Positions 1 to 64,000 are shown, counted from the first letter of the stretch. The stretch is 64,000 bases of DNA from an uncultured archaeon (GCA_964473825.1 CAYYQL010000001.1:160001-224000); one strand, 5' to 3'. Numbers and translations are program-made. Notes: generated by a model not told the origin, from the letters alone.

Positions 1-1
1 C

Positions 2-934
2 ATATTCTTGCTCTACCTCGCCATATCTATCTTAGAAGACACAGGGTATCTCTCACGGGCAGCCTTCGTGATGGACAGATGGATGACAAAGATGGGACTC
101 CAGGGACGTTCGTTCATTCCGCTACTCCTTGGATTTGGATGCAGCGTCGCTTCAGTCATGGCGGCCCGTACAGTGGATGGTGAATCGAATCGTTTGACAA
201 CGATATTGGTCAGTCCATTGATGTCCTGCGCAGGACGACTGCCGTTGTACATACTCATCGCGGGGGTCTTCTTCCCGAACTTCGCAGGAACCATAGTATT
301 CTTGATGTATATCATCGGAATTATCATGGCAATCATCATATCTATGGTCCTCAAACGAACTATTCTGAAGGAAGAGTCTTCACCCCTCATCATGGAGCTA
401 TCTATGTATCAACTGCCAACGCTACACGGCTCTTTCCGACATATGTGGGATAGAGGAGTTCTCTTCTTGAAGCAGGCGGGCACCTTTCTTCTTGCAGGAA
501 GCCTTATTGTCTGGGGGCTCTCTGCTTTTGGACCCGGAGGATACGGCGTTCCAGTTGAGCAATCATTCATCGCCATCATTGGTGCCAGCATGCAACCCTT
601 CTTCGCTCATCTGGGATTCACATGGCATGTCGTTGCTGCGCTCATCTTTGGCTTTGTTGCAAAAGAAGCGGTTGTTCAGTCCCTATCAATAATCTTCTCT
701 GTTTCAGGAGAGACCGCTATCGAGACCGCACTAATGGCAACTCTAAGTCCACTGTCGGCTTTTGCACTCATGCTATTCGTTCTTCTCTATGTTCCCTGTC
801 TTGCGACTGTTGGAGCTGTCAAGAAGGAGACAGGTTCATGGGGGTGGACCGCATTTTCAGTAGCCTATCAGGTCCTTCTCGCGTATGGTATGGCGTCGCT
901 CGTTGTTCTCATAGGGGGGTATTTCTTTGGCTGA
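2..934 (+). CDS. feoB: Ferrous iron transporter FeoB, C-terminal part (5'-truncated by window edge)
   Basis: Gate/C-terminal motifs LEDTGYLSRAAFVMD, GRSFIPLLLGFGCSV, MSCAGRLP, GFVAKEAVV, LYVPCLAT; frame is open from base 2. Confidence 0.95.
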   Translation: MFLLYLAISILEDTGYLSRAAFVMDRWMTKMGLQGRSFIPLLLGFGCSVASVMAARTVDGESNRLTTILVSPLMSCAGRLPLYILIAGVFFPNFAGTIVFLMYIIGIIMAIIISMVLKRTILKEESSPLIMELSMYQLPTLHGSFRHMWDRGVLFLKQAGTFLLAGSLIVWGLSAFGPGGYGVPVEQSFIAIIGASMQPFFAHLGFTWHVVAALIFGFVAKEAVVQSLSIIFSVSGETAIETALMATLSPLSAFALMLFVLLYVPCLATVGAVKKETGSWGWTAFSVAYQVLLAYGMASLVVLIGGYFFG

Positions 935-1394
935 GATTCCAGAGAACCTGAACAAGGACGCACTCATGCTGGCACTCGTGCTAGGAGGTGCTTACCTTGT
1001 AACGGGAATCGTGCAGATGGGAGTTTCTCTCGGGTTACTCCCACAGATCACAGGAATGACCGACTTCCTTGGAGGCCTCTTGCTAGTAGTGGTTGCCTCA
1101 GTCTTCCTTACTGGCGTAAGACCGATTCGAGGGGGAAAACGTGAGGGTGTATCCTTTGTGGTCGTTGGGATCATGATAGCGGGCCTAATCTGTGCGGTAC
1201 AGCTGGTCATAATTGGCACCGGGACGCTCGGTTGGTTACTAGGATATGAGGACTGGAGCGATTGGAAAGTGCAACAGTATTTCACTCCCTCCATCTGGCT
1301 TTTCGTCATCACACTCGCAGTCCTTGGCCTTTCCAGCGCATTTGGCCGACTCCGTGAAAATGAACAGCAGATATCAGGAGGGCAGGGTCATTGA
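927..1394 (+). CDS. Hypothetical 4-TM membrane protein in the feo operon
   Basis: Overlaps feoB stop; four hydrophobic segments; TTG start. Confidence 0.75.
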   Translation: MAEIPENLNKDALMLALVLGGAYLVTGIVQMGVSLGLLPQITGMTDFLGGLLLVVVASVFLTGVRPIRGGKREGVSFVVVGIMIAGLICAVQLVIIGTGTLGWLLGYEDWSDWKVQQYFTPSIWLFVITLAVLGLSSAFGRLRENEQQISGGQGH

Positions 1395-1681
1395 TAAAGA
1401 AGATACTTCGTTTCATCATCGCTGAGGAGATGCTTACTGAGAAACAAATCGCGAAAAGGATGGGCATTCAAGAGGCCACACTTCAGGATATCCTCCAACT
1501 GCTGGTTCGCAGAGGTCTCTTACGACCTGGCCAATGCACTGCACCTAGAGACGCGGGCTGTTCATCATGCCCAATGGCATCTGGTTGCAATCTGATAGGC
1601 GATCTGGGTGAAACCTACTATGTAACCGAAAAGGGGAAGATGTACGCCCTTGCAGGAGAGGATCATCGTGACCCTAAGTGA
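1391..1681 (+). CDS. FeoC-like winged-helix protein with Cys cluster
   Basis: wHTH-like pattern (QIAKRMGIQEATLQDILQLLVRRGLL) followed by C-x7-C-x2-C-x5-C; located in feoB operon. Confidence 0.75.
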   Translation: MIKKILRFIIAEEMLTEKQIAKRMGIQEATLQDILQLLVRRGLLRPGQCTAPRDAGCSSCPMASGCNLIGDLGETYYVTEKGKMYALAGEDHRDPK

Positions 1682-2054
1682 TGCCATGGAGATGTATGTG
1701 AAGACGATTCACAGACTGGAGGTGAAGAAGGGTTCAGCAAGCGTGTCGGAGATTGCTCAAGCAATGGAAGTCAAAGCGCCCAGTGTTACAGTGGCCCTAA
1801 GGAAGCTCTCCGACCTGAAGATGGTTGATTATGAGCGATATAAGACCGTGAATCTCACAAAGAAGGGCAGAAGAGTCGCCTTGGAGCTTGAGAAGACCTA
1901 CCACGTACTGAAGCAGTTCTTCATGCTTCTAGGCATTGATGAAGAGATAGCCGAAATGGATGCCTGTAAGATTGAACACATGATCCATACAGAAACATTT
2001 GAGAGGATTCTGGATTTTGTGAAGTCATCCACTGAGCAAAAAGGCAATCCGTAG
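1668..2054 (+). CDS. DtxR/MntR family metal-dependent repressor
   Basis: EMYVKTI, EIAQAMEVKAPSVT, LTKKG, ACKIEH motifs; GTG start at 1668 chosen because GGAGAGG lies just upstream. Confidence 0.9.
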   Translation: MTLSDAMEMYVKTIHRLEVKKGSASVSEIAQAMEVKAPSVTVALRKLSDLKMVDYERYKTVNLTKKGRRVALELEKTYHVLKQFFMLLGIDEEIAEMDACKIEHMIHTETFERILDFVKSSTEQKGNP

Positions 2055-2122
2055 GGGCGCAGCATTCAGTGAGCCAACTACAGATTGTTCTAGTGGTCTG
2101 GGCTCAGGCCATTGTTCTTGCT

Positions 2123-3460
2123 TCATGAAAGACATTTTGATAGAGAATCAACAGACTCTCTCTCAAGATTGTCAATCACGCCTATCATTTCGCGAGTCTT
2201 CTCGTCTCCAACGTATTCAGAAGCTACAAACAGTAGATTCTCTCGAACCTCCTCTGGACTAAGACTTGGAAAGTCCTCGCCTTCGATAGAGTACTTCGAA
2301 CCATCGTCCGTGAGTATCTCTACGGAGTTATAGAAGCTCTCATAGGATTCGTTCATCTTAACATCAACCAATGTTGCCAGAGTACTCACATCCTTGTTCT
2401 CGTACTTGGAAACGGTATGCGGGAGCACCGTGCCGAAACGCAACGCAATGCCTGTTGCGCACGGCAATGATTTGTAGGCCTGTGTCTTGTTTACGTATGG
2501 TCCAGAGTCAAGAATCGAGGCTGCAAGAGGGCCGTGAGTGACACGAGGCCCAGCTACAATCTCAATCGACTTTATGTCATCCCAGCTGATATCTTCTCTC
2601 TCACGAAGCACAACTACGTTGTGAATGACTGGGAGAATTGAAGTAATCACTGAATAAGGTTTGAGGGTGGCCTTGGGTGTTAGGAACTCCTTTGCCATCT
2701 TGTCCGGTAACTCCTCAGCTTCTTCGGGAACTAGACCGCAGAAGGCCTTCAGGAATCCCTTTGGGCCGGCAAAGGATGAACGAGCTCCGTTTGCTCCGCG
2801 CTCAGCAAGCAGCGCGCTCACGAGACCATTCTGAGCAGCAAGGCCACTAGCATATAGCCATTCAGGAGTCCCTTCTAGCCAACACTGCATCAAACCCCCG
2901 GCCATATTGGTAGAATGCGATAGAGCGTCAGCAATCTGTAAGCTATCGAGGCCTAGCATCTTGGCAGATGTTGCGGCAACCCCGAGAACACCGTAGATAG
3001 TTGTCCCCCTCCACCCGTTAGGGCTTGTATACTTGGCAAAGGCCTCTCCAACATGAAGATTAATCTCATACCCTGCGACTATCGACTCAAGCAAGGAGGC
3101 GCCGTTTCCCTCACGTTCCTCACCAATCGCAATTGCCGCCGGGATAGTATGAGGGCCGGGATGAAGGCCACGATAAGTGTCTTCTTGCTGAACTCCATGC
3201 ATCAATGTTGCGTTAACAAATGCCGCCAGTGGCGCAGAGGTCTTTCGCTTCCTACCAAGAACCGTGGAATTCCCCTCACCCCGAATGTCATCTAGCGCAA
3301 TCGATGCAGCAATCTGCGTCTCATCCTCACTTATCCCTGCATAGCCCGTATACAAGTGATGCAGAATCAAGGTCTTGGCATGTTCCACTACGTCTCCAGG
3401 AAGAGACTTGTAAGAAATCTCATCTACGAAGTTGGCAATCCTCTCATCTAATGTTGTCAT
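2123..3460 (-). CDS. MmgE/PrpD family protein (divergent copy)
   Basis: 445 aa; AAFVNATLMHGVQQEDT..HPG, IVAGYEI, AAQNGLVSALLAERG, GPKGF. Confidence 0.85.
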   Translation of the reverse strand: MTTLDERIANFVDEISYKSLPGDVVEHAKTLILHHLYTGYAGISEDETQIAASIALDDIRGEGNSTVLGRKRKTSAPLAAFVNATLMHGVQQEDTYRGLHPGPHTIPAAIAIGEEREGNGASLLESIVAGYEINLHVGEAFAKYTSPNGWRGTTIYGVLGVAATSAKMLGLDSLQIADALSHSTNMAGGLMQCWLEGTPEWLYASGLAAQNGLVSALLAERGANGARSSFAGPKGFLKAFCGLVPEEAEELPDKMAKEFLTPKATLKPYSVITSILPVIHNVVVLREREDISWDDIKSIEIVAGPRVTHGPLAASILDSGPYVNKTQAYKSLPCATGIALRFGTVLPHTVSKYENKDVSTLATLVDVKMNESYESFYNSVEILTDDGSKYSIEGEDFPSLSPEEVRENLLFVASEYVGDEKTREMIGVIDNLERESVDSLSKCLS

Positions 3461-3506
3461 TGCTTCCTACTCTCCATTCGTTCTTGAGAAGTGTCATATC
3501 TATGCT

Positions 3507-4292
3507 TCAAACTATATTCACTCCGTGAGGGCTCAGAACGGCTCTTCGAATGGAACCATAGATGGAAGCGAGGGTGTACTCTCCCGTCACCCCCTTGATG
3601 GCAGAAGACCGCTTTATCTCAAGGACTGTGCCCTCACCCCTTGCAACAATATGCTGTACTGCATCATCTGATGTGGGATCAGCTATGAGAACTGCACGAG
3701 TCTTGTCGAAGCCAATCCCTGCTAGGGCCACAATCGCATGTGAGTTCACGTTTCTAGGAAACATACTGCATATTCCTCTCGCGGGTCCATCGTATAGTAC
3801 GGTGGGCTTCGTGATGTCTGCCGTACTATATTTGTCTGTGTAGCTGAAGTCTATGTTCCGGGGGTTCTTTGTAGTGGTTATTGTGACTTCGTCAAGTGTG
3901 TGCTTCGCATCAAAAAGCCCATCCATTCCCAACAATGCGCCGTGTGGAATGAATAAACGTGTTCCATTCGTCGCACAGATATCCCCGAGCTCGTCATAGA
4001 ACTCTGCATCAGCCAGAGCTGTCACTGACAAAACCATCAAATCATTCGATTTCAAAATCTTGGGAGCCAACTCTCTGACAACAGCTGAGTTTGCTGCTTC
4101 CACAATTAGGTCAACAGCCCGATTCCCAATTTGCTCGGGACTGCTAAGCACCCTTCTCTCATCGAGCGCTTTCGTCTTTTCCGGATCTGCGTCAAGCGCA
4201 AAATCAAGAGAAACGTTCTCATCATTTTCAGTCATCTCATACACGTAAAATCCAATTCGTCCGAATCCAATTAGACCGATTTTCTTATCCAT
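3507..4292 (-). CDS. Aspartate dehydrogenase-like NAD(P)-dependent oxidoreductase
   Basis: GLIGFGRIG Rossmann motif, LIVEAA, LSVTALAD, GALLGMDG, TKNP, FPRNVN; ATG at 4292 preferred over GTG at 4310. Confidence 0.85.
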   Translation of the reverse strand: MDKKIGLIGFGRIGFYVYEMTENDENVSLDFALDADPEKTKALDERRVLSSPEQIGNRAVDLIVEAANSAVVRELAPKILKSNDLMVLSVTALADAEFYDELGDICATNGTRLFIPHGALLGMDGLFDAKHTLDEVTITTTKNPRNIDFSYTDKYSTADITKPTVLYDGPARGICSMFPRNVNSHAIVALAGIGFDKTRAVLIADPTSDDAVQHIVARGEGTVLEIKRSSAIKGVTGEYTLASIYGSIRRAVLSPHGVNIV

Positions 4293-4383
4293 AGTATCAC
4301 CAGAAATCACTCTGTATTCGCCTTTGAATATCTACAGCAATGTAAGATTTTTATAATATTCCGATATTTAACTCTTGGCGACA

Positions 4384-4400
4384 AATATTCTAGGAATATT
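4384..4400. promoter_or_regulatory. Palindrome AATATTC-TAG-GAATATT, candidate operator in a divergent promoter
   Basis: Perfect 7-3-7 inverted repeat between divergent operons; half-site recurs in other island promoters. Confidence 0.5.
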
Positions 4401-4784
4401 ATTGACCGATTGGTAATGGGGCGCTTCATGTGTATTTCAGTGTGATCACAACCGTTTCCCTGGTCTCGTTTGAACTGACAATCATAGAAACGTTGGGAAA
4501 GACATCAATGACACAAAAAAGGTGTAACTGCCGTCATCAGAGAAGCGCAAAAACAGCCACGTTTTCCCACATTCAGCCATTCCAATGTAATGGCCTCACA
4601 AATCCTGACTCTTTGTCTAATGACAGGGGATTGCTTTCACTCGGGTTTCAGATGAGCCGTAGGCGCAAGAAAGTTTCTCGGCGCCTCACCTCAGCACTAA
4701 AGAGAAAATAAGCTCGAAAACCGCGATGCTGACATTATTTATCCATTATTGCAATAGGGAAGTCTATTTTACTCTAAACGACAC

Positions 4785-4800
4785 TTTTATATCGAATATT
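4785..4800 (+). promoter_or_regulatory. Candidate TATA box (TTTTATAT) followed by a GAATATT half-site
   Basis: AT-rich TATA-like element about 45 bp upstream of the dppB start. Confidence 0.45.
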
Positions 4801-4835
4801 TCGGCCTGTGCCCCTACGCCTGAGGATGATGACCC

Positions 4836-5843
4836 ATGGGTTTCAAGAAGTACATTCTGAACCGAATAGTAACGATGGCGCTCGTCATATTCTTCATGAT
4901 GACCTTCATCTTCATCGTGATTCACATAATCCCCGGTGACCCTGTTCTTAACATGGTTGGCGAGGATGCACCTCCAGAAGTAATTGAGAAAGTTCGAGCT
5001 GATCTAGGACTCGACCAACCTTTGCACTTGCAATACTTCGACTATATGCTGGGTGCCTTTACTGGAAACTTCGGAAGATCCTTCATTCTCAGGGAGGATG
5101 TTTCATTTCTGATATGGCAACGTGCAGGAGTCACTATACAACTGGCAATTCTTGCGTGGATTTTCTCTGTCGTAATCGGAATAGCAGTCGGAAGGAGGAG
5201 TGCTCGCCACGCAGGTAAGATGGAGGATCATGTGACTAGATTGGCAACTCTGTCTTTATACGCAATCCCGGTCTTCGTTCTTGGGGTTATTTGCCAGCTT
5301 ATATTCGGAGTCTACCTAGAGGTGTTGCCCATCTTTGGCACTCGAAGCCCAGGAATCAGGCCACCGCCTATTACTGGGATGATACTCTTCGATTCATTGC
5401 TTGCCGGGGATTTTGTTGCCTTTGTTGATGCGTTCTCACATTTCCTTCTGCCTTCCCTCGTACTCGCATCCGGGTATGCTGCAGTTACAATAAGGCTAAC
5501 ACGGTCTGAAACTCTGAAAGCGATGAAACGGAGTTATTGCCTTCTTGCAGAAGCAAAAGGCATGTCTGAAAAGACAATCGTGAACAAACATGCGTTCAGA
5601 AATGCGCTCCTACCTGTGGTGACGATTACGGCCATGCAAGCGGGGGCGCTTTTGACCGGCTCGGTTCTGATTGAATCCGTGTTCGTTCTGAATGGTCTAG
5701 GCTCACTATTGCTAACCGCTGCAACGTTAAGAGACTACATACTTACTCAAGGAGTGGTTACCCTATTCGTTCTAACTAATGCAGTTATCGGGCTTCTTAT
5801 CGATATATCATACTACTATCTGGATCCAAGAATGAGATTCTAA
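4836..5843 (+). CDS. dppB: Peptide/nickel ABC transporter permease (DppB/OppB)
   Basis: IPGDPV, LGLDQPLHLQY, HAFRNALLPVVT, YYYLDPR. Confidence 0.93.
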   Translation: MGFKKYILNRIVTMALVIFFMMTFIFIVIHIIPGDPVLNMVGEDAPPEVIEKVRADLGLDQPLHLQYFDYMLGAFTGNFGRSFILREDVSFLIWQRAGVTIQLAILAWIFSVVIGIAVGRRSARHAGKMEDHVTRLATLSLYAIPVFVLGVICQLIFGVYLEVLPIFGTRSPGIRPPPITGMILFDSLLAGDFVAFVDAFSHFLLPSLVLASGYAAVTIRLTRSETLKAMKRSYCLLAEAKGMSEKTIVNKHAFRNALLPVVTITAMQAGALLTGSVLIESVFVLNGLGSLLLTAATLRDYILTQGVVTLFVLTNAVIGLLIDISYYYLDPRMRF

Positions 5844-5882
5844 TCTGAACAGCTAATAGACTGAGAGAGGTATAGAAAGACC

Positions 5883-6800
5883 ATGCAGATAAGTGAAAAC
5901 AGCAGACGGCCGTTAGAAGTACTAAAGGAATACTTCTCAAAGGCAGGGGACAGGATAAAGGAAAGCAAGTTGTGGTCGCTTCAGAGGGTAGACCAAGCTT
6001 CGTTCCTTCTTGGTCTGGGACTCGTCCTGTTTGTTGTACTCCTTGGGCTTGTCGCGGACTTTATAGCACCTTATAGCCCGACGACGATCTATCCTGAAAA
6101 CGTTCTCGAACCTCCTGGTTTCCGAAATATCTTCGGCACTGACACACTCGGTAGGGATGTATGGAGTAGGATTCTCTTCGGGGCAAGAGTATCATTGCTT
6201 GTTGGATTGATATCTGTGCTCATAGCCTCGAGTGTTGGGGTGTTACTCGGGGTCCTCGCTGGTTACTATGGTGGATGGCTAGACCGTCTTCTGACTTTAC
6301 CGATGGATGGTCTTTATGCGTTTCCAGCCTTTCTCACAGCTTTGCTTGTTTCTGTGGCCTTAGGTGGAGGGCCATTGTATACCTCTATCGCAGTTGCTAT
6401 TGGCCTCGTCCCCAGATTCTACAGAACGATAAGGAGCGCAGCTGTATCAATCTCTGAAGAGGAATTCATAGAAGCAGAAGTATCACTCGGTGCTAGCGAT
6501 TTGTACATCGTCTTTCGTCATGTACTACCGCTGACCTTCTCGGTTCTTGTTGTTGTGTTCACAATAAGTGTTGCTACAGCCATACTAAGCATATCGGGTC
6601 TTGGTTTCCTTGGCCTGGGAGTACCTCCGCCAACACCGGAGTGGGGTTCTGACCTAGCGGCGGCCCGCCCGTCCATACTATCGGGCGTCTGGTGGACGAC
6701 CATGGTTCCGTCGGCCTTCATATTCATAACAGTACTAGGATTTAGTCTGCTCGGAGATTCATTGAACAAGATTCTCGGAACTTCGTTAGAGGAGATATAG
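5883..6800 (+). CDS. dppC: Peptide/nickel ABC transporter permease (DppC/OppC)
   Basis: FGTDTLGRDVWSRILFGARVSL, LGFLGLGVPPPTPEWG. Confidence 0.93.
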   Translation: MQISENSRRPLEVLKEYFSKAGDRIKESKLWSLQRVDQASFLLGLGLVLFVVLLGLVADFIAPYSPTTIYPENVLEPPGFRNIFGTDTLGRDVWSRILFGARVSLLVGLISVLIASSVGVLLGVLAGYYGGWLDRLLTLPMDGLYAFPAFLTALLVSVALGGGPLYTSIAVAIGLVPRFYRTIRSAAVSISEEEFIEAEVSLGASDLYIVFRHVLPLTFSVLVVVFTISVATAILSISGLGFLGLGVPPPTPEWGSDLAAARPSILSGVWWTTMVPSAFIFITVLGFSLLGDSLNKILGTSLEEI

Positions 6801-6803
6801 AGA

Positions 6804-7772
6804 ATGAGTGAAATACTGACAGTCAAAGACTTGAAGACACGCTACTTCACTGCCTTGGGTCCCGTGAAAGCCGTCGATGGATGCAGTCTTGGCCTAAGCG
6901 AGAACGAAACACTTGGAATTGCAGGCGAGTCAGGATGTGGCAAGACAACTCTGGCGATGTCCATTCTGCGTCTAATCCACCCTCCGCATAAGGTAATCGA
7001 GGGGTCGGTCATCTACAAGGGTGTTGACCTGATGGCCCTCGATAAGAGAGAATTCGGTGAATACCGCTGGAATGACCTTGCACTGGTTTTGCAGCAATCG
7101 ATGCATGCCCTCAATCCCATGTTTAGGATTTCCGACCAGATGATTGAGCCTCTAACCAGATATGACGACTTCAATAAGCAGGAAGCACTAGACAAGGCGG
7201 GAAGACTTCTTGAATTGGTAGGGATGGATCCGTCTAGGATAAGTAACTACCCTCACGAGTTCTCAGGTGGAATGAAACAAAGAGTCCTCATTGCGATGTC
7301 ATTGATATCAGATCCAAAGGTCTTGTTCTTGGACGAGCCCACTACAGCTCTAGATGTTGTAGTTCAACATTCGATTCTCAAGATGATTCACGAGCTCAAG
7401 GTGAAATTGGGTCTCTCAGTGATGTGGATTACTCATGACCTTGCTGTCTTGTCAGAGGTGTGTGAACGGATTACGATTATGTACGCGGGCAGAATCATGG
7501 AAACGGGATATGCTGAGGATTTGATTCTAGATCCCAAGCACCCATACACAATGGGACTCCTCGGATCTTTCCCCACTATAGACCGGCTGGATAAGGAACT
7601 GACTGCAATACCGGGCAGTCCCCCGAATTTGCTGAGTCCACCTCGCGGATGTCCCTTCAATCCCAGATGCCCGTATATGACTGAAATATGCAAACAGGTC
7701 AAGCCAATCGGAGAGCCTATCGAAGGACGTAAGAAATCCTATATCGAATGCCATAACTGGAGAGAGGTTTGA
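6804..7772 (+). CDS. dppD: Peptide ABC transporter ATPase (DppD/OppD)
   Basis: GESGCGKT, YPHEFSGGMKQR, DEPTTALD, HPYT, C-terminal GCPFNPRC. Confidence 0.95.
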   Translation: MSEILTVKDLKTRYFTALGPVKAVDGCSLGLSENETLGIAGESGCGKTTLAMSILRLIHPPHKVIEGSVIYKGVDLMALDKREFGEYRWNDLALVLQQSMHALNPMFRISDQMIEPLTRYDDFNKQEALDKAGRLLELVGMDPSRISNYPHEFSGGMKQRVLIAMSLISDPKVLFLDEPTTALDVVVQHSILKMIHELKVKLGLSVMWITHDLAVLSEVCERITIMYAGRIMETGYAEDLILDPKHPYTMGLLGSFPTIDRLDKELTAIPGSPPNLLSPPRGCPFNPRCPYMTEICKQVKPIGEPIEGRKKSYIECHNWREV

Positions 7773-7776
7773 TTCA

Positions 7777-8805
7777 ATGTCAAGCAGAGATGAAGCCAAA
7801 TCGGCTATAATCCAGACTCAGAACTTGAAGAAATGGTTCCCTCTAAGTAAGGGACTGGGCGAGATCATATCCAGAGCCCCAAGCGCATATGTCAAGGCTG
7901 TCGATGGCGTTGACATTGTGATTGAAGATGGGACCACATATGGCATAGTAGGAGAGAGTGGCTGTGGAAAGACTACACTCGGAAAGCTTCTGATTCGCCT
8001 ATTAGAACCCACGGACGGATCTCTACAGTTCATCGGTCATGACATCACCCATCTTGGGAGAAAGGAGATGAAACCACTACGTCGCCAGATGCAGATCATC
8101 TATCAGGATCCATTCTCGAGCCTGCCCGTCAGGCTGACGGCAGACGAGATACTCACTGAGCCGTTCCGAATCCATAAGATATGCGAGTGCAAAGAAGAAA
8201 AAGACGAAAGAGTCTACAAGCTCCTTGAAGATGTTGGATTGGAACCTCCGGAAATCTTCCTCGGCAAACATCCCAATCAGATTAGTGGCGGGCAACGGCA
8301 GAGACTCAGTATTGCAAGAGCACTTGCGCTAAATCCTAAATTCATAGTGGCAGATGAGCCTGTTTCTATGTTGGATTTATCAGTCAGAGCTGGAATACTC
8401 AACCTACTTCGACAACTAAAGGATGAGCATGACCTCACCATGTTGCTCATAACGCACGATTTGGCTAGCGCCCAGTATATGTGCAAGACGATTGGCATTA
8501 TGTATCTCGGACGGATAGCAGAAGAAGGCCCAAGCAAGGATGTCTTGGAAGAACCATATCACCCATATACGATGCTCCTCAAATCCGCCTTGGCTACGCT
8601 CGACCCTAGAACCAAGCATCACCTACAGGAGCTCCCAACTGAAGCTGAGATTCCCAGCGCAATCGATCTACCACCTGGTTGCAGATTTAGTACACGATGT
8701 GTTTATTCTAAGGACATCTGCAGGAAAGAGGAGCCACAGCTAAGGGATTTTGGAGGAAGAAGAGTTGCTTGCCATGGGGTCGACAACTGGATTGAAGAGA
8801 ATTAA
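7777..8805 (+). CDS. dppF: Peptide ABC transporter ATPase (DppF/OppF)
   Basis: GESGCGKT, SGGQRQR, DEPVSMLD, HPYT, GCRFSTRC. Confidence 0.95.
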   Translation: MSSRDEAKSAIIQTQNLKKWFPLSKGLGEIISRAPSAYVKAVDGVDIVIEDGTTYGIVGESGCGKTTLGKLLIRLLEPTDGSLQFIGHDITHLGRKEMKPLRRQMQIIYQDPFSSLPVRLTADEILTEPFRIHKICECKEEKDERVYKLLEDVGLEPPEIFLGKHPNQISGGQRQRLSIARALALNPKFIVADEPVSMLDLSVRAGILNLLRQLKDEHDLTMLLITHDLASAQYMCKTIGIMYLGRIAEEGPSKDVLEEPYHPYTMLLKSALATLDPRTKHHLQELPTEAEIPSAIDLPPGCRFSTRCVYSKDICRKEEPQLRDFGGRRVACHGVDNWIEEN

Positions 8806-9249
8806 CTCAACTGCTACGTAATTTCATTCGCCATGATTGCAAGAGATACTTGCTGATGAGAAACCATTCACCCGTTTTGGACTAGAACAACCGAGGAGGC
8901 GGTTCTCAATACTGAAAGCATCGGTTCTCTAACGCACCCATACTGGTGAAATACCGCACCATACAGGTATCCGTGTTTCGACCAATGTCCTCCGTTTCTT
9001 CTCAGAACTCAGAGTTGCATTCACTGAACTTGATTAGAGAGGAAACCAACTACCCCATTGAAGAAGGACGCTGAAAGTAATATCGCTACACCGTTCATTG
9101 CATGTTGGACAGACTTGGATACCAGAGAGTTGTCCCCCAAATAACGGCACTGGGTGGTCTCCGTCGTGGCCAAGGATGGTGTGTGAGGGACCAGCCCTCA
9201 ATCATAGGTTGGAGGTATAAACTCGTATGCTGAAATGTCCACCTTTGTC

Positions 9250-9300
9250 CAAGGTTTCTGTAGCTGTTGGTGCACCCGTGAGCCGCACACAGAAACCTTG
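9250..9300. repeat. 12-bp perfect inverted repeat (CAAGGTTTCTGT / ACAGAAACCTTG)
   Basis: Arms at 9250-9261 and 9289-9300 with a 27-nt spacer, in a ~590 bp intergenic gap. Confidence 0.8.
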
Positions 9301-9398
9301 AAGGCTACAAACTAATAATCAGTTTTTATTCTCAACAATAACAAGAGAAGTAACCTATTTATGGCGGAAATGTCTCTTTATTCCCGAGTCGATATAAT

Positions 9399-10526
9399 AT
9401 GACACAGAAAATACACCGATTCAAGGGTAGCCATTACGAAATAGGCGTGCAGCATGGTTCTCAGCTGCGAAGTATCATTTCGAACAACGTGATTCCCTTT
9501 GTGGAAACAGAAATGAAGAAGCTTGCCCTCTCAAATGAAGGCATCAGGAGAATAACCAAGAGATATGAAGATCTCATCGGATCTGAGTTTCCAGAAGTCA
9601 TTGACGAGGCCAAAGGGCTTGCTGAAGGAGCGGAATTGGACTATGAAACTGCAATGATGCTTCTGTTCTTCTGGGAGGTCCGAGATACAGTGAGCCATAG
9701 CAAAGGTGCATCTGTTGATTCAACGCCTACCGCTAAGGTTGACTCCGATTGCTCCTCTTTTGTCGCCGCCGGGGATGCAACAGTTGACGGAATGCCTATT
9801 GCAACACAGAACTCTGATTGGCCTCTTACGATGCATGGGAAGGGCTTAGCACAGGTCTTTCATATTAGTCCTGACAATCGATATCGTTTCATTGGAAGAG
9901 GATTAGCCGGTAACCTTGGTCGAAACTCCGTAATTGGATTCAATGAAAAGGGACTAGCATTCGTGGGTTCCGGCATTGTTCAATTCAGAGATGCCGACTT
10001 CGGTTTTCCACCTCTGATAATAACAAGGCTTGGTCTCGAAAGATGTAGTAGTGTTGACGAGTTCGTTCAATTGGTCAGAAGAATACCGTACTACTCACAC
10101 GCAGGAGAAAATGTCGATGTTGTGGACAGAGAAGGGAACATGGCAAGAATATCATTCTCAACCAAGAGAGTAATGACAATACAGACGAAGAACCATTTTG
10201 TTGTTTCAACAAACCACTATCACAATCCTGAGATGAGGAATTTCGGACCCAGAAGCGTCGAAGACTATATGTCGACTTTCAAGAGATATGAACGGCTCGT
10301 AGAGCTTGCTTGGGATAACCATGGTTCTATCGATCGGAGTGTCGTTCAATCCATCATGTCAGATCATAAATATGGAGACCAGCCACCAGATGGCAACAAC
10401 TCAATCTGCAGACATGGAGAAACCCACCACACGTTGTCCAATATGATTTCTCTACCCAGTCTGAACGAGTTTTGGATTTCAGAGGGAAACCCGTGCAAAG
10501 GCAATTACACCAAATATTGTCTATAA
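9399..10526 (+). CDS. Peptidase C45 / acyl-CoA:6-APA acyltransferase family Ntn-hydrolase (copy 1)
   Basis: GSHYEIGVQHG, DCSSF (nucleophile Cys), QNSDW, GFNEKGL, STNHY, SICRH, GNPC. Confidence 0.9.
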   Translation: MTQKIHRFKGSHYEIGVQHGSQLRSIISNNVIPFVETEMKKLALSNEGIRRITKRYEDLIGSEFPEVIDEAKGLAEGAELDYETAMMLLFFWEVRDTVSHSKGASVDSTPTAKVDSDCSSFVAAGDATVDGMPIATQNSDWPLTMHGKGLAQVFHISPDNRYRFIGRGLAGNLGRNSVIGFNEKGLAFVGSGIVQFRDADFGFPPLIITRLGLERCSSVDEFVQLVRRIPYYSHAGENVDVVDREGNMARISFSTKRVMTIQTKNHFVVSTNHYHNPEMRNFGPRSVEDYMSTFKRYERLVELAWDNHGSIDRSVVQSIMSDHKYGDQPPDGNNSICRHGETHHTLSNMISLPSLNEFWISEGNPCKGNYTKYCL

Positions 10527-10660
10527 AGGTCTAGACTCGGAGGATAATTCATATTATGCACATAAAGAGTGTGAATTGTCTTTCGGTACTTTTTTATATG
10601 GCTCTAACGGAATGAATTATATTATTCCAACTGAAAAACACGAGAAGGAGTAAAAAAAGA

Positions 10661-12280
10661 ATGAAAAAAGAGAAGATGGTGATTACAGTCCTGGTGATTA
10701 TAGTTATAATCCAAAGTGCAGGCCTGCTTTACCTTTGGCAACTGACTCCTGGAACTACTGAGGACAGGACAACCTTGGTCCTTGGAGCTCCAGTAGAGAT
10801 TGGAAGAAACCTTCATCCTCAGACAGCGAGAGGAGGAGATAATGATCTCATTAGGCAAATCTACGAGGGTCTGTTTGGTTACGAGTACGGAGAGATCTTC
10901 GAACTTGAACCTGTTCTTGCGGCAGACATGGGCGAGGTTTCCCAAGATGGATTGACATGGACCTTTTCACTTCGCCAGGGCGTGAAATTCCATGACGGGA
11001 CAGACTTCAACGCAACAGCTGTCAAGGATCACTTTGATTCAATGTTTGATATCCAGCAAGGTATAACATACATGTTCCATCAAGCTCTGCTTAACAGAAC
11101 AGAGATTGTTGATACCTACACCGTGAAGTTTGTTCTCAATTATCCAAACGTTGCTTTTAGATACATGTTGGCAGCCGTCCCGGCTAAGATTCCCAGTCCA
11201 ACTGCATCAGAAGCCGCACGGGACCTAGGAATAGAAATCTATGAAGGCGAGTACATAGGTACTGGTCCATACCAGCTCACCAGCTATGTTACAGATCAAG
11301 AGGCTATACTCGATGCGTATTTCGACTGGTGGAACGCAGTTCCCGGTGAAACTCATCGTATTGAAACCCTTGAGTACATCGTGATTCCAGATGCCTCTAC
11401 ACTGAAGCTGGCACTTGAGCGGGGAACTATCGATCTAAGCCTAGGAGTTCTCAATGAGGACGACTATCCAGATCTTCTGGACAATCCAGACCTGAGAGAA
11501 TACGACATAAGCACGGCCTCCTCAGCTCGATGGCTTACTTTCAACATGAACAGCACAGTTCATGATACGTTCCCCAACAACAAACTCCTCAGACAGGCAT
11601 TTGCATATGCGATCAACTACGACGTTATAATCGACACTGTCTACGAAGGTGAAGCCGATCGTCTGTATAGCTACCTCCCAGCCGAATACCCTGGATATGT
11701 TGAGGCAGCACCTTACGAATATGACCCCGACACTGCACTAGCACTCATTGATGACGCAGGATTCGAGGCTCCAGTGGAAATGACTATCTACACCTCAGGT
11801 AGCTACACGTCTAGAGAGGCAGACATGCTACAAGTGATAAAGGAGTACGCTCTTGCGGCTGGATTCGATGTTACCATCGTCACACAAGAGATTGGCGTCT
11901 TCAGAGATCAGTACCGGAATACAGACAATCAAGAGATGACGTTGTGGCGTTGGAGAGCTGACTACCCAGCTGCAGACAACTGGAATGTGCCATTCATGTC
12001 CTCATACGGATATGGAACTGGCAGATGCAAGGTCACCGATGGAGACATGGGCCCACTCTATCCATACATCGATGATCTCATAGCAACCGCAGCAGGGACA
12101 ACCAATGAAACTGAATTCATTGAAACAGTCGGCGAGCTCCAGGAGTTGTGGGCAGAATGGGTTCCCAACATCTTCCTGTACCGACCCAAGTTATTCCAGT
12201 TCGGAGCTGCAAACTTGGAGGGTATCTGGTTCGGCGGCCTCCAGTGGGACGTGAACTATCACCAAGCCTATTTCGCGTAG
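10661..12280 (+). CDS. ABC transporter substrate-binding protein, family 5, with N-terminal membrane anchor
   Basis: IYEGL, DGLTWTFSLRQGVKFHDGTDFNA, IGTGPY, LRQAFAYAIN. Confidence 0.93.
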   Translation: MKKEKMVITVLVIIVIIQSAGLLYLWQLTPGTTEDRTTLVLGAPVEIGRNLHPQTARGGDNDLIRQIYEGLFGYEYGEIFELEPVLAADMGEVSQDGLTWTFSLRQGVKFHDGTDFNATAVKDHFDSMFDIQQGITYMFHQALLNRTEIVDTYTVKFVLNYPNVAFRYMLAAVPAKIPSPTASEAARDLGIEIYEGEYIGTGPYQLTSYVTDQEAILDAYFDWWNAVPGETHRIETLEYIVIPDASTLKLALERGTIDLSLGVLNEDDYPDLLDNPDLREYDISTASSARWLTFNMNSTVHDTFPNNKLLRQAFAYAINYDVIIDTVYEGEADRLYSYLPAEYPGYVEAAPYEYDPDTALALIDDAGFEAPVEMTIYTSGSYTSREADMLQVIKEYALAAGFDVTIVTQEIGVFRDQYRNTDNQEMTLWRWRADYPAADNWNVPFMSSYGYGTGRCKVTDGDMGPLYPYIDDLIATAAGTTNETEFIETVGELQELWAEWVPNIFLYRPKLFQFGAANLEGIWFGGLQWDVNYHQAYFA

Positions 12281-12303
12281 TACATAACAAACACACTTTC
12301 TCA

Positions 12304-12333
12304 GGCGCCCCACGCGGGCGCCCCTTCATTTTT
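12304..12333 (+). terminator. GC hairpin plus pyrimidine/T tract after the SBP gene
   Basis: GGCGCCC-cacgc-GGGCGCC followed by ccttcattttt. Confidence 0.6.
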
Positions 12334-12385
12334 ATCCAATCACATGTGGTTTCAACATGATAACGAATATGAAGTGAGTACAACC

Positions 12386-13672
12386 ATGAACAAGAGCTGG
12401 AAGGACAGAAACACAAAATCGTGTGCACGAAGTTATAGGTTCCCATCTATTGTCATTAACGAAGCCAAGGGCGTGCATCTCTTTGACAATGAGGGGCGTT
12501 CATACCTCGATTTCACATCAGGAGGGCAGACAGCGAATCTGGGCCACAATCCTCCAGAAATCATGACTGCGGTTAAGAAACAGCTCGAACTGACAGGTCT
12601 AGCATCCTTTGGATGGGTCTTGAATGAAAGAAGGATTGAACTAGCTGAGAAGCTGAAGAGAATCGCACCCGGAGAGCTCTCCTCCGGGAAAGTAGGTTTC
12701 TGCAACACGGGTTCACAGGCCACAGAGCTCACTCTACGATTGGCAAGGCAGCACTCCGGAAGACAACTGGCAGTCTGCACGTTCGGCTGTTTCCATGGAC
12801 AGACTTCGATGGGTGCTCTTGCTCTGAACACAAGCCCGGATGGTAGGAAATACGGGGTGCCGCAAATACCCGGTATAGTCTATGTACCGTACCCGTATTG
12901 TTTCAGATGTCCTCTGAACCAAGAGCCTGAGTCCTGCAGTGTTGAATGTCTAGAGCTCATCCGATATCAGTTTGATACAGAGGTAATTCCACCGGATGAA
13001 ACAGCTGTGTTCTTCATAGAGCCGGTTCAAGTTCATGGAGGAGTCATCCCACTGCCAGAGGGCTATATCAGAGGTCTCAGGGAAATATGTGACGAGCATG
13101 GAATACTCCTAGCAGTGGATGAAGTTGTGACTGGGATGGGTAGAACTGGTACATGGTTCGGCATACAGAACTGGCACGTCAACGCGGATATCCTCTACAT
13201 GGCAAAGCCCCTGGCATCAGGCCTTTCACTAGGAGCAGTAATAGGCAACGAAGAGATCATGGCTCACTTCAGAGGTGGTGGAACTTTCTCTGGGAATCCG
13301 ATTGCTTGCTCAGCCGCACTTGCTACCATAGAATCAATAGAGAATAGAGACTTGCTCCGCAGGTGTCTTAATGCTGGAAGCCTCATCCGAAAGAGACTAA
13401 ATGAAATGCGGGAGCAGTATCCCCTGATAGGAGACGTCAGAGGGCGGGGTTTGCTACTTGGGGTTGAGCTTGTCCAGGATGCAGTCACGAGAAGACCAGC
13501 AGTTGAGGAAACAACCGCAATAATCGAGTCAGCAGCCAGAAATGGGCTTCTTATGTTTCCCGGCGGAGTATATCACAACACCATCCGTTTATGCCCGCCC
13601 TTAACTATCACAGATACCGAGATAGAGAAGGCTCTGAATATCCTTGAACTAGCCTTCAAATGCTCGCATTAA
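12386..13672 (+). CDS. Class III PLP-dependent aminotransferase (or racemase-like) enzyme
   Basis: YLDFTSG, NLGH, FHGQT, DEVVTGMGRTG, MAK (PLP Lys), GTFSGNP, DVRGRGL; alternative start at 12344. Confidence 0.9.
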   Translation: MNKSWKDRNTKSCARSYRFPSIVINEAKGVHLFDNEGRSYLDFTSGGQTANLGHNPPEIMTAVKKQLELTGLASFGWVLNERRIELAEKLKRIAPGELSSGKVGFCNTGSQATELTLRLARQHSGRQLAVCTFGCFHGQTSMGALALNTSPDGRKYGVPQIPGIVYVPYPYCFRCPLNQEPESCSVECLELIRYQFDTEVIPPDETAVFFIEPVQVHGGVIPLPEGYIRGLREICDEHGILLAVDEVVTGMGRTGTWFGIQNWHVNADILYMAKPLASGLSLGAVIGNEEIMAHFRGGGTFSGNPIACSAALATIESIENRDLLRRCLNAGSLIRKRLNEMREQYPLIGDVRGRGLLLGVELVQDAVTRRPAVEETTAIIESAARNGLLMFPGGVYHNTIRLCPPLTITDTEIEKALNILELAFKCSH

Positions 13673-13992
13673 CACGGTCACAAGGCGCCCCTTTCGTCAT
13701 AGCTTCCACAAGTCTCACAGCGAGAGGACTTGATCTGGTCGAATCAAACTGAGGTCCGCGGCCTTCGCTCTAGCATTCGCGTATTAATGCCTCATCTATC
13801 AGAGGGCGAGTAAGATGCCAGGAGAGAGATTTTAGATGAAACAGGTCTATACGGGAGAACACATTCGGCATCCTCTTGTCAAATACATCTGCGAGCCCCT
13901 CACAATATCCAAAAGAAAGAAATAATAGTAAATATAAGGGACACCCGAGATATTTGCTTGGAATATCATAAATTATCCTTGGACCCGTTAAA

Positions 13993-14490
13993 ATGACCGA
14001 CGAACCGTATCAAAACAAGAAAATCCCGGACCACTGGGCGACTTCCGAGAAAACCTCTGTTGTTGGAAAGATGGTTGCTGTGTCAGGCGTAAGACTATAT
14101 CAGCGAGGGACAAACCTCATTTTCCCCAGAAGTAGGTCTTTTCCTAAACACAGTATTGTTGAAATCACCGCTACTGATGAAAAAGAAATCTCTCCAGGTG
14201 ACGATGTGAACTCGGTCCTCTACCTCGGTTTCTTCGAAGTGTCGACTGGAGGGATCATAGTGGTCGGCGAGCATGTATCAATTGGGGACACCGTGATAGG
14301 TGTAGTTGCGGGTTTCAGTGACGTTCATGAACCGAACCATATCAATATACTAGTCTGTCTGGAAACCGAAGACTTGCGAAGGATAATGGAAGAAACATCA
14401 GACAGATCCGTCGTAAAGCTTGATATCAAACTTAACGATGCGATAGAATTCGGTCACCGCAATCTTGACGAAACCGTACACAAAAAGTGA
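13993..14490 (+). CDS. Conserved hypothetical protein (DUF6917-like)
   Basis: RSR..., TDE..SPGD, YLGFFEV..GG, AGFSDVHEPNHINI pattern recalled from the DUF6917 family. Confidence 0.65.
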   Translation: MTDEPYQNKKIPDHWATSEKTSVVGKMVAVSGVRLYQRGTNLIFPRSRSFPKHSIVEITATDEKEISPGDDVNSVLYLGFFEVSTGGIIVVGEHVSIGDTVIGVVAGFSDVHEPNHINILVCLETEDLRRIMEETSDRSVVKLDIKLNDAIEFGHRNLDETVHKK

Positions 14491-14512
14491 AAGAGAGGAG
14501 CTATGCAAGACA

Positions 14513-15595
14513 ATGAAGACATTTCCACAAGTCACTATCCATGGAATGCCATACGATAGAGGACATGAGTATGGCGAAAAGTGCAAAGACATCATAAGAC
14601 TGAGACTAGAGATTATTCGTTCGCTTTTCAACACAGAGGACTATTTCGGTGTTTCATGGAAGGAAGCTGTTGAGAGAGCAAAGAAGTATCAGGAACACAT
14701 AGAGCACTATGACTCATCCATCATAGAGGAGATGGAAGGCATCGCCGAAGGATCCAATAATACCCTCGATCTGATTGTCTTCCTCAATTCGGTTTACGAG
14801 TTCTTCAGCCTCAAGGTGGACGGAGTTTGGAACGGATGCACAACAGTGTCCCTTCTTCCAGAGCGTACACGTGAAATGAATACAATCATTGGACAAAACG
14901 ACGACTGGAATGAGTTGTTTCAGCAAACTCATATTCTTCTCAGAATAAGGCAAGAGGAAGGTCCTGACATCTTCCAGTTTACTGAGGCAGGAACGGTTGG
15001 AGGAAATGGGGTCAATTCGGCGGGAATAGGATTGTGCGCAAATTCATTGCTTTCGAGCGGCTGGTCGATGGAAGGAGTGCCCCATCTTATACTCAAACGG
15101 GGAATCCTTAGCAGCACAAACTTTTCCGATGCCATGAAGGCAGTGACATCTGCAAGAAGGTGCTCGTCCCACAACTACCTCATTACGCACGTACACGGAG
15201 AATGCGTCGATATCGAAGCTACGCCTCAGACGGCAAATTTCATTTTTCCACATCAAGGATTCTTGACTCATACTAATCATTTCGTTTCTAGCAACCCTCA
15301 CATAACCGACAATAAGGTTCTCAAGTCGCCCGACACGCTAATCCGAAAACATCGTGCAGACAAGATCCTGGCATCGGAAGAAGAATCCCTTTCGATTGAA
15401 AGCCTCAAGACTGTGTTTACTGACCACTTCAGCAAGCCTCATTCAATTTGCAGACACGGAGACGAGAAGCTTCCCCAGATGCGGCAGATGCAGACAAACG
15501 CATCCATGATTATCGATATGACCAATTCAAAGATGATAATCTCTCATGGCCCGCCATGTTCGAATCAATACCAGGAGGTCAATATATGGGGATGA
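14513..15595 (+). CDS. Peptidase C45 family Ntn-hydrolase (copy 2, divergent from copies 1 and 3)
   Basis: GCTT (nucleophile Cys), GQNDDW, TEAG, GVNSAGI, HTNHF, SICRH, GPPC; ATG at 14513 downstream of GAGGAG. Confidence 0.9.
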   Translation: MKTFPQVTIHGMPYDRGHEYGEKCKDIIRLRLEIIRSLFNTEDYFGVSWKEAVERAKKYQEHIEHYDSSIIEEMEGIAEGSNNTLDLIVFLNSVYEFFSLKVDGVWNGCTTVSLLPERTREMNTIIGQNDDWNELFQQTHILLRIRQEEGPDIFQFTEAGTVGGNGVNSAGIGLCANSLLSSGWSMEGVPHLILKRGILSSTNFSDAMKAVTSARRCSSHNYLITHVHGECVDIEATPQTANFIFPHQGFLTHTNHFVSSNPHITDNKVLKSPDTLIRKHRADKILASEEESLSIESLKTVFTDHFSKPHSICRHGDEKLPQMRQMQTNASMIIDMTNSKMIISHGPPCSNQYQEVNIWG

Positions 15596-15675
15596 TATTG
15601 GTGAATGGGTGGACATGTATCGGAGTAACCATGAATGTTGCAGAGATCAGTGTTATACCTGGAGTGATGTAGAAA

Positions 15676-16761
15676 ATGAATGAGATGGTTCGACTTCAGG
15701 GTTCACATTATGACATAGGATTTGAGCATGGACAGAAGCTTCGCAGAACAATAACTGATACCGTAATTCCGTTTGTCAAGCAAGATATGGCCACATTGGG
15801 CATTTCTGAGGCTGCAGCTGACAAGATCGCGGCTCAATATCAGCAGCTAATAGCAGAAACATATCCAGAGCTGTTGGATGAAACAAGAGGAATCTCTGAA
15901 GGGGCCGAAATTTCATACGCGTCAGCTCTAATAGTTCTCTTCTTCTGGGAAATCAGAGATACCGTTTCTCATTCACTCCCGCAGTGTTCTTCTTTTGTAG
16001 CTACAGGTGCAGCAACACGGGACGGAGCCCAGATTGCAAGTCAGAACTCCGACTGGTCACCAGATATGATGAAAAAGCAGATTGGGTTCACTTTCCGCAT
16101 CAATCCAAGAAGTCGATATGGTTTCATAGGAAGGGGATTGGCAGGCAATCTTGGCAGGCCATCAGTGATTGGTTTCAATGAGAAGGGATTGACCTTCGTG
16201 GGATCGGGTATCCGACAGCTGAGGGGTGGAGGATTTGGACTGCCACCTTTGATAGCCACACGAATCGGGCTAGAATCCTGCAGTACAGTAGATGAATTCA
16301 TTGATTACGTGAAGCAAGTTCCCAAGTGGTCTCATGCAGGTGAAAATGTTGACATTGCGGATGCTGGCGGAAACATTGCAAGAATAAGCTTCTCGACAAA
16401 CAATCTCTTCATCGTTCAGTCTAAGGATCATTTCATTGTTTCCACTAACCATTATCACAATAAGGAGATGAGATACCTTGGACCTGCTTCGCGAGATGAA
16501 TACCCATCATCTTATTCACGATACGACAGACTCGTGGAGCTACTTACAGATAACTACGGTCAACTAGATCTTGAGAGAACTAGGCAAATAATGAGTGATC
16601 ACAAGTATGGAAATACGGCGCCAGACGGTGCCAATTCAATCTGTAGACACGGCGAAGGGATACAAACACGAAGCAACGTTATTCTTCAGCCAAAAGAGAA
16701 GATGTGCTGGGTGGCCAATTCATCCCCATGCAGTGGAGAGTACGTTGAATACAGGTTATAA
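15676..16761 (+). CDS. Peptidase C45 family Ntn-hydrolase (copy 3, close paralogue of copy 1)
   Basis: QCSSF, QNSDW, FIGRGLAGNLGR, GFNEKGL, SHAGENVD, STNHYHN shared with 9399..10526. Confidence 0.9.
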   Translation: MNEMVRLQGSHYDIGFEHGQKLRRTITDTVIPFVKQDMATLGISEAAADKIAAQYQQLIAETYPELLDETRGISEGAEISYASALIVLFFWEIRDTVSHSLPQCSSFVATGAATRDGAQIASQNSDWSPDMMKKQIGFTFRINPRSRYGFIGRGLAGNLGRPSVIGFNEKGLTFVGSGIRQLRGGGFGLPPLIATRIGLESCSTVDEFIDYVKQVPKWSHAGENVDIADAGGNIARISFSTNNLFIVQSKDHFIVSTNHYHNKEMRYLGPASRDEYPSSYSRYDRLVELLTDNYGQLDLERTRQIMSDHKYGNTAPDGANSICRHGEGIQTRSNVILQPKEKMCWVANSSPCSGEYVEYRL

Positions 16762-16947
16762 CTGCTCTCGGCACCCTGATCTGTCATCTTGACCGTTGAA
16801 GCCTAGGATTGATTGACTCGAATTCATAGGCTAGCAACTTGCCCTGATTCATCAATGCAAACTACCATTCCATTCATCATGAAACTGGAACCAAGGTTAA
16901 TGACATCACAATCGACAATGAGTTTAGCAGGGACAAGTGAAACAAAT

Positions 16948-17997
16948 CTATTTCCATACATGACGGAAAACTCTTAGAAGGTTGTTACCCATGATTTTCG
17001 TAAGGTCTTCTTCAGAGTACCCATTCTCCAGCAGGCTCTTGCGCAGATTAGGCATATCAGCGATACTCTGGAACCCGTCAGGGTAATCAAACTGTATCTT
17101 CTTGTGACCCAGATCCTGTCCAGATTCCCATATAACCGCATGTTGTTCTTCAGGCCAGTTCTCAAGCAGATCGGGGCCAACCCCCACATGTTCTATACCA
17201 ACGAGGTCATCGATGTACTCAATATGTCTGACCATATCTTCGACTGATGCCTGTCCTGAATCAACAAGAAAAGAAGGTAGGCAGTGGATACAGATCACCC
17301 CACCATTTGATCCCACCTTCTCTATGACCTCGTCTTCAAGATTCCGCGGATGACCACAGCGTGATTTGGCATTAGAATTGGAAGCTATTACTGGATCTGA
17401 AGATAACTCAAGTACGTCATGGCATCCCTTCGGTGAGAGTTGTGAGATGTCTATCACCATGCCGATTCTATTCATCTCTTCTACAACGCTCACACCAAAC
17501 TCTGTCAGTCCGCCAGTGGTACGTCCCATGCAGCTATCAGATATCTGATTCCTTCGGTTTGCTGTGAGATGCAGGCACCGAATTCCAAGTCGATAGAAAG
17601 TCCGAAGAAGGGCCAAGTCTTGTCGAATCGGTGATCCGCCCTGCAAACACAATACTATGCCCAAGTTTTCCTCGCCAACGACTTGGTCGAAATCGCTATA
17701 CTGAGTGATTATGGAAATCCTCTCGGAGCTCTCTCGTGCTTCACTCCGCATGTAATCTATCCCACTCAGCGACCGCTCAAGAGGGTCCGCATTCGTAACT
17801 ATTTTGCTCAAGGGGAAAAGAGAGAACATGTTGGTGCCGCCGCCAACGTGATCGCAAATAACATTCACTCCTCCCTCTTTCAGAACAGGGTAGTGCCGAC
17901 GCTCCAAAACATGAGTTTCCCCGCGACTGCGCCTTTCAGCTACATCAATGAGATAGTCTGTGTGCGCAAGAATTGTAAAATTGCTGTCCTTCTTCAT
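16948..17997 (-). CDS. Membrane dipeptidase (M19) family homologue with altered metal ligands
   Basis: AHTD, YRLGIR, GLTEFG..VVEEMNRIGMVID, HPRNL, GIEHVGVGPD, GNNLLRV; start may be 18009. Confidence 0.88.
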   Translation of the reverse strand: MKKDSNFTILAHTDYLIDVAERRSRGETHVLERRHYPVLKEGGVNVICDHVGGGTNMFSLFPLSKIVTNADPLERSLSGIDYMRSEARESSERISIITQYSDFDQVVGEENLGIVLCLQGGSPIRQDLALLRTFYRLGIRCLHLTANRRNQISDSCMGRTTGGLTEFGVSVVEEMNRIGMVIDISQLSPKGCHDVLELSSDPVIASNSNAKSRCGHPRNLEDEVIEKVGSNGGVICIHCLPSFLVDSGQASVEDMVRHIEYIDDLVGIEHVGVGPDLLENWPEEQHAVIWESGQDLGHKKIQFDYPDGFQSIADMPNLRKSLLENGYSEEDLTKIMGNNLLRVFRHVWK

Positions 17998-18016
17998 TTG
18001 ATACACCATTCTCTCG

Positions 18017-19372
18017 TTATGTGTCCTTGCTGAGCAACGACGCCAGAGCTCTAACATCGTCACATCTTCTCAAATTCATGACTATTTTGATGATCTCTTC
18101 AACCCTATCCGCTTCCAGACAGTTCCGAGCAAGTTTCCTGAACTTCTCTAGGACTTCGTTCTGAGTCATCTTCTTGGGTTGAAGAACATAGGAGCTCTCA
18201 ACACTGAGTCCGTGCGTGGTTTCAATCTCTGCTTTCGCAGCCATCCTGTTGTCAAGCCCTCTCTCCTCTAGACTGGAATCAACTTCAGTTACAGTGCGTT
18301 GGACCATGGCTCTAAGGCTCGAGTCTTGTATCCTCTCATCAGTGTACTGGTCAATGCCTAGCTCCCCTTCGACAATCCTTGCCGCGACAGCATATTCCAT
18401 GCTCATCTGAGCGGAAGAAACATTGTCATAGGCATCACCGACGTTGTTCTTGAGCGCACCTGATGTTGTCCGAATCGTCACCCTCCTAATGTCATCAGAC
18501 TTCAACGAATGCTCATCGAGAATCTCGGCAACTGCGTCCACTACGGCATGGAAGCTTGTACAACACGGGTACTTTTTCAATCTGAGTTTTCTGATTTCAT
18601 AAACGTCCCCCAGTCCCTCAAGTATCTCATCAATCGTGCAATCTGGTGAATGAGCTAGACAGAATCCACCTTGGGGAGACTCGAGGATGTCTCTGAACCC
18701 GGTAAATCCCCGCCTTGCCAACAAAGATGCCATGATAGCACCTTGGGCTGAACGCGCATTTACAAGTCGTTTTGCCATTGCTCCAAAACCATAGGTAAGC
18801 AGACCTCCAACGTAAGGACCTGCAATTCCCATGGCATTGACGATTCCGTCTGTATCAAGAGCCATGATCTTAGCGGAAGCTACAGCAGCCCCAAAGGTCG
18901 AGCATATCGCAGTGCTATTCCATCCGTGCAGAACAGACCAGCCAAGCCCGGCCCTGACTCTGGCAGATACTTCGTGTCCAGCAAAAACAGCACCAAGGAG
19001 TTCGGTCCCAGTCACCGATTCGACACATTCAGCGGAAGCAATTGCTGAAGTTACAACAAGAGCGCCAGGGTGAATTCCTGTAGGAACATATGTGTCATCG
19101 AACTCAAAGGAGTTGACTGCATGAGCGTTGGCTAACACGGCATTCACGGCTGGCGCTTTCCAGTCATGTCCCCAGATGGTAGCTTCCTCTTTGCCGCTCC
19201 AATCCTTAACAAGTCCTGCGGATATCTGAACCCACGGCAGAGTAGAACCAAAAAGCCCACACCCCAATATATCAAGAATATCCATCTTGGCAGCTTCTAC
19301 AAACTCCTTGGGAATATTGTCCAAATCTATAGTGGCTGCCCAACCAGCCAGTACCTCACTTACAGTAGGCAA
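18017..19372 (-). CDS. MmgE/PrpD family protein (canonical-looking copy)
   Basis: LDILGC, NSFEFDDT..IHPG, HGW, ARRGFTG, KKYPCC..FH, EKFR. Confidence 0.9.
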   Translation of the reverse strand: MPTVSEVLAGWAATIDLDNIPKEFVEAAKMDILDILGCGLFGSTLPWVQISAGLVKDWSGKEEATIWGHDWKAPAVNAVLANAHAVNSFEFDDTYVPTGIHPGALVVTSAIASAECVESVTGTELLGAVFAGHEVSARVRAGLGWSVLHGWNSTAICSTFGAAVASAKIMALDTDGIVNAMGIAGPYVGGLLTYGFGAMAKRLVNARSAQGAIMASLLARRGFTGFRDILESPQGGFCLAHSPDCTIDEILEGLGDVYEIRKLRLKKYPCCTSFHAVVDAVAEILDEHSLKSDDIRRVTIRTTSGALKNNVGDAYDNVSSAQMSMEYAVAARIVEGELGIDQYTDERIQDSSLRAMVQRTVTEVDSSLEERGLDNRMAAKAEIETTHGLSVESSYVLQPKKMTQNEVLEKFRKLARNCLEADRVEEIIKIVMNLRRCDDVRALASLLSKDT

Positions 19373-19390
19373 TCAAAATCACCATCAACT

Positions 19391-19711
19391 CTATTCTTTT
19401 CTTTCAGCCCTACGAATATGAAACACCACTGGCCTTGCTGCATCTGGACAGGCATGAACGATGACACCATCTTTTGCCCAAGGATACTGGAAACCAACTC
19501 TCATAGGATGAATCTTGTGCATCATCGTGACCAGCGCACTATAGCAAATCACGCCTTCTATCTCGGCCTCTTTGAAGAGTATCTTGTCACCGGGCTTGTA
19601 ATATCTACACGGGCCTTTTCCGCCTGTATCCTCACCGTCCAGTCCATGCACTGACACAACTTCGGCAACAATTTCGTGCGTTTCATAAGGAGTTTTATAT
19701 TCTTTAGCCAT
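19391..19711 (-). CDS. Small Cys-containing protein, TIGR04076-like
   Basis: GPC..YKPGD, IC..AL, CPD...PVVFHIRR pattern. Confidence 0.7.
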   Translation of the reverse strand: MAKEYKTPYETHEIVAEVVSVHGLDGEDTGGKGPCRYYKPGDKILFKEAEIEGVICYSALVTMMHKIHPMRVGFQYPWAKDGVIVHACPDAARPVVFHIRRAERKE

Positions 19712-19758
19712 TAACGGACACCTTCGTGAATATACGAAAATATAGAAAAAACATGCAT

Positions 19759-20628
19759 TTATTTCTCTCTATCCTTCTTGATTCTTGAGAAATCCTCGGC
19801 AAGCATTCCAAGCTTGTACATGCAGGCAAGATGATTGCGGCATTGACGACAACCTTGCACGCATTCTTCAAGGCTTTCTGATGTTCCACTGACTATTGCT
19901 CCTTTGATAGAAACTATGGTATCAAGGATAGCTCTGACTTCATCTTCAGGTCCATCAATAACCATCGTAGTTGATCCTTCAGCTCCCTGGATGCCTCCCG
20001 CCCCAATGACGGTAACTCCGACATCTGCAAGAGTGGAGATGGCTTCCAATTCAGTGAATATTTCTCCAGTCAGTGGAATCAGGCCAACTGATGAACCCAA
20101 CGCAATGTCAATCGACTCTCGACCCGAGGCAAGGATGGCCTGCCTAATGGTCCCGGGGATCATCTTCTCCAGACCTACTGCAATTATCACCTTGCAGCCT
20201 TGACTAGAGAATCCACCCATAGCGCGACCAGGATAGTGCCCAAGAGGAGCTGCTGCCATCATAGCAGCGTTCCCGTCAGCATCGATTGCGTTTGCACTTG
20301 TGATAATAATGTCGTTTCGGCCTAGACCCCCGGTGATTTCTTCGATGCCTGTATCCGCATCTCGAACGGAACCTCTATCAATAAGAACACAATGCGACTG
20401 GTTATGTTTCTCAAGTGCGTTCTTAGTGCCCCTCGGTGTTATTCGCCCACCAATTCTCAGACTAGACCCGATGAGTTCCTCCGCAATAGCAGAAACCGTC
20501 GTCCCGCCTTTGAGGAGGATGCGACCTTGTTCAAGTGCGCTCTTGACATCAGTTCTGGATGTGATCCCTTTTGCTATAATCCTCTTAGCTTCCGAAACCG
20601 TCAGACTGACTTGTGCTTTCATTGACAC
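19759..20628 (-). CDS. Conserved hypothetical protein with C-terminal four-Cys cluster
   Basis: LTVSEAKRIIAKG, GGTT, SANAID, VGLEKMIP, GAGGIQGAEG; ends CVQGCRQCRNHLAC. Confidence 0.8.
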   Translation of the reverse strand: MSMKAQVSLTVSEAKRIIAKGITSRTDVKSALEQGRILLKGGTTVSAIAEELIGSSLRIGGRITPRGTKNALEKHNQSHCVLIDRGSVRDADTGIEEITGGLGRNDIIITSANAIDADGNAAMMAAAPLGHYPGRAMGGFSSQGCKVIIAVGLEKMIPGTIRQAILASGRESIDIALGSSVGLIPLTGEIFTELEAISTLADVGVTVIGAGGIQGAEGSTTMVIDGPEDEVRAILDTIVSIKGAIVSGTSESLEECVQGCRQCRNHLACMYKLGMLAEDFSRIKKDREK

Positions 20629-20646
20629 TCAATTCCCTAATTGGGA

Positions 20647-21630
20647 TTATTCAATCCACTCAGCCACTCTTGCTATCGTAAGAATGTTATTGCCCGGATA
20701 AGCAACCGGGAGTACAGGGACTCCCAAGACCATGCCATCTTGAGGCGCCAAGACCTTCTCTAGCTCGTTGCCGAAGAGGTCATAGATTGTCACCATATGA
20801 TCGCCTTTCTTGACTTCAGTACGGATTCTACACTTTTCGGTAGGCATCATGATTCCTCCATATCTACACCGCACATTCGCTCCTTCAAGAATCCCCCATC
20901 GCTCTGGAGACACAACATCTCCCTCAATAATCCCCGCAGATCTCATGATGTTTTTCATCGCGTCCACAAAGGCACGGACATTTCTCATAAGAGCATCGGG
21001 GAGCCTGTTACTTGAACCACCGAGCTCGGCAATTACGCAGGGAATTCCTCTTTCAGCGCATTCATTTAGCAGCGTCCCCGGATGATGGCTCTGATGCAGA
21101 TAAGTCCACTCTGGGCCCATTGCCTTTGCCAGCTGTATCGACTTTGGATCTTTGCTGACCATGACGCGGTTCGCAAGGTAAAAGAGATTCCCGCCCCCAT
21201 GTAACGAAACGACGTAGTCTGCCTTGGATACTACCTTTGAAACATAAGCATGGATAATCCTCTGCGAGACTGATCCGCTCTCGTTACCCGGAAAGAGGCG
21301 ATTCATGTCATAGTTGTATCTTTCATCCGGATTTCCCCTTGTAGACGACTCGTATGCTCGAGTATTCAGAGCAGGAACCACGATGACCTTTCCTTTAATA
21401 GTACTAGTGCGCAACTCCGTCACCAGACGAACAGCAGCAAGTGTGCCCTCCGCCTCATCACCGTGACAGCAGGCCTCAACCAAGAAGACAGGTCCCGGTT
21501 CTTGCCCACACAGGATGTTGATAGGAATGCCAAGTGGTGAGCCATCTGACCGAGTCGATACTTCTAACCATCCAGATTCAACAATGTCGCGTTTTTCCAG
21601 AATATCATCAATATCAGAGAATATCTTCAT
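20647..21630 (-). CDS. Succinylglutamate desuccinylase/aspartoacylase (M14, AstE/AspA/DoeB-type) deacylase
   Basis: HGDE, DMNRLFPG, LHGGG, AELGG; C-terminal biotinyl-like domain (VKKGD...APQDG). Confidence 0.88.
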   Translation of the reverse strand: MKIFSDIDDILEKRDIVESGWLEVSTRSDGSPLGIPINILCGQEPGPVFLVEACCHGDEAEGTLAAVRLVTELRTSTIKGKVIVVPALNTRAYESSTRGNPDERYNYDMNRLFPGNESGSVSQRIIHAYVSKVVSKADYVVSLHGGGNLFYLANRVMVSKDPKSIQLAKAMGPEWTYLHQSHHPGTLLNECAERGIPCVIAELGGSSNRLPDALMRNVRAFVDAMKNIMRSAGIIEGDVVSPERWGILEGANVRCRYGGIMMPTEKCRIRTEVKKGDHMVTIYDLFGNELEKVLAPQDGMVLGVPVLPVAYPGNNILTIARVAEWIE

Positions 21631-21662
21631 TTTGACCAGCCAATGGATGATTATGTATGCAA

Positions 21663-21670
21663 TATATAAA
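21663..21670 (-). promoter_or_regulatory. Candidate TATA box (TTTATATA) for the deacylase operon
   Basis: About 33 bp upstream of the ATG at 21630 on the minus strand. Confidence 0.5.
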
Positions 21671-21828
21671 CGTGTTTTCTTTATCCTCTGGGAAACAGCA
21701 TGCCCGTCGAATATTTCTCAACGTGTTATTGAAGAAGAACTCTTCATTGAATGAAATGGAGAGTGATGGATTGTTTGACCAATCATTTCCCGTACAGTGG
21801 TGCGCTACAGTATATCCGGTCTTATGCT

Positions 21829-23253
21829 CTACCCAGATTCTCCAAAACACTGAATGACTGAAGCGATGAGCTTCTCGTAGCCTGCCAACCCCTGGATATC
21901 ACCATATCCCTCAACAACGAAGAACTCATTGCTTCCATGAGTGTGGCCCCCGAGACCCACACAACCTGTGGCAAATGGAAGATTAAGTGGAGGTTGATTG
22001 AAGACATAGATGGGAATCGTAGCTAGTGAGCTGGGCCAGACTTGAGCGTGAACATCAATACTCTCATACGCCTGAATCAAGGATCTCGCGATGTCTTCAT
22101 CTACTGAGGTCCGACATGTTTCGACACTTGCCAATTCTTCAATAACAATCCCGTCGAAACCGTGCGATGAAAGGTGTTTCTCGATCAGCTTTCGAGTTCT
22201 TGTAGGGCTTTGGCTTGGGATTAGCCGCATGTCAAGCTTGGCCCTTGCTTCGGATGGAACTACCGCTTCCGCGCCTTCGTTTATGTAACCACCCCAGATC
22301 CCATCTATGTTGATCTGCGATGTGAAGAAGAGTCGTTTCAGCAAATTCAAAGGCTCTATTTCATCATCTATGAGATTAGCTACTCCCAGACCTTCTTTGT
22401 AGGAGTCAACATCGAAATCTTCAGCCAAGTTTTCTACCAGTTCCATGAAGGTTGCATCAGGAGGAACAATATCATCTCCGAAGCCATCAATTACTACCTC
22501 ATTGCCATTCTCGTTCGTCATGGATGCTAGTGCGTGAACCAGATGCCATACTGGATTGTCTACTGCTGCTCTATGCATGCTGTGAATCTCATCATCCGGA
22601 CCTCTATGCCATGTACCGCTTGAGCAGCTCAGCTCAAGGTATGAAACCCCCTTATAGCCAAGCTGAACCCGTGCCACTCCCTTAGAATTTTGAGAAGAGA
22701 AAGGCATGTAGAGAGCATCCGCATTCTTCAGATTCTCCGTGTAATCTGCAACAAAAGACGGGAGATTCGGACTGAACATCTCTTCTTCGCCATCAATAAC
22801 GACCATGATGTTTACGGGAAAATCGTCGGAAACACTCTGAATACTCGAGATGGCATTTAGGATGCCGGTCACCTTCATCTTGTTGTTGACGCCTCTAGCA
22901 ACCAAACACTTACCCAATCCGGGTTTCTCGACAATTTCGCCGCCGTATGGAGGGAAATGCCACTTCTCCTCTTCTACAGGATTACTATCATATGCACCGT
23001 ATAGCAAGAGGGTCTTATCAGGACTAATCGAGGAGGAATATTCACCGTAAACAGTTGGATTTCCTTCTGGATTGTAGAGTTCAACAATGTGAAATCCGAT
23101 TTCGACCATCCACTGGCTGATAAACCGGGCACACTCTCGTGTGCCACGACCTTCAACTGAAACACTTGGATGCTTGACAAAGTCCTGCAAGCCCTTAAGA
23201 TGAACATCGCTGTGACTATCGATATACGCATGAATTTCTTCCAATAATGGCAT
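21829..23253 (-). CDS. M20/M25/M40 family metallo-hydrolase homologue
   Basis: PSVS, GNPTVYG, YD..P..W..PP, GEEE, INIDGIWGGY, H..NE; ATG at 23253 preferred. Confidence 0.88.
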   Translation of the reverse strand: MPLLEEIHAYIDSHSDVHLKGLQDFVKHPSVSVEGRGTRECARFISQWMVEIGFHIVELYNPEGNPTVYGEYSSSISPDKTLLLYGAYDSNPVEEEKWHFPPYGGEIVEKPGLGKCLVARGVNNKMKVTGILNAISSIQSVSDDFPVNIMVVIDGEEEMFSPNLPSFVADYTENLKNADALYMPFSSQNSKGVARVQLGYKGVSYLELSCSSGTWHRGPDDEIHSMHRAAVDNPVWHLVHALASMTNENGNEVVIDGFGDDIVPPDATFMELVENLAEDFDVDSYKEGLGVANLIDDEIEPLNLLKRLFFTSQINIDGIWGGYINEGAEAVVPSEARAKLDMRLIPSQSPTRTRKLIEKHLSSHGFDGIVIEELASVETCRTSVDEDIARSLIQAYESIDVHAQVWPSSLATIPIYVFNQPPLNLPFATGCVGLGGHTHGSNEFFVVEGYGDIQGLAGYEKLIASVIQCFGESG

Positions 23254-23330
23254 TAATATCCCGACAGAAAGAAGCAACCACCCATTATTTGTTATTTTCG
23301 AATTGCGCGGCATGCAGACTCCTAGTTGAA

Positions 23331-24530
23331 TTAAGAGTGGAGAACATCTACTTGCTTCGTATCCCTTGTGATTGCGAGAGCTGCAATTGCGGCAGTAACC
23401 ATCAGTACTGCTGCTATCTTGAAGATTGATGGGATTCCGAGAATAGTTGCTAGAATTCCTGCAACTACAGATCCAAACCCTGAACCAATATTGAACATTG
23501 TGGATAAGTAGGCCGCTGAAACACTTCTGGCTCCTGGCTCTGAATGTTCAGCAAGCATAGTGTATTCGGCAACGACTCGGAGACCAATCATTACACCAAA
23601 CATAGCCATCAACACTGCCAATACTATGAAATCCGTCATCTCAGAGATAAGGTAGTAGATAGCAGAAAGCGAAAAGAACGCCACAACAATACACCATCTA
23701 TAGTCCGTCCTGTTCAGCATCTTCCCAACCGGAAGTCTCACCGCCATATCTGTTGCACTCCTCACACCAAAAAGCAACGCCACGAGAGCAGCCGGGATCA
23801 GGAGAGAATTCTCTGCGTGGATAATGAAGAAGGTTATGAAAAATGCATAGGTGATTGCGTAGGCCAGACGGAGATAGGAGAGCAATAGCATATCTCTCGA
23901 CCTCAATATGTTAGTCATAGAAGAAGCAAGACTCGGACGTTCTTCGCCACCCGTTGGCTTCCTCAGATACTCGCCGTTTCGAGCGACAATCAGAAGCACC
24001 AAACCTATCAGAGGAACAATCGCTGCCACTTGAAATATCTGAGCATAGTCCATCATAGTTAGAAGAAAGGAACAAAGAAAGCTCCCGAGCATCGAAGCGA
24101 CGCCGTATGATGTCAAGAAGGCCCCCATGGTTTCACTCTCGCGGCCGCGAGGAGCAAGATTTTGAGATATAGCAACTGCAACAGGTACTACTGGTGCGAT
24201 AATGACTGCATGAATGATCTGGATGGCGTAGAACGCGTCTGTAGTAGATGCAATCGAGTACATCCATTGAACTATGCTCTGGCCCACTGCTGCCAGACCC
24301 AGTATATTCTTAGCAGGAATTGCCTCGGAGAACGCACCCAGTGGAATCTTCGCAATCATCAATCCAAACGAGAGCAATCCTATGACAAGGCCTAACTCGA
24401 CAGGAGATGCTCCAATCCTAGTGACGTGTAATGGGAGAATGGGACGGGTTGTTTCGACAGCAAGGAAGACTGTTACTGACGTAACAATGAGCACATAGAA
24501 CTCTGATGGATAGGTTCTTTCACTCACCAT
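23331..24530 (-). CDS. MFS transporter (paralogue A)
   Basis: About 12 hydrophobic segments; PILPLHV..IGAS, APRGRESETMG. Confidence 0.9.
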   Translation of the reverse strand: MVSERTYPSEFYVLIVTSVTVFLAVETTRPILPLHVTRIGASPVELGLVIGLLSFGLMIAKIPLGAFSEAIPAKNILGLAAVGQSIVQWMYSIASTTDAFYAIQIIHAVIIAPVVPVAVAISQNLAPRGRESETMGAFLTSYGVASMLGSFLCSFLLTMMDYAQIFQVAAIVPLIGLVLLIVARNGEYLRKPTGGEERPSLASSMTNILRSRDMLLLSYLRLAYAITYAFFITFFIIHAENSLLIPAALVALLFGVRSATDMAVRLPVGKMLNRTDYRWCIVVAFFSLSAIYYLISEMTDFIVLAVLMAMFGVMIGLRVVAEYTMLAEHSEPGARSVSAAYLSTMFNIGSGFGSVVAGILATILGIPSIFKIAAVLMVTAAIAALAITRDTKQVDVLHS

Positions 24531-24875
24531 AGAACATCATGTCTCCCACGATTATTGCAAATCCGAGCGAATTTTCCATATATTCGGGAAATAAACCTTC
24601 ATATAAAAACCGGTATTCGCCACAGTTCCAGCCAGTCTTTCGGGAACTTAAGATGATTCAAACAATGAATGCCTGAAGAGGAAACATCACAAGTTGCCTC
24701 GAACGCCTGTCTAAGGCAAATTCTGTACCGAGTGGTTCAACTCGCGCGAAGAGTATCGCGAGAGAACTCAGATTATGTATCATATCTTCCACGTGGAATT
24801 TTTTTTGCGAATATTCATCGGAATGGCAAGGGAATATCAGAGAATATATTAAGGTGAATCATTGTATTTTAAAAT

Positions 24876-26339
24876 ATGCCAGGCAATAATAAGTTCAGGA
24901 TGTATCAGTATCTTCAGAAACACAAGTCTGAAATAATGTCAGATATAGCAGCGAAGTCGGATGAGGTGAAGGTACCAAAGGATCAGTACGGCAAAATCGG
25001 GATGGGCGGGGGTTCTGGAACGCCACCTACCATCGCGGATAACATTCTAGAAGCGATGCACAAGGCCAGCAAGGAAGTAGTATCGCTTGTTACCTATATT
25101 GATAGAGTCCGAGACATGGTCAAGGACTTCTACGGAGACGATTATGATGCCACCGTTATGAGTACGGCTGAAGCTGCGCTCTGGGTCTCGTTTGAGGCTC
25201 TTGTGACACCACCCACACTGGGGAGAGGAAGCTCATACAGAGCAGCATACATCGCACCCTATGAAAGACATTTACATCATCAGGGAGGATATGGACGGCC
25301 ATTCCCACCCAAATACAAGGAGCTGTTCAGTGATCGTGGTGTTACGTCAGGAGAACTCGGTTTATCTGGAAAGAGACTATCCAATCTGGATTCTCTCATT
25401 GTGCCTCTTGAGGGAGCTCGTTACCCCGCTCACGGCATTAAGTATCATCCTGTACCCATTCTCACAGAGGTTGACCCCGATGCTTCAGCTGAGAGAATGA
25501 GAACAGTTGCAGAGAGACATATTGACCGTCTGGCAGCCTTCACATCTTTGGGGTATGACACAATCGGTTATGGATACAACATAAAGGACAAAGACGGAAC
25601 CCCAATGCTTCAGAAACTCATTGGAGAACTCGCAATGAAGTACGATGTGCCCTATATTTGTGATAATGCAAGGGGCACCCCGTTCTTGGGAACAGATCCT
25701 AGAAAGAACAATGCAGATGTCATGATGTACAGCATGGACAAAGCTGCAGGAGGACCAACATGCGGTCTCATTCTCGGAAAGGAAGATGTGATGGTTCCTG
25801 TCCGGAAGGCAATGGGAGTCCACGGAGCACGCGAGGGCACATCCTCATCATTTGGAAAAGCCGCGTACGTCATGGCTGATCCAGGAAAGGAGGCTCTAGC
25901 GGCAGTAGTGGTGGCCCTTGAGAATATTATCGAAAGGGGTGATGTGATGGAAGAGAATGTCAAACAGATGCACAAGACGGTCAAAGAGGTGACCTCAGAA
26001 TCCAATCTCATGAAGCAGGATGGTTGGAGAATCACACCCACGATAAACGGAATGGCAGTTGAAATCAACTATGCAGATACCTGGAAGGGCAGCGATTGGG
26101 GAATGCCCATATTCAGCATTGAGGATATGTATGCTGCCAGCAACTTGATACAGAGGGGAACGCCTCAGCTAGGAATTCGACCGCCATTGTGCTATGACGG
26201 AAACCTATTCTTAGTGATGGGACAGGCTAATCTAGATTCGGAAGGACGACTGCTTCCAGATGTGGTTGAGCTCTGTGTGAGGGGTTTGGTCGCAACGCTT
26301 GAAACTATAGCCGAGTGGGCCAGCAAGATGGAGAAGTAG
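24876..26339 (+). CDS. Fold-type I PLP-dependent enzyme, distantly SelA/DgaE-like
   Basis: A.KYDVPYICDNA, ADVMMYSMDKAAGGPTCGLILGK (PLP Lys motif). Confidence 0.75.
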   Translation: MPGNNKFRMYQYLQKHKSEIMSDIAAKSDEVKVPKDQYGKIGMGGGSGTPPTIADNILEAMHKASKEVVSLVTYIDRVRDMVKDFYGDDYDATVMSTAEAALWVSFEALVTPPTLGRGSSYRAAYIAPYERHLHHQGGYGRPFPPKYKELFSDRGVTSGELGLSGKRLSNLDSLIVPLEGARYPAHGIKYHPVPILTEVDPDASAERMRTVAERHIDRLAAFTSLGYDTIGYGYNIKDKDGTPMLQKLIGELAMKYDVPYICDNARGTPFLGTDPRKNNADVMMYSMDKAAGGPTCGLILGKEDVMVPVRKAMGVHGAREGTSSSFGKAAYVMADPGKEALAAVVVALENIIERGDVMEENVKQMHKTVKEVTSESNLMKQDGWRITPTINGMAVEINYADTWKGSDWGMPIFSIEDMYAASNLIQRGTPQLGIRPPLCYDGNLFLVMGQANLDSEGRLLPDVVELCVRGLVATLETIAEWASKMEK

Positions 26340-26372
26340 GTAACAAACGACCAAAAAAGGTGACTACAGAAG

Positions 26373-27443
26373 ATGGATTACAAGGAAAGCATGCTAGAAG
26401 TCATTGGAAACACTCCTCTACTCAAACTCAACAGAGTTGGCAAGGACGTTCCCGCAAACGTATTCGTAAAACTCGAACATCTCAATCCCAGTGGAAGCTA
26501 TAAAGACAGAATGGCACTATCCATGATTGAAGCCGCTGAGAGGGGCGACACTTGGAACGGAAAGAAGCTTGAACCAGGCGGCACTGTCTGTGACGCGTCT
26601 GCCGGAAATACAGCTCCTGCCCTAGCATTTGTCTGTGCCATGAAAGGCTACAAAATCAAACTCTGTACTTATGCTCACTTCCTTCACTCAGGCGACAAGA
26701 ACATGAGCGCTAGGCTAAAAATCAGCTCGGCCTTCGGGGCAAATCACTATCCTTGCCCGTTGCCGTGCGACGAAGTACTCGATGCGTTTGAAACAGACAA
26801 GGAACGCAGATTTGCGGTCATAATCGCCGGTAAGCATCACATGTATGAGATGGAACGTGATAATCCTGACGTTGTCTGGGTAGACCAGATCTACAACGAT
26901 GCAAACTGGAAGGGCCAGATGCCTATGGGCGAGGAGATTCACACCCAACTCGAGGGTAAGATCGACGCGTGGGGAGCCTCTGTGGGTTCTGGAGCAACAT
27001 TTCTAGGTGTTGCAACGGCCCTCAAGAACCATGGTGTAGAACCATATACATTCGGTGTAGTTCCTGACGAAGGAACAAGTCTTGTAGATATCAGCACCGA
27101 TATCATGGATAGCACGACCATGGGCCGACCCCCGCTCCGCATGAAGATCTGTGAGATGCTCGGACTTGATAAATGGGTAACAGAAGACTCGATTGTTGAG
27201 AAGATGTACAAGAGAGGTTATCCGGATGAATGGTTCGGAGTGACACAGGATGATGCTCGAAATATGGCCAACAGGCTATGCAAGGAGGAAGGCATCTATT
27301 GTGGTATGTCGTCAGGAGCAAACGTTCACGCAGCGCTGCAAATAGCTGAACGACTTGATGAGGGACAGAATATTGTGACCGTCATTGTCGATCGCCGTGA
27401 CAGATACATGGACGAGTATCCAGAGGACAAGTACGTGGTCTAG
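26373..27443 (+). CDS. Cysteine synthase family (fold-type II PLP) enzyme, divergent
   Basis: IGNTPL, KLEHLNPSGSYKDR, AGNT, EEGIYCGMSSGA, IVTVIVDRRDRY. Confidence 0.88.
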   Translation: MDYKESMLEVIGNTPLLKLNRVGKDVPANVFVKLEHLNPSGSYKDRMALSMIEAAERGDTWNGKKLEPGGTVCDASAGNTAPALAFVCAMKGYKIKLCTYAHFLHSGDKNMSARLKISSAFGANHYPCPLPCDEVLDAFETDKERRFAVIIAGKHHMYEMERDNPDVVWVDQIYNDANWKGQMPMGEEIHTQLEGKIDAWGASVGSGATFLGVATALKNHGVEPYTFGVVPDEGTSLVDISTDIMDSTTMGRPPLRMKICEMLGLDKWVTEDSIVEKMYKRGYPDEWFGVTQDDARNMANRLCKEEGIYCGMSSGANVHAALQIAERLDEGQNIVTVIVDRRDRYMDEYPEDKYVV

Positions 27444-27497
27444 ATGATGCTCGCCGATACTTTCAAACTAAAGGAGATGTAAAAAACGCCAATCAAT

Positions 27498-28655
27498 ATG
27501 GAAAGAGCTAAGGGAATCATGAAGGAGAGGAATCTGGATGCACTCCTTGCTTCCTCCCCTGAGAATTTCTTCTACGCAGGTGACCTCTATATTCCGTTCA
27601 TAGACCGTTTTCGCGGGTTCTCTAGCGGATTCGGACAGTTCGTGCTGTTACCCCTTAACGGAGATCCCGTGTTATGCGTGACAGCCCTTGATGCAGATCT
27701 GGCCAAAGTGGTTTCACCCATTAAAGACCAGAGATTCACAAAGACATGGGCTTACTTCAAGAGGGAAGAAGGTGATGAAATCGATGTCTACGAGAACACG
27801 GTTGTGGCACTTGAAGACGTTCTGAAAGAGAAAGGGCTCATGAAGGCGAGAATTGGCATCGAAGAGAAAACACTCCCTATCGTTGACTACCGTAAGATTG
27901 TAGAGAAACTGCCAGATGCCAAGTTTGAGAATGCATCCAAGACCTTCTTAGACATAAGGGCGGTCAAAATCCAGGAGGAAGTCGACCGCATAAAGAGAGC
28001 CTGCGAAATCTCCGAAAAGGGATTCGAGGCTGCCTTCTCGGTGGCGAAAGAAGGAGCCACAGAAGCGGACTTCTTGGGAGCATTCCAGCTTGAAATCACC
28101 AAGCAAGGTGGTTACATGCACAAGGGCCTGATTCATCAGAATCTCACCATCGGAAAGGAATCTGCAACAGTCAGAAGGGGTTGGCCTCTGGAGCACAAAT
28201 TGAAGAAAGGAGATGTTATGAGGTTTGATGGGGGCGCCATATATTACGGCTATCGTTGTGATTTCGCTCGCTGTCGTGTACTGGGGAAGCCTTCTGAAAA
28301 AATTCTGAAACTATACAATGCCCTCACTGAGGCAGAGAAGCGTATCATCGACATGATAGAGCCTGGCGTCAAGTTCTCAGACCTCTTTAAGACCGGAATT
28401 AAGACAGTCCGAGAGATGGGATATCCCGACTTCGAACGGTCCCATCTCGGCCACGGACTCGGTCTGATAACAGAGGAAGAACCTCTAGTGAATCCCAACA
28501 ACGACATCGAGCTTGAGGAGAACATGGTCCTCTCTATAGAGGTCCCATACTACTGGACTGGGGTTGCAGGGTTCAACGTTGAAGATGTAGTCCATGTCAC
28601 TTCTGGTGGCCATGACATATTCACGCCCAATCTCCATCGAGGACTGGAACTCTAG
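27498..28655 (+). CDS. M24 (Xaa-Pro peptidase/creatinase fold) family hydrolase
   Basis: Metal ligands in FDGG..GYRCD, GHGLG, SIEVP, VEDVV. Confidence 0.9.
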   Translation: MERAKGIMKERNLDALLASSPENFFYAGDLYIPFIDRFRGFSSGFGQFVLLPLNGDPVLCVTALDADLAKVVSPIKDQRFTKTWAYFKREEGDEIDVYENTVVALEDVLKEKGLMKARIGIEEKTLPIVDYRKIVEKLPDAKFENASKTFLDIRAVKIQEEVDRIKRACEISEKGFEAAFSVAKEGATEADFLGAFQLEITKQGGYMHKGLIHQNLTIGKESATVRRGWPLEHKLKKGDVMRFDGGAIYYGYRCDFARCRVLGKPSEKILKLYNALTEAEKRIIDMIEPGVKFSDLFKTGIKTVREMGYPDFERSHLGHGLGLITEEEPLVNPNNDIELEENMVLSIEVPYYWTGVAGFNVEDVVHVTSGGHDIFTPNLHRGLEL

Positions 28656-28667
28656 GAGTGCTAAGCC

Positions 28668-29069
28668 ATGAAATACGAAGATTGTGTGCTCAAACCACGG
28701 CCGAGTGAGGAAATCCAACACCATGATAGCTCTGTAATGAACAAGACAGGGCAATCGTATGTGCTGCTTGATGACATTCACTACGATGGCGCGGGGATTC
28801 GAGTCACCACACGGCACATTGATGATGTCCCTGAGGACATGCCAGACTATGTAGAGCTGCATACTCATGACGTAGACCAGGTCTTCATATTCCTCGATGA
28901 ACCAGGAAATAAGAATCCTCTACAGGCTGAAATTACGCTCGAAGACGAAAAGTACATTGTAACTGCTCCCGTTTCTGTGTTCATTCCCAAAGAGGTCCCT
29001 CATTCTCAAAGAGTGATCAAGGGTACGGGCAGAATGGTTACAATCTTGAAGAAGGGGAAATACCCCTAG
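28668..29069 (+). CDS. Cupin domain protein
   Basis: LHTHDVDQVFIF and VFIPKEVPHS cupin motifs. Confidence 0.8.
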   Translation: MKYEDCVLKPRPSEEIQHHDSSVMNKTGQSYVLLDDIHYDGAGIRVTTRHIDDVPEDMPDYVELHTHDVDQVFIFLDEPGNKNPLQAEITLEDEKYIVTAPVSVFIPKEVPHSQRVIKGTGRMVTILKKGKYP

Positions 29070-29129
29070 CAACCATGGACTCTGACTCTGAGACCTCCTA
29101 TACCTCCAAGAGTCGAAAACGACCTCCTC

Positions 29130-29175
29130 GGGATGTGAAGGATGGGTAGACCTTCACATCCCCTACTTTTTTTTT
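29130..29175 (+). terminator. 12-bp stem hairpin with T9 tail
   Basis: GGGATGTGAAGG-N9-CCTTCACATCCC followed by ctac and T9. Confidence 0.85.
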
Positions 29176-29279
29176 CTCCCATGAACGAGTTTCAAGCAGA
29201 TACTCAGTAGCTGAAAAGCGGTGGCAAGAATTCCTTCAATCTCCCGTGCAAGGACGACCATTGGATCTGACCATGGGAG

Positions 29280-30467
29280 CTATTCACTTGCGGCAAGATC
29301 CACTGAACCGCGCACTTGGGTGGATATCAGTGTGGCTGCAAACATTATTGCCCCCGCTATCTTGAAGCCGAGAGACATAGAGAAAATCATGACAATATAT
29401 CCGCCGACAATTGCTCCGAAGCCCCGGCCGATATTGTCTATTGTTGACATATAACCTGAGGTCATCGAGCGGGCACCCTCGGGAGAGTTATCCGCCAGCA
29501 TTATCCATTCTGATGTGACCCTTACACCCGTTGCCAGGCCAGTCAAAAAGAGAACAGCTGTGAGCTCAAAGGGAGCTTGAATCTCCGATAGCACATAGTA
29601 GAGGAATCCAAGTACTGCATAGGAACCCACAAGGGCCCATCTGTAGTCAATCCTGTCAAGCATGCGCCCCAGAGGAAATCGAGCAATCAAATCAGCTGCA
29701 CCCATCGCGGCAAGCATAAGTGTTATTGTAGATGGAAGAAACAAGAGATTGACCTCTGCATGCACTACGAAGAATGCCCCAAAAAACCCGAAAGTTGTAG
29801 CATAGAGAAAACGGAGAAAACTAACGAAATTCACATTCCTAGAGCGCACAAGTAAGCCCAGCTCTTTAATCACGTTGCGCTCAGAACCAGTTTCAGCTAT
29901 ACCTAACTGAACAGACCCCTTCACAAACAGAAATGGAAGAACACCCAGTAAAGGTATGGAAGACGAAATGAGGAATATCTGTGCATAATTCATAGAAAGG
30001 AGTAGCAGCGAAGAGATGACTGGACCGATTGTCGCCGCTATTCCGTAGGCACACAAATAGAAACCCATTGCTTCTCCCCTTCTACCATCTGGCGCCATCT
30101 TCTGAGAAGCTGCAATGCCCACAGACACCAACGGGGCTATGGTTATTGCATGAAAAATCTGAGTAAACAAGAAGCAGTTTGAAGTAGTACATACGGAATA
30201 GAGAACCTGAGTTATAGCCTGCCCACTCGCCGAAAAGGCAAGGGCCTTCTGCATCGTCGATCTTTGTGCAAGGATTCCTGCTGGTAGCTTAGTGAAGGTA
30301 AGGACAAAAGACAATATGCCCATTACAGCCCCTATCTCAAGGGACCCAGCTCCCAAGACTAAGAGGTGAAGAGGTAGAATTGGCAGACTGATGTTGTAAG
30401 CAAGAAAGATGGCCAGCGTGGAGATCACTAAAAGAAAGAACTCTTTCGGATAATCCTGGAATTTCAA
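29280..30467 (-). CDS. MFS transporter (paralogue B)
   Basis: YPKEFFLL..PILPLHL, APDGRRGEAMG; similar to 23331..24530; TTG start at 30467 after AGGAGA. Confidence 0.88.
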   Translation of the reverse strand: MKFQDYPKEFFLLVISTLAIFLAYNISLPILPLHLLVLGAGSLEIGAVMGILSFVLTFTKLPAGILAQRSTMQKALAFSASGQAITQVLYSVCTTSNCFLFTQIFHAITIAPLVSVGIAASQKMAPDGRRGEAMGFYLCAYGIAATIGPVISSLLLLSMNYAQIFLISSSIPLLGVLPFLFVKGSVQLGIAETGSERNVIKELGLLVRSRNVNFVSFLRFLYATTFGFFGAFFVVHAEVNLLFLPSTITLMLAAMGAADLIARFPLGRMLDRIDYRWALVGSYAVLGFLYYVLSEIQAPFELTAVLFLTGLATGVRVTSEWIMLADNSPEGARSMTSGYMSTIDNIGRGFGAIVGGYIVMIFSMSLGFKIAGAIMFAATLISTQVRGSVDLAASE

Positions 30468-30695
30468 AGATATTCTTCTCCTAAATACCGTCAAGTGTAT
30501 ACAGCTACCCCCTCCTAAGAGCAATATCGGGTATATCACGGTTATTATTCAAACATCTGAGAAATACCGTGTCTGAGCAGAAAAAACTGCCGCCGTCTCC
30601 TCATTAAGTAGAGCTGCCCTCACCAGGGAGAAAGCCTCAATGTGCATTTAGAAGTCCATGAACCAAAGTGTTGAGGCTCAGTCAAATTGGTGGTA

Positions 30696-31661
30696 CTATC
30701 CAATTGCGCCACGGATTCTTGCATGGTCATCTCTAAAGCGCAAGTCTATGAACGAATTCAGCTCTCCTAATTCAGGATGATGGAGTTGCGGATCGAGAAT
30801 TGTACGGAACTCCCATTTTTCATCGTCAGCGGGCTTCATCTCTATCAGTCCAACACCTAGACTCTTGGCCTCTGATAGGATGTTCCTTGCGTCTCGTCCG
30901 CTTCTTTCAAAGTCAACATCCTTTATCCATTCGAAGATTAGATAGGGTCTATGGCTGTATATGCTGTTGGCCTTGGTCTCATACACTGCCTCCAGAACAA
31001 GGGTGTTATGTTTCCATACATCAGCTGTAATAACCTCAAGATGCGTGCCCGGAACGAAGTCGTATTTCATGATGGTCAAGATTGAAATATCAGGAACGAG
31101 GGGAGCCCGTCGCCCCGTCCTTGATTGTACTGTAATTTTCGAGATGTAGAGATTTGGTGGCGACGGCTCATAGTTTGGTTTCAGCTTTCTATCAAAGTAG
31201 CTCTTCACTGCTTCATGGAGTTCCTCATCGCTTGTTGCTCCTAGGCCATTATTATAGTGCTCTTCATCTCCAACAGAAGAGTCATCAACAATCAGGGCTG
31301 TCCTCCCGTAACGCCCTCTCCCAACCACAACCTTCCCCTCATTGACGAGTTTGGCTTGAACAGCATAGAATTCCTCCGGAGCCATCCCAAGGGATTCGTA
31401 GATCTTGTCATTAGAAACAAACGACCCATCCCTCGGAAGCTTGGAAAGAACTCTCTGTCTTGGAGTCCCCATCCGCCTGATCGGTCCGCCTCGACCTCGG
31501 CCGATCTTTGCCAAACCAGCTTCTACTAGTTCTCGCTTGGCCTCAGAGTAGTCAGGATCCTCAAGACTGGAGAGCTCTCGCAGTTTGCTGTCAGCAATGA
31601 AATCAAGTGAAAGAGGTAAGTTGTCCTCCAGTATTCTGGCGTTTTTTGAGAGGCCGACCAT
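30696..31661 (-). CDS. Hypothetical protein: two tandem wHTH-like repeats plus a restriction-endonuclease-like domain
   Basis: Repeats ELVEAGLAKIGRGRGG and KLVNEGKVVVGRGRYG; C-terminal PDI...ADVWK...AVYE. Confidence 0.7.
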   Translation of the reverse strand: MVGLSKNARILEDNLPLSLDFIADSKLRELSSLEDPDYSEAKRELVEAGLAKIGRGRGGPIRRMGTPRQRVLSKLPRDGSFVSNDKIYESLGMAPEEFYAVQAKLVNEGKVVVGRGRYGRTALIVDDSSVGDEEHYNNGLGATSDEELHEAVKSYFDRKLKPNYEPSPPNLYISKITVQSRTGRRAPLVPDISILTIMKYDFVPGTHLEVITADVWKHNTLVLEAVYETKANSIYSHRPYLIFEWIKDVDFERSGRDARNILSEAKSLGVGLIEMKPADDEKWEFRTILDPQLHHPELGELNSFIDLRFRDDHARIRGAIG

Positions 31662-31894
31662 TATTCACAATCCCCATGCATCAATTCCGATTCTGATTCA
31701 CTAAAAGTCTTTCTATGTGAAGCATAACGACCAATGAGAGCAACTCTAGACCCATTTTCCTACCTTTGGTGTTACGGCGAAACCATGATGGTACCAGATC
31801 AGATAGCCTTTCGCTCATAATAGTAAAAGAAAAAGGATGCCGTCGTTTATTCGTCTTCGCTGCATTTATCAGTGCCTGATTATCCGCCCTCTTC

Positions 31895-33028
31895 ATGCCC
31901 CCAAGATTGGATTATTCATTAATCGAAAAATACTGGCCAGCTATGAAGGCAATGCTCTATCTCAATACTGCATCCACAGGCGTTCCGTCTCAACCAGTTG
32001 TTGAGGCCATGAACGATTACATGATCAGGCGCAGTGAGGGAAGATGGGGTTATACTGACACAGACTCGCTCTACAGCGACGTGAAGGTCAGTCTCTCGAA
32101 ACTCCTGGGTGGAGAGCCATCAGACTATGCATTCATGCCAAGTACATCCATTGGGATGAACTCCTTTGGTCACGCCATATCTTACCCAGACCAGGCAAAT
32201 ATCGTCATATGCGACTTGGAGTTTCCATCGAACTTCCTCCCGTGGCAAAACATCGAGAAACTCTACAATGTCGAGCTTCGCGTTGTAGAGTCGGTAGACG
32301 GGGCAGCGCCCTTAGAGGACTTCACCCGAGCTATCGATGAAAACACGAGAGTTGTGGCCATCAGTCATGTTCAGTTTGGCTCGGGATATCGAAGCAATCT
32401 GAAGGCACTAGCTGATGCAGTGCACGAATACGATGGATTTCTTGTGGCCGATATCATCCAGTCTGCGGGATGGGCGGACTTTAACCTGGTTGACCAGGAT
32501 GTTGATTTCGCCGCAGGCCAAGCCACAAAGTGGATTTCCGGACCAATTGGCGCAGGCTATGCCTATGTGAGTCCGAAGGTCAGAGAAGTTTTACAGCCCA
32601 GATTCATCGGATGGCACAGTGTCAAGAACCATCGGGACTTCACCTATGGTGCTAGAGAATTCAGGGATGATGCAGGCATGTTGGAGGGAGGATCGCCGCC
32701 ACTTGTAGCCTATGCCGGCTTCAGAAAGGCTTTGGACTTATTGCAGACGCTACCAGACGAGGTAAGGGTGAGTACAGCCCTCAACAATGCAACCTACCTG
32801 AAACAGCGACTCGATGAAGTTGGGCTCCAATACTATGATTTCGATGAGGAGCACTCCTCGCCCATAGTTTCCTGCAAATATGACAGAGCAGAGCAAGTCG
32901 AGATTGAACTTCGAAAACAGCGTGTGTTCTGTTCAGCCAGACACGGTAGGCTGAGAATCTCCCCCAGCTTCTACAATACGACTGATGAGATTGATACCTT
33001 CGTTGAAATCATAGACAAGCTGCAGTAG
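31895..33028 (+). CDS. Class V PLP-dependent enzyme (cysteine desulfurase/C-S lyase-like)
   Basis: YLNTAS, EFPSN..PW, SHVQ..SG, DIIQSAG, TKWISGPIGAG, RISPSFYN. Confidence 0.88.
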   Translation: MPPRLDYSLIEKYWPAMKAMLYLNTASTGVPSQPVVEAMNDYMIRRSEGRWGYTDTDSLYSDVKVSLSKLLGGEPSDYAFMPSTSIGMNSFGHAISYPDQANIVICDLEFPSNFLPWQNIEKLYNVELRVVESVDGAAPLEDFTRAIDENTRVVAISHVQFGSGYRSNLKALADAVHEYDGFLVADIIQSAGWADFNLVDQDVDFAAGQATKWISGPIGAGYAYVSPKVREVLQPRFIGWHSVKNHRDFTYGAREFRDDAGMLEGGSPPLVAYAGFRKALDLLQTLPDEVRVSTALNNATYLKQRLDEVGLQYYDFDEEHSSPIVSCKYDRAEQVEIELRKQRVFCSARHGRLRISPSFYNTTDEIDTFVEIIDKLQ

Positions 33029-33198
33029 TGTATCCCAAGGGACAACAGGGGTAAGAGTTGCATCGGGAGACTGACACACTTTGGAAGGGGGTATCAACAG
33101 AGAATCCCTACAAGTGGCGTTACATTTAAATCAAGAGATGCCCACCCCATTACGAGGGGGAAAAGTGGTTAGGTGGTATTCCATTTCATAAAATTTTA

Positions 33199-33213
33199 CC
33201 GAAAGATTTATAA
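33199..33213 (+). promoter_or_regulatory. BRE + TATA box of the tfb promoter
   Basis: CCGAAAG-A-TTTATAA matches the archaeal BRE-TATA consensus. Confidence 0.7.
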
Positions 33214-33366
33214 GCCCGCATCCGCATATATAAGTTTAGCGGAACCAGATGGGCGAGAATGAGTGTTCTTACCACCCAAAGCCACCACCAACAGATTCTG
33301 TTGAGCTGAAGGAAGGAGCAAGCCACTCTATATTCTAGTTCATAGGTCAGAGAGGTCAGACAGATC

Positions 33367-34326
33367 ATGGCATCAAATTCAAATCGTACTAAACAGGAGG
33401 GTCGTTCTCGTTCAGAGAACGGTTTCACGTGCCCCGAATGTGGAGGACACGACGTTGTACAGGACGTCGAAAAGGGAGAGCGTATCTGTGCATCCTGTGG
33501 ACTTGTAGTGAGCGATCACCGCATCGACACGGGGCCGGAATGGAGAGCCTTTACTGCTGATGAGAGAAACGCACGGTCTCGGGCAGGGGCTCCGACGAAC
33601 TATGCCATTCACGATAAGGGCCTGTCCACCATGATAGACTGGAGGGACTACGACTCACAGGGCAGACGATTCTCAGCCAAGAAACGGTCCGAGATTTACC
33701 GACTCAGAAAGTGGCAGATTCGAACACGCGTCCACAGCTCGGTTGATAGAAACCTTGCTCAAGCCATGTCCGAGCTTGACAGGCTCACATCACAGCTGGG
33801 GCTGAGCAAGAGCATCAAGGAACTTGCAGCTCTGCTCTATAGGAAACTAATCGTCCGTCGCCTAGCAAGGAGTCGCTCAATCGATGCAATGGTGGGTGCA
33901 GCAATCTATGCAGCGTGCAGACTTCGAGAGGCCCCACGTTCACTTGAGGAGATAGCAAGGCATTCCCGCGTAAACAAGAAGAAGATAGGACAGCACTACA
34001 GGCTTCTCGTGGAAAAACTCAAACTGAGAATGCCGATATCCGACCCCGCGAACTATGTACCTAGATTCATCACGCAACTCGGACTCCCAGGTGAAGTTCA
34101 GCAGAAGGTCCTCGAGATCCTCGAAGACGCGAAGAAAGAACGTAATCTGATCACAGGAAGAGATCCTAGGGGACTCGCTGCAGCGGCTATCTACATCGCG
34201 TCCATACTTACGGACAATAGAGTCACACAGCGGGATATCGCAATGGCCGCAGGTGTCACCGAAGTGACAGTACGGAATCGGTACAAGGAACTTGTCAGAA
34301 GACTGCATATCACAATGGAACCGTAG
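33367..34326 (+). CDS. tfb: Transcription initiation factor IIB (TFB)
   Basis: Zn ribbon CPECG...CASCG, IDTGPEWRAF, HDKGLST, two cyclin repeats, VTEVTVRNRYKEL. Confidence 0.98.
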   Translation: MASNSNRTKQEGRSRSENGFTCPECGGHDVVQDVEKGERICASCGLVVSDHRIDTGPEWRAFTADERNARSRAGAPTNYAIHDKGLSTMIDWRDYDSQGRRFSAKKRSEIYRLRKWQIRTRVHSSVDRNLAQAMSELDRLTSQLGLSKSIKELAALLYRKLIVRRLARSRSIDAMVGAAIYAACRLREAPRSLEEIARHSRVNKKKIGQHYRLLVEKLKLRMPISDPANYVPRFITQLGLPGEVQQKVLEILEDAKKERNLITGRDPRGLAAAAIYIASILTDNRVTQRDIAMAAGVTEVTVRNRYKELVRRLHITMEP

Positions 34327-34370
34327 ATAGCACATCATTGAAACTTATGCGATAGGGAGTTCGCGAGCCC

Positions 34371-34922
34371 TTATCGCTTCTCTTCTTTTTCGAGTTCGTC
34401 AAGTGTTTGGAAGAAATTCTGTGTCAAGAAGGCCCGATAGGCAAACCCACCCCAGCCGGTATCCTTCATTCTATCTTGAACTCGTCCAAGGATTTCGTCG
34501 CGCGACATGACTTTCACCGCATAGATCTCGAAGTCATCGATGATTTCGAGGGCCCCACCGATTGCATCAGCCAAGAATACTAGTGACCTCCACGGTATCG
34601 TTCTGTCAGGGCAACGGATGTCTAGACTCACATCCAGCACAAATCTGCAAAGTTGCACGATGATGCCGGTTTCCTCGCGCATCTCGCGAATAGCTGCCTC
34701 TTTCAGAGACTCACCAGGATTTGCACCTCCTGATGGCGCTCTGTAGATGCCAGTGCCGGCGTAAGCATGCTTCTGAATGACAACCCAGTCTTCATCATGT
34801 CGAATGAAACATGTGACGTCATGGTTTCTACCCTTTGCCTCACTCTTTCGAATCAGATCACACTCAAAATCCAAGAACTCGGCGTCGAAATGCAGCCTCT
34901 TGGGCACACCATATTCCGCCAC
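34371..34922 (-). CDS. NUDIX hydrolase
   Basis: Complete Nudix box GGANPGESLKEAAIREMREETGI. Confidence 0.9.
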   Translation of the reverse strand: MAEYGVPKRLHFDAEFLDFECDLIRKSEAKGRNHDVTCFIRHDEDWVVIQKHAYAGTGIYRAPSGGANPGESLKEAAIREMREETGIIVQLCRFVLDVSLDIRCPDRTIPWRSLVFLADAIGGALEIIDDFEIYAVKVMSRDEILGRVQDRMKDTGWGGFAYRAFLTQNFFQTLDELEKEEKR

Positions 34923-35117
34923 AAGTGATTGGAGTTCTGAGTCATCGAGGTCAGTCAGTATTCTCGCCTGGTTGGGCGATGGAATACCAGCAAATAGTTC
35001 TACCTCTTGACTCCATCCAGTTACGAAGGCCTATGAGCCCGGACCAGATAGCTAGGAATCTTTTTCTTGTGTCTATGCCATACTGCCTCTGGTCTCAATA
35101 CATTCGGAGGGTCTTCT

Positions 35118-35654
35118 GTGAAGAAGAGAGTGAACAACATCACTGTGGAAACCTATGTTGGAGATATCACAGAACTATCTCTCGATGCTATTGCGAATGC
35201 GGCCAACTCAGAGCTGTGGATGGGGTCAGGAGTGGCCGGAGCAATCAAGAGAAAAGGTGGAGCCGAGATTGAGAAGGAGGCCATCTCCAAAGGACCAATC
35301 AAGCCAGGCGAGTCTGTAGTCACCGATGCCGGCAGGCTTGCTGCAAAACGAGTGCTTCACTGTGCGGGTATGCCGCCGGGAGGGAGAGCCACGTCTGAGA
35401 ACGTGACCAGATGCGTGGCAGAGGCGCTCAGAATTGCAGATGACGAGGGGCTCGAAGAGGTCGCGTTTCCTGCTATTGGAGCTGGTGTGGGAGGACTAAC
35501 AAAGGAGGTTTCCGCCCACGCCATTGTCAGAGCAATTGTAAGTCATTCCAAAGAGAATCAGAGATTGAAGCGTGTCGTACTTGTTGCATACGAGTCAGAA
35601 TCAGAGCCAGCGTTCGAGAGAGCCCTAACAGAAGTCACGGAGGGGGACAGGTGA
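35118..35654 (+). CDS. Macrodomain protein (Af1521/MacroD-like)
   Basis: GDIT, DAIANAAN, MGSGVAGAI, VAFPAIGAGVGG; GTG start after GGAGG. Confidence 0.93.
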   Translation: MKKRVNNITVETYVGDITELSLDAIANAANSELWMGSGVAGAIKRKGGAEIEKEAISKGPIKPGESVVTDAGRLAAKRVLHCAGMPPGGRATSENVTRCVAEALRIADDEGLEEVAFPAIGAGVGGLTKEVSAHAIVRAIVSHSKENQRLKRVVLVAYESESEPAFERALTEVTEGDR

Positions 35655-36127
35655 AACAGTGCAAAATCGGTGATATCCAAGTACAGGCTATCATGGGACG
35701 ATTTGATGAAAAGACTGGCCTGGCGCTGGTCTCGAAGGATTTGACACCTAGCTCCAGACCACCCAACAGGAGATACTTGCCTGTCTATGACGTCTCCATG
35801 AGGTGCGAAGTCCAAGCAGATGTCATTGAGTACTGGCCGACCCTTTCTATCACAGACTCAGATAGACGTCAGACAATATATGACGCGGCCGAGAGGGCTT
35901 TGTTGATTGCCCAAGACCAAGAACTATCTGACGTTGGTGTCTACACCCTAGGTTACGAAGTCGCCAGAATACCGAGTTGGGAGGTGGCTGAAGAGATTGT
36001 CAAGGCTTTGCATGTGCATGCAAAGAGAGAGCCCAAGCTGAAGAAGGTAGTCATTGTTGCGAGTTCACCCACTCAGTACAGCTCTCTGGAGTTCGCACTT
36101 GAGAACGGCTCCGTCATCTCACTGTAG
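35651..36127 (+). CDS. Degenerate macrodomain-like protein
   Basis: C-terminal half aligns by eye with the upstream macrodomain (ALLIAQDQEL..V..YTLGYEV.....VAEEIVKAL..H......LKKVVIV) but lacks NAAN and the Gly-rich loops; overlaps upstream stop (GTGA). Confidence 0.7.
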   Translation: MKQCKIGDIQVQAIMGRFDEKTGLALVSKDLTPSSRPPNRRYLPVYDVSMRCEVQADVIEYWPTLSITDSDRRQTIYDAAERALLIAQDQELSDVGVYTLGYEVARIPSWEVAEEIVKALHVHAKREPKLKKVVIVASSPTQYSSLEFALENGSVISL

Positions 36128-36182
36128 GAACCAACAGGCACCAACTCATGCCCGTTGGCCCAGGTTTACACTCTAGTGAGGA

Positions 36183-37544
36183 TTACATCCTCAGACGCTT
36201 TCTTGCAGCCTCCGCAGAGGTTACAAGGGGATCCCAAGTATCACAGATAGCTGGGGCATAGCAATTCTCAAAGTCGAAGAACTCAGGTGCTGTCATGTTG
36301 GTTTGGATTCCGACGGTGACAACATTGAGCCGCATGGCAGCATCCTCAACACCAACTAGTTGCCCGCCAACAAGCTTCCCTTCATCTGTTTCGTAGAAGG
36401 TCTTGACTTTGATCTCCTTTCCGCCGACATAGTAGGGGGGCTTTGTTAGGCCTTTCACGGATCCTTTCTTGATCTTGACCTCAAAGCGTTCTGCGAGACT
36501 CTCAGTCAGACCAGTTGAGGCAATCTCCAGCCCGAACAATTTGGTCACCTTGGCTCCAACTATCCCTGGGAACTTCTCATCTCCCCCAGCTGCATTGATC
36601 CCGGCAACTCTTGCCTGACGGACCGCAATGGTACCAAGACCACCAGCCATGGGCTTACCTGTGACGTAATCCACATGCTCTGCACAGTCACCACAGGAAT
36701 AGACATCCTTCAAGTTCGTCTCCATCCTATCATCTACGACTATGCCTCGAGTGGGACCAGTCTCCACACCGATACTCTGAGCAAGCTCGGTCACGGGGCG
36801 AACGCCAGTTGCAACCACGACAGCGTCAGCCGGAATCTCCTTTGTTTCACCCGTTTCTCTGCTTTCAACCAGTACAGTCTTAGGGGCCTTGTCGCCAAGT
36901 ATTTCCTTGGCAGCGCTGTTACACATGATATTCAGACCATGCTCTTTGCAGTGTTCCTCGATTATCTCGGCCATATCGGAATCAACCATGGCGAGGAGAA
37001 TATTGGGCAGAAACTCGACAACTGTGACATTGAGACCCCTTTCGCGGAACGCCTCTGCAGTCTCCATGCCCACGAGCCCTCCACCAACGATGAGAATGTC
37101 TTTGGCTTTGTCAGCCTCCTTGGCCAACGCTTTCGCGTCATCTAGTGTTCTGAGACCGTATACCCTCTCTTTGTCGAGACCCTTGATTGGTGGGTCCGCA
37201 TTCACTGCACCTGTCGCGAAAATGAGCGAATCATACTCCAGAGTGCCTGATTCATTTGGACCCTCGAAGCTTAGTTCCTTCCTGTCATGATCTATGTCAG
37301 TGACAGTCACACCCAACTTCGCGTCAATCTTCAACATCTCCCAGTTATCTGGAGGCATGAGTACAAGATCTTCAAACTCCCGGACCTTTCCCGAGATGGT
37401 ATATGGAAGACCACATCTAGAATACTGGGAATACACTTCGGTGTTGAAAACAGTGATCTCATCTTTTCTGTTGAATTTCCGTGCTTGCAGAGCTGCGGTG
37501 GCACCTGCAGCACCGCAACCGATGATTGCTATCCGTTCAGTCAT
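36183..37544 (-). CDS. NADH oxidase / CoA-disulfide reductase family flavoprotein
   Basis: GCGAAG, YSRCGLPY redox Cys, ATG, GGGLVGME, GDC, YAP..DP. Confidence 0.9.
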   Translation of the reverse strand: MTERIAIIGCGAAGATAALQARKFNRKDEITVFNTEVYSQYSRCGLPYTISGKVREFEDLVLMPPDNWEMLKIDAKLGVTVTDIDHDRKELSFEGPNESGTLEYDSLIFATGAVNADPPIKGLDKERVYGLRTLDDAKALAKEADKAKDILIVGGGLVGMETAEAFRERGLNVTVVEFLPNILLAMVDSDMAEIIEEHCKEHGLNIMCNSAAKEILGDKAPKTVLVESRETGETKEIPADAVVVATGVRPVTELAQSIGVETGPTRGIVVDDRMETNLKDVYSCGDCAEHVDYVTGKPMAGGLGTIAVRQARVAGINAAGGDEKFPGIVGAKVTKLFGLEIASTGLTESLAERFEVKIKKGSVKGLTKPPYYVGGKEIKVKTFYETDEGKLVGGQLVGVEDAAMRLNVVTVGIQTNMTAPEFFDFENCYAPAICDTWDPLVTSAEAARKRLRM

Positions 37545-37712
37545 AATGACAGCCTCTTGGTTTCTTGACAACAAGAGAGCAACTTTCACTGCTTATAAGA
37601 GTTCAAGCTTTGCGGACAAGACTTGATCCAATCTTTCAGCGTTGTATCCTCCGTGCTTCGTCCCATCAACTTATCTACTAGTGCTCTTTTCCCTGAAGAC
37701 GTGGTGCCAATA

Positions 37713-39146
37713 GTGGTTAATGGAAAGGACCTCGCAGAATACTGCATTGAATTAGGTCGCGAACTTGGAGCATCTTATGTGGAGGCACGCTTCGAAGAGA
37801 GACTTAGTAGAGGATTCGTCTATAGAAATGGCGCACCTGTCTCGGCGGGAACCCAGCCTGACTCGGGCATTGGAGTTCGAATGCTTGTCGATGGCAACAT
37901 GGGATTCGCCTCGTTTGACAGACTGGACAGACAAGTCGCCAGAGAAGCGATTTCTGAAGCATTCAAGATGGCTAAGAATGGTAACCGGAAAGAACCGATA
38001 CGCTTTGGTGAACCAGTTTCAAACAGGGCCGAATGGGAAATTGATGCCAGTCAGCAGATAGAAGATGTGGACACTGAAACCATCATGGCTACTGCGGACG
38101 AGATGAACTCTGTCATGAACGGACTCCCGCAGTTCACTCTGATACTGACACCGTCACAGAGTGAGAAGTACGTTGTGACAAGTGAAGGAACAGAGATCAC
38201 AAGCAGATTGTCACATATCTTCGTTTTTGGACTCATGACAGCTAAGGGCAAAAAGGGCTCCGAACAGAAATTTCTGGATATGACTCAGGCGGGCGGCTGG
38301 GAAAGAATCGAGAAAGGGAACGTAATCGATAATCTGAGGGAAGAGGTCAAACTACTTCAGAAAGCAGCCAATGAGGCTGTGGCGGTCAAAGAACTCCTTA
38401 GCAGGCCAGTTGACATGATTGTGGGGCCTGAAGTAGCTGGAATCATTGCACACGAGAACGTTGGGCATCCCAGCGAAGGCGACAGAATCAAAGGTCGAGA
38501 AGGGGCACAGGCAGGAGAGAGCTTTTGGCGAGATCTTGAAATGGGGAAGTCGCGGGTAGGAAGTGATGCGGTGAATGTGAGTGAGGACCCAACTATACCG
38601 AATACGGGCGGATTCTACCTCTATGATGATGAAGGTGTCAAGGCCCGAAAGAGGGAGCTCATCAAGAAGGGCATCATCAACGAACCTCTTCTAAACAGAG
38701 AGTTTGGTCAGAGATTTGGAATGGAGTCTAATGGTGCTGCACGCTCCAGCAGGTACAATCGAGAACCAATTATACGGATGGCAAACACATACTTCGAGCC
38801 AGGTAATTACTCCCGAGAGGAACTCATTGAAGATGTAGAACTCGGTGTATACTTGAAGACATTTGCCGAATGGAATATCGATGACAGACGCTACCAGTCC
38901 AAATACAAAGGCTCTGTAGCCTATGTTATCCGTGAGGGTGAAGTGACCGACGAGATGGTAAGCAGGCCGGTTCTAGAAACCACAAGCGTGGGGCTTCTCA
39001 GTGCAATCGATGCGGTTTCGAAGGACTTGAGGTTCGACTTCCCCGGGACATGTGGAAAGAGCGACCCTATGCAGGGAGTACCGGTCTACGCAGGCGGTGG
39101 CGAGCTTCGATTAAGAAGCATTAGATTGGGAGGTGTTGGTCAATGA
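37713..39146 (+). CDS. tldD: TldD metalloprotease subunit
   Basis: HENVGH (HExxGH), YDDEG, RMANTY, CGK...QG; start approximate. Confidence 0.92.
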   Translation: MVNGKDLAEYCIELGRELGASYVEARFEERLSRGFVYRNGAPVSAGTQPDSGIGVRMLVDGNMGFASFDRLDRQVAREAISEAFKMAKNGNRKEPIRFGEPVSNRAEWEIDASQQIEDVDTETIMATADEMNSVMNGLPQFTLILTPSQSEKYVVTSEGTEITSRLSHIFVFGLMTAKGKKGSEQKFLDMTQAGGWERIEKGNVIDNLREEVKLLQKAANEAVAVKELLSRPVDMIVGPEVAGIIAHENVGHPSEGDRIKGREGAQAGESFWRDLEMGKSRVGSDAVNVSEDPTIPNTGGFYLYDDEGVKARKRELIKKGIINEPLLNREFGQRFGMESNGAARSSRYNREPIIRMANTYFEPGNYSREELIEDVELGVYLKTFAEWNIDDRRYQSKYKGSVAYVIREGEVTDEMVSRPVLETTSVGLLSAIDAVSKDLRFDFPGTCGKSDPMQGVPVYAGGGELRLRSIRLGGVGQ

Positions 39147-40522
39147 CTGGTTTCGAAGACATGAAGACCTTTGTCGACCTTGCAGTTGACTATGCGGAAG
39201 ACAGGACGGAGGGCATTATTGTCCATGGGATTGAGTCATCAACGTCCCAGATCCGCTTCTCGCAAAATGCTATAGATATCAGCAAACGATGGAAAGAACT
39301 CAAGCTAGAGATATTTCTCATTCGCACAGGGGCTCAAATCGGCTCGATTGAGAGGTCGATTTCCAATGAGGACGAAGTGAGAAGCGCAGTCGACACAGCG
39401 CTAGAATTCACTAGAATTCTTCCAGAGTCGCAGTTCTTCCAAGGAGTCGAGGAAACTGTCAGCGAATACTCTCCTGTCCACGGAACTTTCGACGAGAATA
39501 TCGAGAGTTTCACTGTAGAGGCACCAGAGATAGTGAACTCATCTATTGATGCTGCCATCACCAAGGGAGCCAAGAGAGTGGCTGGTGCATTGAAGTTTGG
39601 AAAAGTGCAGAAGTACTTCAGATCAAGCTACGGTCCTGAAGGATTGGCCAGGTCAACGTCGTTCGATTTCAACGTAAGAGCATTCCAAGATGAGCTTGAC
39701 TACTCAGGACAAGGACTGCATTGTGGCACCATACCGACAGAAGACAAAGAGAAGATGGTAGAAGCAGGGGCGGAGGCAGGTCGGCTCTCGAAGCAGGCAA
39801 TTGGGGCAGAACAGGGAGAACCTGGCGAATACGATTTGGTGCTCAGCCCCACGGTCGCGGCAGACATCATTGCCGGTGTACCAGGAAGTGCCAACCCGTT
39901 CCTTATCCTCATTGGTTTGTCTCCGTTGGGAGACCGAATGGGGGAGAGTATAGGCCCCGATTTTGTGACCGTGAAGGACAACCCACACTTCAAAGGTGCT
40001 TTGGGAAGCAAGAGATTCGACTTTGAGGGCACACCAACTCGAGAGGTTGAGATCATTGAGAACGGTGTCCTCAAGTCGCTTGTTCACAATACCACAACTG
40101 CAAAGATGTATGAAACGGAATCGACAGGGAGCTCCTCACTTCAGTCCTTAAGTCAAGGTTCAAAGATGCTGCTTCCCGGCAATTCGAATATCGTCTTTGA
40201 TGAGGGAGACCACTCCTTTGAAGAGCTAATTGAAGGAAACAAGCCCACAATATATGTGACGTGCAACTGGTACACAAGGTTCCAAAACTATCAGACAGGT
40301 GAGTTTTCAACGATTCCCCGTGATGCCATGTTTCTGGTGGAGCAAGGAGAGATGAAACCCATCAAGAATCTAAGAATCAGCGACAATCTCATGAGGATGT
40401 TCTCTAACATCACTGCACTGGGACAGAATCTGAAGCAGATTTACTGGTGGGAGGTGCCTATTCCTACAGTAATTCCACATGTTCGAGTGTCTGACTGTAC
40501 CCTGACCGCAGCAACTCAGTAG
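39143..40522 (+). CDS. pmbA: PmbA/TldE family protein
   Basis: Overlaps tldD stop; FDFEG, IIENGVL, WYTRFQN, LRISDN; no HExxxH. Confidence 0.88.
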   Translation: MTGFEDMKTFVDLAVDYAEDRTEGIIVHGIESSTSQIRFSQNAIDISKRWKELKLEIFLIRTGAQIGSIERSISNEDEVRSAVDTALEFTRILPESQFFQGVEETVSEYSPVHGTFDENIESFTVEAPEIVNSSIDAAITKGAKRVAGALKFGKVQKYFRSSYGPEGLARSTSFDFNVRAFQDELDYSGQGLHCGTIPTEDKEKMVEAGAEAGRLSKQAIGAEQGEPGEYDLVLSPTVAADIIAGVPGSANPFLILIGLSPLGDRMGESIGPDFVTVKDNPHFKGALGSKRFDFEGTPTREVEIIENGVLKSLVHNTTTAKMYETESTGSSSLQSLSQGSKMLLPGNSNIVFDEGDHSFEELIEGNKPTIYVTCNWYTRFQNYQTGEFSTIPRDAMFLVEQGEMKPIKNLRISDNLMRMFSNITALGQNLKQIYWWEVPIPTVIPHVRVSDCTLTAATQ

Positions 40523-40566
40523 AAATCAGGGAGCTGGTCTGGTCAGCTGAGCCAGCTCCGATGCCT

Positions 40567-42138
40567 TTACTCTTCGATGACCGTATCGCCAGAAGATTGT
40601 GTTTCATCACGGCCTCTCTCATCCAAGGACTCAAGTCCATCTTCGTCCTCCACAATGGCTTCGTCGACCTCTTGCTCTGATTCGGAAGAGCTTTCCTCTG
40701 CGGGCTCGACCTCAGCTGGGTATTCGTTATCTCCCTCATATGCAGAACTCTCTTCGAATGCTTCAGCCAGCTCTTCCTCCCCACGAATTTCTTCCTTAGT
40801 TGGCATCATTGGTTTCCCTTCATCGATTGCCACCTGCAGCTTCTCTATCTGCGACTTTCTGGCAAAGTACAGGGCGATGATTACTGCAACAGAAAGTGCA
40901 GCACCAACAAATGTGAGTGTAGTCTGAAATTCACTGGCCGCGCCTCCGAGTAATTGCTGCCAAGTCAGCACAAGGAAGGCGAGACCTCCAATGTTCATTA
41001 CGAAACTGCGTAACGGTGTTTCCACTTTGGTGATCTCAGTCAGTCCAGTGTCAACCATGGCTGCCGAGATGACTCCAGCGTTATACTCATTGGACTTTGT
41101 CTTCTTAGCAAGATTCCTGACGGAGAGAGCCTTCTTTTTGTCCAGTACCCTCATGGCCCGAGGAACCTTCTCAACAAGGACCTCAGCATACTCTCGCTTT
41201 GCCTCCTCAACATCAATATCACACTTCTTACACCTGTCCTCTTTGCCGTTCCATTTCCGTATGCAGCGCGGACATTTCTTCGCAGGCCAAGCATCAGGTG
41301 CAACTTCACGAAGACGCTGCTTCAACATATACTCGCTGACTTGCAACTGTTCAGGTGATGCATCCTTTTTCTTCATCTCCTTGACCGCCGAGAATAGAGC
41401 TGGCATCGCACCAATGACAGTCAAGTTGGGTAGAGAACGTATCTCTCCAGCCTTTTTCTGAATCGAACGGACCTTATGTGCAGTCTGGATGCCGTCGAAA
41501 AGATGCTTGAAATTGAATCCGAAGCCCGCAACAGCACTCACTGTTGCGACCGCGGTTGCAGCACCAGCAACAGTGTACAGGACATCAGTCAAGTCTTCCG
41601 ACGGAATGTTGAAGTAAAAGTCCAAGGTGAATATGTGTGGGTCGTCTACACCGAGAGTTTCACCTTCGAGGTAGTACTGGAAATCGACACCTGCCTGAAA
41701 TGTTCCAGTAGCAATCTGAACCGGAAAGCCTGAAACCTCAGCCTCGATAATAGAAGCAAAGTCAACATCCGCCTCAACGGCAGGAATCGTCATCTCGGGA
41801 GAGATCATCTGTGTTACATTCTGTTGGATTCCAATAGTGAATATTCGAAAACCCTGATAATAGAAGCCAATGGATCCACTCAGGTTATAGACTGATTCTG
41901 TTCCAATCACATCAACTTCTAAGTGCAGAGTCATAGGGGCTTCCATATCGATTACAATCGGGTTGAGCTGGTTAGCATCCGTAAGAGACTGACCGTTTAG
42001 TGTAACATACAGTTGAATGTGTTCGTCCCCGAACCAGTCATCAGCCGGCTGTGCAGTGCTAGTTCCCACGAACATGAGAAAGGCCATCAAGATGGCAAAT
42101 GCAACCAAGATGAGAGATCGTCGTCCTCTGAGTATCAT
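40567..42138 (-). CDS. Membrane protein: signal peptide, extracellular beta domain, TM segments, CxxC-CxxC Zn ribbon, acidic tail
   Basis: N-terminal MILRGRRSLILV...; CPRC-x10-CKKC; very E/D-rich C-terminus. Confidence 0.8.
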   Translation of the reverse strand: MILRGRRSLILVAFAILMAFLMFVGTSTAQPADDWFGDEHIQLYVTLNGQSLTDANQLNPIVIDMEAPMTLHLEVDVIGTESVYNLSGSIGFYYQGFRIFTIGIQQNVTQMISPEMTIPAVEADVDFASIIEAEVSGFPVQIATGTFQAGVDFQYYLEGETLGVDDPHIFTLDFYFNIPSEDLTDVLYTVAGAATAVATVSAVAGFGFNFKHLFDGIQTAHKVRSIQKKAGEIRSLPNLTVIGAMPALFSAVKEMKKKDASPEQLQVSEYMLKQRLREVAPDAWPAKKCPRCIRKWNGKEDRCKKCDIDVEEAKREYAEVLVEKVPRAMRVLDKKKALSVRNLAKKTKSNEYNAGVISAAMVDTGLTEITKVETPLRSFVMNIGGLAFLVLTWQQLLGGAASEFQTTLTFVGAALSVAVIIALYFARKSQIEKLQVAIDEGKPMMPTKEEIRGEEELAEAFEESSAYEGDNEYPAEVEPAEESSSESEQEVDEAIVEDEDGLESLDERGRDETQSSGDTVIEE

Positions 42139-42282
42139 CGTTGTTCCTCCTGCAGAGTTATTCTTGCAACATAACCCGTTGGTCACAAAAGGGTTTTGCA
42201 TCTGGCCTCTTGAATCGCTCAACTGCACTGCAAGCATGCATTGTATTCACCGAGTCACAGCGAATCTATCTAGGTCTAAGAA

Positions 42283-42313
42283 TAAAAGAGGGAAAGAGGG
42301 GTGGTTTCCCCTC
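42283..42313 (-). terminator. Hairpin plus pyrimidine/T tract downstream of hydA
   Basis: Minus strand GAGGGG-aaacca-CCCCTC-tttccctctttta. Confidence 0.6.
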
Positions 42314-42322
42314 GTTGATGAA

Positions 42323-43603
42323 TTACAGGACCTCGGCCAGATGACAAGAGCAACTGATACAGGGATCGTATGCCCTGATTAGACGATTGAGCATAAGCTC
42401 GATCTCCTGACGACTCCCACCGGCAATCTGCGGAAATAGTGCTCTGACATCCTCTTCCATGTTCGTGTAGTTCATGGTAGTCGGAGCAATAATATCCGCA
42501 GTCTTGAGCAGACCATCCTTGTCGAACTCGTACGAATGGACAAGAGTTCCTCGAGGAGCCTCTGTCATTGCTGTACCCTTCCCAGCCTTGGGAACAGTCT
42601 CGGGCTCGTGCCACTCCAAGTCTGATGACAAAAGACTGCTTATCGTTTCATCAGCCATATCAAACACCTGGGCCGTCTCGATGAGCTGAGCAGCATTATT
42701 GTGGAACGTGTTGTAGCTGGGTAGTTCGATGCCCAAGGTCTTCAATGCAGACTTGGCAAAGGGAGATAGTAGATCTCGGTTGATATTCAAGCGAGCTAGG
42801 GCACCGACAAAGATGCCGTGACCATCTCTGATTCCGGCCTTTGCGTAGCTGTACTCAGGAACCCTCTCGGTGATGTATTGCTTGTAGTCTTCGACCGGCG
42901 CCCGAACGCCGCTGAGTGATGCAAGGTCACCACCAACAAGAGCATATTCATCATCTTTCCGAAGAGCGAAGTAGTCCGTTTTGCGTTCGAACTCCGGCTC
43001 CTCAAGACCGGCCCAGACATCGAGGCAGGTCTGTAGGTCAGCCCGTGCACCTTGAAGTCTGTCGCGAAGCACTTCCAAATCTTGATGTGCAGGGTAAGCC
43101 GAGAAACCCCCAACCATAGGAGTCACTTGATGAACCTCACGTCCTCCTGTAAGAATCTGGAGATCGTTCCCCAGTTTCTTAAGTTTCAGGGCAATCTTGA
43201 CAACATCGGGAAAATCCGTAGCAGCTGAAATAACGCTCTCATGACCAACATAGTCGGGAAGCGCCAAGTATAGCGCGTGGAGAATATGCGACTCTATGTA
43301 TTCACCCCAGATAAGCAACCTTCGTAGGTCTGTAACCTGCTGGTCGACTTCTATACCCATTGCCTTCTCTACAGCCTTTGTGGAAACAACTCTGTGAGAT
43401 GCACTGCAGATGGCGCAGATCCGACATGCTATCTCGGGGACTTCGGTGTATTCTCTACCCTGAAGGAATGCCTCAAAGAGTCGAGCCCCCTCATCAACAG
43501 CCATCTTCACGTCAACCAGCTCGCCGTCCTTCGTCGTAACGTAGAGGGATCCATGTCCTTCAACACGAGCTATATGTTTAATGTCAATACTCTCAGTACC
43601 CAT
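42323..43603 (-). CDS. hydA: Group 3b [NiFe] hydrogenase (sulfhydrogenase) large subunit alpha
   Basis: ARVEGHG, RICAIC, EAPRG, YDPCISCSCH plus 5-aa C-terminal extension. Confidence 0.95.
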   Translation of the reverse strand: MGTESIDIKHIARVEGHGSLYVTTKDGELVDVKMAVDEGARLFEAFLQGREYTEVPEIACRICAICSASHRVVSTKAVEKAMGIEVDQQVTDLRRLLIWGEYIESHILHALYLALPDYVGHESVISAATDFPDVVKIALKLKKLGNDLQILTGGREVHQVTPMVGGFSAYPAHQDLEVLRDRLQGARADLQTCLDVWAGLEEPEFERKTDYFALRKDDEYALVGGDLASLSGVRAPVEDYKQYITERVPEYSYAKAGIRDGHGIFVGALARLNINRDLLSPFAKSALKTLGIELPSYNTFHNNAAQLIETAQVFDMADETISSLLSSDLEWHEPETVPKAGKGTAMTEAPRGTLVHSYEFDKDGLLKTADIIAPTTMNYTNMEEDVRALFPQIAGGSRQEIELMLNRLIRAYDPCISCSCHLAEVL

Positions 43604-44376
43604 TAGAATTCCAACTCCTTAAACTCAGGCATGTCAGCCACTGACGGGCAATACTTCAAGAACTTCCGTCGTACATCATCGGCTGTAGCACCTATCTCCT
43701 TCAAGATCTTCACTTCGGCGGCCCAGTTAGCCTCAGGGGCAGGCCCCCTGCAGCCCTCACAGACAGCTCCGTGTGAGGGACAGAGAGCATTGCATCCGGC
43801 TTGTGTGATTGGGCCCATGCAAAACTTACCCTCTTTCAACAGGCATATGTTCTCAAGTGCCTTGCATTCTCCACAGACGCTGTATTGAGGCATGTACGGT
43901 CGCTTACCCATGACCAGTGACTTGACAATCTCAATGAACTCGTTCTTCTCCATTGGACAGCCAGGTAGTTCATAGTCTACATCTACATAGGCAGAAACAG
44001 GTTTGATGGGAATCGCGTCAATGTGCTCATTATCGTCACCATAGACAATCCGAGTCATCTCCTCGATATCCCTGAAATTACGAAGGCCAGGCAATCCGCC
44101 ATGAGTGGCACATGCCCCAATGGCAACGAGGATCCCTGATTTCTCACGGATTTTCTTAACTCGTTCCACCTCGGACTGCTTCGCAACAGACCCCTCAACA
44201 AAAGCAACATCCCAAGGGCCTTCGCTGTTGTCTTGCTTCGCCATAACCCAGCTGGTAATGTCAACCAGGTTCAGAATATCCAGAAGGTTGTCCTCAATAT
44301 TGAGAATGTTCAACTGACAGCCAGCACAGCCCGTGAGACCGAAGATGCCGACAGTGGGCTTTCCGTTGTTACTCAA
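43603..44376 (-). CDS. hydD: Group 3b hydrogenase small subunit delta
   Basis: GCAGCQ, VEGS, GACA, PGCP, VCGEC, CMGPITQAGCNALCP...CEGCRG. Confidence 0.93.
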   Translation of the reverse strand: MSNNGKPTVGIFGLTGCAGCQLNILNIEDNLLDILNLVDITSWVMAKQDNSEGPWDVAFVEGSVAKQSEVERVKKIREKSGILVAIGACATHGGLPGLRNFRDIEEMTRIVYGDDNEHIDAIPIKPVSAYVDVDYELPGCPMEKNEFIEIVKSLVMGKRPYMPQYSVCGECKALENICLLKEGKFCMGPITQAGCNALCPSHGAVCEGCRGPAPEANWAAEVKILKEIGATADDVRRKFLKYCPSVADMPEFKELEF

Positions 44377-45219
44377 TCAGATCGCCTCCTGTAGTTGCTC
44401 TACCTCAAAGATAGAGAAGACTGGCCCATCCATGCACGTGAGCTTATGGCCAATCTGGCAGTGAGCGCACTTACCCACTCCACACTTCATTCGTCTCTCG
44501 AGCGAAACGAGAATCTCATCGCGTCCAATCCCGATTTTCAAGAGCTCTTTCACAACGAACTTGTACATCACCGGCGGACCGCAGACCAGAGCAACTGTAT
44601 CAGGGTCAATGTCTCGCTTCTGGAAGAGGGTTGTGACGACACCGACGTTACCACTCCAGTTCTTATCGCCCACGTCCACAGTCATCAGAAAGTCAACATC
44701 ATCTAAGGCATCCCACGCGGCGATCTCATCCTTGAAGATAATCTCGGATGGGCTTCTCGTACCATAGAAGATTGTCACATCTCCAAATTGAGAGCGTCTA
44801 TCAATCACATAATTGATCAGTGACCGTAGCGGGACAAGTCCGATACCCCCGGCAACGAAGAGGAGATTCCGTCCCTTGAGATCCTCAGTTGGAAAGCCAT
44901 TACCATAGGGACCCCTAATCCCAACGATATCACCAATCTCCAGATTGTGGATTGCATTGGTGACGCTTCCGGTTCTGCGGATTCCAAGCTCGATGAACCC
45001 CTTTCTCGTTGGGGTCGAACTTATCGAGAACGGGGCCTCACCTATGCCGAACATGCTCAGTTGGACGAACTGACCGGGTCGATAGTCGAATAAGGCACGC
45101 AATTTGGAATCCACAAACTCGAATTCAAAGAGGGTTTCAGTATCACTCATCTTCCTTTTTGAAACCAGCTTGGCTAGGTCTGGAACGTACACGTTTTCTT
45201 TCTTGACTTGTAGTTGCAT
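44377..45219 (-). CDS. hydG: Group 3b hydrogenase FAD/NAD(P)-binding subunit gamma
   Basis: PGQFV, GEAPFSISS, RGPYG, GGIG, CGPP, ERRMKCGVGKCAHC..C.DGPVF. Confidence 0.93.
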   Translation of the reverse strand: MQLQVKKENVYVPDLAKLVSKRKMSDTETLFEFEFVDSKLRALFDYRPGQFVQLSMFGIGEAPFSISSTPTRKGFIELGIRRTGSVTNAIHNLEIGDIVGIRGPYGNGFPTEDLKGRNLLFVAGGIGLVPLRSLINYVIDRRSQFGDVTIFYGTRSPSEIIFKDEIAAWDALDDVDFLMTVDVGDKNWSGNVGVVTTLFQKRDIDPDTVALVCGPPVMYKFVVKELLKIGIGRDEILVSLERRMKCGVGKCAHCQIGHKLTCMDGPVFSIFEVEQLQEAI

Positions 45220-46287
45220 CTACTTCACCTCACTCAATGGAACTTCCCAGAGGGTGGAGAGCTCTCTCAGAACCTCTTTGATGCTTATGTCACTCGGACA
45301 AGCAGCGGTGCATCGCCCGCATCCCGTACATCCAATTATACCGTGCTCATTAGCAAAGCCGCGCATCTTGTGATAGAACCGATACTTGAGACGAGCTGCA
45401 GGTGTGTCTCGGAAATTATGCCCTCCTGCTACAAGAGCGAACTCTTGGAACAGACAGGCATCCCATTTGCGTGTTCTGTCAGCGGAGGCAAGAGAGATGT
45501 CAAGCTCGTCGATAACATCATAGCAGTAACATGTGGGACACACCATTGCACAGGCTCCACAATTGACACAGTCCTCAGCTATCTTGTCCCATACAGGATG
45601 TGAGAAAGAGAGGTCGAGGTATTCATTTATGCCCTCGAGGTCCACCTCATGAGGAAGAGATTCCTGCTTATGCTTTAGAGCATCTTTGAAGGATTGAATA
45701 TCATTCTCATCGGCTGTTTCGAATAGATTCTGTGCCATGTGGATGAGGTGTTCCCCCTTTGCAGTTCCTACTTGGACGAAGTATCTCTCGCCATCTATGG
45801 GTGTTAGAAACAGGTCGTATCCTTCAATTACATGATGTGTATTCATTGACCGGCAGAAGCCATATTCACAAGGCTCCAGACAATTCAGGCCGACCAACGT
45901 GGTATTCTCTCGTCGAATCCTGTAATAATGATCCACATACTGCCCCCCAAACACCTTATCAAGAAGCAGAATGCCATTGAGGTCACACGAATGGACACCA
46001 AGAATCAATCTAGGGCGCTCTGCCCTGAGGGCGTCGAGGGTGTCTTCGATATTCTTATCTTCCAAGTTGAAAGTCATCATGACCTCACTGGGTGGTTGGA
46101 AGTATTTCCTAGGTGACAGGATTGTACTGTCATAGGCCATGTCAATCTGCGCGGAGTCATCGATCTTATCGAAGACGTGCTTGGTGCGCTTCTTGACCGG
46201 ACCAAAGATATCGAAGCTGTCTTTTGCAGACTCGCTCAGCTTAACGATATCATCTTGTTTCATCACATATGAGGGACACATTCTCAT
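45220..46287 (-). CDS. hydB: Group 3b hydrogenase Fe-S subunit beta
   Basis: GVHSCD, CVNCGACAMVCPTCYC, WDAC, CTGCGRCTAACP; start approximate. Confidence 0.92.
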   Translation of the reverse strand: MRMCPSYVMKQDDIVKLSESAKDSFDIFGPVKKRTKHVFDKIDDSAQIDMAYDSTILSPRKYFQPPSEVMMTFNLEDKNIEDTLDALRAERPRLILGVHSCDLNGILLLDKVFGGQYVDHYYRIRRENTTLVGLNCLEPCEYGFCRSMNTHHVIEGYDLFLTPIDGERYFVQVGTAKGEHLIHMAQNLFETADENDIQSFKDALKHKQESLPHEVDLEGINEYLDLSFSHPVWDKIAEDCVNCGACAMVCPTCYCYDVIDELDISLASADRTRKWDACLFQEFALVAGGHNFRDTPAARLKYRFYHKMRGFANEHGIIGCTGCGRCTAACPSDISIKEVLRELSTLWEVPLSEVK

Positions 46288-46516
46288 CAGTCCTTGTCTA
46301 TCGTCCAAGTTTCGGCTTGTAAGTTTCCCAATAAGGATTAGGGAATCGCAAACATACATAATCCGAGGGTTTTTTATCGATTTGCAAAGGTTTTCTGCTG
46401 TTCGTATCTAAATCGAACACAAGGTACGAAGAAGATGTCAAGTGGGTTCTCATCCAGCTCTGTGTGGTGCTTATCTATTAACCAGAGATATACGATTTTA
46501 GAAGGGATAGATTATC

Positions 46517-46990
46517 ATGAACGAATACCTGATCGAGCTCAATCAGGTCACCGCAATCTGCAACCTAGAACCATCCATGGCGTTCCTCAAGATCAGGTTC
46601 AAGGTCCTGGACATCGTTGAACACCGAATTGTTACCTCGAGAAGAACAGAACGACACTATCGAATTGTAGTGGCCAGAATTGCTGACACTACAGGAATGA
46701 TAGACCTTGTTCTGTGGGACAACGATATTGACCTGATTGAGACAGGGCGCTCTTATCTTCTGATTAATGGATATGTGCAAGTCTACAATGAGTCTATGGC
46801 GTTGAAGAAAGGTGCTGATGGTACTATCCGTTGCATCACGAGTTCCGGCTTCTCAACAATCTCATCTAAGGACATGAGCAAACCTTTCGCTTGGAAAGAC
46901 ACGAAGAAGAAGGAAGCAACAACAGGAAGGACGTTCTCCGGACGAGCCGCTCGGGAGAGTAGAGGCTACTGTGTAAAGAAGGACTTCTGA
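46517..46990 (+). CDS. Single OB-fold ssDNA-binding (SSB/RPA-like) protein
   Basis: KVL...IADTTG.I.LVLWD...I..G....I.NGYV OB-fold pattern; basic C-terminal tail. Confidence 0.8.
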   Translation: MNEYLIELNQVTAICNLEPSMAFLKIRFKVLDIVEHRIVTSRRTERHYRIVVARIADTTGMIDLVLWDNDIDLIETGRSYLLINGYVQVYNESMALKKGADGTIRCITSSGFSTISSKDMSKPFAWKDTKKKEATTGRTFSGRAARESRGYCVKKDF

Positions 46991-47038
46991 TAGCATCCAT
47001 GCCGAATACCTTTTGACTGAAGATACACAGAGAGGGAA

Positions 47039-47953
47039 ATGGTGTACTTGTTGCGTGTAGCGTTCCAAGATGAGACTATTCCCTATCCCATTGCTCCACT
47101 TCGTGGGTGGCTGCTTCTTGCTGGGATGAACCGACTTGAATGCGAACAGACGCTTGACAGCATGTCCACCGGACACAGACGCGGTGTTTTTGAATCAGAA
47201 AGAGGTCTCATTGAGGAACTGAAGACGAAGGCCTCAGAGCTTGGCGCGAGATATGCCGATTCGCTTGAGACACTCTTTCGATATGAAGCCTTTCGCCGTG
47301 AAGGTAGAGTACCTCCTCTGACACTGATGATTGAGGGTGCATCTGCTACTGGGAAATCCATGGTTGCATTGATCGCAATCGAGCTGCTAGCGGTCACCAG
47401 AATCATTAGTACAGACACGATACGCCAACTACTACGAACCAGATCCGACGAGTCCATTCATCCGGAGTTGTTTGTACACACCTATCAGGCTCATGAATTC
47501 CGTCAGGAGGGAGCGGAGAGGCTGCCTCCGGTCGTACGTGGATACCTAGCGCAATGCCGGTTGATGAGGAAAGATATCTCATCCACGATAGAACGCATTC
47601 TCACTGAAGGAATACACTCGATTGTCGAAGGGGTCCATATTGAACCAAGCCGGTATTCGCATCTATCGGAGGGTCTCCTAGAGATACTTGTAGACCCCTC
47701 AGAGGAAACCCATAGGGCGATGTTTCTCACCAAGCTTTCTGCAACGGGTCTAAGAAGTGTGCAAGGCAGCTCTCAACAAAGACTGGATGAGTTCAGGGCC
47801 ACAAGAGAAATCCAGCACTACCTTAAGCAAGACGCAGAAAGCGGGAGTGTGGCAACACTCAGTCTTGCCGACTATCGTTCTGCATCTCTTGAGTTAGCAG
47901 AGATTCTGATGGGGAAGATAAAGACCATTCTACAGACCGTAGAGGATAAGTAG
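47039..47953 (+). CDS. 2-phosphoglycerate kinase-like P-loop protein
   Basis: GASATGKS, IISTDTIRQLLR, IVEGVHI. Confidence 0.8.
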   Translation: MVYLLRVAFQDETIPYPIAPLRGWLLLAGMNRLECEQTLDSMSTGHRRGVFESERGLIEELKTKASELGARYADSLETLFRYEAFRREGRVPPLTLMIEGASATGKSMVALIAIELLAVTRIISTDTIRQLLRTRSDESIHPELFVHTYQAHEFRQEGAERLPPVVRGYLAQCRLMRKDISSTIERILTEGIHSIVEGVHIEPSRYSHLSEGLLEILVDPSEETHRAMFLTKLSATGLRSVQGSSQQRLDEFRATREIQHYLKQDAESGSVATLSLADYRSASLELAEILMGKIKTILQTVEDK

Positions 47954-48025
47954 CCCCCCCATCTCTGCGTAGCACCCTTGTGGCAGTCATCCAACTGAGG
48001 CCGCTTGGGAGATGGAGACGGACCC

Positions 48026-49438
48026 ATGTGGAAAAATGATTCGCTTGACAGGCTCTTCAATCCAGAGTCGGTTGCAGTGATCGGAGCTTCGGACAAAGCA
48101 GAAAAACTCGGGGCTCTCACTCTTGTTGCTCTGTCAAACTACAGAGGCAAAGTGTTTCCTGTTAACCCCCGGCTAGACAGGATTGGAAACCTAGAATGTT
48201 ACCCTGAGATAGGTGCAATTGGTCAAAAGGTAGATCTTGCAATCATAGCTCTTGGTCCAAAACACATACTTCCGACCATTCAGGAGTGCGCCGAGGCAGG
48301 GGTCGGCGGAGCAATCGTCTTCTCAGCCGGATTTAAGGAGCTCGGCGAGGTAGGTGCTGAAGCTCAACGTGAGCTTCAGAGTGTTGCCGATTCTGGCAAG
48401 ATTGCAGTGATTGGCCCTAACTGCCTTGGCGCTGGAAATGTGAACCTAGATCTCAACGCCACGTTCTTCCCACATCCTGTAAGCCTTCGGAAAGGGTCTG
48501 TTGCCGTTATCAGTCAAAGCGGGGGCGTATCTGGTCTCATGCTATACAGAGCGGCTGATAATGGAGTGGGGGTATCAAAATTCGCGAGCGTCGGTAACCG
48601 CGTGAACATAGACTTCGGAGACCTTCTGCGATACCTCCGAGATGATTCAGAGACCAGTACTATATGCATGTTCATTGAAGGAACAGAAAAGGCAAGGGAC
48701 ATGTACTCGGAGATGCGCAAAACAACTCGAGAGAAACCGGTTCTTGTGTTCAAGGTTGGCAAGACACCTGCATCAAGAGAAGCTGCACTGAGTCACACAG
48801 GGAGTATGGCGGGGAAGGCAGAGATATACTCTGCTGCAATCAAGCAGGCTGGTGCGTTAGAACTCCCAAGCATAGTAGACATGATGGACACAGCGAAGGT
48901 TGTTTCGACTGCCAAGTCAATACCTACAGGCACCAAGGTGGCGGTGATAACCCACAGTCTGGGGATTGCGCTGATTGCTGCACAGACATTGGAGGAGAAT
49001 GGAATGGAATTGCCTGTTCCGGATAGTGATACAGCGTCCAGAATTGAAGAACTCCTGGAAATGCCTGTTCATGTGCCCATCAAGAATCCCATTGATCTCC
49101 TTGCCAAGGGTTGGGCCGAACCCGATGTTTTTGCCAAGGCCTTTCAGATAATAGCCGAGAAACCCGAGTATGACGCTCTACTAACTGTCTTCTCACCAAA
49201 TTACCAAGAGGGAATCGGTGGAGGAATGCCAGTAGAGAGGATTGTTGAAGTCACGACCAGGTGCGAGAAACTGGTTGTCAGTGTGCTTAACTCTCCCGAG
49301 GATAGAGCTCCACCAAAGGTTGAGGTTCTTGAACAGGGGGGCATTCCGTTCTTTTCAAGCCCTCAAAGAGCCGGTAGAGCCCTGGCTAATGCACTCAAAC
49401 TCAGCCAGACGAGGTCGAAACCCAGATATGACGAATAA
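48026..49438 (+). CDS. acdA: ADP-forming acetate/acyl-CoA ligase alpha subunit
   Basis: LFNPESVAVIGAS, GPNCLG, SQSGG, SVGN, SHTGSMAG (phospho-His), NPIDL. Confidence 0.92.
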   Translation: MWKNDSLDRLFNPESVAVIGASDKAEKLGALTLVALSNYRGKVFPVNPRLDRIGNLECYPEIGAIGQKVDLAIIALGPKHILPTIQECAEAGVGGAIVFSAGFKELGEVGAEAQRELQSVADSGKIAVIGPNCLGAGNVNLDLNATFFPHPVSLRKGSVAVISQSGGVSGLMLYRAADNGVGVSKFASVGNRVNIDFGDLLRYLRDDSETSTICMFIEGTEKARDMYSEMRKTTREKPVLVFKVGKTPASREAALSHTGSMAGKAEIYSAAIKQAGALELPSIVDMMDTAKVVSTAKSIPTGTKVAVITHSLGIALIAAQTLEENGMELPVPDSDTASRIEELLEMPVHVPIKNPIDLLAKGWAEPDVFAKAFQIIAEKPEYDALLTVFSPNYQEGIGGGMPVERIVEVTTRCEKLVVSVLNSPEDRAPPKVEVLEQGGIPFFSSPQRAGRALANALKLSQTRSKPRYDE

Positions 49439-49492
49439 TAGGTCAATGACTATGCTCCCCCGTATGGGGCTCCAGTGGAGGACAAATGTTCA

Positions 49493-50830
49493 ATGAGGAT
49501 CGATGCGAGCAGATGCGCCCCACAAGACTGCCAACATGAGTGTGTAGATGCCTGTCAGAATATCCATGGAGAGAAATCACCCTTAGATGTGGAGAAATCG
49601 CTACACCCCGTGATTGACCAAGCAAGGTGTACAAATTGCCTAGCCTGCGCGAGAGCGTGTCCGCATGATGCCATCCTAACGGACAATCAGTCCGAGGAGT
49701 CAGTATCGCAGAGATCGGTTGTCTTAGCTGATGACAGAGATATTGCAGTCTATGAAACCTCGAGTCAGCTGAAACGTTTTCCCGAGTCTGATATGGTCTT
49801 TGCAAGAGTACACAATGATTCAACCTTTCAGAACTACCGTAAGTCAGAATTCTTCGGTGCTGAGGAGATGATCTCGCGTCAGATCCCAGGATATTCGCGC
49901 TTTGAGCACGAACTCACAAGAGCCGCTTGGGAGTACTATGATAAACGAAACCTCATAGAAAAAGACTCGGCGGCCACTAGGAGAGGTAAAGGAAGACGCG
50001 CTAGTTCATTGAAACCCACCAACATGGTGAAGAGGGCCGCCAAGTTTCTTGGTGCAGATTTAGTTGGGATCACACAGATTGATCAACGCTGGATATACTC
50101 TACTGACAGAGAAGGGAACACATACGATATTCCGGAGGGTATCGAGTATGCGATTGTCATGGCTCTAGAAATGGACTATGACGCCATAGCAACATCCCCG
50201 AGTTTCACAAGCTCCGCAGAAACTGGCCGGGGCTACTCGCGAATGGCCTTCTTGGAAACCGAGGTCTCTGCTTTTTTGCGAAGACTTGGCTACCGAGCAG
50301 TGCCCTGTGGAAACGATATAGCACTCAGCGTTCCGCTTGCGATTGATGCTGGTTTAGGGCAGTATGGCAGACATGGACTGCTGATAACTCGCGAATATGG
50401 CCCAAGAGTCAGACTGGCCAAGGTGCTGACTGACATGCCACTTGTTCCGAGCCGAGTTGACACAAGATTCTGCGAAGCGGTAACACGATTCTGTGAGATA
50501 TGTGGTAAATGTGCGGAGATGTGTCCATCTCAGTCAATCCCATATGAAGAAGAGAGAACTTGGGCAGGGCAAGGCAAATCGAACAATCCGGGTGCAAAGA
50601 AGTGGTACGTTGACGTCGAATCCTGCTACAACTTCTGGATAGAGAACGGATGCGATTGCTCCAACTGCATAAGATCTTGCCCGTTTAACAAAAGAAATGG
50701 CTGGCTTCACAAAACTGTCACATTCCTTGTAGAGCGGTTTCCATGGCTGCACAGATTGATACTTGCTCTTGATGATATGCTCGGATTCGGCAGACAGAAG
50801 CGAACAGATGAGTTCTGGCGGCGTCTATAG
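49493..50830 (+). CDS. rdhA: Reductive dehalogenase-like cobalamin/2x[4Fe-4S] protein with an N-terminal RLI-type Fe-S domain
   Basis: GADLVGI, PLAIDAGLG..GRHGLLIT..YGPRVRL..VLTDMPL, FCEICGKCAEMCP, C..FW...CSNCIRSCP; no Tat signal; ATG at 49493 after GGAGG. Confidence 0.85.
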   Translation: MRIDASRCAPQDCQHECVDACQNIHGEKSPLDVEKSLHPVIDQARCTNCLACARACPHDAILTDNQSEESVSQRSVVLADDRDIAVYETSSQLKRFPESDMVFARVHNDSTFQNYRKSEFFGAEEMISRQIPGYSRFEHELTRAAWEYYDKRNLIEKDSAATRRGKGRRASSLKPTNMVKRAAKFLGADLVGITQIDQRWIYSTDREGNTYDIPEGIEYAIVMALEMDYDAIATSPSFTSSAETGRGYSRMAFLETEVSAFLRRLGYRAVPCGNDIALSVPLAIDAGLGQYGRHGLLITREYGPRVRLAKVLTDMPLVPSRVDTRFCEAVTRFCEICGKCAEMCPSQSIPYEEERTWAGQGKSNNPGAKKWYVDVESCYNFWIENGCDCSNCIRSCPFNKRNGWLHKTVTFLVERFPWLHRLILALDDMLGFGRQKRTDEFWRRL

Positions 50831-50874
50831 AGGAACAGATTCGTGGCAAAGTCCAAAAAGCGTCTTCTTCAAGA

Positions 50875-51273
50875 CTAGCGGTCATCTGCCATGCTCGCAG
50901 TAGCCGCAGAGACCGTAGCCTGCCAGTTTTCCGAAAAGAATACTAGCCACGCAACTACCGACTCCAACATGTGCTCTAGGTTTTGATCAGCTCTGAATAA
51001 CATGAAACCGGTTGATGTGAGAATCCTATCATGCTTGAATCGGAAGCACACTGAGCCATCACGATTCTTTACCGAAGAGGCACTGTATCGAGCAAGTGAA
51101 ACACCCGTAGCGTCAGCCACAGATTCTTTGAAGACCCTCCCTAGAGCATTACCGCTTCTATCCGATACTACTCGTGACGGAGAGAAACGACCCAAAACTT
51201 TTCGCGAACCGTCCATGATCAATGGGCCTTCTATGTGCCCTATTGTACTTCCTGAGCTATCGAATATCTGCAA
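50875..51273 (-). CDS. Beta-hairpin repeat hypothetical protein
   Basis: About six ~16-aa repeats of (I/V)xD/NxxGxxLG/A. Confidence 0.65.
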   Translation of the reverse strand: MQIFDSSGSTIGHIEGPLIMDGSRKVLGRFSPSRVVSDRSGNALGRVFKESVADATGVSLARYSASSVKNRDGSVCFRFKHDRILTSTGFMLFRADQNLEHMLESVVAWLVFFSENWQATVSAATASMADDR

Positions 51274-51564
51274 ATCAGTTCAAGATTGACAGGTCTGTTT
51301 GGCCATATCAGTATGTCCCCTGTTCGCCATCTGGCCGTCGACATAAACTTGATATACACGAAAAACCGGGCATTTTGATGATATGTGCCACGGTTGGCAG
51401 GAATCAGAATACCATTTCGTTTGACGGTGAAATCAGTGATTTCCCGAGAGTATCTCAAGTATTAACAAACATGTGGAGATAAGAAAACAACCCGAAAGTA
51501 CTCGAAAACAATCCTGCTAAGGTCTAACATAAGACAGTAATCAGAGAGAGTATAGTGATGTTTC

Positions 51565-52221
51565 ATGAATGACCAATGCGACTATCCATTTGGCTACGAC
51601 GAGAACGGTAAACACAGCCGGCTCAAGCAGATCGTCGACGAACTCAACCTCACCCACAGAGCAGAGGTCGCACGGCGACATGTTGGAATGGACATATTTC
51701 ATGGTGTGCTTCCGATTCTCGGAATCGCGACTGCGGGCATCATCACGGCTCAAAGTCAGCATTTCAGTCTCTTCTATGAAGCAACGGTTCTAGGTTCGGT
51801 AGGTACTGCTATAGCTTTCTTTGTAGAGGGTTTCTTTGCAGCATATCTGACCGAGACTGCTGAGGGCAAGAAGATTGTATCAGAACTCGAAGAGACAGGT
51901 CGTACCAGATTGAGCCACTCAGTGATAGTGCGAGCAGAGCACCATACAACAATCTACATTGCGCTCTTAGATGGATCGGTTCCTTCACTGACGGCATTAG
52001 CCACACTGAGCCCCATGTTCTTGCCGCTGGCAGGTATACTCACATATGTACAATCTTTCTATGCATCTCTAGTCGTTGGGTTTGTCATGCTCATCATCCT
52101 GGGATCATACTATGCGAGAATCGGAGAGGATAGTGTCCTGAAACACACTACGAGAACTATTGCAGCAGGAGTCCTCACAATCGCGATACTAGCGGTGTTG
52201 GCAATCGTGACCGGGGCATAG
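51565..52221 (+). CDS. VIT1/CCC1-like membrane protein
   Basis: ARRH....FHGVL..LGI, AYLTE.AE, about 5 TM segments. Confidence 0.7.
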   Translation: MNDQCDYPFGYDENGKHSRLKQIVDELNLTHRAEVARRHVGMDIFHGVLPILGIATAGIITAQSQHFSLFYEATVLGSVGTAIAFFVEGFFAAYLTETAEGKKIVSELEETGRTRLSHSVIVRAEHHTTIYIALLDGSVPSLTALATLSPMFLPLAGILTYVQSFYASLVVGFVMLIILGSYYARIGEDSVLKHTTRTIAAGVLTIAILAVLAIVTGA

Positions 52222-52278
52222 GATTCCGATGCGATTATTAGAGTAGTCTTTTCAAGAGCGGGCCAGCAGGGATGCGAT

Positions 52279-54882
52279 TTGGCCAAGTACACCCCCATGC
52301 AACGTCAGTATCTTGAGCTGAAACGCCAATACCCTGATAGCATACTGATGTTTCGTCTTGGCGATTTCTTCGAGATGTTCAACGAAGATGCCAAGACCGC
52401 GAGCAAAGTGCTTGACATCGTCTTGACCGCGCGCGGGGAAGGCGTAGATAAGTGGCCCATGTGCGGAGTTCCGCATCATTCTGTTGAAAACTACATTGCT
52501 AGACTCCTCAGAGAAGGCCATACAGTCGCATTGGCTGATCAGGTAGAAGATGCGTCCCAGGCAAAGGGGCTTGTCAAGAGAGATGTGGTCCGCGTAATAA
52601 CACCAGGGACTCTTCTGGAACCAAGCATGCTTCAAGACGAAGTGAATAACTATCTCTTGGCGTTAGTTGAGCATGATGACAAGGTGGGTCTCGCCTCAAT
52701 CGACATCAGTACGGGAGAGTTCCGAGCAACCGAGATTGAAGGAGAAGCCCTATCGGAGGAGGTTCTCAACGAAATTGACCGAATCTCACCCTCAGAAATC
52801 CTAATACCAGATTCATTCAGCAAGAGAGAGAGATTCATAGCACACTTGAATGATGTTTGTGAAAAGCTCACCTACAGAAACGATTTGGTCTTCTCTGCAA
52901 GAACGGCTGAACAGAGAGTGAAGGAGCAATTCGGTGTCAAGACTCTGGAAGGCTATGGCATCCATGATAAGAGAGTTGCATTAGGTGCCGCGGGAGCTAT
53001 CTTGGAGTATCTTCATGAGGTCTTGAAGACGAACACCTCTACCGTTACAGGCCTCCGGACTTACTCCATCGAAGAATACATGATAGTTGATGCAACTACA
53101 CAGCGAAACCTAGAGCTCGTCAGGAATGCCAGAGACGGGTCCCAACGGGGCACCCTGCTCTCGGTGCTATCTGACACACAGACTGCCATGGGCAAACGCA
53201 AGATAAAGCAGTGGATACTACAACCACTATCTGATATCGATAGAATCGAAGGCAGACTCGATGCAGTGGAAGAATTGTCAAGAGGTGCAATTATTCGGCA
53301 GAGTATTGCTGAGAGTCTGAGGCCGTTGGGAGACCTAGAGAGAATAACTAGTCGGATAGCCTTTGGATCCGCGAGTGCGAGGGATCTTCTATCACTTCGG
53401 TATGTGCTAGATAGAATCCCAAGTATCCTTGAAGCTCTCAAGGAGTGTGCAAGTAAGCTACTCGTGGACCAGAGGGAGAGAATCGATCCTCTGGACCATC
53501 TTCGCGAAGAACTCAAACGCGCTATTATTGATGACCCTCCAGCAACCGTGAAAGAAGGAGGAATGATCAAGGATGGCTACAGTGATGAGTTGGACAAGCT
53601 CCGGGAGTCAATTGCGTCTGATAAGAAGTGGATTGCGTCGCTCCAAGCCAGAGAAAGAAGAAGAACAGGGATCAAGTCGCTCAAGGTGGGTTACAACAAG
53701 GTCTTCGGATACTACATTGAAGTGACAAAGGCAAACATGAACCGAGTACCAGAGGACTATGATAGGAAACAGACTCTGACAAACGCAGAGAGATACATCA
53801 CGCCAGAGCTCAAAGAGAAAGAAGCCTCTGTTCTCGCAGGTGAGGACAAGATAAACAGCCTAGAGTACGAGTTGTACGAAGAGCTGAGATCGAAGGTTCG
53901 TGAAGTAGCTAAGGTTCTGCATAGCAACGCCGACGCCCTCGCAACAATTGATGTCATAGCCGCACTAGCAGAAACTGCCGTGAAGAGAAGGTACTGTAGG
54001 CCTATCCTGAAAGAGGATACAAGCATCGAAATCATTGATGGTCGCCATCCATGCATGGAGATGATTCTAGGGCCAAACGAGTTTGTTCCCAACAGTCTGG
54101 AGATGGGGGACGGGCATTGTACGCTACTCATTGTAACAGGTCCTAACATGAGCGGCAAGTCCACATATGGCAGACAGGCTGCAATCATTGCAATCATGGC
54201 CCAGATGGGCTCCTTTGTTCCAGCCAAACAAGCGCGAATAGGGGTTATTGACCGAGTCTTCACACGGGTTGGTGCATTTGACGACCTGACGGCACGACAG
54301 AGCACCTTCATGGTGGAGATGATAGAGACTGCGAACATCCTAAACAATGCCACAGAGAGGAGTTTCGTTGTTCTGGATGAGATTGGCAGAGGGACCTCCA
54401 CATTCGATGGCATGGCCCTTGCTTGGGCCGTCGCCGAACGGATTGTACAGAAGAAGACACGTACAATCTTCGCGACTCACTTCCACCAGTTGACAGATAT
54501 GGCCTCCAAGTATCACGGTGTCAAGAACGTGCATACGCTGGCAAAGGAGAGCGGTGACTCAATCGTCTTCCTCCATAAGGTCGTCGAGGGTGGTACAGAC
54601 AAGAGCTACGGCGTCCATGTTGCTGCTCTAGCGGGGGTACCTGAAGACGTTGTGAACAGAGCCAGACAACTACTCAGTCTTCTAGAGAAACAAAACCGCG
54701 TTGAAATCGGAGAATCGGAGGGGGATGCGGTCCAAGAGGTTCAGACATCTCTGGAACCACTCACGGTGGAAGACCCGATCATAGAGCAGATTAGACACCT
54801 TGACCTTGAGCGCGTCACTCCAATCGATGCACTCCTTCGGCTCAAGGAGATGCGAGATGAGATTCGACGGCGTGACGCCTAG
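52279..54882 (+). CDS. mutS: DNA mismatch repair protein MutS (MutS1)
   Basis: TPMQRQY..LK, FRLGDFFEMF, TPGT, GPNMSGKST, STFMVEM, DEIGRGTST, SYGVHVA. Confidence 0.97.
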   Translation: MAKYTPMQRQYLELKRQYPDSILMFRLGDFFEMFNEDAKTASKVLDIVLTARGEGVDKWPMCGVPHHSVENYIARLLREGHTVALADQVEDASQAKGLVKRDVVRVITPGTLLEPSMLQDEVNNYLLALVEHDDKVGLASIDISTGEFRATEIEGEALSEEVLNEIDRISPSEILIPDSFSKRERFIAHLNDVCEKLTYRNDLVFSARTAEQRVKEQFGVKTLEGYGIHDKRVALGAAGAILEYLHEVLKTNTSTVTGLRTYSIEEYMIVDATTQRNLELVRNARDGSQRGTLLSVLSDTQTAMGKRKIKQWILQPLSDIDRIEGRLDAVEELSRGAIIRQSIAESLRPLGDLERITSRIAFGSASARDLLSLRYVLDRIPSILEALKECASKLLVDQRERIDPLDHLREELKRAIIDDPPATVKEGGMIKDGYSDELDKLRESIASDKKWIASLQARERRRTGIKSLKVGYNKVFGYYIEVTKANMNRVPEDYDRKQTLTNAERYITPELKEKEASVLAGEDKINSLEYELYEELRSKVREVAKVLHSNADALATIDVIAALAETAVKRRYCRPILKEDTSIEIIDGRHPCMEMILGPNEFVPNSLEMGDGHCTLLIVTGPNMSGKSTYGRQAAIIAIMAQMGSFVPAKQARIGVIDRVFTRVGAFDDLTARQSTFMVEMIETANILNNATERSFVVLDEIGRGTSTFDGMALAWAVAERIVQKKTRTIFATHFHQLTDMASKYHGVKNVHTLAKESGDSIVFLHKVVEGGTDKSYGVHVAALAGVPEDVVNRARQLLSLLEKQNRVEIGESEGDAVQEVQTSLEPLTVEDPIIEQIRHLDLERVTPIDALLRLKEMRDEIRRRDA

Positions 54883-56535
54883 CTACACGACCTCTTGTGC
54901 CAATAGGGGCGCAACAGGACTGTAGACCATAATCATGGAGAAGGGGGCACGAATAGGATCCAGCTTCGTCCTGACCGCAGTCTGGTACAATGTCCATCGT
55001 GATGGAAAACACATCGGGGTTTTCTGGGTAAACGCGCATCTTGAGGAAAAGTACTCCTTGCCGGGTTTCAGCGGCATCCTGGAGATTGAAGGTGAGGATC
55101 TTATCGATTTCGAATCAGGCAGACTTCATCAGGAATAATGGAATGTCATTTGCTGCGGCTACAAACGTGGATAGTGATTGAATAATCATGGATAGGAGAG
55201 GCTCCTTTTTCTCGATTCAATGACGAAGGGGTAATCCCATCAGCTGACAGCTTCGCTTGAAGACTCATTGCGTTCACATGAGACTGTTAGGGCCTGCTGT
55301 AAGTCATCGAGAACCCGCCGACCTGTGCAGATAGTATGACGCGGGGCCCATGCAGAATATAATCTGGATTTTCTAGCTTTTGCTCCTCTTCAGATATCCA
55401 AAGAGTCTCTACTGTGAGAACTGGTTTTCCACCACGAGCGTAGGGTGACATGTATTCGACTTCAAAGAGTGATTCTTCCTCAGCAGTCAATGTCACACGA
55501 AGGTCATATTCATCTAATGTTTCCCGGTTCTTCCGATATTTGAAATTCAAGGGTGATAACGTATATCCCACGAAACTCAAGTCATCATCTACAGCACTGT
55601 AGACGCGACCTTGCGACACGAGAATGTTGACCGAGTAGTCCCCGGATTGGAGTGTTTCGGGCAGAGTGAAGGATTCTGAATCAGGGACGGAAAATGCCGA
55701 GAATCGACCTACCTCGATGCCAGCGATTATCGCTTCTCCTGTCAACGCATCAAGGAGTTCCAAGCAAATACTCATCTTATCAGACCGATGAGCATAGTCC
55801 ATACTTAATGAGCTAGAACTCACGTTCACGTTTCTATGATAGGCGCGCAGTGAAAGGTCAGTAAATGCAACATCGAAATATGTTGTCTTCGGACATGAAC
55901 CAGTGACAGGCAATCTACCAGCATATGCAGGAATGGGATTCTCATAGACGACCGACGACTTCTCACCACTGAATGAAGCAGTTACTTGGCTTTCCATCGT
56001 ACTACCGATACTGCAATTGATGGCGAATCCTAGTTGAGCAATCCCGTCCTCATCATAGATGACGAACCTGAAAATCTGTTGGAAGATCGATATAGAACTC
56101 AGAAGCAGCTGCACTAGCACGTTCCGGATGTATCTCTAGGGTTGTTCGCTCAATCATCCCATAGAGAACTCCGTTTAGCCTGTAAGCAACGCTGAATAAC
56201 CGTTTCTTATGGCCAGTGTGTAATCACCAGCTTGAATCCTGAGGGGATAATCGACACCCCTGGGGGCCGTCCCGTGGCCACTGATATCCCCACCGTTAGG
56301 CATTGTCTGGATCGTCCAATCATTTCCTAATGAGTATCCATCATTACCTACGAACTCCATGTCAAAGAAGATATTTCCATCTGCTGGAATCATCGAATCG
56401 GCATCTGGATCATGGTATGATGCGTATCTGAAAGAGTGGAGGTCCAGGTATACTGCACCGAGATCATAAAGCCCGGTTTTGGTATGCTTGATGCAGTCAC
56501 AGAAATCATAAGGAATCCTTAAATAATCATTCTGT
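54883..56535 (-). pseudogene. Fragmented remnant of a large beta-rich (probably surface) protein gene
   Basis: Protein-like segments 56175-56535 and 55287-56120 share one frame but are separated by TAA/TGA/TAG stops; the upstream segment has no start for its first ~47 codons; further fragment near 55039. Confidence 0.5.
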
Positions 56536-56598
56536 TAAATAGTTACTTGGCTCTCACAAGGTAACTCTTGCTAGAATAGGTGGAGATGATACGTCTAG

Positions 56599-57090
56599 AT
56601 GAAAGAGAACCAGAAGGTGCTTCTAGTACTAGTCTTTTGTCTTGTTGTCGTCAGTGGAATGTTCTTTGTCGAGGCAGGACGTGAAACCTACAATGATGAC
56701 ACGCCTGACGCGACCTTTGGCACATGGACTGCATCTGATGATTGCTATGAAGAGTATGCGAATGGCGCATATCAGTGTGAAATGCTGTTTGTATTCACTG
56801 AGATACGAACTGATGGTTCTGCCTACTACATCAACATTGACTATGATGGGTGTGATCCTGGTTACCCTTGGAACTGTGAGAGTATTTACGCACATTACAA
56901 GTGGGGATCAGGTGAGTGGATACTCATTGCATGGTTCGATTATGTAGTAAGTGATAAAGATTGGTCAATCAATGATCCAGGTGATGAGGACACTCTCTAC
57001 CTACGATTCAAAGACGCTGCACCTTCAAGCGACTCTACGAAGCACACATGGTATTTCAGTGATACTCCATATGTCGCGGTTGACTATTAG
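56599..57090 (+). CDS. Small secreted acidic protein with two Cys pairs
   Basis: Signal peptide MKENQKVLLVLVFCLVVVSGMFFVEA; mature part rich in D/Y/W with C-x10-C and C-x7-C. Confidence 0.8.
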   Translation: MKENQKVLLVLVFCLVVVSGMFFVEAGRETYNDDTPDATFGTWTASDDCYEEYANGAYQCEMLFVFTEIRTDGSAYYINIDYDGCDPGYPWNCESIYAHYKWGSGEWILIAWFDYVVSDKDWSINDPGDEDTLYLRFKDAAPSSDSTKHTWYFSDTPYVAVDY

Positions 57091-57109
57091 GATTAATGGA
57101 TCAATATGA

Positions 57110-57156
57110 GGGTCTTGGAGTCAGGGATGACCATGTCTGTAGTTATCCCAAGACCC
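57110..57156 (+). terminator. Intergenic stem-loop between the secreted protein and the ABC ATPase
   Basis: GGGTCTTGG (57110-57118) pairs with CCAAGACCC (57148-57156). Confidence 0.5.
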
Positions 57157-57184
57157 CTATCTCTTAATTTTGAAAGTGCGAGTT

Positions 57185-58129
57185 ATGAGGCGTGGTGTGT
57201 CTAGAGTGGAGAAAAGAAACGCGATAATAGATATAGATCATCTCTACAAGAGATTTGGCAGCGTCACTGCACTTGATGGCCTTTCACTTGAGGTGAGTGA
57301 CGGGATCTTCGGACTGATTGGCCCAAATGGTGCTGGAAAGACAACGCTCTTGAAGATCTTGCTTGGTCTGTTGAAACCGGATGGGGGGCGTGCTAAGGTC
57401 CTGGGCCATGATGTTTCAAGAGAGTCCATTCAGATACGTAAGAGAATCGGCGTTCTCCATGAGAAGGCCTATTTCCCAGTTTCCATGAGTCCAACGAGTT
57501 ATCTAAGAGTGGTCAATAGAGTCTACAACTCAACAACCTCCATTGATGAGATACTATCGCTGGTTGGTCTGGAACACGCAGCCGAGAGGAAGATTGGCCA
57601 ACTGTCAGCGGGAATGCACAGAAGGCTTGGGCTGGCTCAGGCACTCTGTGGGAATCCCGAACTCGTCTTTCTGGACGAACCGACGATACATCTTGACGCC
57701 GGTGGTCGCGATGATGTTGTGAGCCTCCTTGCAAGAGTCCATCGCGAGGCTGGTGTGTCGTTCTTTATCGCATCCCACATCCTGTCCGAGCTTGAGAGGT
57801 CCTGTCACACAGTCGCCTTTGTCAGAGCAGGAAAGGTAGTGGACTCAGGCACGGTCAGTGAGCTGGTCACGCGATACACCAAGGACCGATACCTGATCAT
57901 AGCATCGGACTCGAGTCGTCTCTCCAAGTTACTCAGGGCTGACAAGAGAATAGTTGATGTGACAATCATAGGAACCGCGAGCGTCGTTGCAGAGGTTTCA
58001 GATGAGGCCGATGTTGCTATAGAGGAACTTCTACATACCATGGCCACACCAAGTGGTATAACAGTCTACCGGGTCGAGCCAACCGGAACCCTTGAGGACG
58101 TATACAGGAAGGTGAACCGCAGTGAGTAG
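57185..58129 (+). CDS. ABC-2 type exporter ATP-binding protein
   Basis: GPNGAGKT, LSAGM, LDEPT, SHILSE; start approximate. Confidence 0.93.
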   Translation: MRRGVSRVEKRNAIIDIDHLYKRFGSVTALDGLSLEVSDGIFGLIGPNGAGKTTLLKILLGLLKPDGGRAKVLGHDVSRESIQIRKRIGVLHEKAYFPVSMSPTSYLRVVNRVYNSTTSIDEILSLVGLEHAAERKIGQLSAGMHRRLGLAQALCGNPELVFLDEPTIHLDAGGRDDVVSLLARVHREAGVSFFIASHILSELERSCHTVAFVRAGKVVDSGTVSELVTRYTKDRYLIIASDSSRLSKLLRADKRIVDVTIIGTASVVAEVSDEADVAIEELLHTMATPSGITVYRVEPTGTLEDVYRKVNRSE

Positions 58130-58964
58130 TCTGCGAGAGCGCATTCATACAGTCCTTCAGTTTGAGAGAGAGAGCTCGTACCGATTTCCCTCGATTGTTG
58201 CAGTGTTGTGTGTGTTTATTGCAGTAGGCATCCATGCCGCAGTGACTCACAACTATTTCAACTTCGACATACGTATGGATCAGACCCCGGCGCCAGGGTC
58301 TGCTGACCGGCTGGAGTACTTCTCTGAGCTCATTCTAACCCATGGCCTTGCAGTGCTGGGAAGCTGTGTGTCGAACTGTGTCTTTGTCCTTATCCTCTTG
58401 GTGCCCTTGTTGGTGGCCTACAACTTCACCACAGGATATAGTTCAGGCCTGATGCAGACGCTGTTGACCTATCCCATAAGCCGTGCGAGTCTCCTCCTGA
58501 TGAAGTTCCTTCCCATCTTCCTCCTTGTTTCATGTTCGGCCTGCCTTGGCAGTCTGGCCGGGGTCTTCTTCTTCGTCCCTGTGGCTCCCGACCTTGGGCA
58601 TACCCTGCTCCTCCTCCTCTCCATCTGGACCCTTGCACTACTGATGGTGTCAGTGGCTGGACTTGTTGCTGTCATCTCGAGGAATGCACTTGTGACCTCC
58701 TTTGGGTGTGTATCGCTCTGGTTCATGGCCTTCATCGGAGTGACCAGTCCGGAAACAGATGAACTGGTGAAGATGGTACTCTTTCCCCCGTTCGCCGCTG
58801 CCAACTACGCTGCCAACTATGATGGTATGTTTTCTTGGTGGGCAGGACTGTTCGAAACCGAACTTGTACTGACAGATGTCCTGACTGGGATGGTCCTGTC
58901 ATGTGCATTAGCACTCCTGCTCCTGCTTTTGAGCCATGTCATCTTCAAGTACACGGGAGTGTGA
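58122..58964 (+). CDS. ABC-2 type exporter permease
   Basis: G.MQTLLTYPISR..LLLMKF motif; about 6 TM segments; overlaps ATPase stop. Confidence 0.85.
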   Translation: MSSLRERIHTVLQFERESSYRFPSIVAVLCVFIAVGIHAAVTHNYFNFDIRMDQTPAPGSADRLEYFSELILTHGLAVLGSCVSNCVFVLILLVPLLVAYNFTTGYSSGLMQTLLTYPISRASLLLMKFLPIFLLVSCSACLGSLAGVFFFVPVAPDLGHTLLLLLSIWTLALLMVSVAGLVAVISRNALVTSFGCVSLWFMAFIGVTSPETDELVKMVLFPPFAAANYAANYDGMFSWWAGLFETELVLTDVLTGMVLSCALALLLLLLSHVIFKYTGV

Positions 58965-58971
58965 TTAGAGA

Positions 58972-59502
58972 GTGAGAGAGAGAGTATCAAAGATGGCGGT
59001 CTTTGGGGGAGTCTTTCTGGTGGTTCTATCGTTCTTGTCTGGAACGTATCTACTCTCCTACGGGATCTCATCGGATGATGGAGAGCATGTGGGCCTCCTT
59101 GTGATGCACACAGGTGATCTCTTTGTCCGTGCCAAGGGAAATGGTGATGATACGTTTTCTTTACACCTGTTTGACTTTGAAGTTGGAGCCACAGTTTGGA
59201 AGGAGGGCTCAATGGACAACGTCACTGCCTTGGCCTCTATAGAGCATGTCAATGAGTTTGTGGGAGTGGTACACCTTCCTTCATCTGGTGCGTATCTTCT
59301 TGTGGTGACGCTGGACGATGACAACACATCAAGACGCAAGAGTGTATCCATGACAATCTGGCGAGCAACACCACACCTCAGAGTGCTCTGGACTGGGACA
59401 CTGCTTGTAGTGGCTGGTATAGTCGTCAATCCCAATCTGGTGAGAAATCCCTGGAGGAGGATGAAGAGTAGGTGGGAGGTACCCATGATACCGGGAGCTT
59501 GA
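58972..59502 (+). CDS. Membrane protein with N- and C-terminal TM helices and a small extracellular domain
   Basis: Hydrophobic ends; co-oriented, 7 bp after the permease. Confidence 0.7.
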   Translation: MRERVSKMAVFGGVFLVVLSFLSGTYLLSYGISSDDGEHVGLLVMHTGDLFVRAKGNGDDTFSLHLFDFEVGATVWKEGSMDNVTALASIEHVNEFVGVVHLPSSGAYLLVVTLDDDNTSRRKSVSMTIWRATPHLRVLWTGTLLVVAGIVVNPNLVRNPWRRMKSRWEVPMIPGA

Positions 59503-59538
59503 CACAAAGAACCTTACGCTTCTCCGATTGACCGGTAT

Positions 59539-59757
59539 CTAGATCAAGATGTTGTAGCAATGAGCATCACAAGGCGTCTTCTCTTTATGAGGCCGCCAGA
59601 ACACTGCCCATTTCTCATCAACTATGGACAGAAGTATATAGTACTTCTGCTTTCTCAGTTCGGTGACCAGCTCTCTGGTGTCAGCAAGTGAGTCAAAGAG
59701 CTCAGCAAGACGAAATACCTCTCCGCCTATACGTCGCCATCGCCACTCAACTGTCAT
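59539..59757 (-). CDS. Small hypothetical protein
   Basis: 72-aa ORF with ATG start filling the intergenic gap; protein-like composition. Confidence 0.55.
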   Translation of the reverse strand: MTVEWRWRRIGGEVFRLAELFDSLADTRELVTELRKQKYYILLSIVDEKWAVFWRPHKEKTPCDAHCYNILI

Positions 59758-59832
59758 GAGTATATCTGTTGATCGAGCCTAATAACTAGCACGCAGTCTG
59801 TGAGTGGTAATCGAGTATTGCTCTGTTTCCAG

Positions 59833-59861
59833 AAAAAAGGAGGAGGTGGCACAAGGCCACC
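59833..59861 (-). terminator. Hairpin plus T tract downstream of the hppA remnant
   Basis: Minus strand GGTGGC-cttgt-GCCACC-tcctcc-TTTTTT. Confidence 0.65.
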
Positions 59862-59874
59862 ATCTAGTCTAGTC

Positions 59875-60869
59875 CTATTGTTCGTGGATCTCTGTCCGTA
59901 CTTCCATATCGGCGCCGGAGCCTGCCTCTGCTCTGCTCCTACGAATGGCCCAATAGGTCATTGGCAAGAGGATCAAGAGGACACCTAGAAGAGCAAGGTT
60001 GACCTTCATTTCAGCGCCGCACCGGAAAGTGACCATGAGGGGAGCAAGGATGAGAAACACAAGATTCACGACCTTGAGCATGGGCCAAGAGCCGGACCAG
60101 CAGTGTCCTTGAAGGTCACTGATAGTGTCGCCAATAACACCACACTGGTCACGCTCCCAGCCTTTGCCAAGGTGTTTCTCAGGAGCACAGGGCGGTCTTC
60201 GATGTACTTCTCGGCGTTGTCCCATGCGCCACCACCGTGGGACATGTGCACAGCTAGGAGCTGTCCGGACACGATGATTCTGCCGAGGAATCCACCCAGA
60301 GCCTCGACACCAAACAGAATCCCTAAAATGAGGGGTATCGAGGTGGTAATGGCTGAGAGGGCGATGACCTCCTTCTGAGTCGCACTCGTTGAGATGTCCA
60401 CAGCACGATCATAGTCTGGTTCCTTCGTGCCCTCCAGGATTGCGGGTATCTTGAACTGGCGTCGGATATCCTGACCATCTGACCCGCTGCACGTGAGACC
60501 GCCTTGATGTTCAGAGCTGAGAACAACCATGGGAGCACAGCACCAAGGAGTAGCCCAGAGAACACAGTTGGGCTGTCCAGGAGCAGGTGGTGAAGCCCGC
60601 CGATGACCAATAGGTTTCAAACAGACTCACCGCAGCAATGACAGCAGCATTCCGTGGGTCGTCCTCAGGATGCGCTGTTCCACCTTGCCCACAAGGTCTG
60701 CACCAACATCTGCCGTCTTGATATAGATTCCTCCACCTACTCGCATGAACAGGGCTAGGAGTGTGCGTCCGAGTCCAAAGCCGAGGAGAGCATCTGGACT
60801 AGTCAAAGACGTGCCGCCAACATAGGCGAATCTTAAATATGCCAGAATAGACTTGGGAATCATAAACAC
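59875..60869 (-). pseudogene. hppA: Eroded membrane-integral H+/Na+-translocating pyrophosphatase
   Basis: Motifs split across frames: [20 protein letters not shown] | [12 protein letters not shown] | LPWLFSA | IRRQF..PDY..GGAWDNAEKYIE | GDT | KDTAGP; about 1 kb remains. Confidence 0.92.
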
Positions 60870-60884
60870 CGCGAGGCTACTGTC

Positions 60885-61556
60885 ATGGAAGTCATCATCT
60901 CCCCATCAATTCTCTCTGCAGACTTCGCTCGACTCGAAGAAGACATACGTAAGGCGGAGAAGGGAGAACCCGACTATTTCCATCTTGATATCATGGACGG
61001 TCACTTTGTGCCAAACATCTCCTATGGACCAATGATCGCAGAAACGATGAATAGAATCACAGACAAACCCCTCGATGCCCATCTCATGATCACGAATCCA
61101 GACAAGTACATCCCCAAGTTTGTTGATGCCGGAGTAGAGCTGATCTATCCACATGCAGAGGCATCATATGATGTCTACAGGACGGTGCAGCTGATTGTTC
61201 ACGAAGGAGCAAAGGCCGGAATCACCCTGAATCCCGGCTCTCCCGTCGAACGGGTTGTTCCCCTGCTCGATTTGATCGACTCGGTCCTGATTATGAGCGT
61301 CTGCCCTGGATTTGGGGGGCAGAGATTCATCGAGTCATCCATTACTCGGATCAAGAAGCTCAGGCACATCTTGGATGATGAAAAGCCTGAAGTGAAGATT
61401 GCTGTCGATGGAGGAGTGACTATGGCGAACATAGGGGCCCTGCATGCTGCAGGTGCTGAGTTCTTCATTGCAGGATCTTCGGTATTCAAAGCAAAAGACA
61501 TAGCTCAAGCTGTCAGGGACCTGAGAAATGCTGCAAAGAATTGGTCACCGGACTAG
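60885..61556 (+). CDS. rpe: Ribulose-phosphate 3-epimerase
   Basis: [45 protein letters not shown]. Confidence 0.97.
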
Positions 61557-61653
61557 GCTAGACTGGAATCACCAAAATGAATATCATCTGACAATTCTAC
61601 CACCAAAGACAAGAAGATATAACCAACCTTCGGAAACATAAGAGTTGATAGCG

Positions 61654-62298
61654 ATGAAGTTCTTCATAGACACCGCAAACGTCGAGGCCATCAGGCAAGC
61701 ACATGAGAGAGGTATGGTTGACGGGGTGACCACAAACCCGTCCCTTGTAGCAAAAGAAGGCCGCAATTTCAGGGAGATTGTGGATGAGATTGCTTCTTTT
61801 GTTGACGGACCTATCAGTCTCGAAGTGATCAGTGAAGACTCCGATGGCATGATCGAGGAAGCTCGAGAACTGAACACTTGGATAGACAATGCAGCCATCA
61901 AGATTCCAATGACTTGGGAGGGCTTGAAAGCCGTCAAGGTTCTCTCAGATGAGGGAATCCATACAAACGTCACCTTGTGTTTCAGCCCAAATCAAGCGCT
62001 CCTCGCCGCCAAGGCTGGGGCATCCTTCGTGTCCCCCTTCATTGGTCGTTTGGATGATATCGGTCACGTTGGCATGCAAATAGTTGTTGACATTGCAGAA
62101 ATATACAGCAACTACGCATTTGATACTGAGATTATCGTGGCTAGCATCAGACATCCAGTACATGTCTATGAGGCTGCAGTTGTCGGCGCGGATATCGCCA
62201 CAATACCCCCTACAGTGCTTGACAAGATGATCAATCATCCCCTCACGGATGTTGGTATCAAGCGATTTCTTGATGATTGGAAAAAAGCCAAGAAATGA
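61654..62298 (+). CDS. tal: Transaldolase / fructose-6-phosphate aldolase family protein
   Basis: [21 protein letters not shown] (Schiff-base Lys), NVTLCFS, SPFIGR, ASIR, HPLTD. Confidence 0.93.
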
Positions 62299-62464
62299 GC
62301 GGTCCTCTAAGGGCAGAATGACTCGAGCAAAATGGTATCTTGCCAAGAGCTTGATTACGCAAAGTCACCCATCAGCAGATATTCTGCCTCCATGACGGTT
62401 TCGGGCGACTATGCATCAAGAATATAAACTAAGAGTACATGATAGCTGACCAGTGTGTTCTCAA

Positions 62465-64000
62465 ATGGAGCTTGAAGCAGACCTCGTGGTAATCAACGGG
62501 AAAGTCGTGACGATGAACCCCGAGAATCCAGATGCTACCGCCATGGCCGTGAAGAACTACAAGTTCTTGGTGGTTGGTGACGATGACTCCGTGATTGATC
62601 TTGTGGGAACTGCAAAACGGGTTGTTGACCTAGGAGGGAAGACTGTAGTTCCAGGGTTTGTCGATGCTCACACACACATAACCTATGCAGGCATGAGATC
62701 ATCCCACATCGACCTTGAAGATGCAAGGTCGATTGACGAAGTCAAGAAGATTTTGAAGAATGCGCTTCCACGTTACAGTCCCGGGGAATGGATCAGGGGT
62801 TACAATTGGGATGAAAGCAAATGGAAAGAGAGCAGATACATCACTGCTGAAGACCTTGACGAGGTTTCCACAGAACACCCTATAGCCATCGACAGAGTCG
62901 ATATGCATCTCACAAGCGCGAACAACTTTGCTCTTCGGGAGTTCAATCTGCCGTCAGAGAGCGAGGGGGTCATGACTGACGAAGATGGGAAACCGACCGG
63001 GGTCCTGAAAGACATAGTTGGGCTCTTCGGCGAGGCTGAACCCGCCTCACATAATCTTCAGGATGCAGTCTGTGCAGCGACGCGCCTTGCGAACAGGTAC
63101 GGAATAACGACAGCAGTTGACAACATCCAGTCGGGCTTTCTCAAAGCAATTCGTGATTGCGAACGTAAGGAGCTCCTGACTGCACGGCTTGTTGTAAACC
63201 CTCGTGTTGAGAATCTGGAACACATGATAGCACTCGGCATTACATCAGGCCTAGGCGGACCAATGGTACGCATCGGAGGAGTGAAGCTATTTGTGGATGG
63301 GTCCATTGGAGCCCGAACGGCCGCAGTCTCGGAACCGTACAAAGATGACCCCAAGAACACGGGCAAGATGTTCATGTCAGAGGATGAGCTTCGGGATATC
63401 TTCTCCAAAGCAGTAGAACATGGGATTCAGACACTAACTCATGCTATCGGAGATGCCGCAATCGAAACTGTCCTGAATGCGTTTGAATCACTGGATGAAG
63501 AACAGAAGGCGCATATTCGAGGCCAGAGACACAGGATAGAACATGCCGAGATGATATCCGAGTACCAAATCAGAAGAGCAGTGAGCCTCGGGGTCATCCT
63601 TTCAATGCAGCCCAACTTCGTTGGACAGTGGCAGCTCGAGGGCGGGCTCTATGAGAAACGCTTTGATGAAGAACGTGTTCGAGGGATGAATATGTTCAGA
63701 GTTGCTCTTGATAATGGCGCAAGAGTTGCCTTTGGATCTGATGGAATGCCCTATGGTCCTCTCTATGGTATCTGGGCATCTGCAACCCATCCAAATGATC
63801 GCGTTCGCCTCACAGTCGAAGAGGCACTCAGGTGCTATACTCTCGAGGGAGCATACTCTTCATTCATGGAACGGATTGCAGGAAGCATTCAAGTAGGAAA
63901 GAGGGCGGACTTTGTCGTTCTATCCGACCATATCCTCGAGTGCCCACCAGACAAGATTAAGGATATTCGAGTCGAAAGCACCTTCGTTGGTGGAATCGAA
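62465..64000 (+). CDS. Amidohydrolase_3 (YtcJ-like) metal-dependent hydrolase, 3'-truncated by window edge and absent from the ORF track
   Basis: Open frame from ATG 62465: MELEADLVVINGKVVTM, DLGGKTVVPGFVDAHTH, KLFVDGSIGARTA, HAIGD, HRIEHA, FGSD, GKRADFVVL. Confidence 0.93.
   Translation, partial: MELEADLVVINGKVVTMNPENPDATAMAVKNYKFLVVGDDDSVIDLVGTAKRVVDLGGKTVVPGFVDAHTHITYAGMRSSHIDLEDARSIDEVKKILKNALPRYSPGEWIRGYNWDESKWKESRYITAEDLDEVSTEHPIAIDRVDMHLTSANNFALREFNLPSESEGVMTDEDGKPTGVLKDIVGLFGEAEPASHNLQDAVCAATRLANRYGITTAVDNIQSGFLKAIRDCERKELLTARLVVNPRVENLEHMIALGITSGLGGPMVRIGGVKLFVDGSIGARTAAVSEPYKDDPKNTGKMFMSEDELRDIFSKAVEHGIQTLTHAIGDAAIETVLNAFESLDEEQKAHIRGQRHRIEHAEMISEYQIRRAVSLGVILSMQPNFVGQWQLEGGLYEKRFDEERVRGMNMFRVALDNGARVAFGSDGMPYGPLYGIWASATHPNDRVRLTVEEALRCYTLEGAYSSFMERIAGSIQVGKRADFVVLSDHILECPPDKIKDIRVESTFVGGIE

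Follow-up and report, generated by a model that had tools for sequence, protein, structure and literature searches.

A conserved accessory gene cluster of Asgard archaea with a proposed role in uptake and catabolism of a peptide-like or N-acyl amino-acid substrate

Introduction

Degradation of ectoine and hydroxyectoine in Halomonas and Ruegeria is encoded by the accessory islands doeABCD and eutABCDE, which also hold a transporter and bring together an M24 hydrolase, an AstE/AspA-type deacetylase, a class III-fold enzyme and a fold-type-II PLP enzyme. In staphylopine-type cnt loci, a Dpp-type ABC importer with a family-5 SBP stands beside an MFS carrier. Murein-peptide salvage in E. coli combines Dpp/Mpp import with MpaA, LdcA, PepD and an epimerase; the components of bacterial peptide and murein-peptide salvage include a Dpp-type importer served by a family-5 SBP, together with an M14-clan amidase, an M20 dipeptidase and stereocentre-inverting enzymes. 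Finally, an uncharacterised operon of Bacillota, Thermotogota and Sumerlaeota runs GntR, DUF6917, RidA, 487-aa PLP enzyme, FAD oxidoreductase, 85-aa protein, B12-binding protein and KamB-like reactivase.

Several elements of the ectoine, cnt and salvage systems, together with the DUF6917 and PLP genes of the operon, have relatives in a gene cluster of a Thorarchaeota (Asgard archaeon) MAG originating from microbial mats, analysed here in a window of 64,000 nucleotides. It is reasonably probable that the locus is an accessory uptake-and-catabolism cluster for a peptide-like or N-acyl amino-acid substrate. The likeness to murein salvage is at the family level: S66 and muramidase genes are missing from the Asgard cluster, which carries many extra enzymes.

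Results

Gene content and extent of the cluster

ORF calling and family models place 24 ORFs at 2123-30539, in about seven transcription units on both strands. A sequence-only reading of the window had named the families correctly and counted 23 genes, a figure at odds with its own list, which sums to 24.

2123..3460, minus strand: MmgE/PrpD paralogue 1; N domain 184 bits, C domain 23.6 bits and below the Pfam cut-off of 32.1
3507..4310, minus strand: aspartate-dehydrogenase-like (AspDH-like) NAD enzyme; best PDB match 2dc1
4836..8805, plus strand: DppB, DppC, DppD and DppF, two permeases (BPD_transp_1) and two ATPases (ABC_tran + oligo_HPY) of a peptide/opine-type ABC importer
9399..10526, plus strand: C45 Ntn-hydrolase a; NF040521, 185 bits
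10661..12280, plus strand: family-5 SBP of the ABC importer by family model; generic DppA/GsiB/NikA-like matches only
12344..13672, plus strand: class III aminotransferase-fold PLP enzyme (transaminase or racemase), by family models
13993..14490, plus strand: DUF6917 beta-barrel protein, by family model
14465..15595, plus strand: C45 Ntn-hydrolase b, above the NF040521 cut-off
15676..16761, plus strand: C45 Ntn-hydrolase c, above the NF040521 cut-off
16948..18063, minus strand: M19-family protein without three of five zinc ligands; PF01244, 278.9 bits against a cut-off of 26
18017..19372, minus strand: MmgE/PrpD paralogue 2; both domains canonical and above the Pfam cut-off
19391..19711, minus strand: TIGR04076-family small protein; 50.9 bits against 33
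19759..20628, minus strand: 289-aa protein of an unnamed family; predicted fold NagB/RpiA/eIF2B/CoA-transferase-like, with a Cys-rich C-terminal tail
20647..21630, minus strand: AstE/AspA-family (M14-clan) deacylase by family models; DoeB is the only named AstE-family model matched
21829..23313, minus strand: M20 dipeptidase/acylase-type hydrolase by family models; always adjoins the MFS gene
23331..24530, minus strand: MFS transporter, conserved copy, by family model
24876..26339, plus strand: 487-aa fold-type-I PLP enzyme, distantly DgaE/SelA-like by sequence comparison, of a large unnamed family
26373..27443, plus strand: CysK/CBS-fold PLP enzyme with altered loops, by family models
27498..28655, plus strand: M24 creatinase/prolidase-type hydrolase, by family models
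28668..29069, plus strand: 133-aa protein, possibly a cupin
29280..30539, minus strand: second MFS transporter, an extra paralogue seen only in this genus (G000, G001, G002)

The importer has the full Dpp/Opp-type complement of two BPD_transp_1 proteins, two ABC_tran + oligo_HPY proteins and a family-5 SBP, and the SBP passed none of the named specificity models. The two MFS carriers are 39% identical to one another. The three C45 proteins score 185, 231 and 190 bits against the cut-off of 85 for NF040521, the model of the C45 autoproteolytic Ntn-hydrolases/acyltransferases, in which self-cleavage exposes an N-terminal Cys nucleophile. The M19 gene probably starts at 17997 rather than 18063. 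The gene earlier called a cupin is present, and the call itself is weak (Cupin_2 E 0.012; PDB E about 1).

The earlier reading also described a self-contained island ending at 30467. The unit holds up, as it recurs elsewhere, whereas the right-hand end is probably too short: two genes beyond it, at 30696-33028, often accompany the cluster.

30696..31661, minus strand: 321-aa protein without a family; accompanies the cluster in G002, G013, G027 and G031
31895..33028, plus strand: class V (SufS-like) PLP enzyme by family model, with a loose neighbourhood link to the cluster

The 321-aa protein gave no family match and no PDB match; two Gly/Arg-rich winged-helix-like segments suggest that it is possibly a regulator. 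No recognisable regulator lies in the cluster copy of G000, which counts against the best reading. Composition analysis of the locus gives no island signal. The feoB/dtxR flank is real.

Conservation as a unit across Asgard archaea

Nearly the entire set occurs, reordered, within 23-35 kb in four further genera, and its range extends to a second Asgard family. Near-complete copies are found in G002, G003, G013, G031 and G124, and half of the set lies on a 20-kb contig in G016, with identities of 47-97%. At its smallest, the conserved version has 21 genes, among them a single C45 and a single MFS gene. MmgE/PrpD paralogue 1 and the AspDH-like gene are adjacent in all copies. In other genera the cluster gains an Lrp/AsnC regulator, an OCD-family enzyme and an Xaa-Pro-dipeptidase-like amidohydrolase.

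The distribution is all-or-none. Orthologues of the SelA-like (487-aa) and CysK-like enzymes occupy the same 10 of 400 Asgard genomes, and those of DUF6917 and C45 the same genomes among 61 relatives; the four tested genes, drawn from both halves, have identical presence sets. Orthologues of C45 a are restricted to cluster-carrying genomes, and the M19 variant follows the same phyletic pattern, plus one fragment. Within this genome, a genome-wide family search confines the majority of the cluster's families to the cluster. The grouping of these genes is far beyond chance, and the same set recurs in other genera. The neighbourhood check named by the sequence-only reading thus went in its favour: the genes co-occur elsewhere, in reshuffled order and in other genera. 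The cluster is a genuine accessory unit that a minority of Asgard archaea carry, namely Thorarchaeota and members of one other family, and it appears to have moved between Asgard families.

One alternative is that the locus is not one pathway, being instead several independent peptide or amino-acid scavenging operons held together by shared regulation or inheritance. The seven or so transcription units on both strands, an SBP resembling generic DppA/GsiB proteins, and copy numbers of C45 and MFS genes that differ between lineages (C45 b and c are lineage-specific extras that the compact copies of G003 and G124 lack) are all consistent with this arrangement, as is the separation of modules outside Asgard, where the PLP enzyme travels with DUF6917 and the 289-aa protein appears in other contexts. 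Against it stand the matching presence sets of markers from both halves, the survival of the full set through wide reordering and apparent inter-family transfer, the absence of the families elsewhere in the genome, and non-canonical active sites that are conserved. Overall, this alternative is unlikely.

Altered but conserved active sites

Members of the M19 family carry a binuclear zinc site built from His, Asp, a bridging Glu, His and His. In the Asgard protein this site is incomplete: of the metal ligands in Sco3058 (3id7), the Glu and one His are each replaced by Gln and another His by Asn, and these changes are conserved in four genera. The CysK-like protein, which is the cluster's most conserved gene product and the sole member of its fold found in the genome, keeps the PLP lysine and carries insertions, its motifs reading SAGNTA and GSGAT. 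The altered residues of both proteins are conserved in four to five genera and do not vary even where the proteins themselves are only about 60-85% identical between genera, which suggests functional constraint. The AspDH-like protein falls below every NCBIfam NadX cut-off, subfamily or equivalog (best 143.5 against 177). Of the enzymes said to deviate at family-defining residues, these three were checked; the M19 and CysK-like proteins show altered residues, and the AspDH-like protein shows scores under the cut-offs. Generic peptide scavenging had been judged a poor explanation, and it remains one, because most of the families are confined to the cluster within this genome and the changes at the active sites have been conserved.

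The remaining PLP enzymes are similarly distant from named functions. The class III-fold enzyme lies below all equivalog cut-offs (327 against 800 for the Leu/Met racemase model), and the 487-aa enzyme, whose family has over 1000 members, scores 34.7 against the TIGR01437 (DgaE) cut-off of 385 and aligns to 7lc0 over the PLP-lysine region only (about 60 residues). Every enzyme of the cluster scores under the cut-off for its named function, an observation that counts against the best reading.

Comparison with ectoine and metallophore loci

A specific form of the catabolic reading would be degradation of ectoine, hydroxyectoine or a related N-acetyl-diamino-acid osmolyte. The families of DoeA (M24), DoeB (AstE/AspA), DoeD (class III) and EutB (PALP fold) are all present, DoeB is the sole named match of the AstE-family protein, an OCD-family (EutC-like) gene joins the cluster in one genus (G003), and the DNA comes from microbial mats. 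The parallel drawn earlier goes no further than families: the DoeA, DoeB, EutB and EutC equivalogs are missed by wide margins (TIGR02993 71 against 613, TIGR02994 91 against 402.7, NF005680 34 against 413 and, in G003 only, TIGR02992 148 against 472). In addition, the transporter is of the peptide type rather than TRAP or Ehu, and about a dozen conserved Asgard genes have no ectoine-cluster counterpart, including C45, M19-like, M20, the two MmgE/PrpD, AspDH-like, DUF6917, SelA-like PLP, TIGR04076 and 289-aa genes; the C45, M19, M20, PrpD, DUF6917 and SelA-like proteins would be left unexplained. An ectoine-type route is quite improbable.

A second proposal, prompted by the feo/dtxR neighbours, was biosynthesis of an aminocarboxylate or opine metallophore, with the CysK-like and AspDH-like enzymes building it, the MFS carrier exporting it and Dpp re-importing it. 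The cnt-type layout of SBP, importer and carrier fits, feoB/dtxR adjoins the cluster in this genus, and the CysK fold includes SbnA-type N-alkylating synthases. However, the adjacency is confined to this genus and was not found at the copies in G003, G013, G031 and G124. Family models detected no nicotianamine-synthase (CntL-like), opine-dehydrogenase (CntM-type) or NRPS-independent siderophore-synthetase family among the ORFs, the SBP scores 107 against the CntA cut-off of 800, and the SbnA/SbnB route to 2,3-diaminopropionate is likewise missed (TIGR03945 134 against 350; TIGR03944 73 against 327, for the OCD gene of G003 only). Five hydrolase families are also hard to fit into a synthesis. 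The cluster is probably not a metal-chelator factory, and metallophore production is highly improbable.

A DUF6917-PLP pairing shared with bacteria

DUF6917, which matches no solved structure, sits directly upstream of a C45 gene in Asgard copies and directly upstream of the SelA-like PLP enzyme in 66 of 72 bacterial loci. In the Asgard cluster DUF6917 belongs to the left half and the PLP enzyme to the right half, 10 kb apart; the bacterial pairing therefore ties the two halves together. Neighbours of the bacterial PLP enzyme include RidA (an imine deaminase), GntR/FCD or YheO-type regulators, FAD/DAO oxidoreductases and a KamB-type aminomutase reactivase (226 bits against a cut-off of 210). 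What the uncharacterised bacterial operon and the Asgard cluster have in common is DUF6917 (about 35-43% identity) and the PLP enzyme (50-53%). In contrast, the Asgard cluster has no RidA, B12-binding or KamB-like gene, and the operon has none of the Asgard hydrolases. The 289-aa RpiA-like family, with over 600 members, has bacterial homologues in clusters with Dpp transporters, hydantoin/Asp-Glu racemases, DUF917 and M29 peptidase.

Discussion

Uptake with stepwise breakdown, as first suggested, fits what the cluster contains, an importer and five hydrolase families, and also the deaminase-type setting of the PLP enzyme in bacteria. We infer the breakdown direction, the order of steps and the class of substrate from these gene families. 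The substrate would be a small compound, either peptide-like or an N-acylated amino acid, or a narrow class of such compounds; the family-5 SBP would bind it and DppBCDF import it, with the MFS carrier handling a related substrate or product. Amide bonds would then be cut in turn by the C45 Ntn-hydrolase, the metal-ligand-depleted M19 protein, the AstE/AspA-type deacylase, and the M24 and M20 enzymes. The unusual amino or carboxylic acids so freed could be epimerised or dehydrated by the two MmgE/PrpD proteins and oxidatively deaminated by the AspDH-like enzyme. Deamination, racemisation or beta-elimination by the class III-fold, CysK-like and SelA-like (with DUF6917) enzymes would yield central keto-acids and ammonia. 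Candidate substrates are D- or beta/iso-linked peptides of cell-wall or cyanobacterial necromass and N-acetylated diamino-acid osmolytes of microbial mats.

A scheme of synthesis, export and re-import is possible, because C45 proteins may act as acyltransferases, CysK-like enzymes mostly serve biosynthesis and export is within the range of MFS carriers. The many hydrolases could also serve several substrates instead of one pathway.

A bolder form of the catabolic reading, which we regard as tentative, would have the cluster specify an entire, hitherto undescribed route for a single metabolite of mats or sediments that is abundant yet unrecognised, such as an iso-/D-linked peptide or an N-substituted aspartate or diamino acid, and would have it move between Asgard lineages as one unit. 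As parts of this same tentative proposal, its new chemistries might comprise a zinc-free M19-fold amidase, a two-component DUF6917 and fold-type-I PLP lyase common to a widespread bacterial B12-dependent fermentation operon, and an MmgE/PrpD epimerase coupled to an AspDH-like C-N-cleaving dehydrogenase.

Most Asgard archaea have not been cultured, and what they use as carbon and nitrogen sources is deduced from their genes. An accessory unit of 21-24 genes with its own importer, present in a few percent of genomes, is a marker of a specific microbial-mat nutritional niche and could guide enrichment media. Several large unnamed families, namely DUF6917, TIGR04076, the 487-aa PLP family and the 289-aa RpiA-like family, also gain from it a first clue to their function. 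One unnamed family is tied to the uncharacterised B12 aminomutase-like operon in cultured, partly genetically tractable bacteria, where its chemistry is accessible.

Gene content and flanks of the cluster

The source genome, a 3.27-Mb metagenome-assembled genome (MAG) in 103 contigs and 95.7% complete, has relatives labelled Candidatus Thorarchaeota, and DNA of the window is found again in microbial-mat metagenomes. The cluster comprises 24 open reading frames (ORFs) over 2123-30539, falling into about seven units by strand and spacing. Every family named in the sequence-only reading was recovered by Pfam and NCBIfam, and none of the cluster proteins reaches the cut-off of a named-function model in these searches.

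Genes of the cluster
2123-3460 and 18017-19372: two MmgE/PrpD proteins, PrpD1 and PrpD2 (Pfam/NCBIfam)
One aspartate dehydrogenase (AspDH)-like protein (Pfam/NCBIfam)
Importer DppBCDF, with a family-5 substrate-binding protein (SBP) at 10661-12280 (Pfam/NCBIfam)
Three C45 Ntn-hydrolases; hydrolases of the M19, AstE/AspA, M20 and M24 families (Pfam/NCBIfam)
24876-26339: 487-aa PLP protein; 26373-27443: CysK-fold enzyme; also a class III aminotransferase-fold protein
13993-14490: DUF6917; also TIGR04076
19759-20628 and 28668-29069: 289-aa and 133-aa proteins, both without family
Two MFS carriers, 39% identical to each other

Upstream, a 155-aa hydrophobic ORF without family (927-1394) lies between feoB and dtxR and is 80% identical in the congener; downstream, a TFIIB gene occupies 33367-34326. 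Within the cluster, a near-identical 18-nt direct repeat, AATATCAGAGAATATMTT, occurs at 21610-21627, where the AstE-like gene has its 5' end, and at 24833-24850, 26 nt ahead of the PLP gene. The 64 kb contain just two matches (0.15 expected); the repeat could be a regulatory site common to both genes, or could have arisen by chance.

Recurrence as a unit

Co-occurrence in other genomes, on which the reading of a self-contained 28-kb island stood or fell by its own account, was taken as the main experiment: 60 kb around each copy of the PLP gene was extracted and searched with all island proteins. Of 36 same-family genomes, just 6 have the PLP gene. Collinearity with the congener extends into the feoB/dtxR and TFIIB flanks. 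Genomes of three further genera (G003, G013 and G031) have almost all of the set (47-86% identity), in differing orders and orientations and among unrelated flanking genes, and another relative (G016) has one half of it, on a contig of 20 kb. G124, a genome of a different Asgard family, holds a compact version (21 genes in 22.7 kb), with the gene order of G003. The single TGA flagged within the PLP genes of G123 and G124 is just the stop codon and does not encode selenocysteine.

Conserved blocks
PrpD1 and AspDH
DppBCDF
DUF6917 and C45
PrpD2, TIGR04076, the 289-aa protein and AstE, adjoined by M19 in most copies
PLP enzyme, and the CysK-like, M24 and 133-aa genes
M20 and MFS
SBP and the class III enzyme

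The second MFS carrier and the additional C45 genes are lineage-specific. Just past the cluster end, at 30696-33028, lie a 321-aa ORF and a class V PLP gene; both are inside the cluster in G013, and one or both stand at its edge in G031 and G003 and on a fragment in G027. The 321-aa and TIGR04076 proteins gave no match in a PDB sequence search. The G003 cluster additionally contains an Lrp/AsnC regulator and an OCD-family gene, and that of G031 an Xaa-Pro-dipeptidase-like amidohydrolase. In G060, distant copies (PLP enzyme 39%, DUF6917 42%, CysK-like 58%) are dispersed, with no comparable cluster.

The PLP gene (at least 59% identity) and the CysK-like gene (at least 76%) have identical presence sets, 10 genomes out of 400 from Asgard archaea. 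Orthologues of DUF6917 and C45 occupy the same genomes among 61 relatives, and the M19 variant has the same presence set plus one 4.3-kb fragment in G027. For most cluster families, the source genome has its only copies within the cluster. The proposal that these genes form a co-occurring unit is thus upheld by the recurrence of the near-whole set in other genera and a second family, with matching presence sets. The present analysis adds that both halves form one unit of 21-24 genes with matching presence sets.

The fragment in G027, a 99% complete same-genus relative of G013, carries M19, the 321-aa ORF and a class V PLP fragment alone on a 4.3-kb contig (L187, G027:C130:1-4276); no PLP, DUF6917 or C45 orthologues were found in that genome, and the remnant reflects either partial loss or an assembly gap. 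In G013, the triad of DUF6917, C45b and C45c is duplicated. A 243-aa ORF within its cluster copy (L016:3020-3751) recurs in full or almost full length at least five times in the source genome (contigs C4, C5, C52, C65 and C80), with broken matches on C5, and is probably an insertion-sequence gene.

In a maximum-likelihood tree of the PLP enzyme, a quick search rooted on a long paralogue branch, all cluster copies form one clade (SH-aLRT 100) and G003 is sister to the copies of the other family (99). This grouping suggests that the unit moved as a whole from one Asgard lineage to another. No island signal emerges from composition: the cluster has a GC content of 47.2% and the genome one of 49.2%, which places the cluster at the 6th percentile among 28-kb windows, and the tetranucleotide distance is ordinary. 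Neither a tRNA nor flanking direct repeats, as signs of a mobile island, were seen at the cluster.

Altered active sites

Three enzymes were checked for the deviations at family-defining residues that had been claimed. In the M19 protein, three positions corresponding to Sco3058 zinc ligands are Gln, Gln and Asn. In the CysK-like protein, the lysine is kept, the substrate loops are altered and insertions are present. The AspDH-like protein aligns to 2dc1 and falls below all NadX cut-offs. Because the M19 and CysK-like changes are invariant across four to five genera, with only ~60-85% identity in these proteins, the sites are constrained new active sites, not products of gene decay. The conservation of these deviant sites and the presence of the unit in a second Asgard family are two further additions made here.

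The longest M19 ORF (16948-18063) runs into the end of a PrpD gene. Since the congener's counterpart of the N-terminal extension carries a TGA, translation probably begins at the ATG at 17997. By tblastn of the whole 95.7%-complete source genome, the divergent CysK-like gene is the sole CysK/CBS-fold gene, and no canonical cysteine synthase was seen.

Bacterial relatives of the PLP enzyme, DUF6917 and the 289-aa protein

A large family without a name (>1000 matches) includes the PLP enzyme, most matches being in Bacillota, Thermotogota and Sumerlaeota at ~52% identity. In 66 of 72 bacterial loci, the gene immediately upstream of the PLP gene encodes DUF6917; none of the other island families was common to both settings in these 72. 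The bacterial operon contains, in order: a GntR/FCD (or YheO-type) regulator; DUF6917; RidA; the PLP enzyme; an FAD oxidoreductase; an 85-aa protein; a 620-aa B12-binding protein; and a KamB-type reactivase (226 bits, cut-off 210). Such gene content is the hallmark of a route that ferments or deaminates amino acids, and the operon looks like an undescribed B12/PLP fermentation route for amino acids. Because DUF6917 and the PLP enzyme share one bacterial operon, their linkage bridges the left (DUF6917) and right (PLP enzyme) halves of the Asgard cluster.

The operon is widespread and uncharacterised (L034, 8051-16086, and 70 other bacterial loci). S11/S66 cell-wall peptidase genes upstream of some copies adjoin housekeeping ScpA and M50 genes, and were not counted as functional linkage. 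DUF6917 is modelled confidently as a beta-barrel (pLDDT 86), with no convincing relative among solved structures (best Foldseek E 0.1; best VIA Z 4.7).

The 289-aa protein belongs to a big unnamed family (674 matches) with three invariant C-terminal cysteines. Its model (pLDDT 81) moderately matches a NagB/RpiA/eIF2B/CoA-transferase-like fold (VIA Z 9.7, Foldseek E 1e-3). Outside Asgard it occurs in two recurrent contexts. In the first, seen at L110:3245-8308 and similar metagenome loci, its gene is flanked by DUF1177 and AroM; a hydantoin/Asp-Glu racemase, DUF917 and an M29-like peptidase complete the group, and a Dpp system often accompanies it. The second has aconitase subunits on one side and a fumarate-reductase-like flavoprotein on the other; in L113:7940-9769, with L112:7135-10012, an Fe-S protein and a fumarase C-terminal domain also occur. 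Literature searches on DUF6917, TIGR04076 and the KamB reactivase, on MmgE/PrpD with aspartate dehydrogenase, and on DUF1177/AroM/DUF917 returned nothing informative.

Function of the cluster

The proposed metallophore pathway loses its main support, because feoB/dtxR adjacency is confined to one genus, synthase families are absent and the CntA and SbnA models missed. The ectoine parallel holds at family level and does not extend beyond it. A looser reading, in which the region comprises several separate scavenging operons, draws on the occurrence of modules apart outside Asgard and on the varying copy number of some genes; we consider it rather improbable.

The best fit, which we judge reasonably probable, is an accessory uptake-and-catabolism system. 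This reading rests on: the SBP-dependent importer; five amide-hydrolase families that this genome uses in the cluster alone; the amino-acid-type regulators of sister clusters; and the association of PLP enzyme, RidA and flavoprotein in bacteria. The MmgE/PrpD family includes iminodisuccinate epimerase; given this precedent and the constant PrpD-AspDH pairing, an N-linked aspartate is a possible substrate, ranked below peptides and osmolytes. The most plausible candidates are D-, beta- or iso-linked necromass peptides and N-acylated diamino-acid osmolytes, which the system would import and break down.
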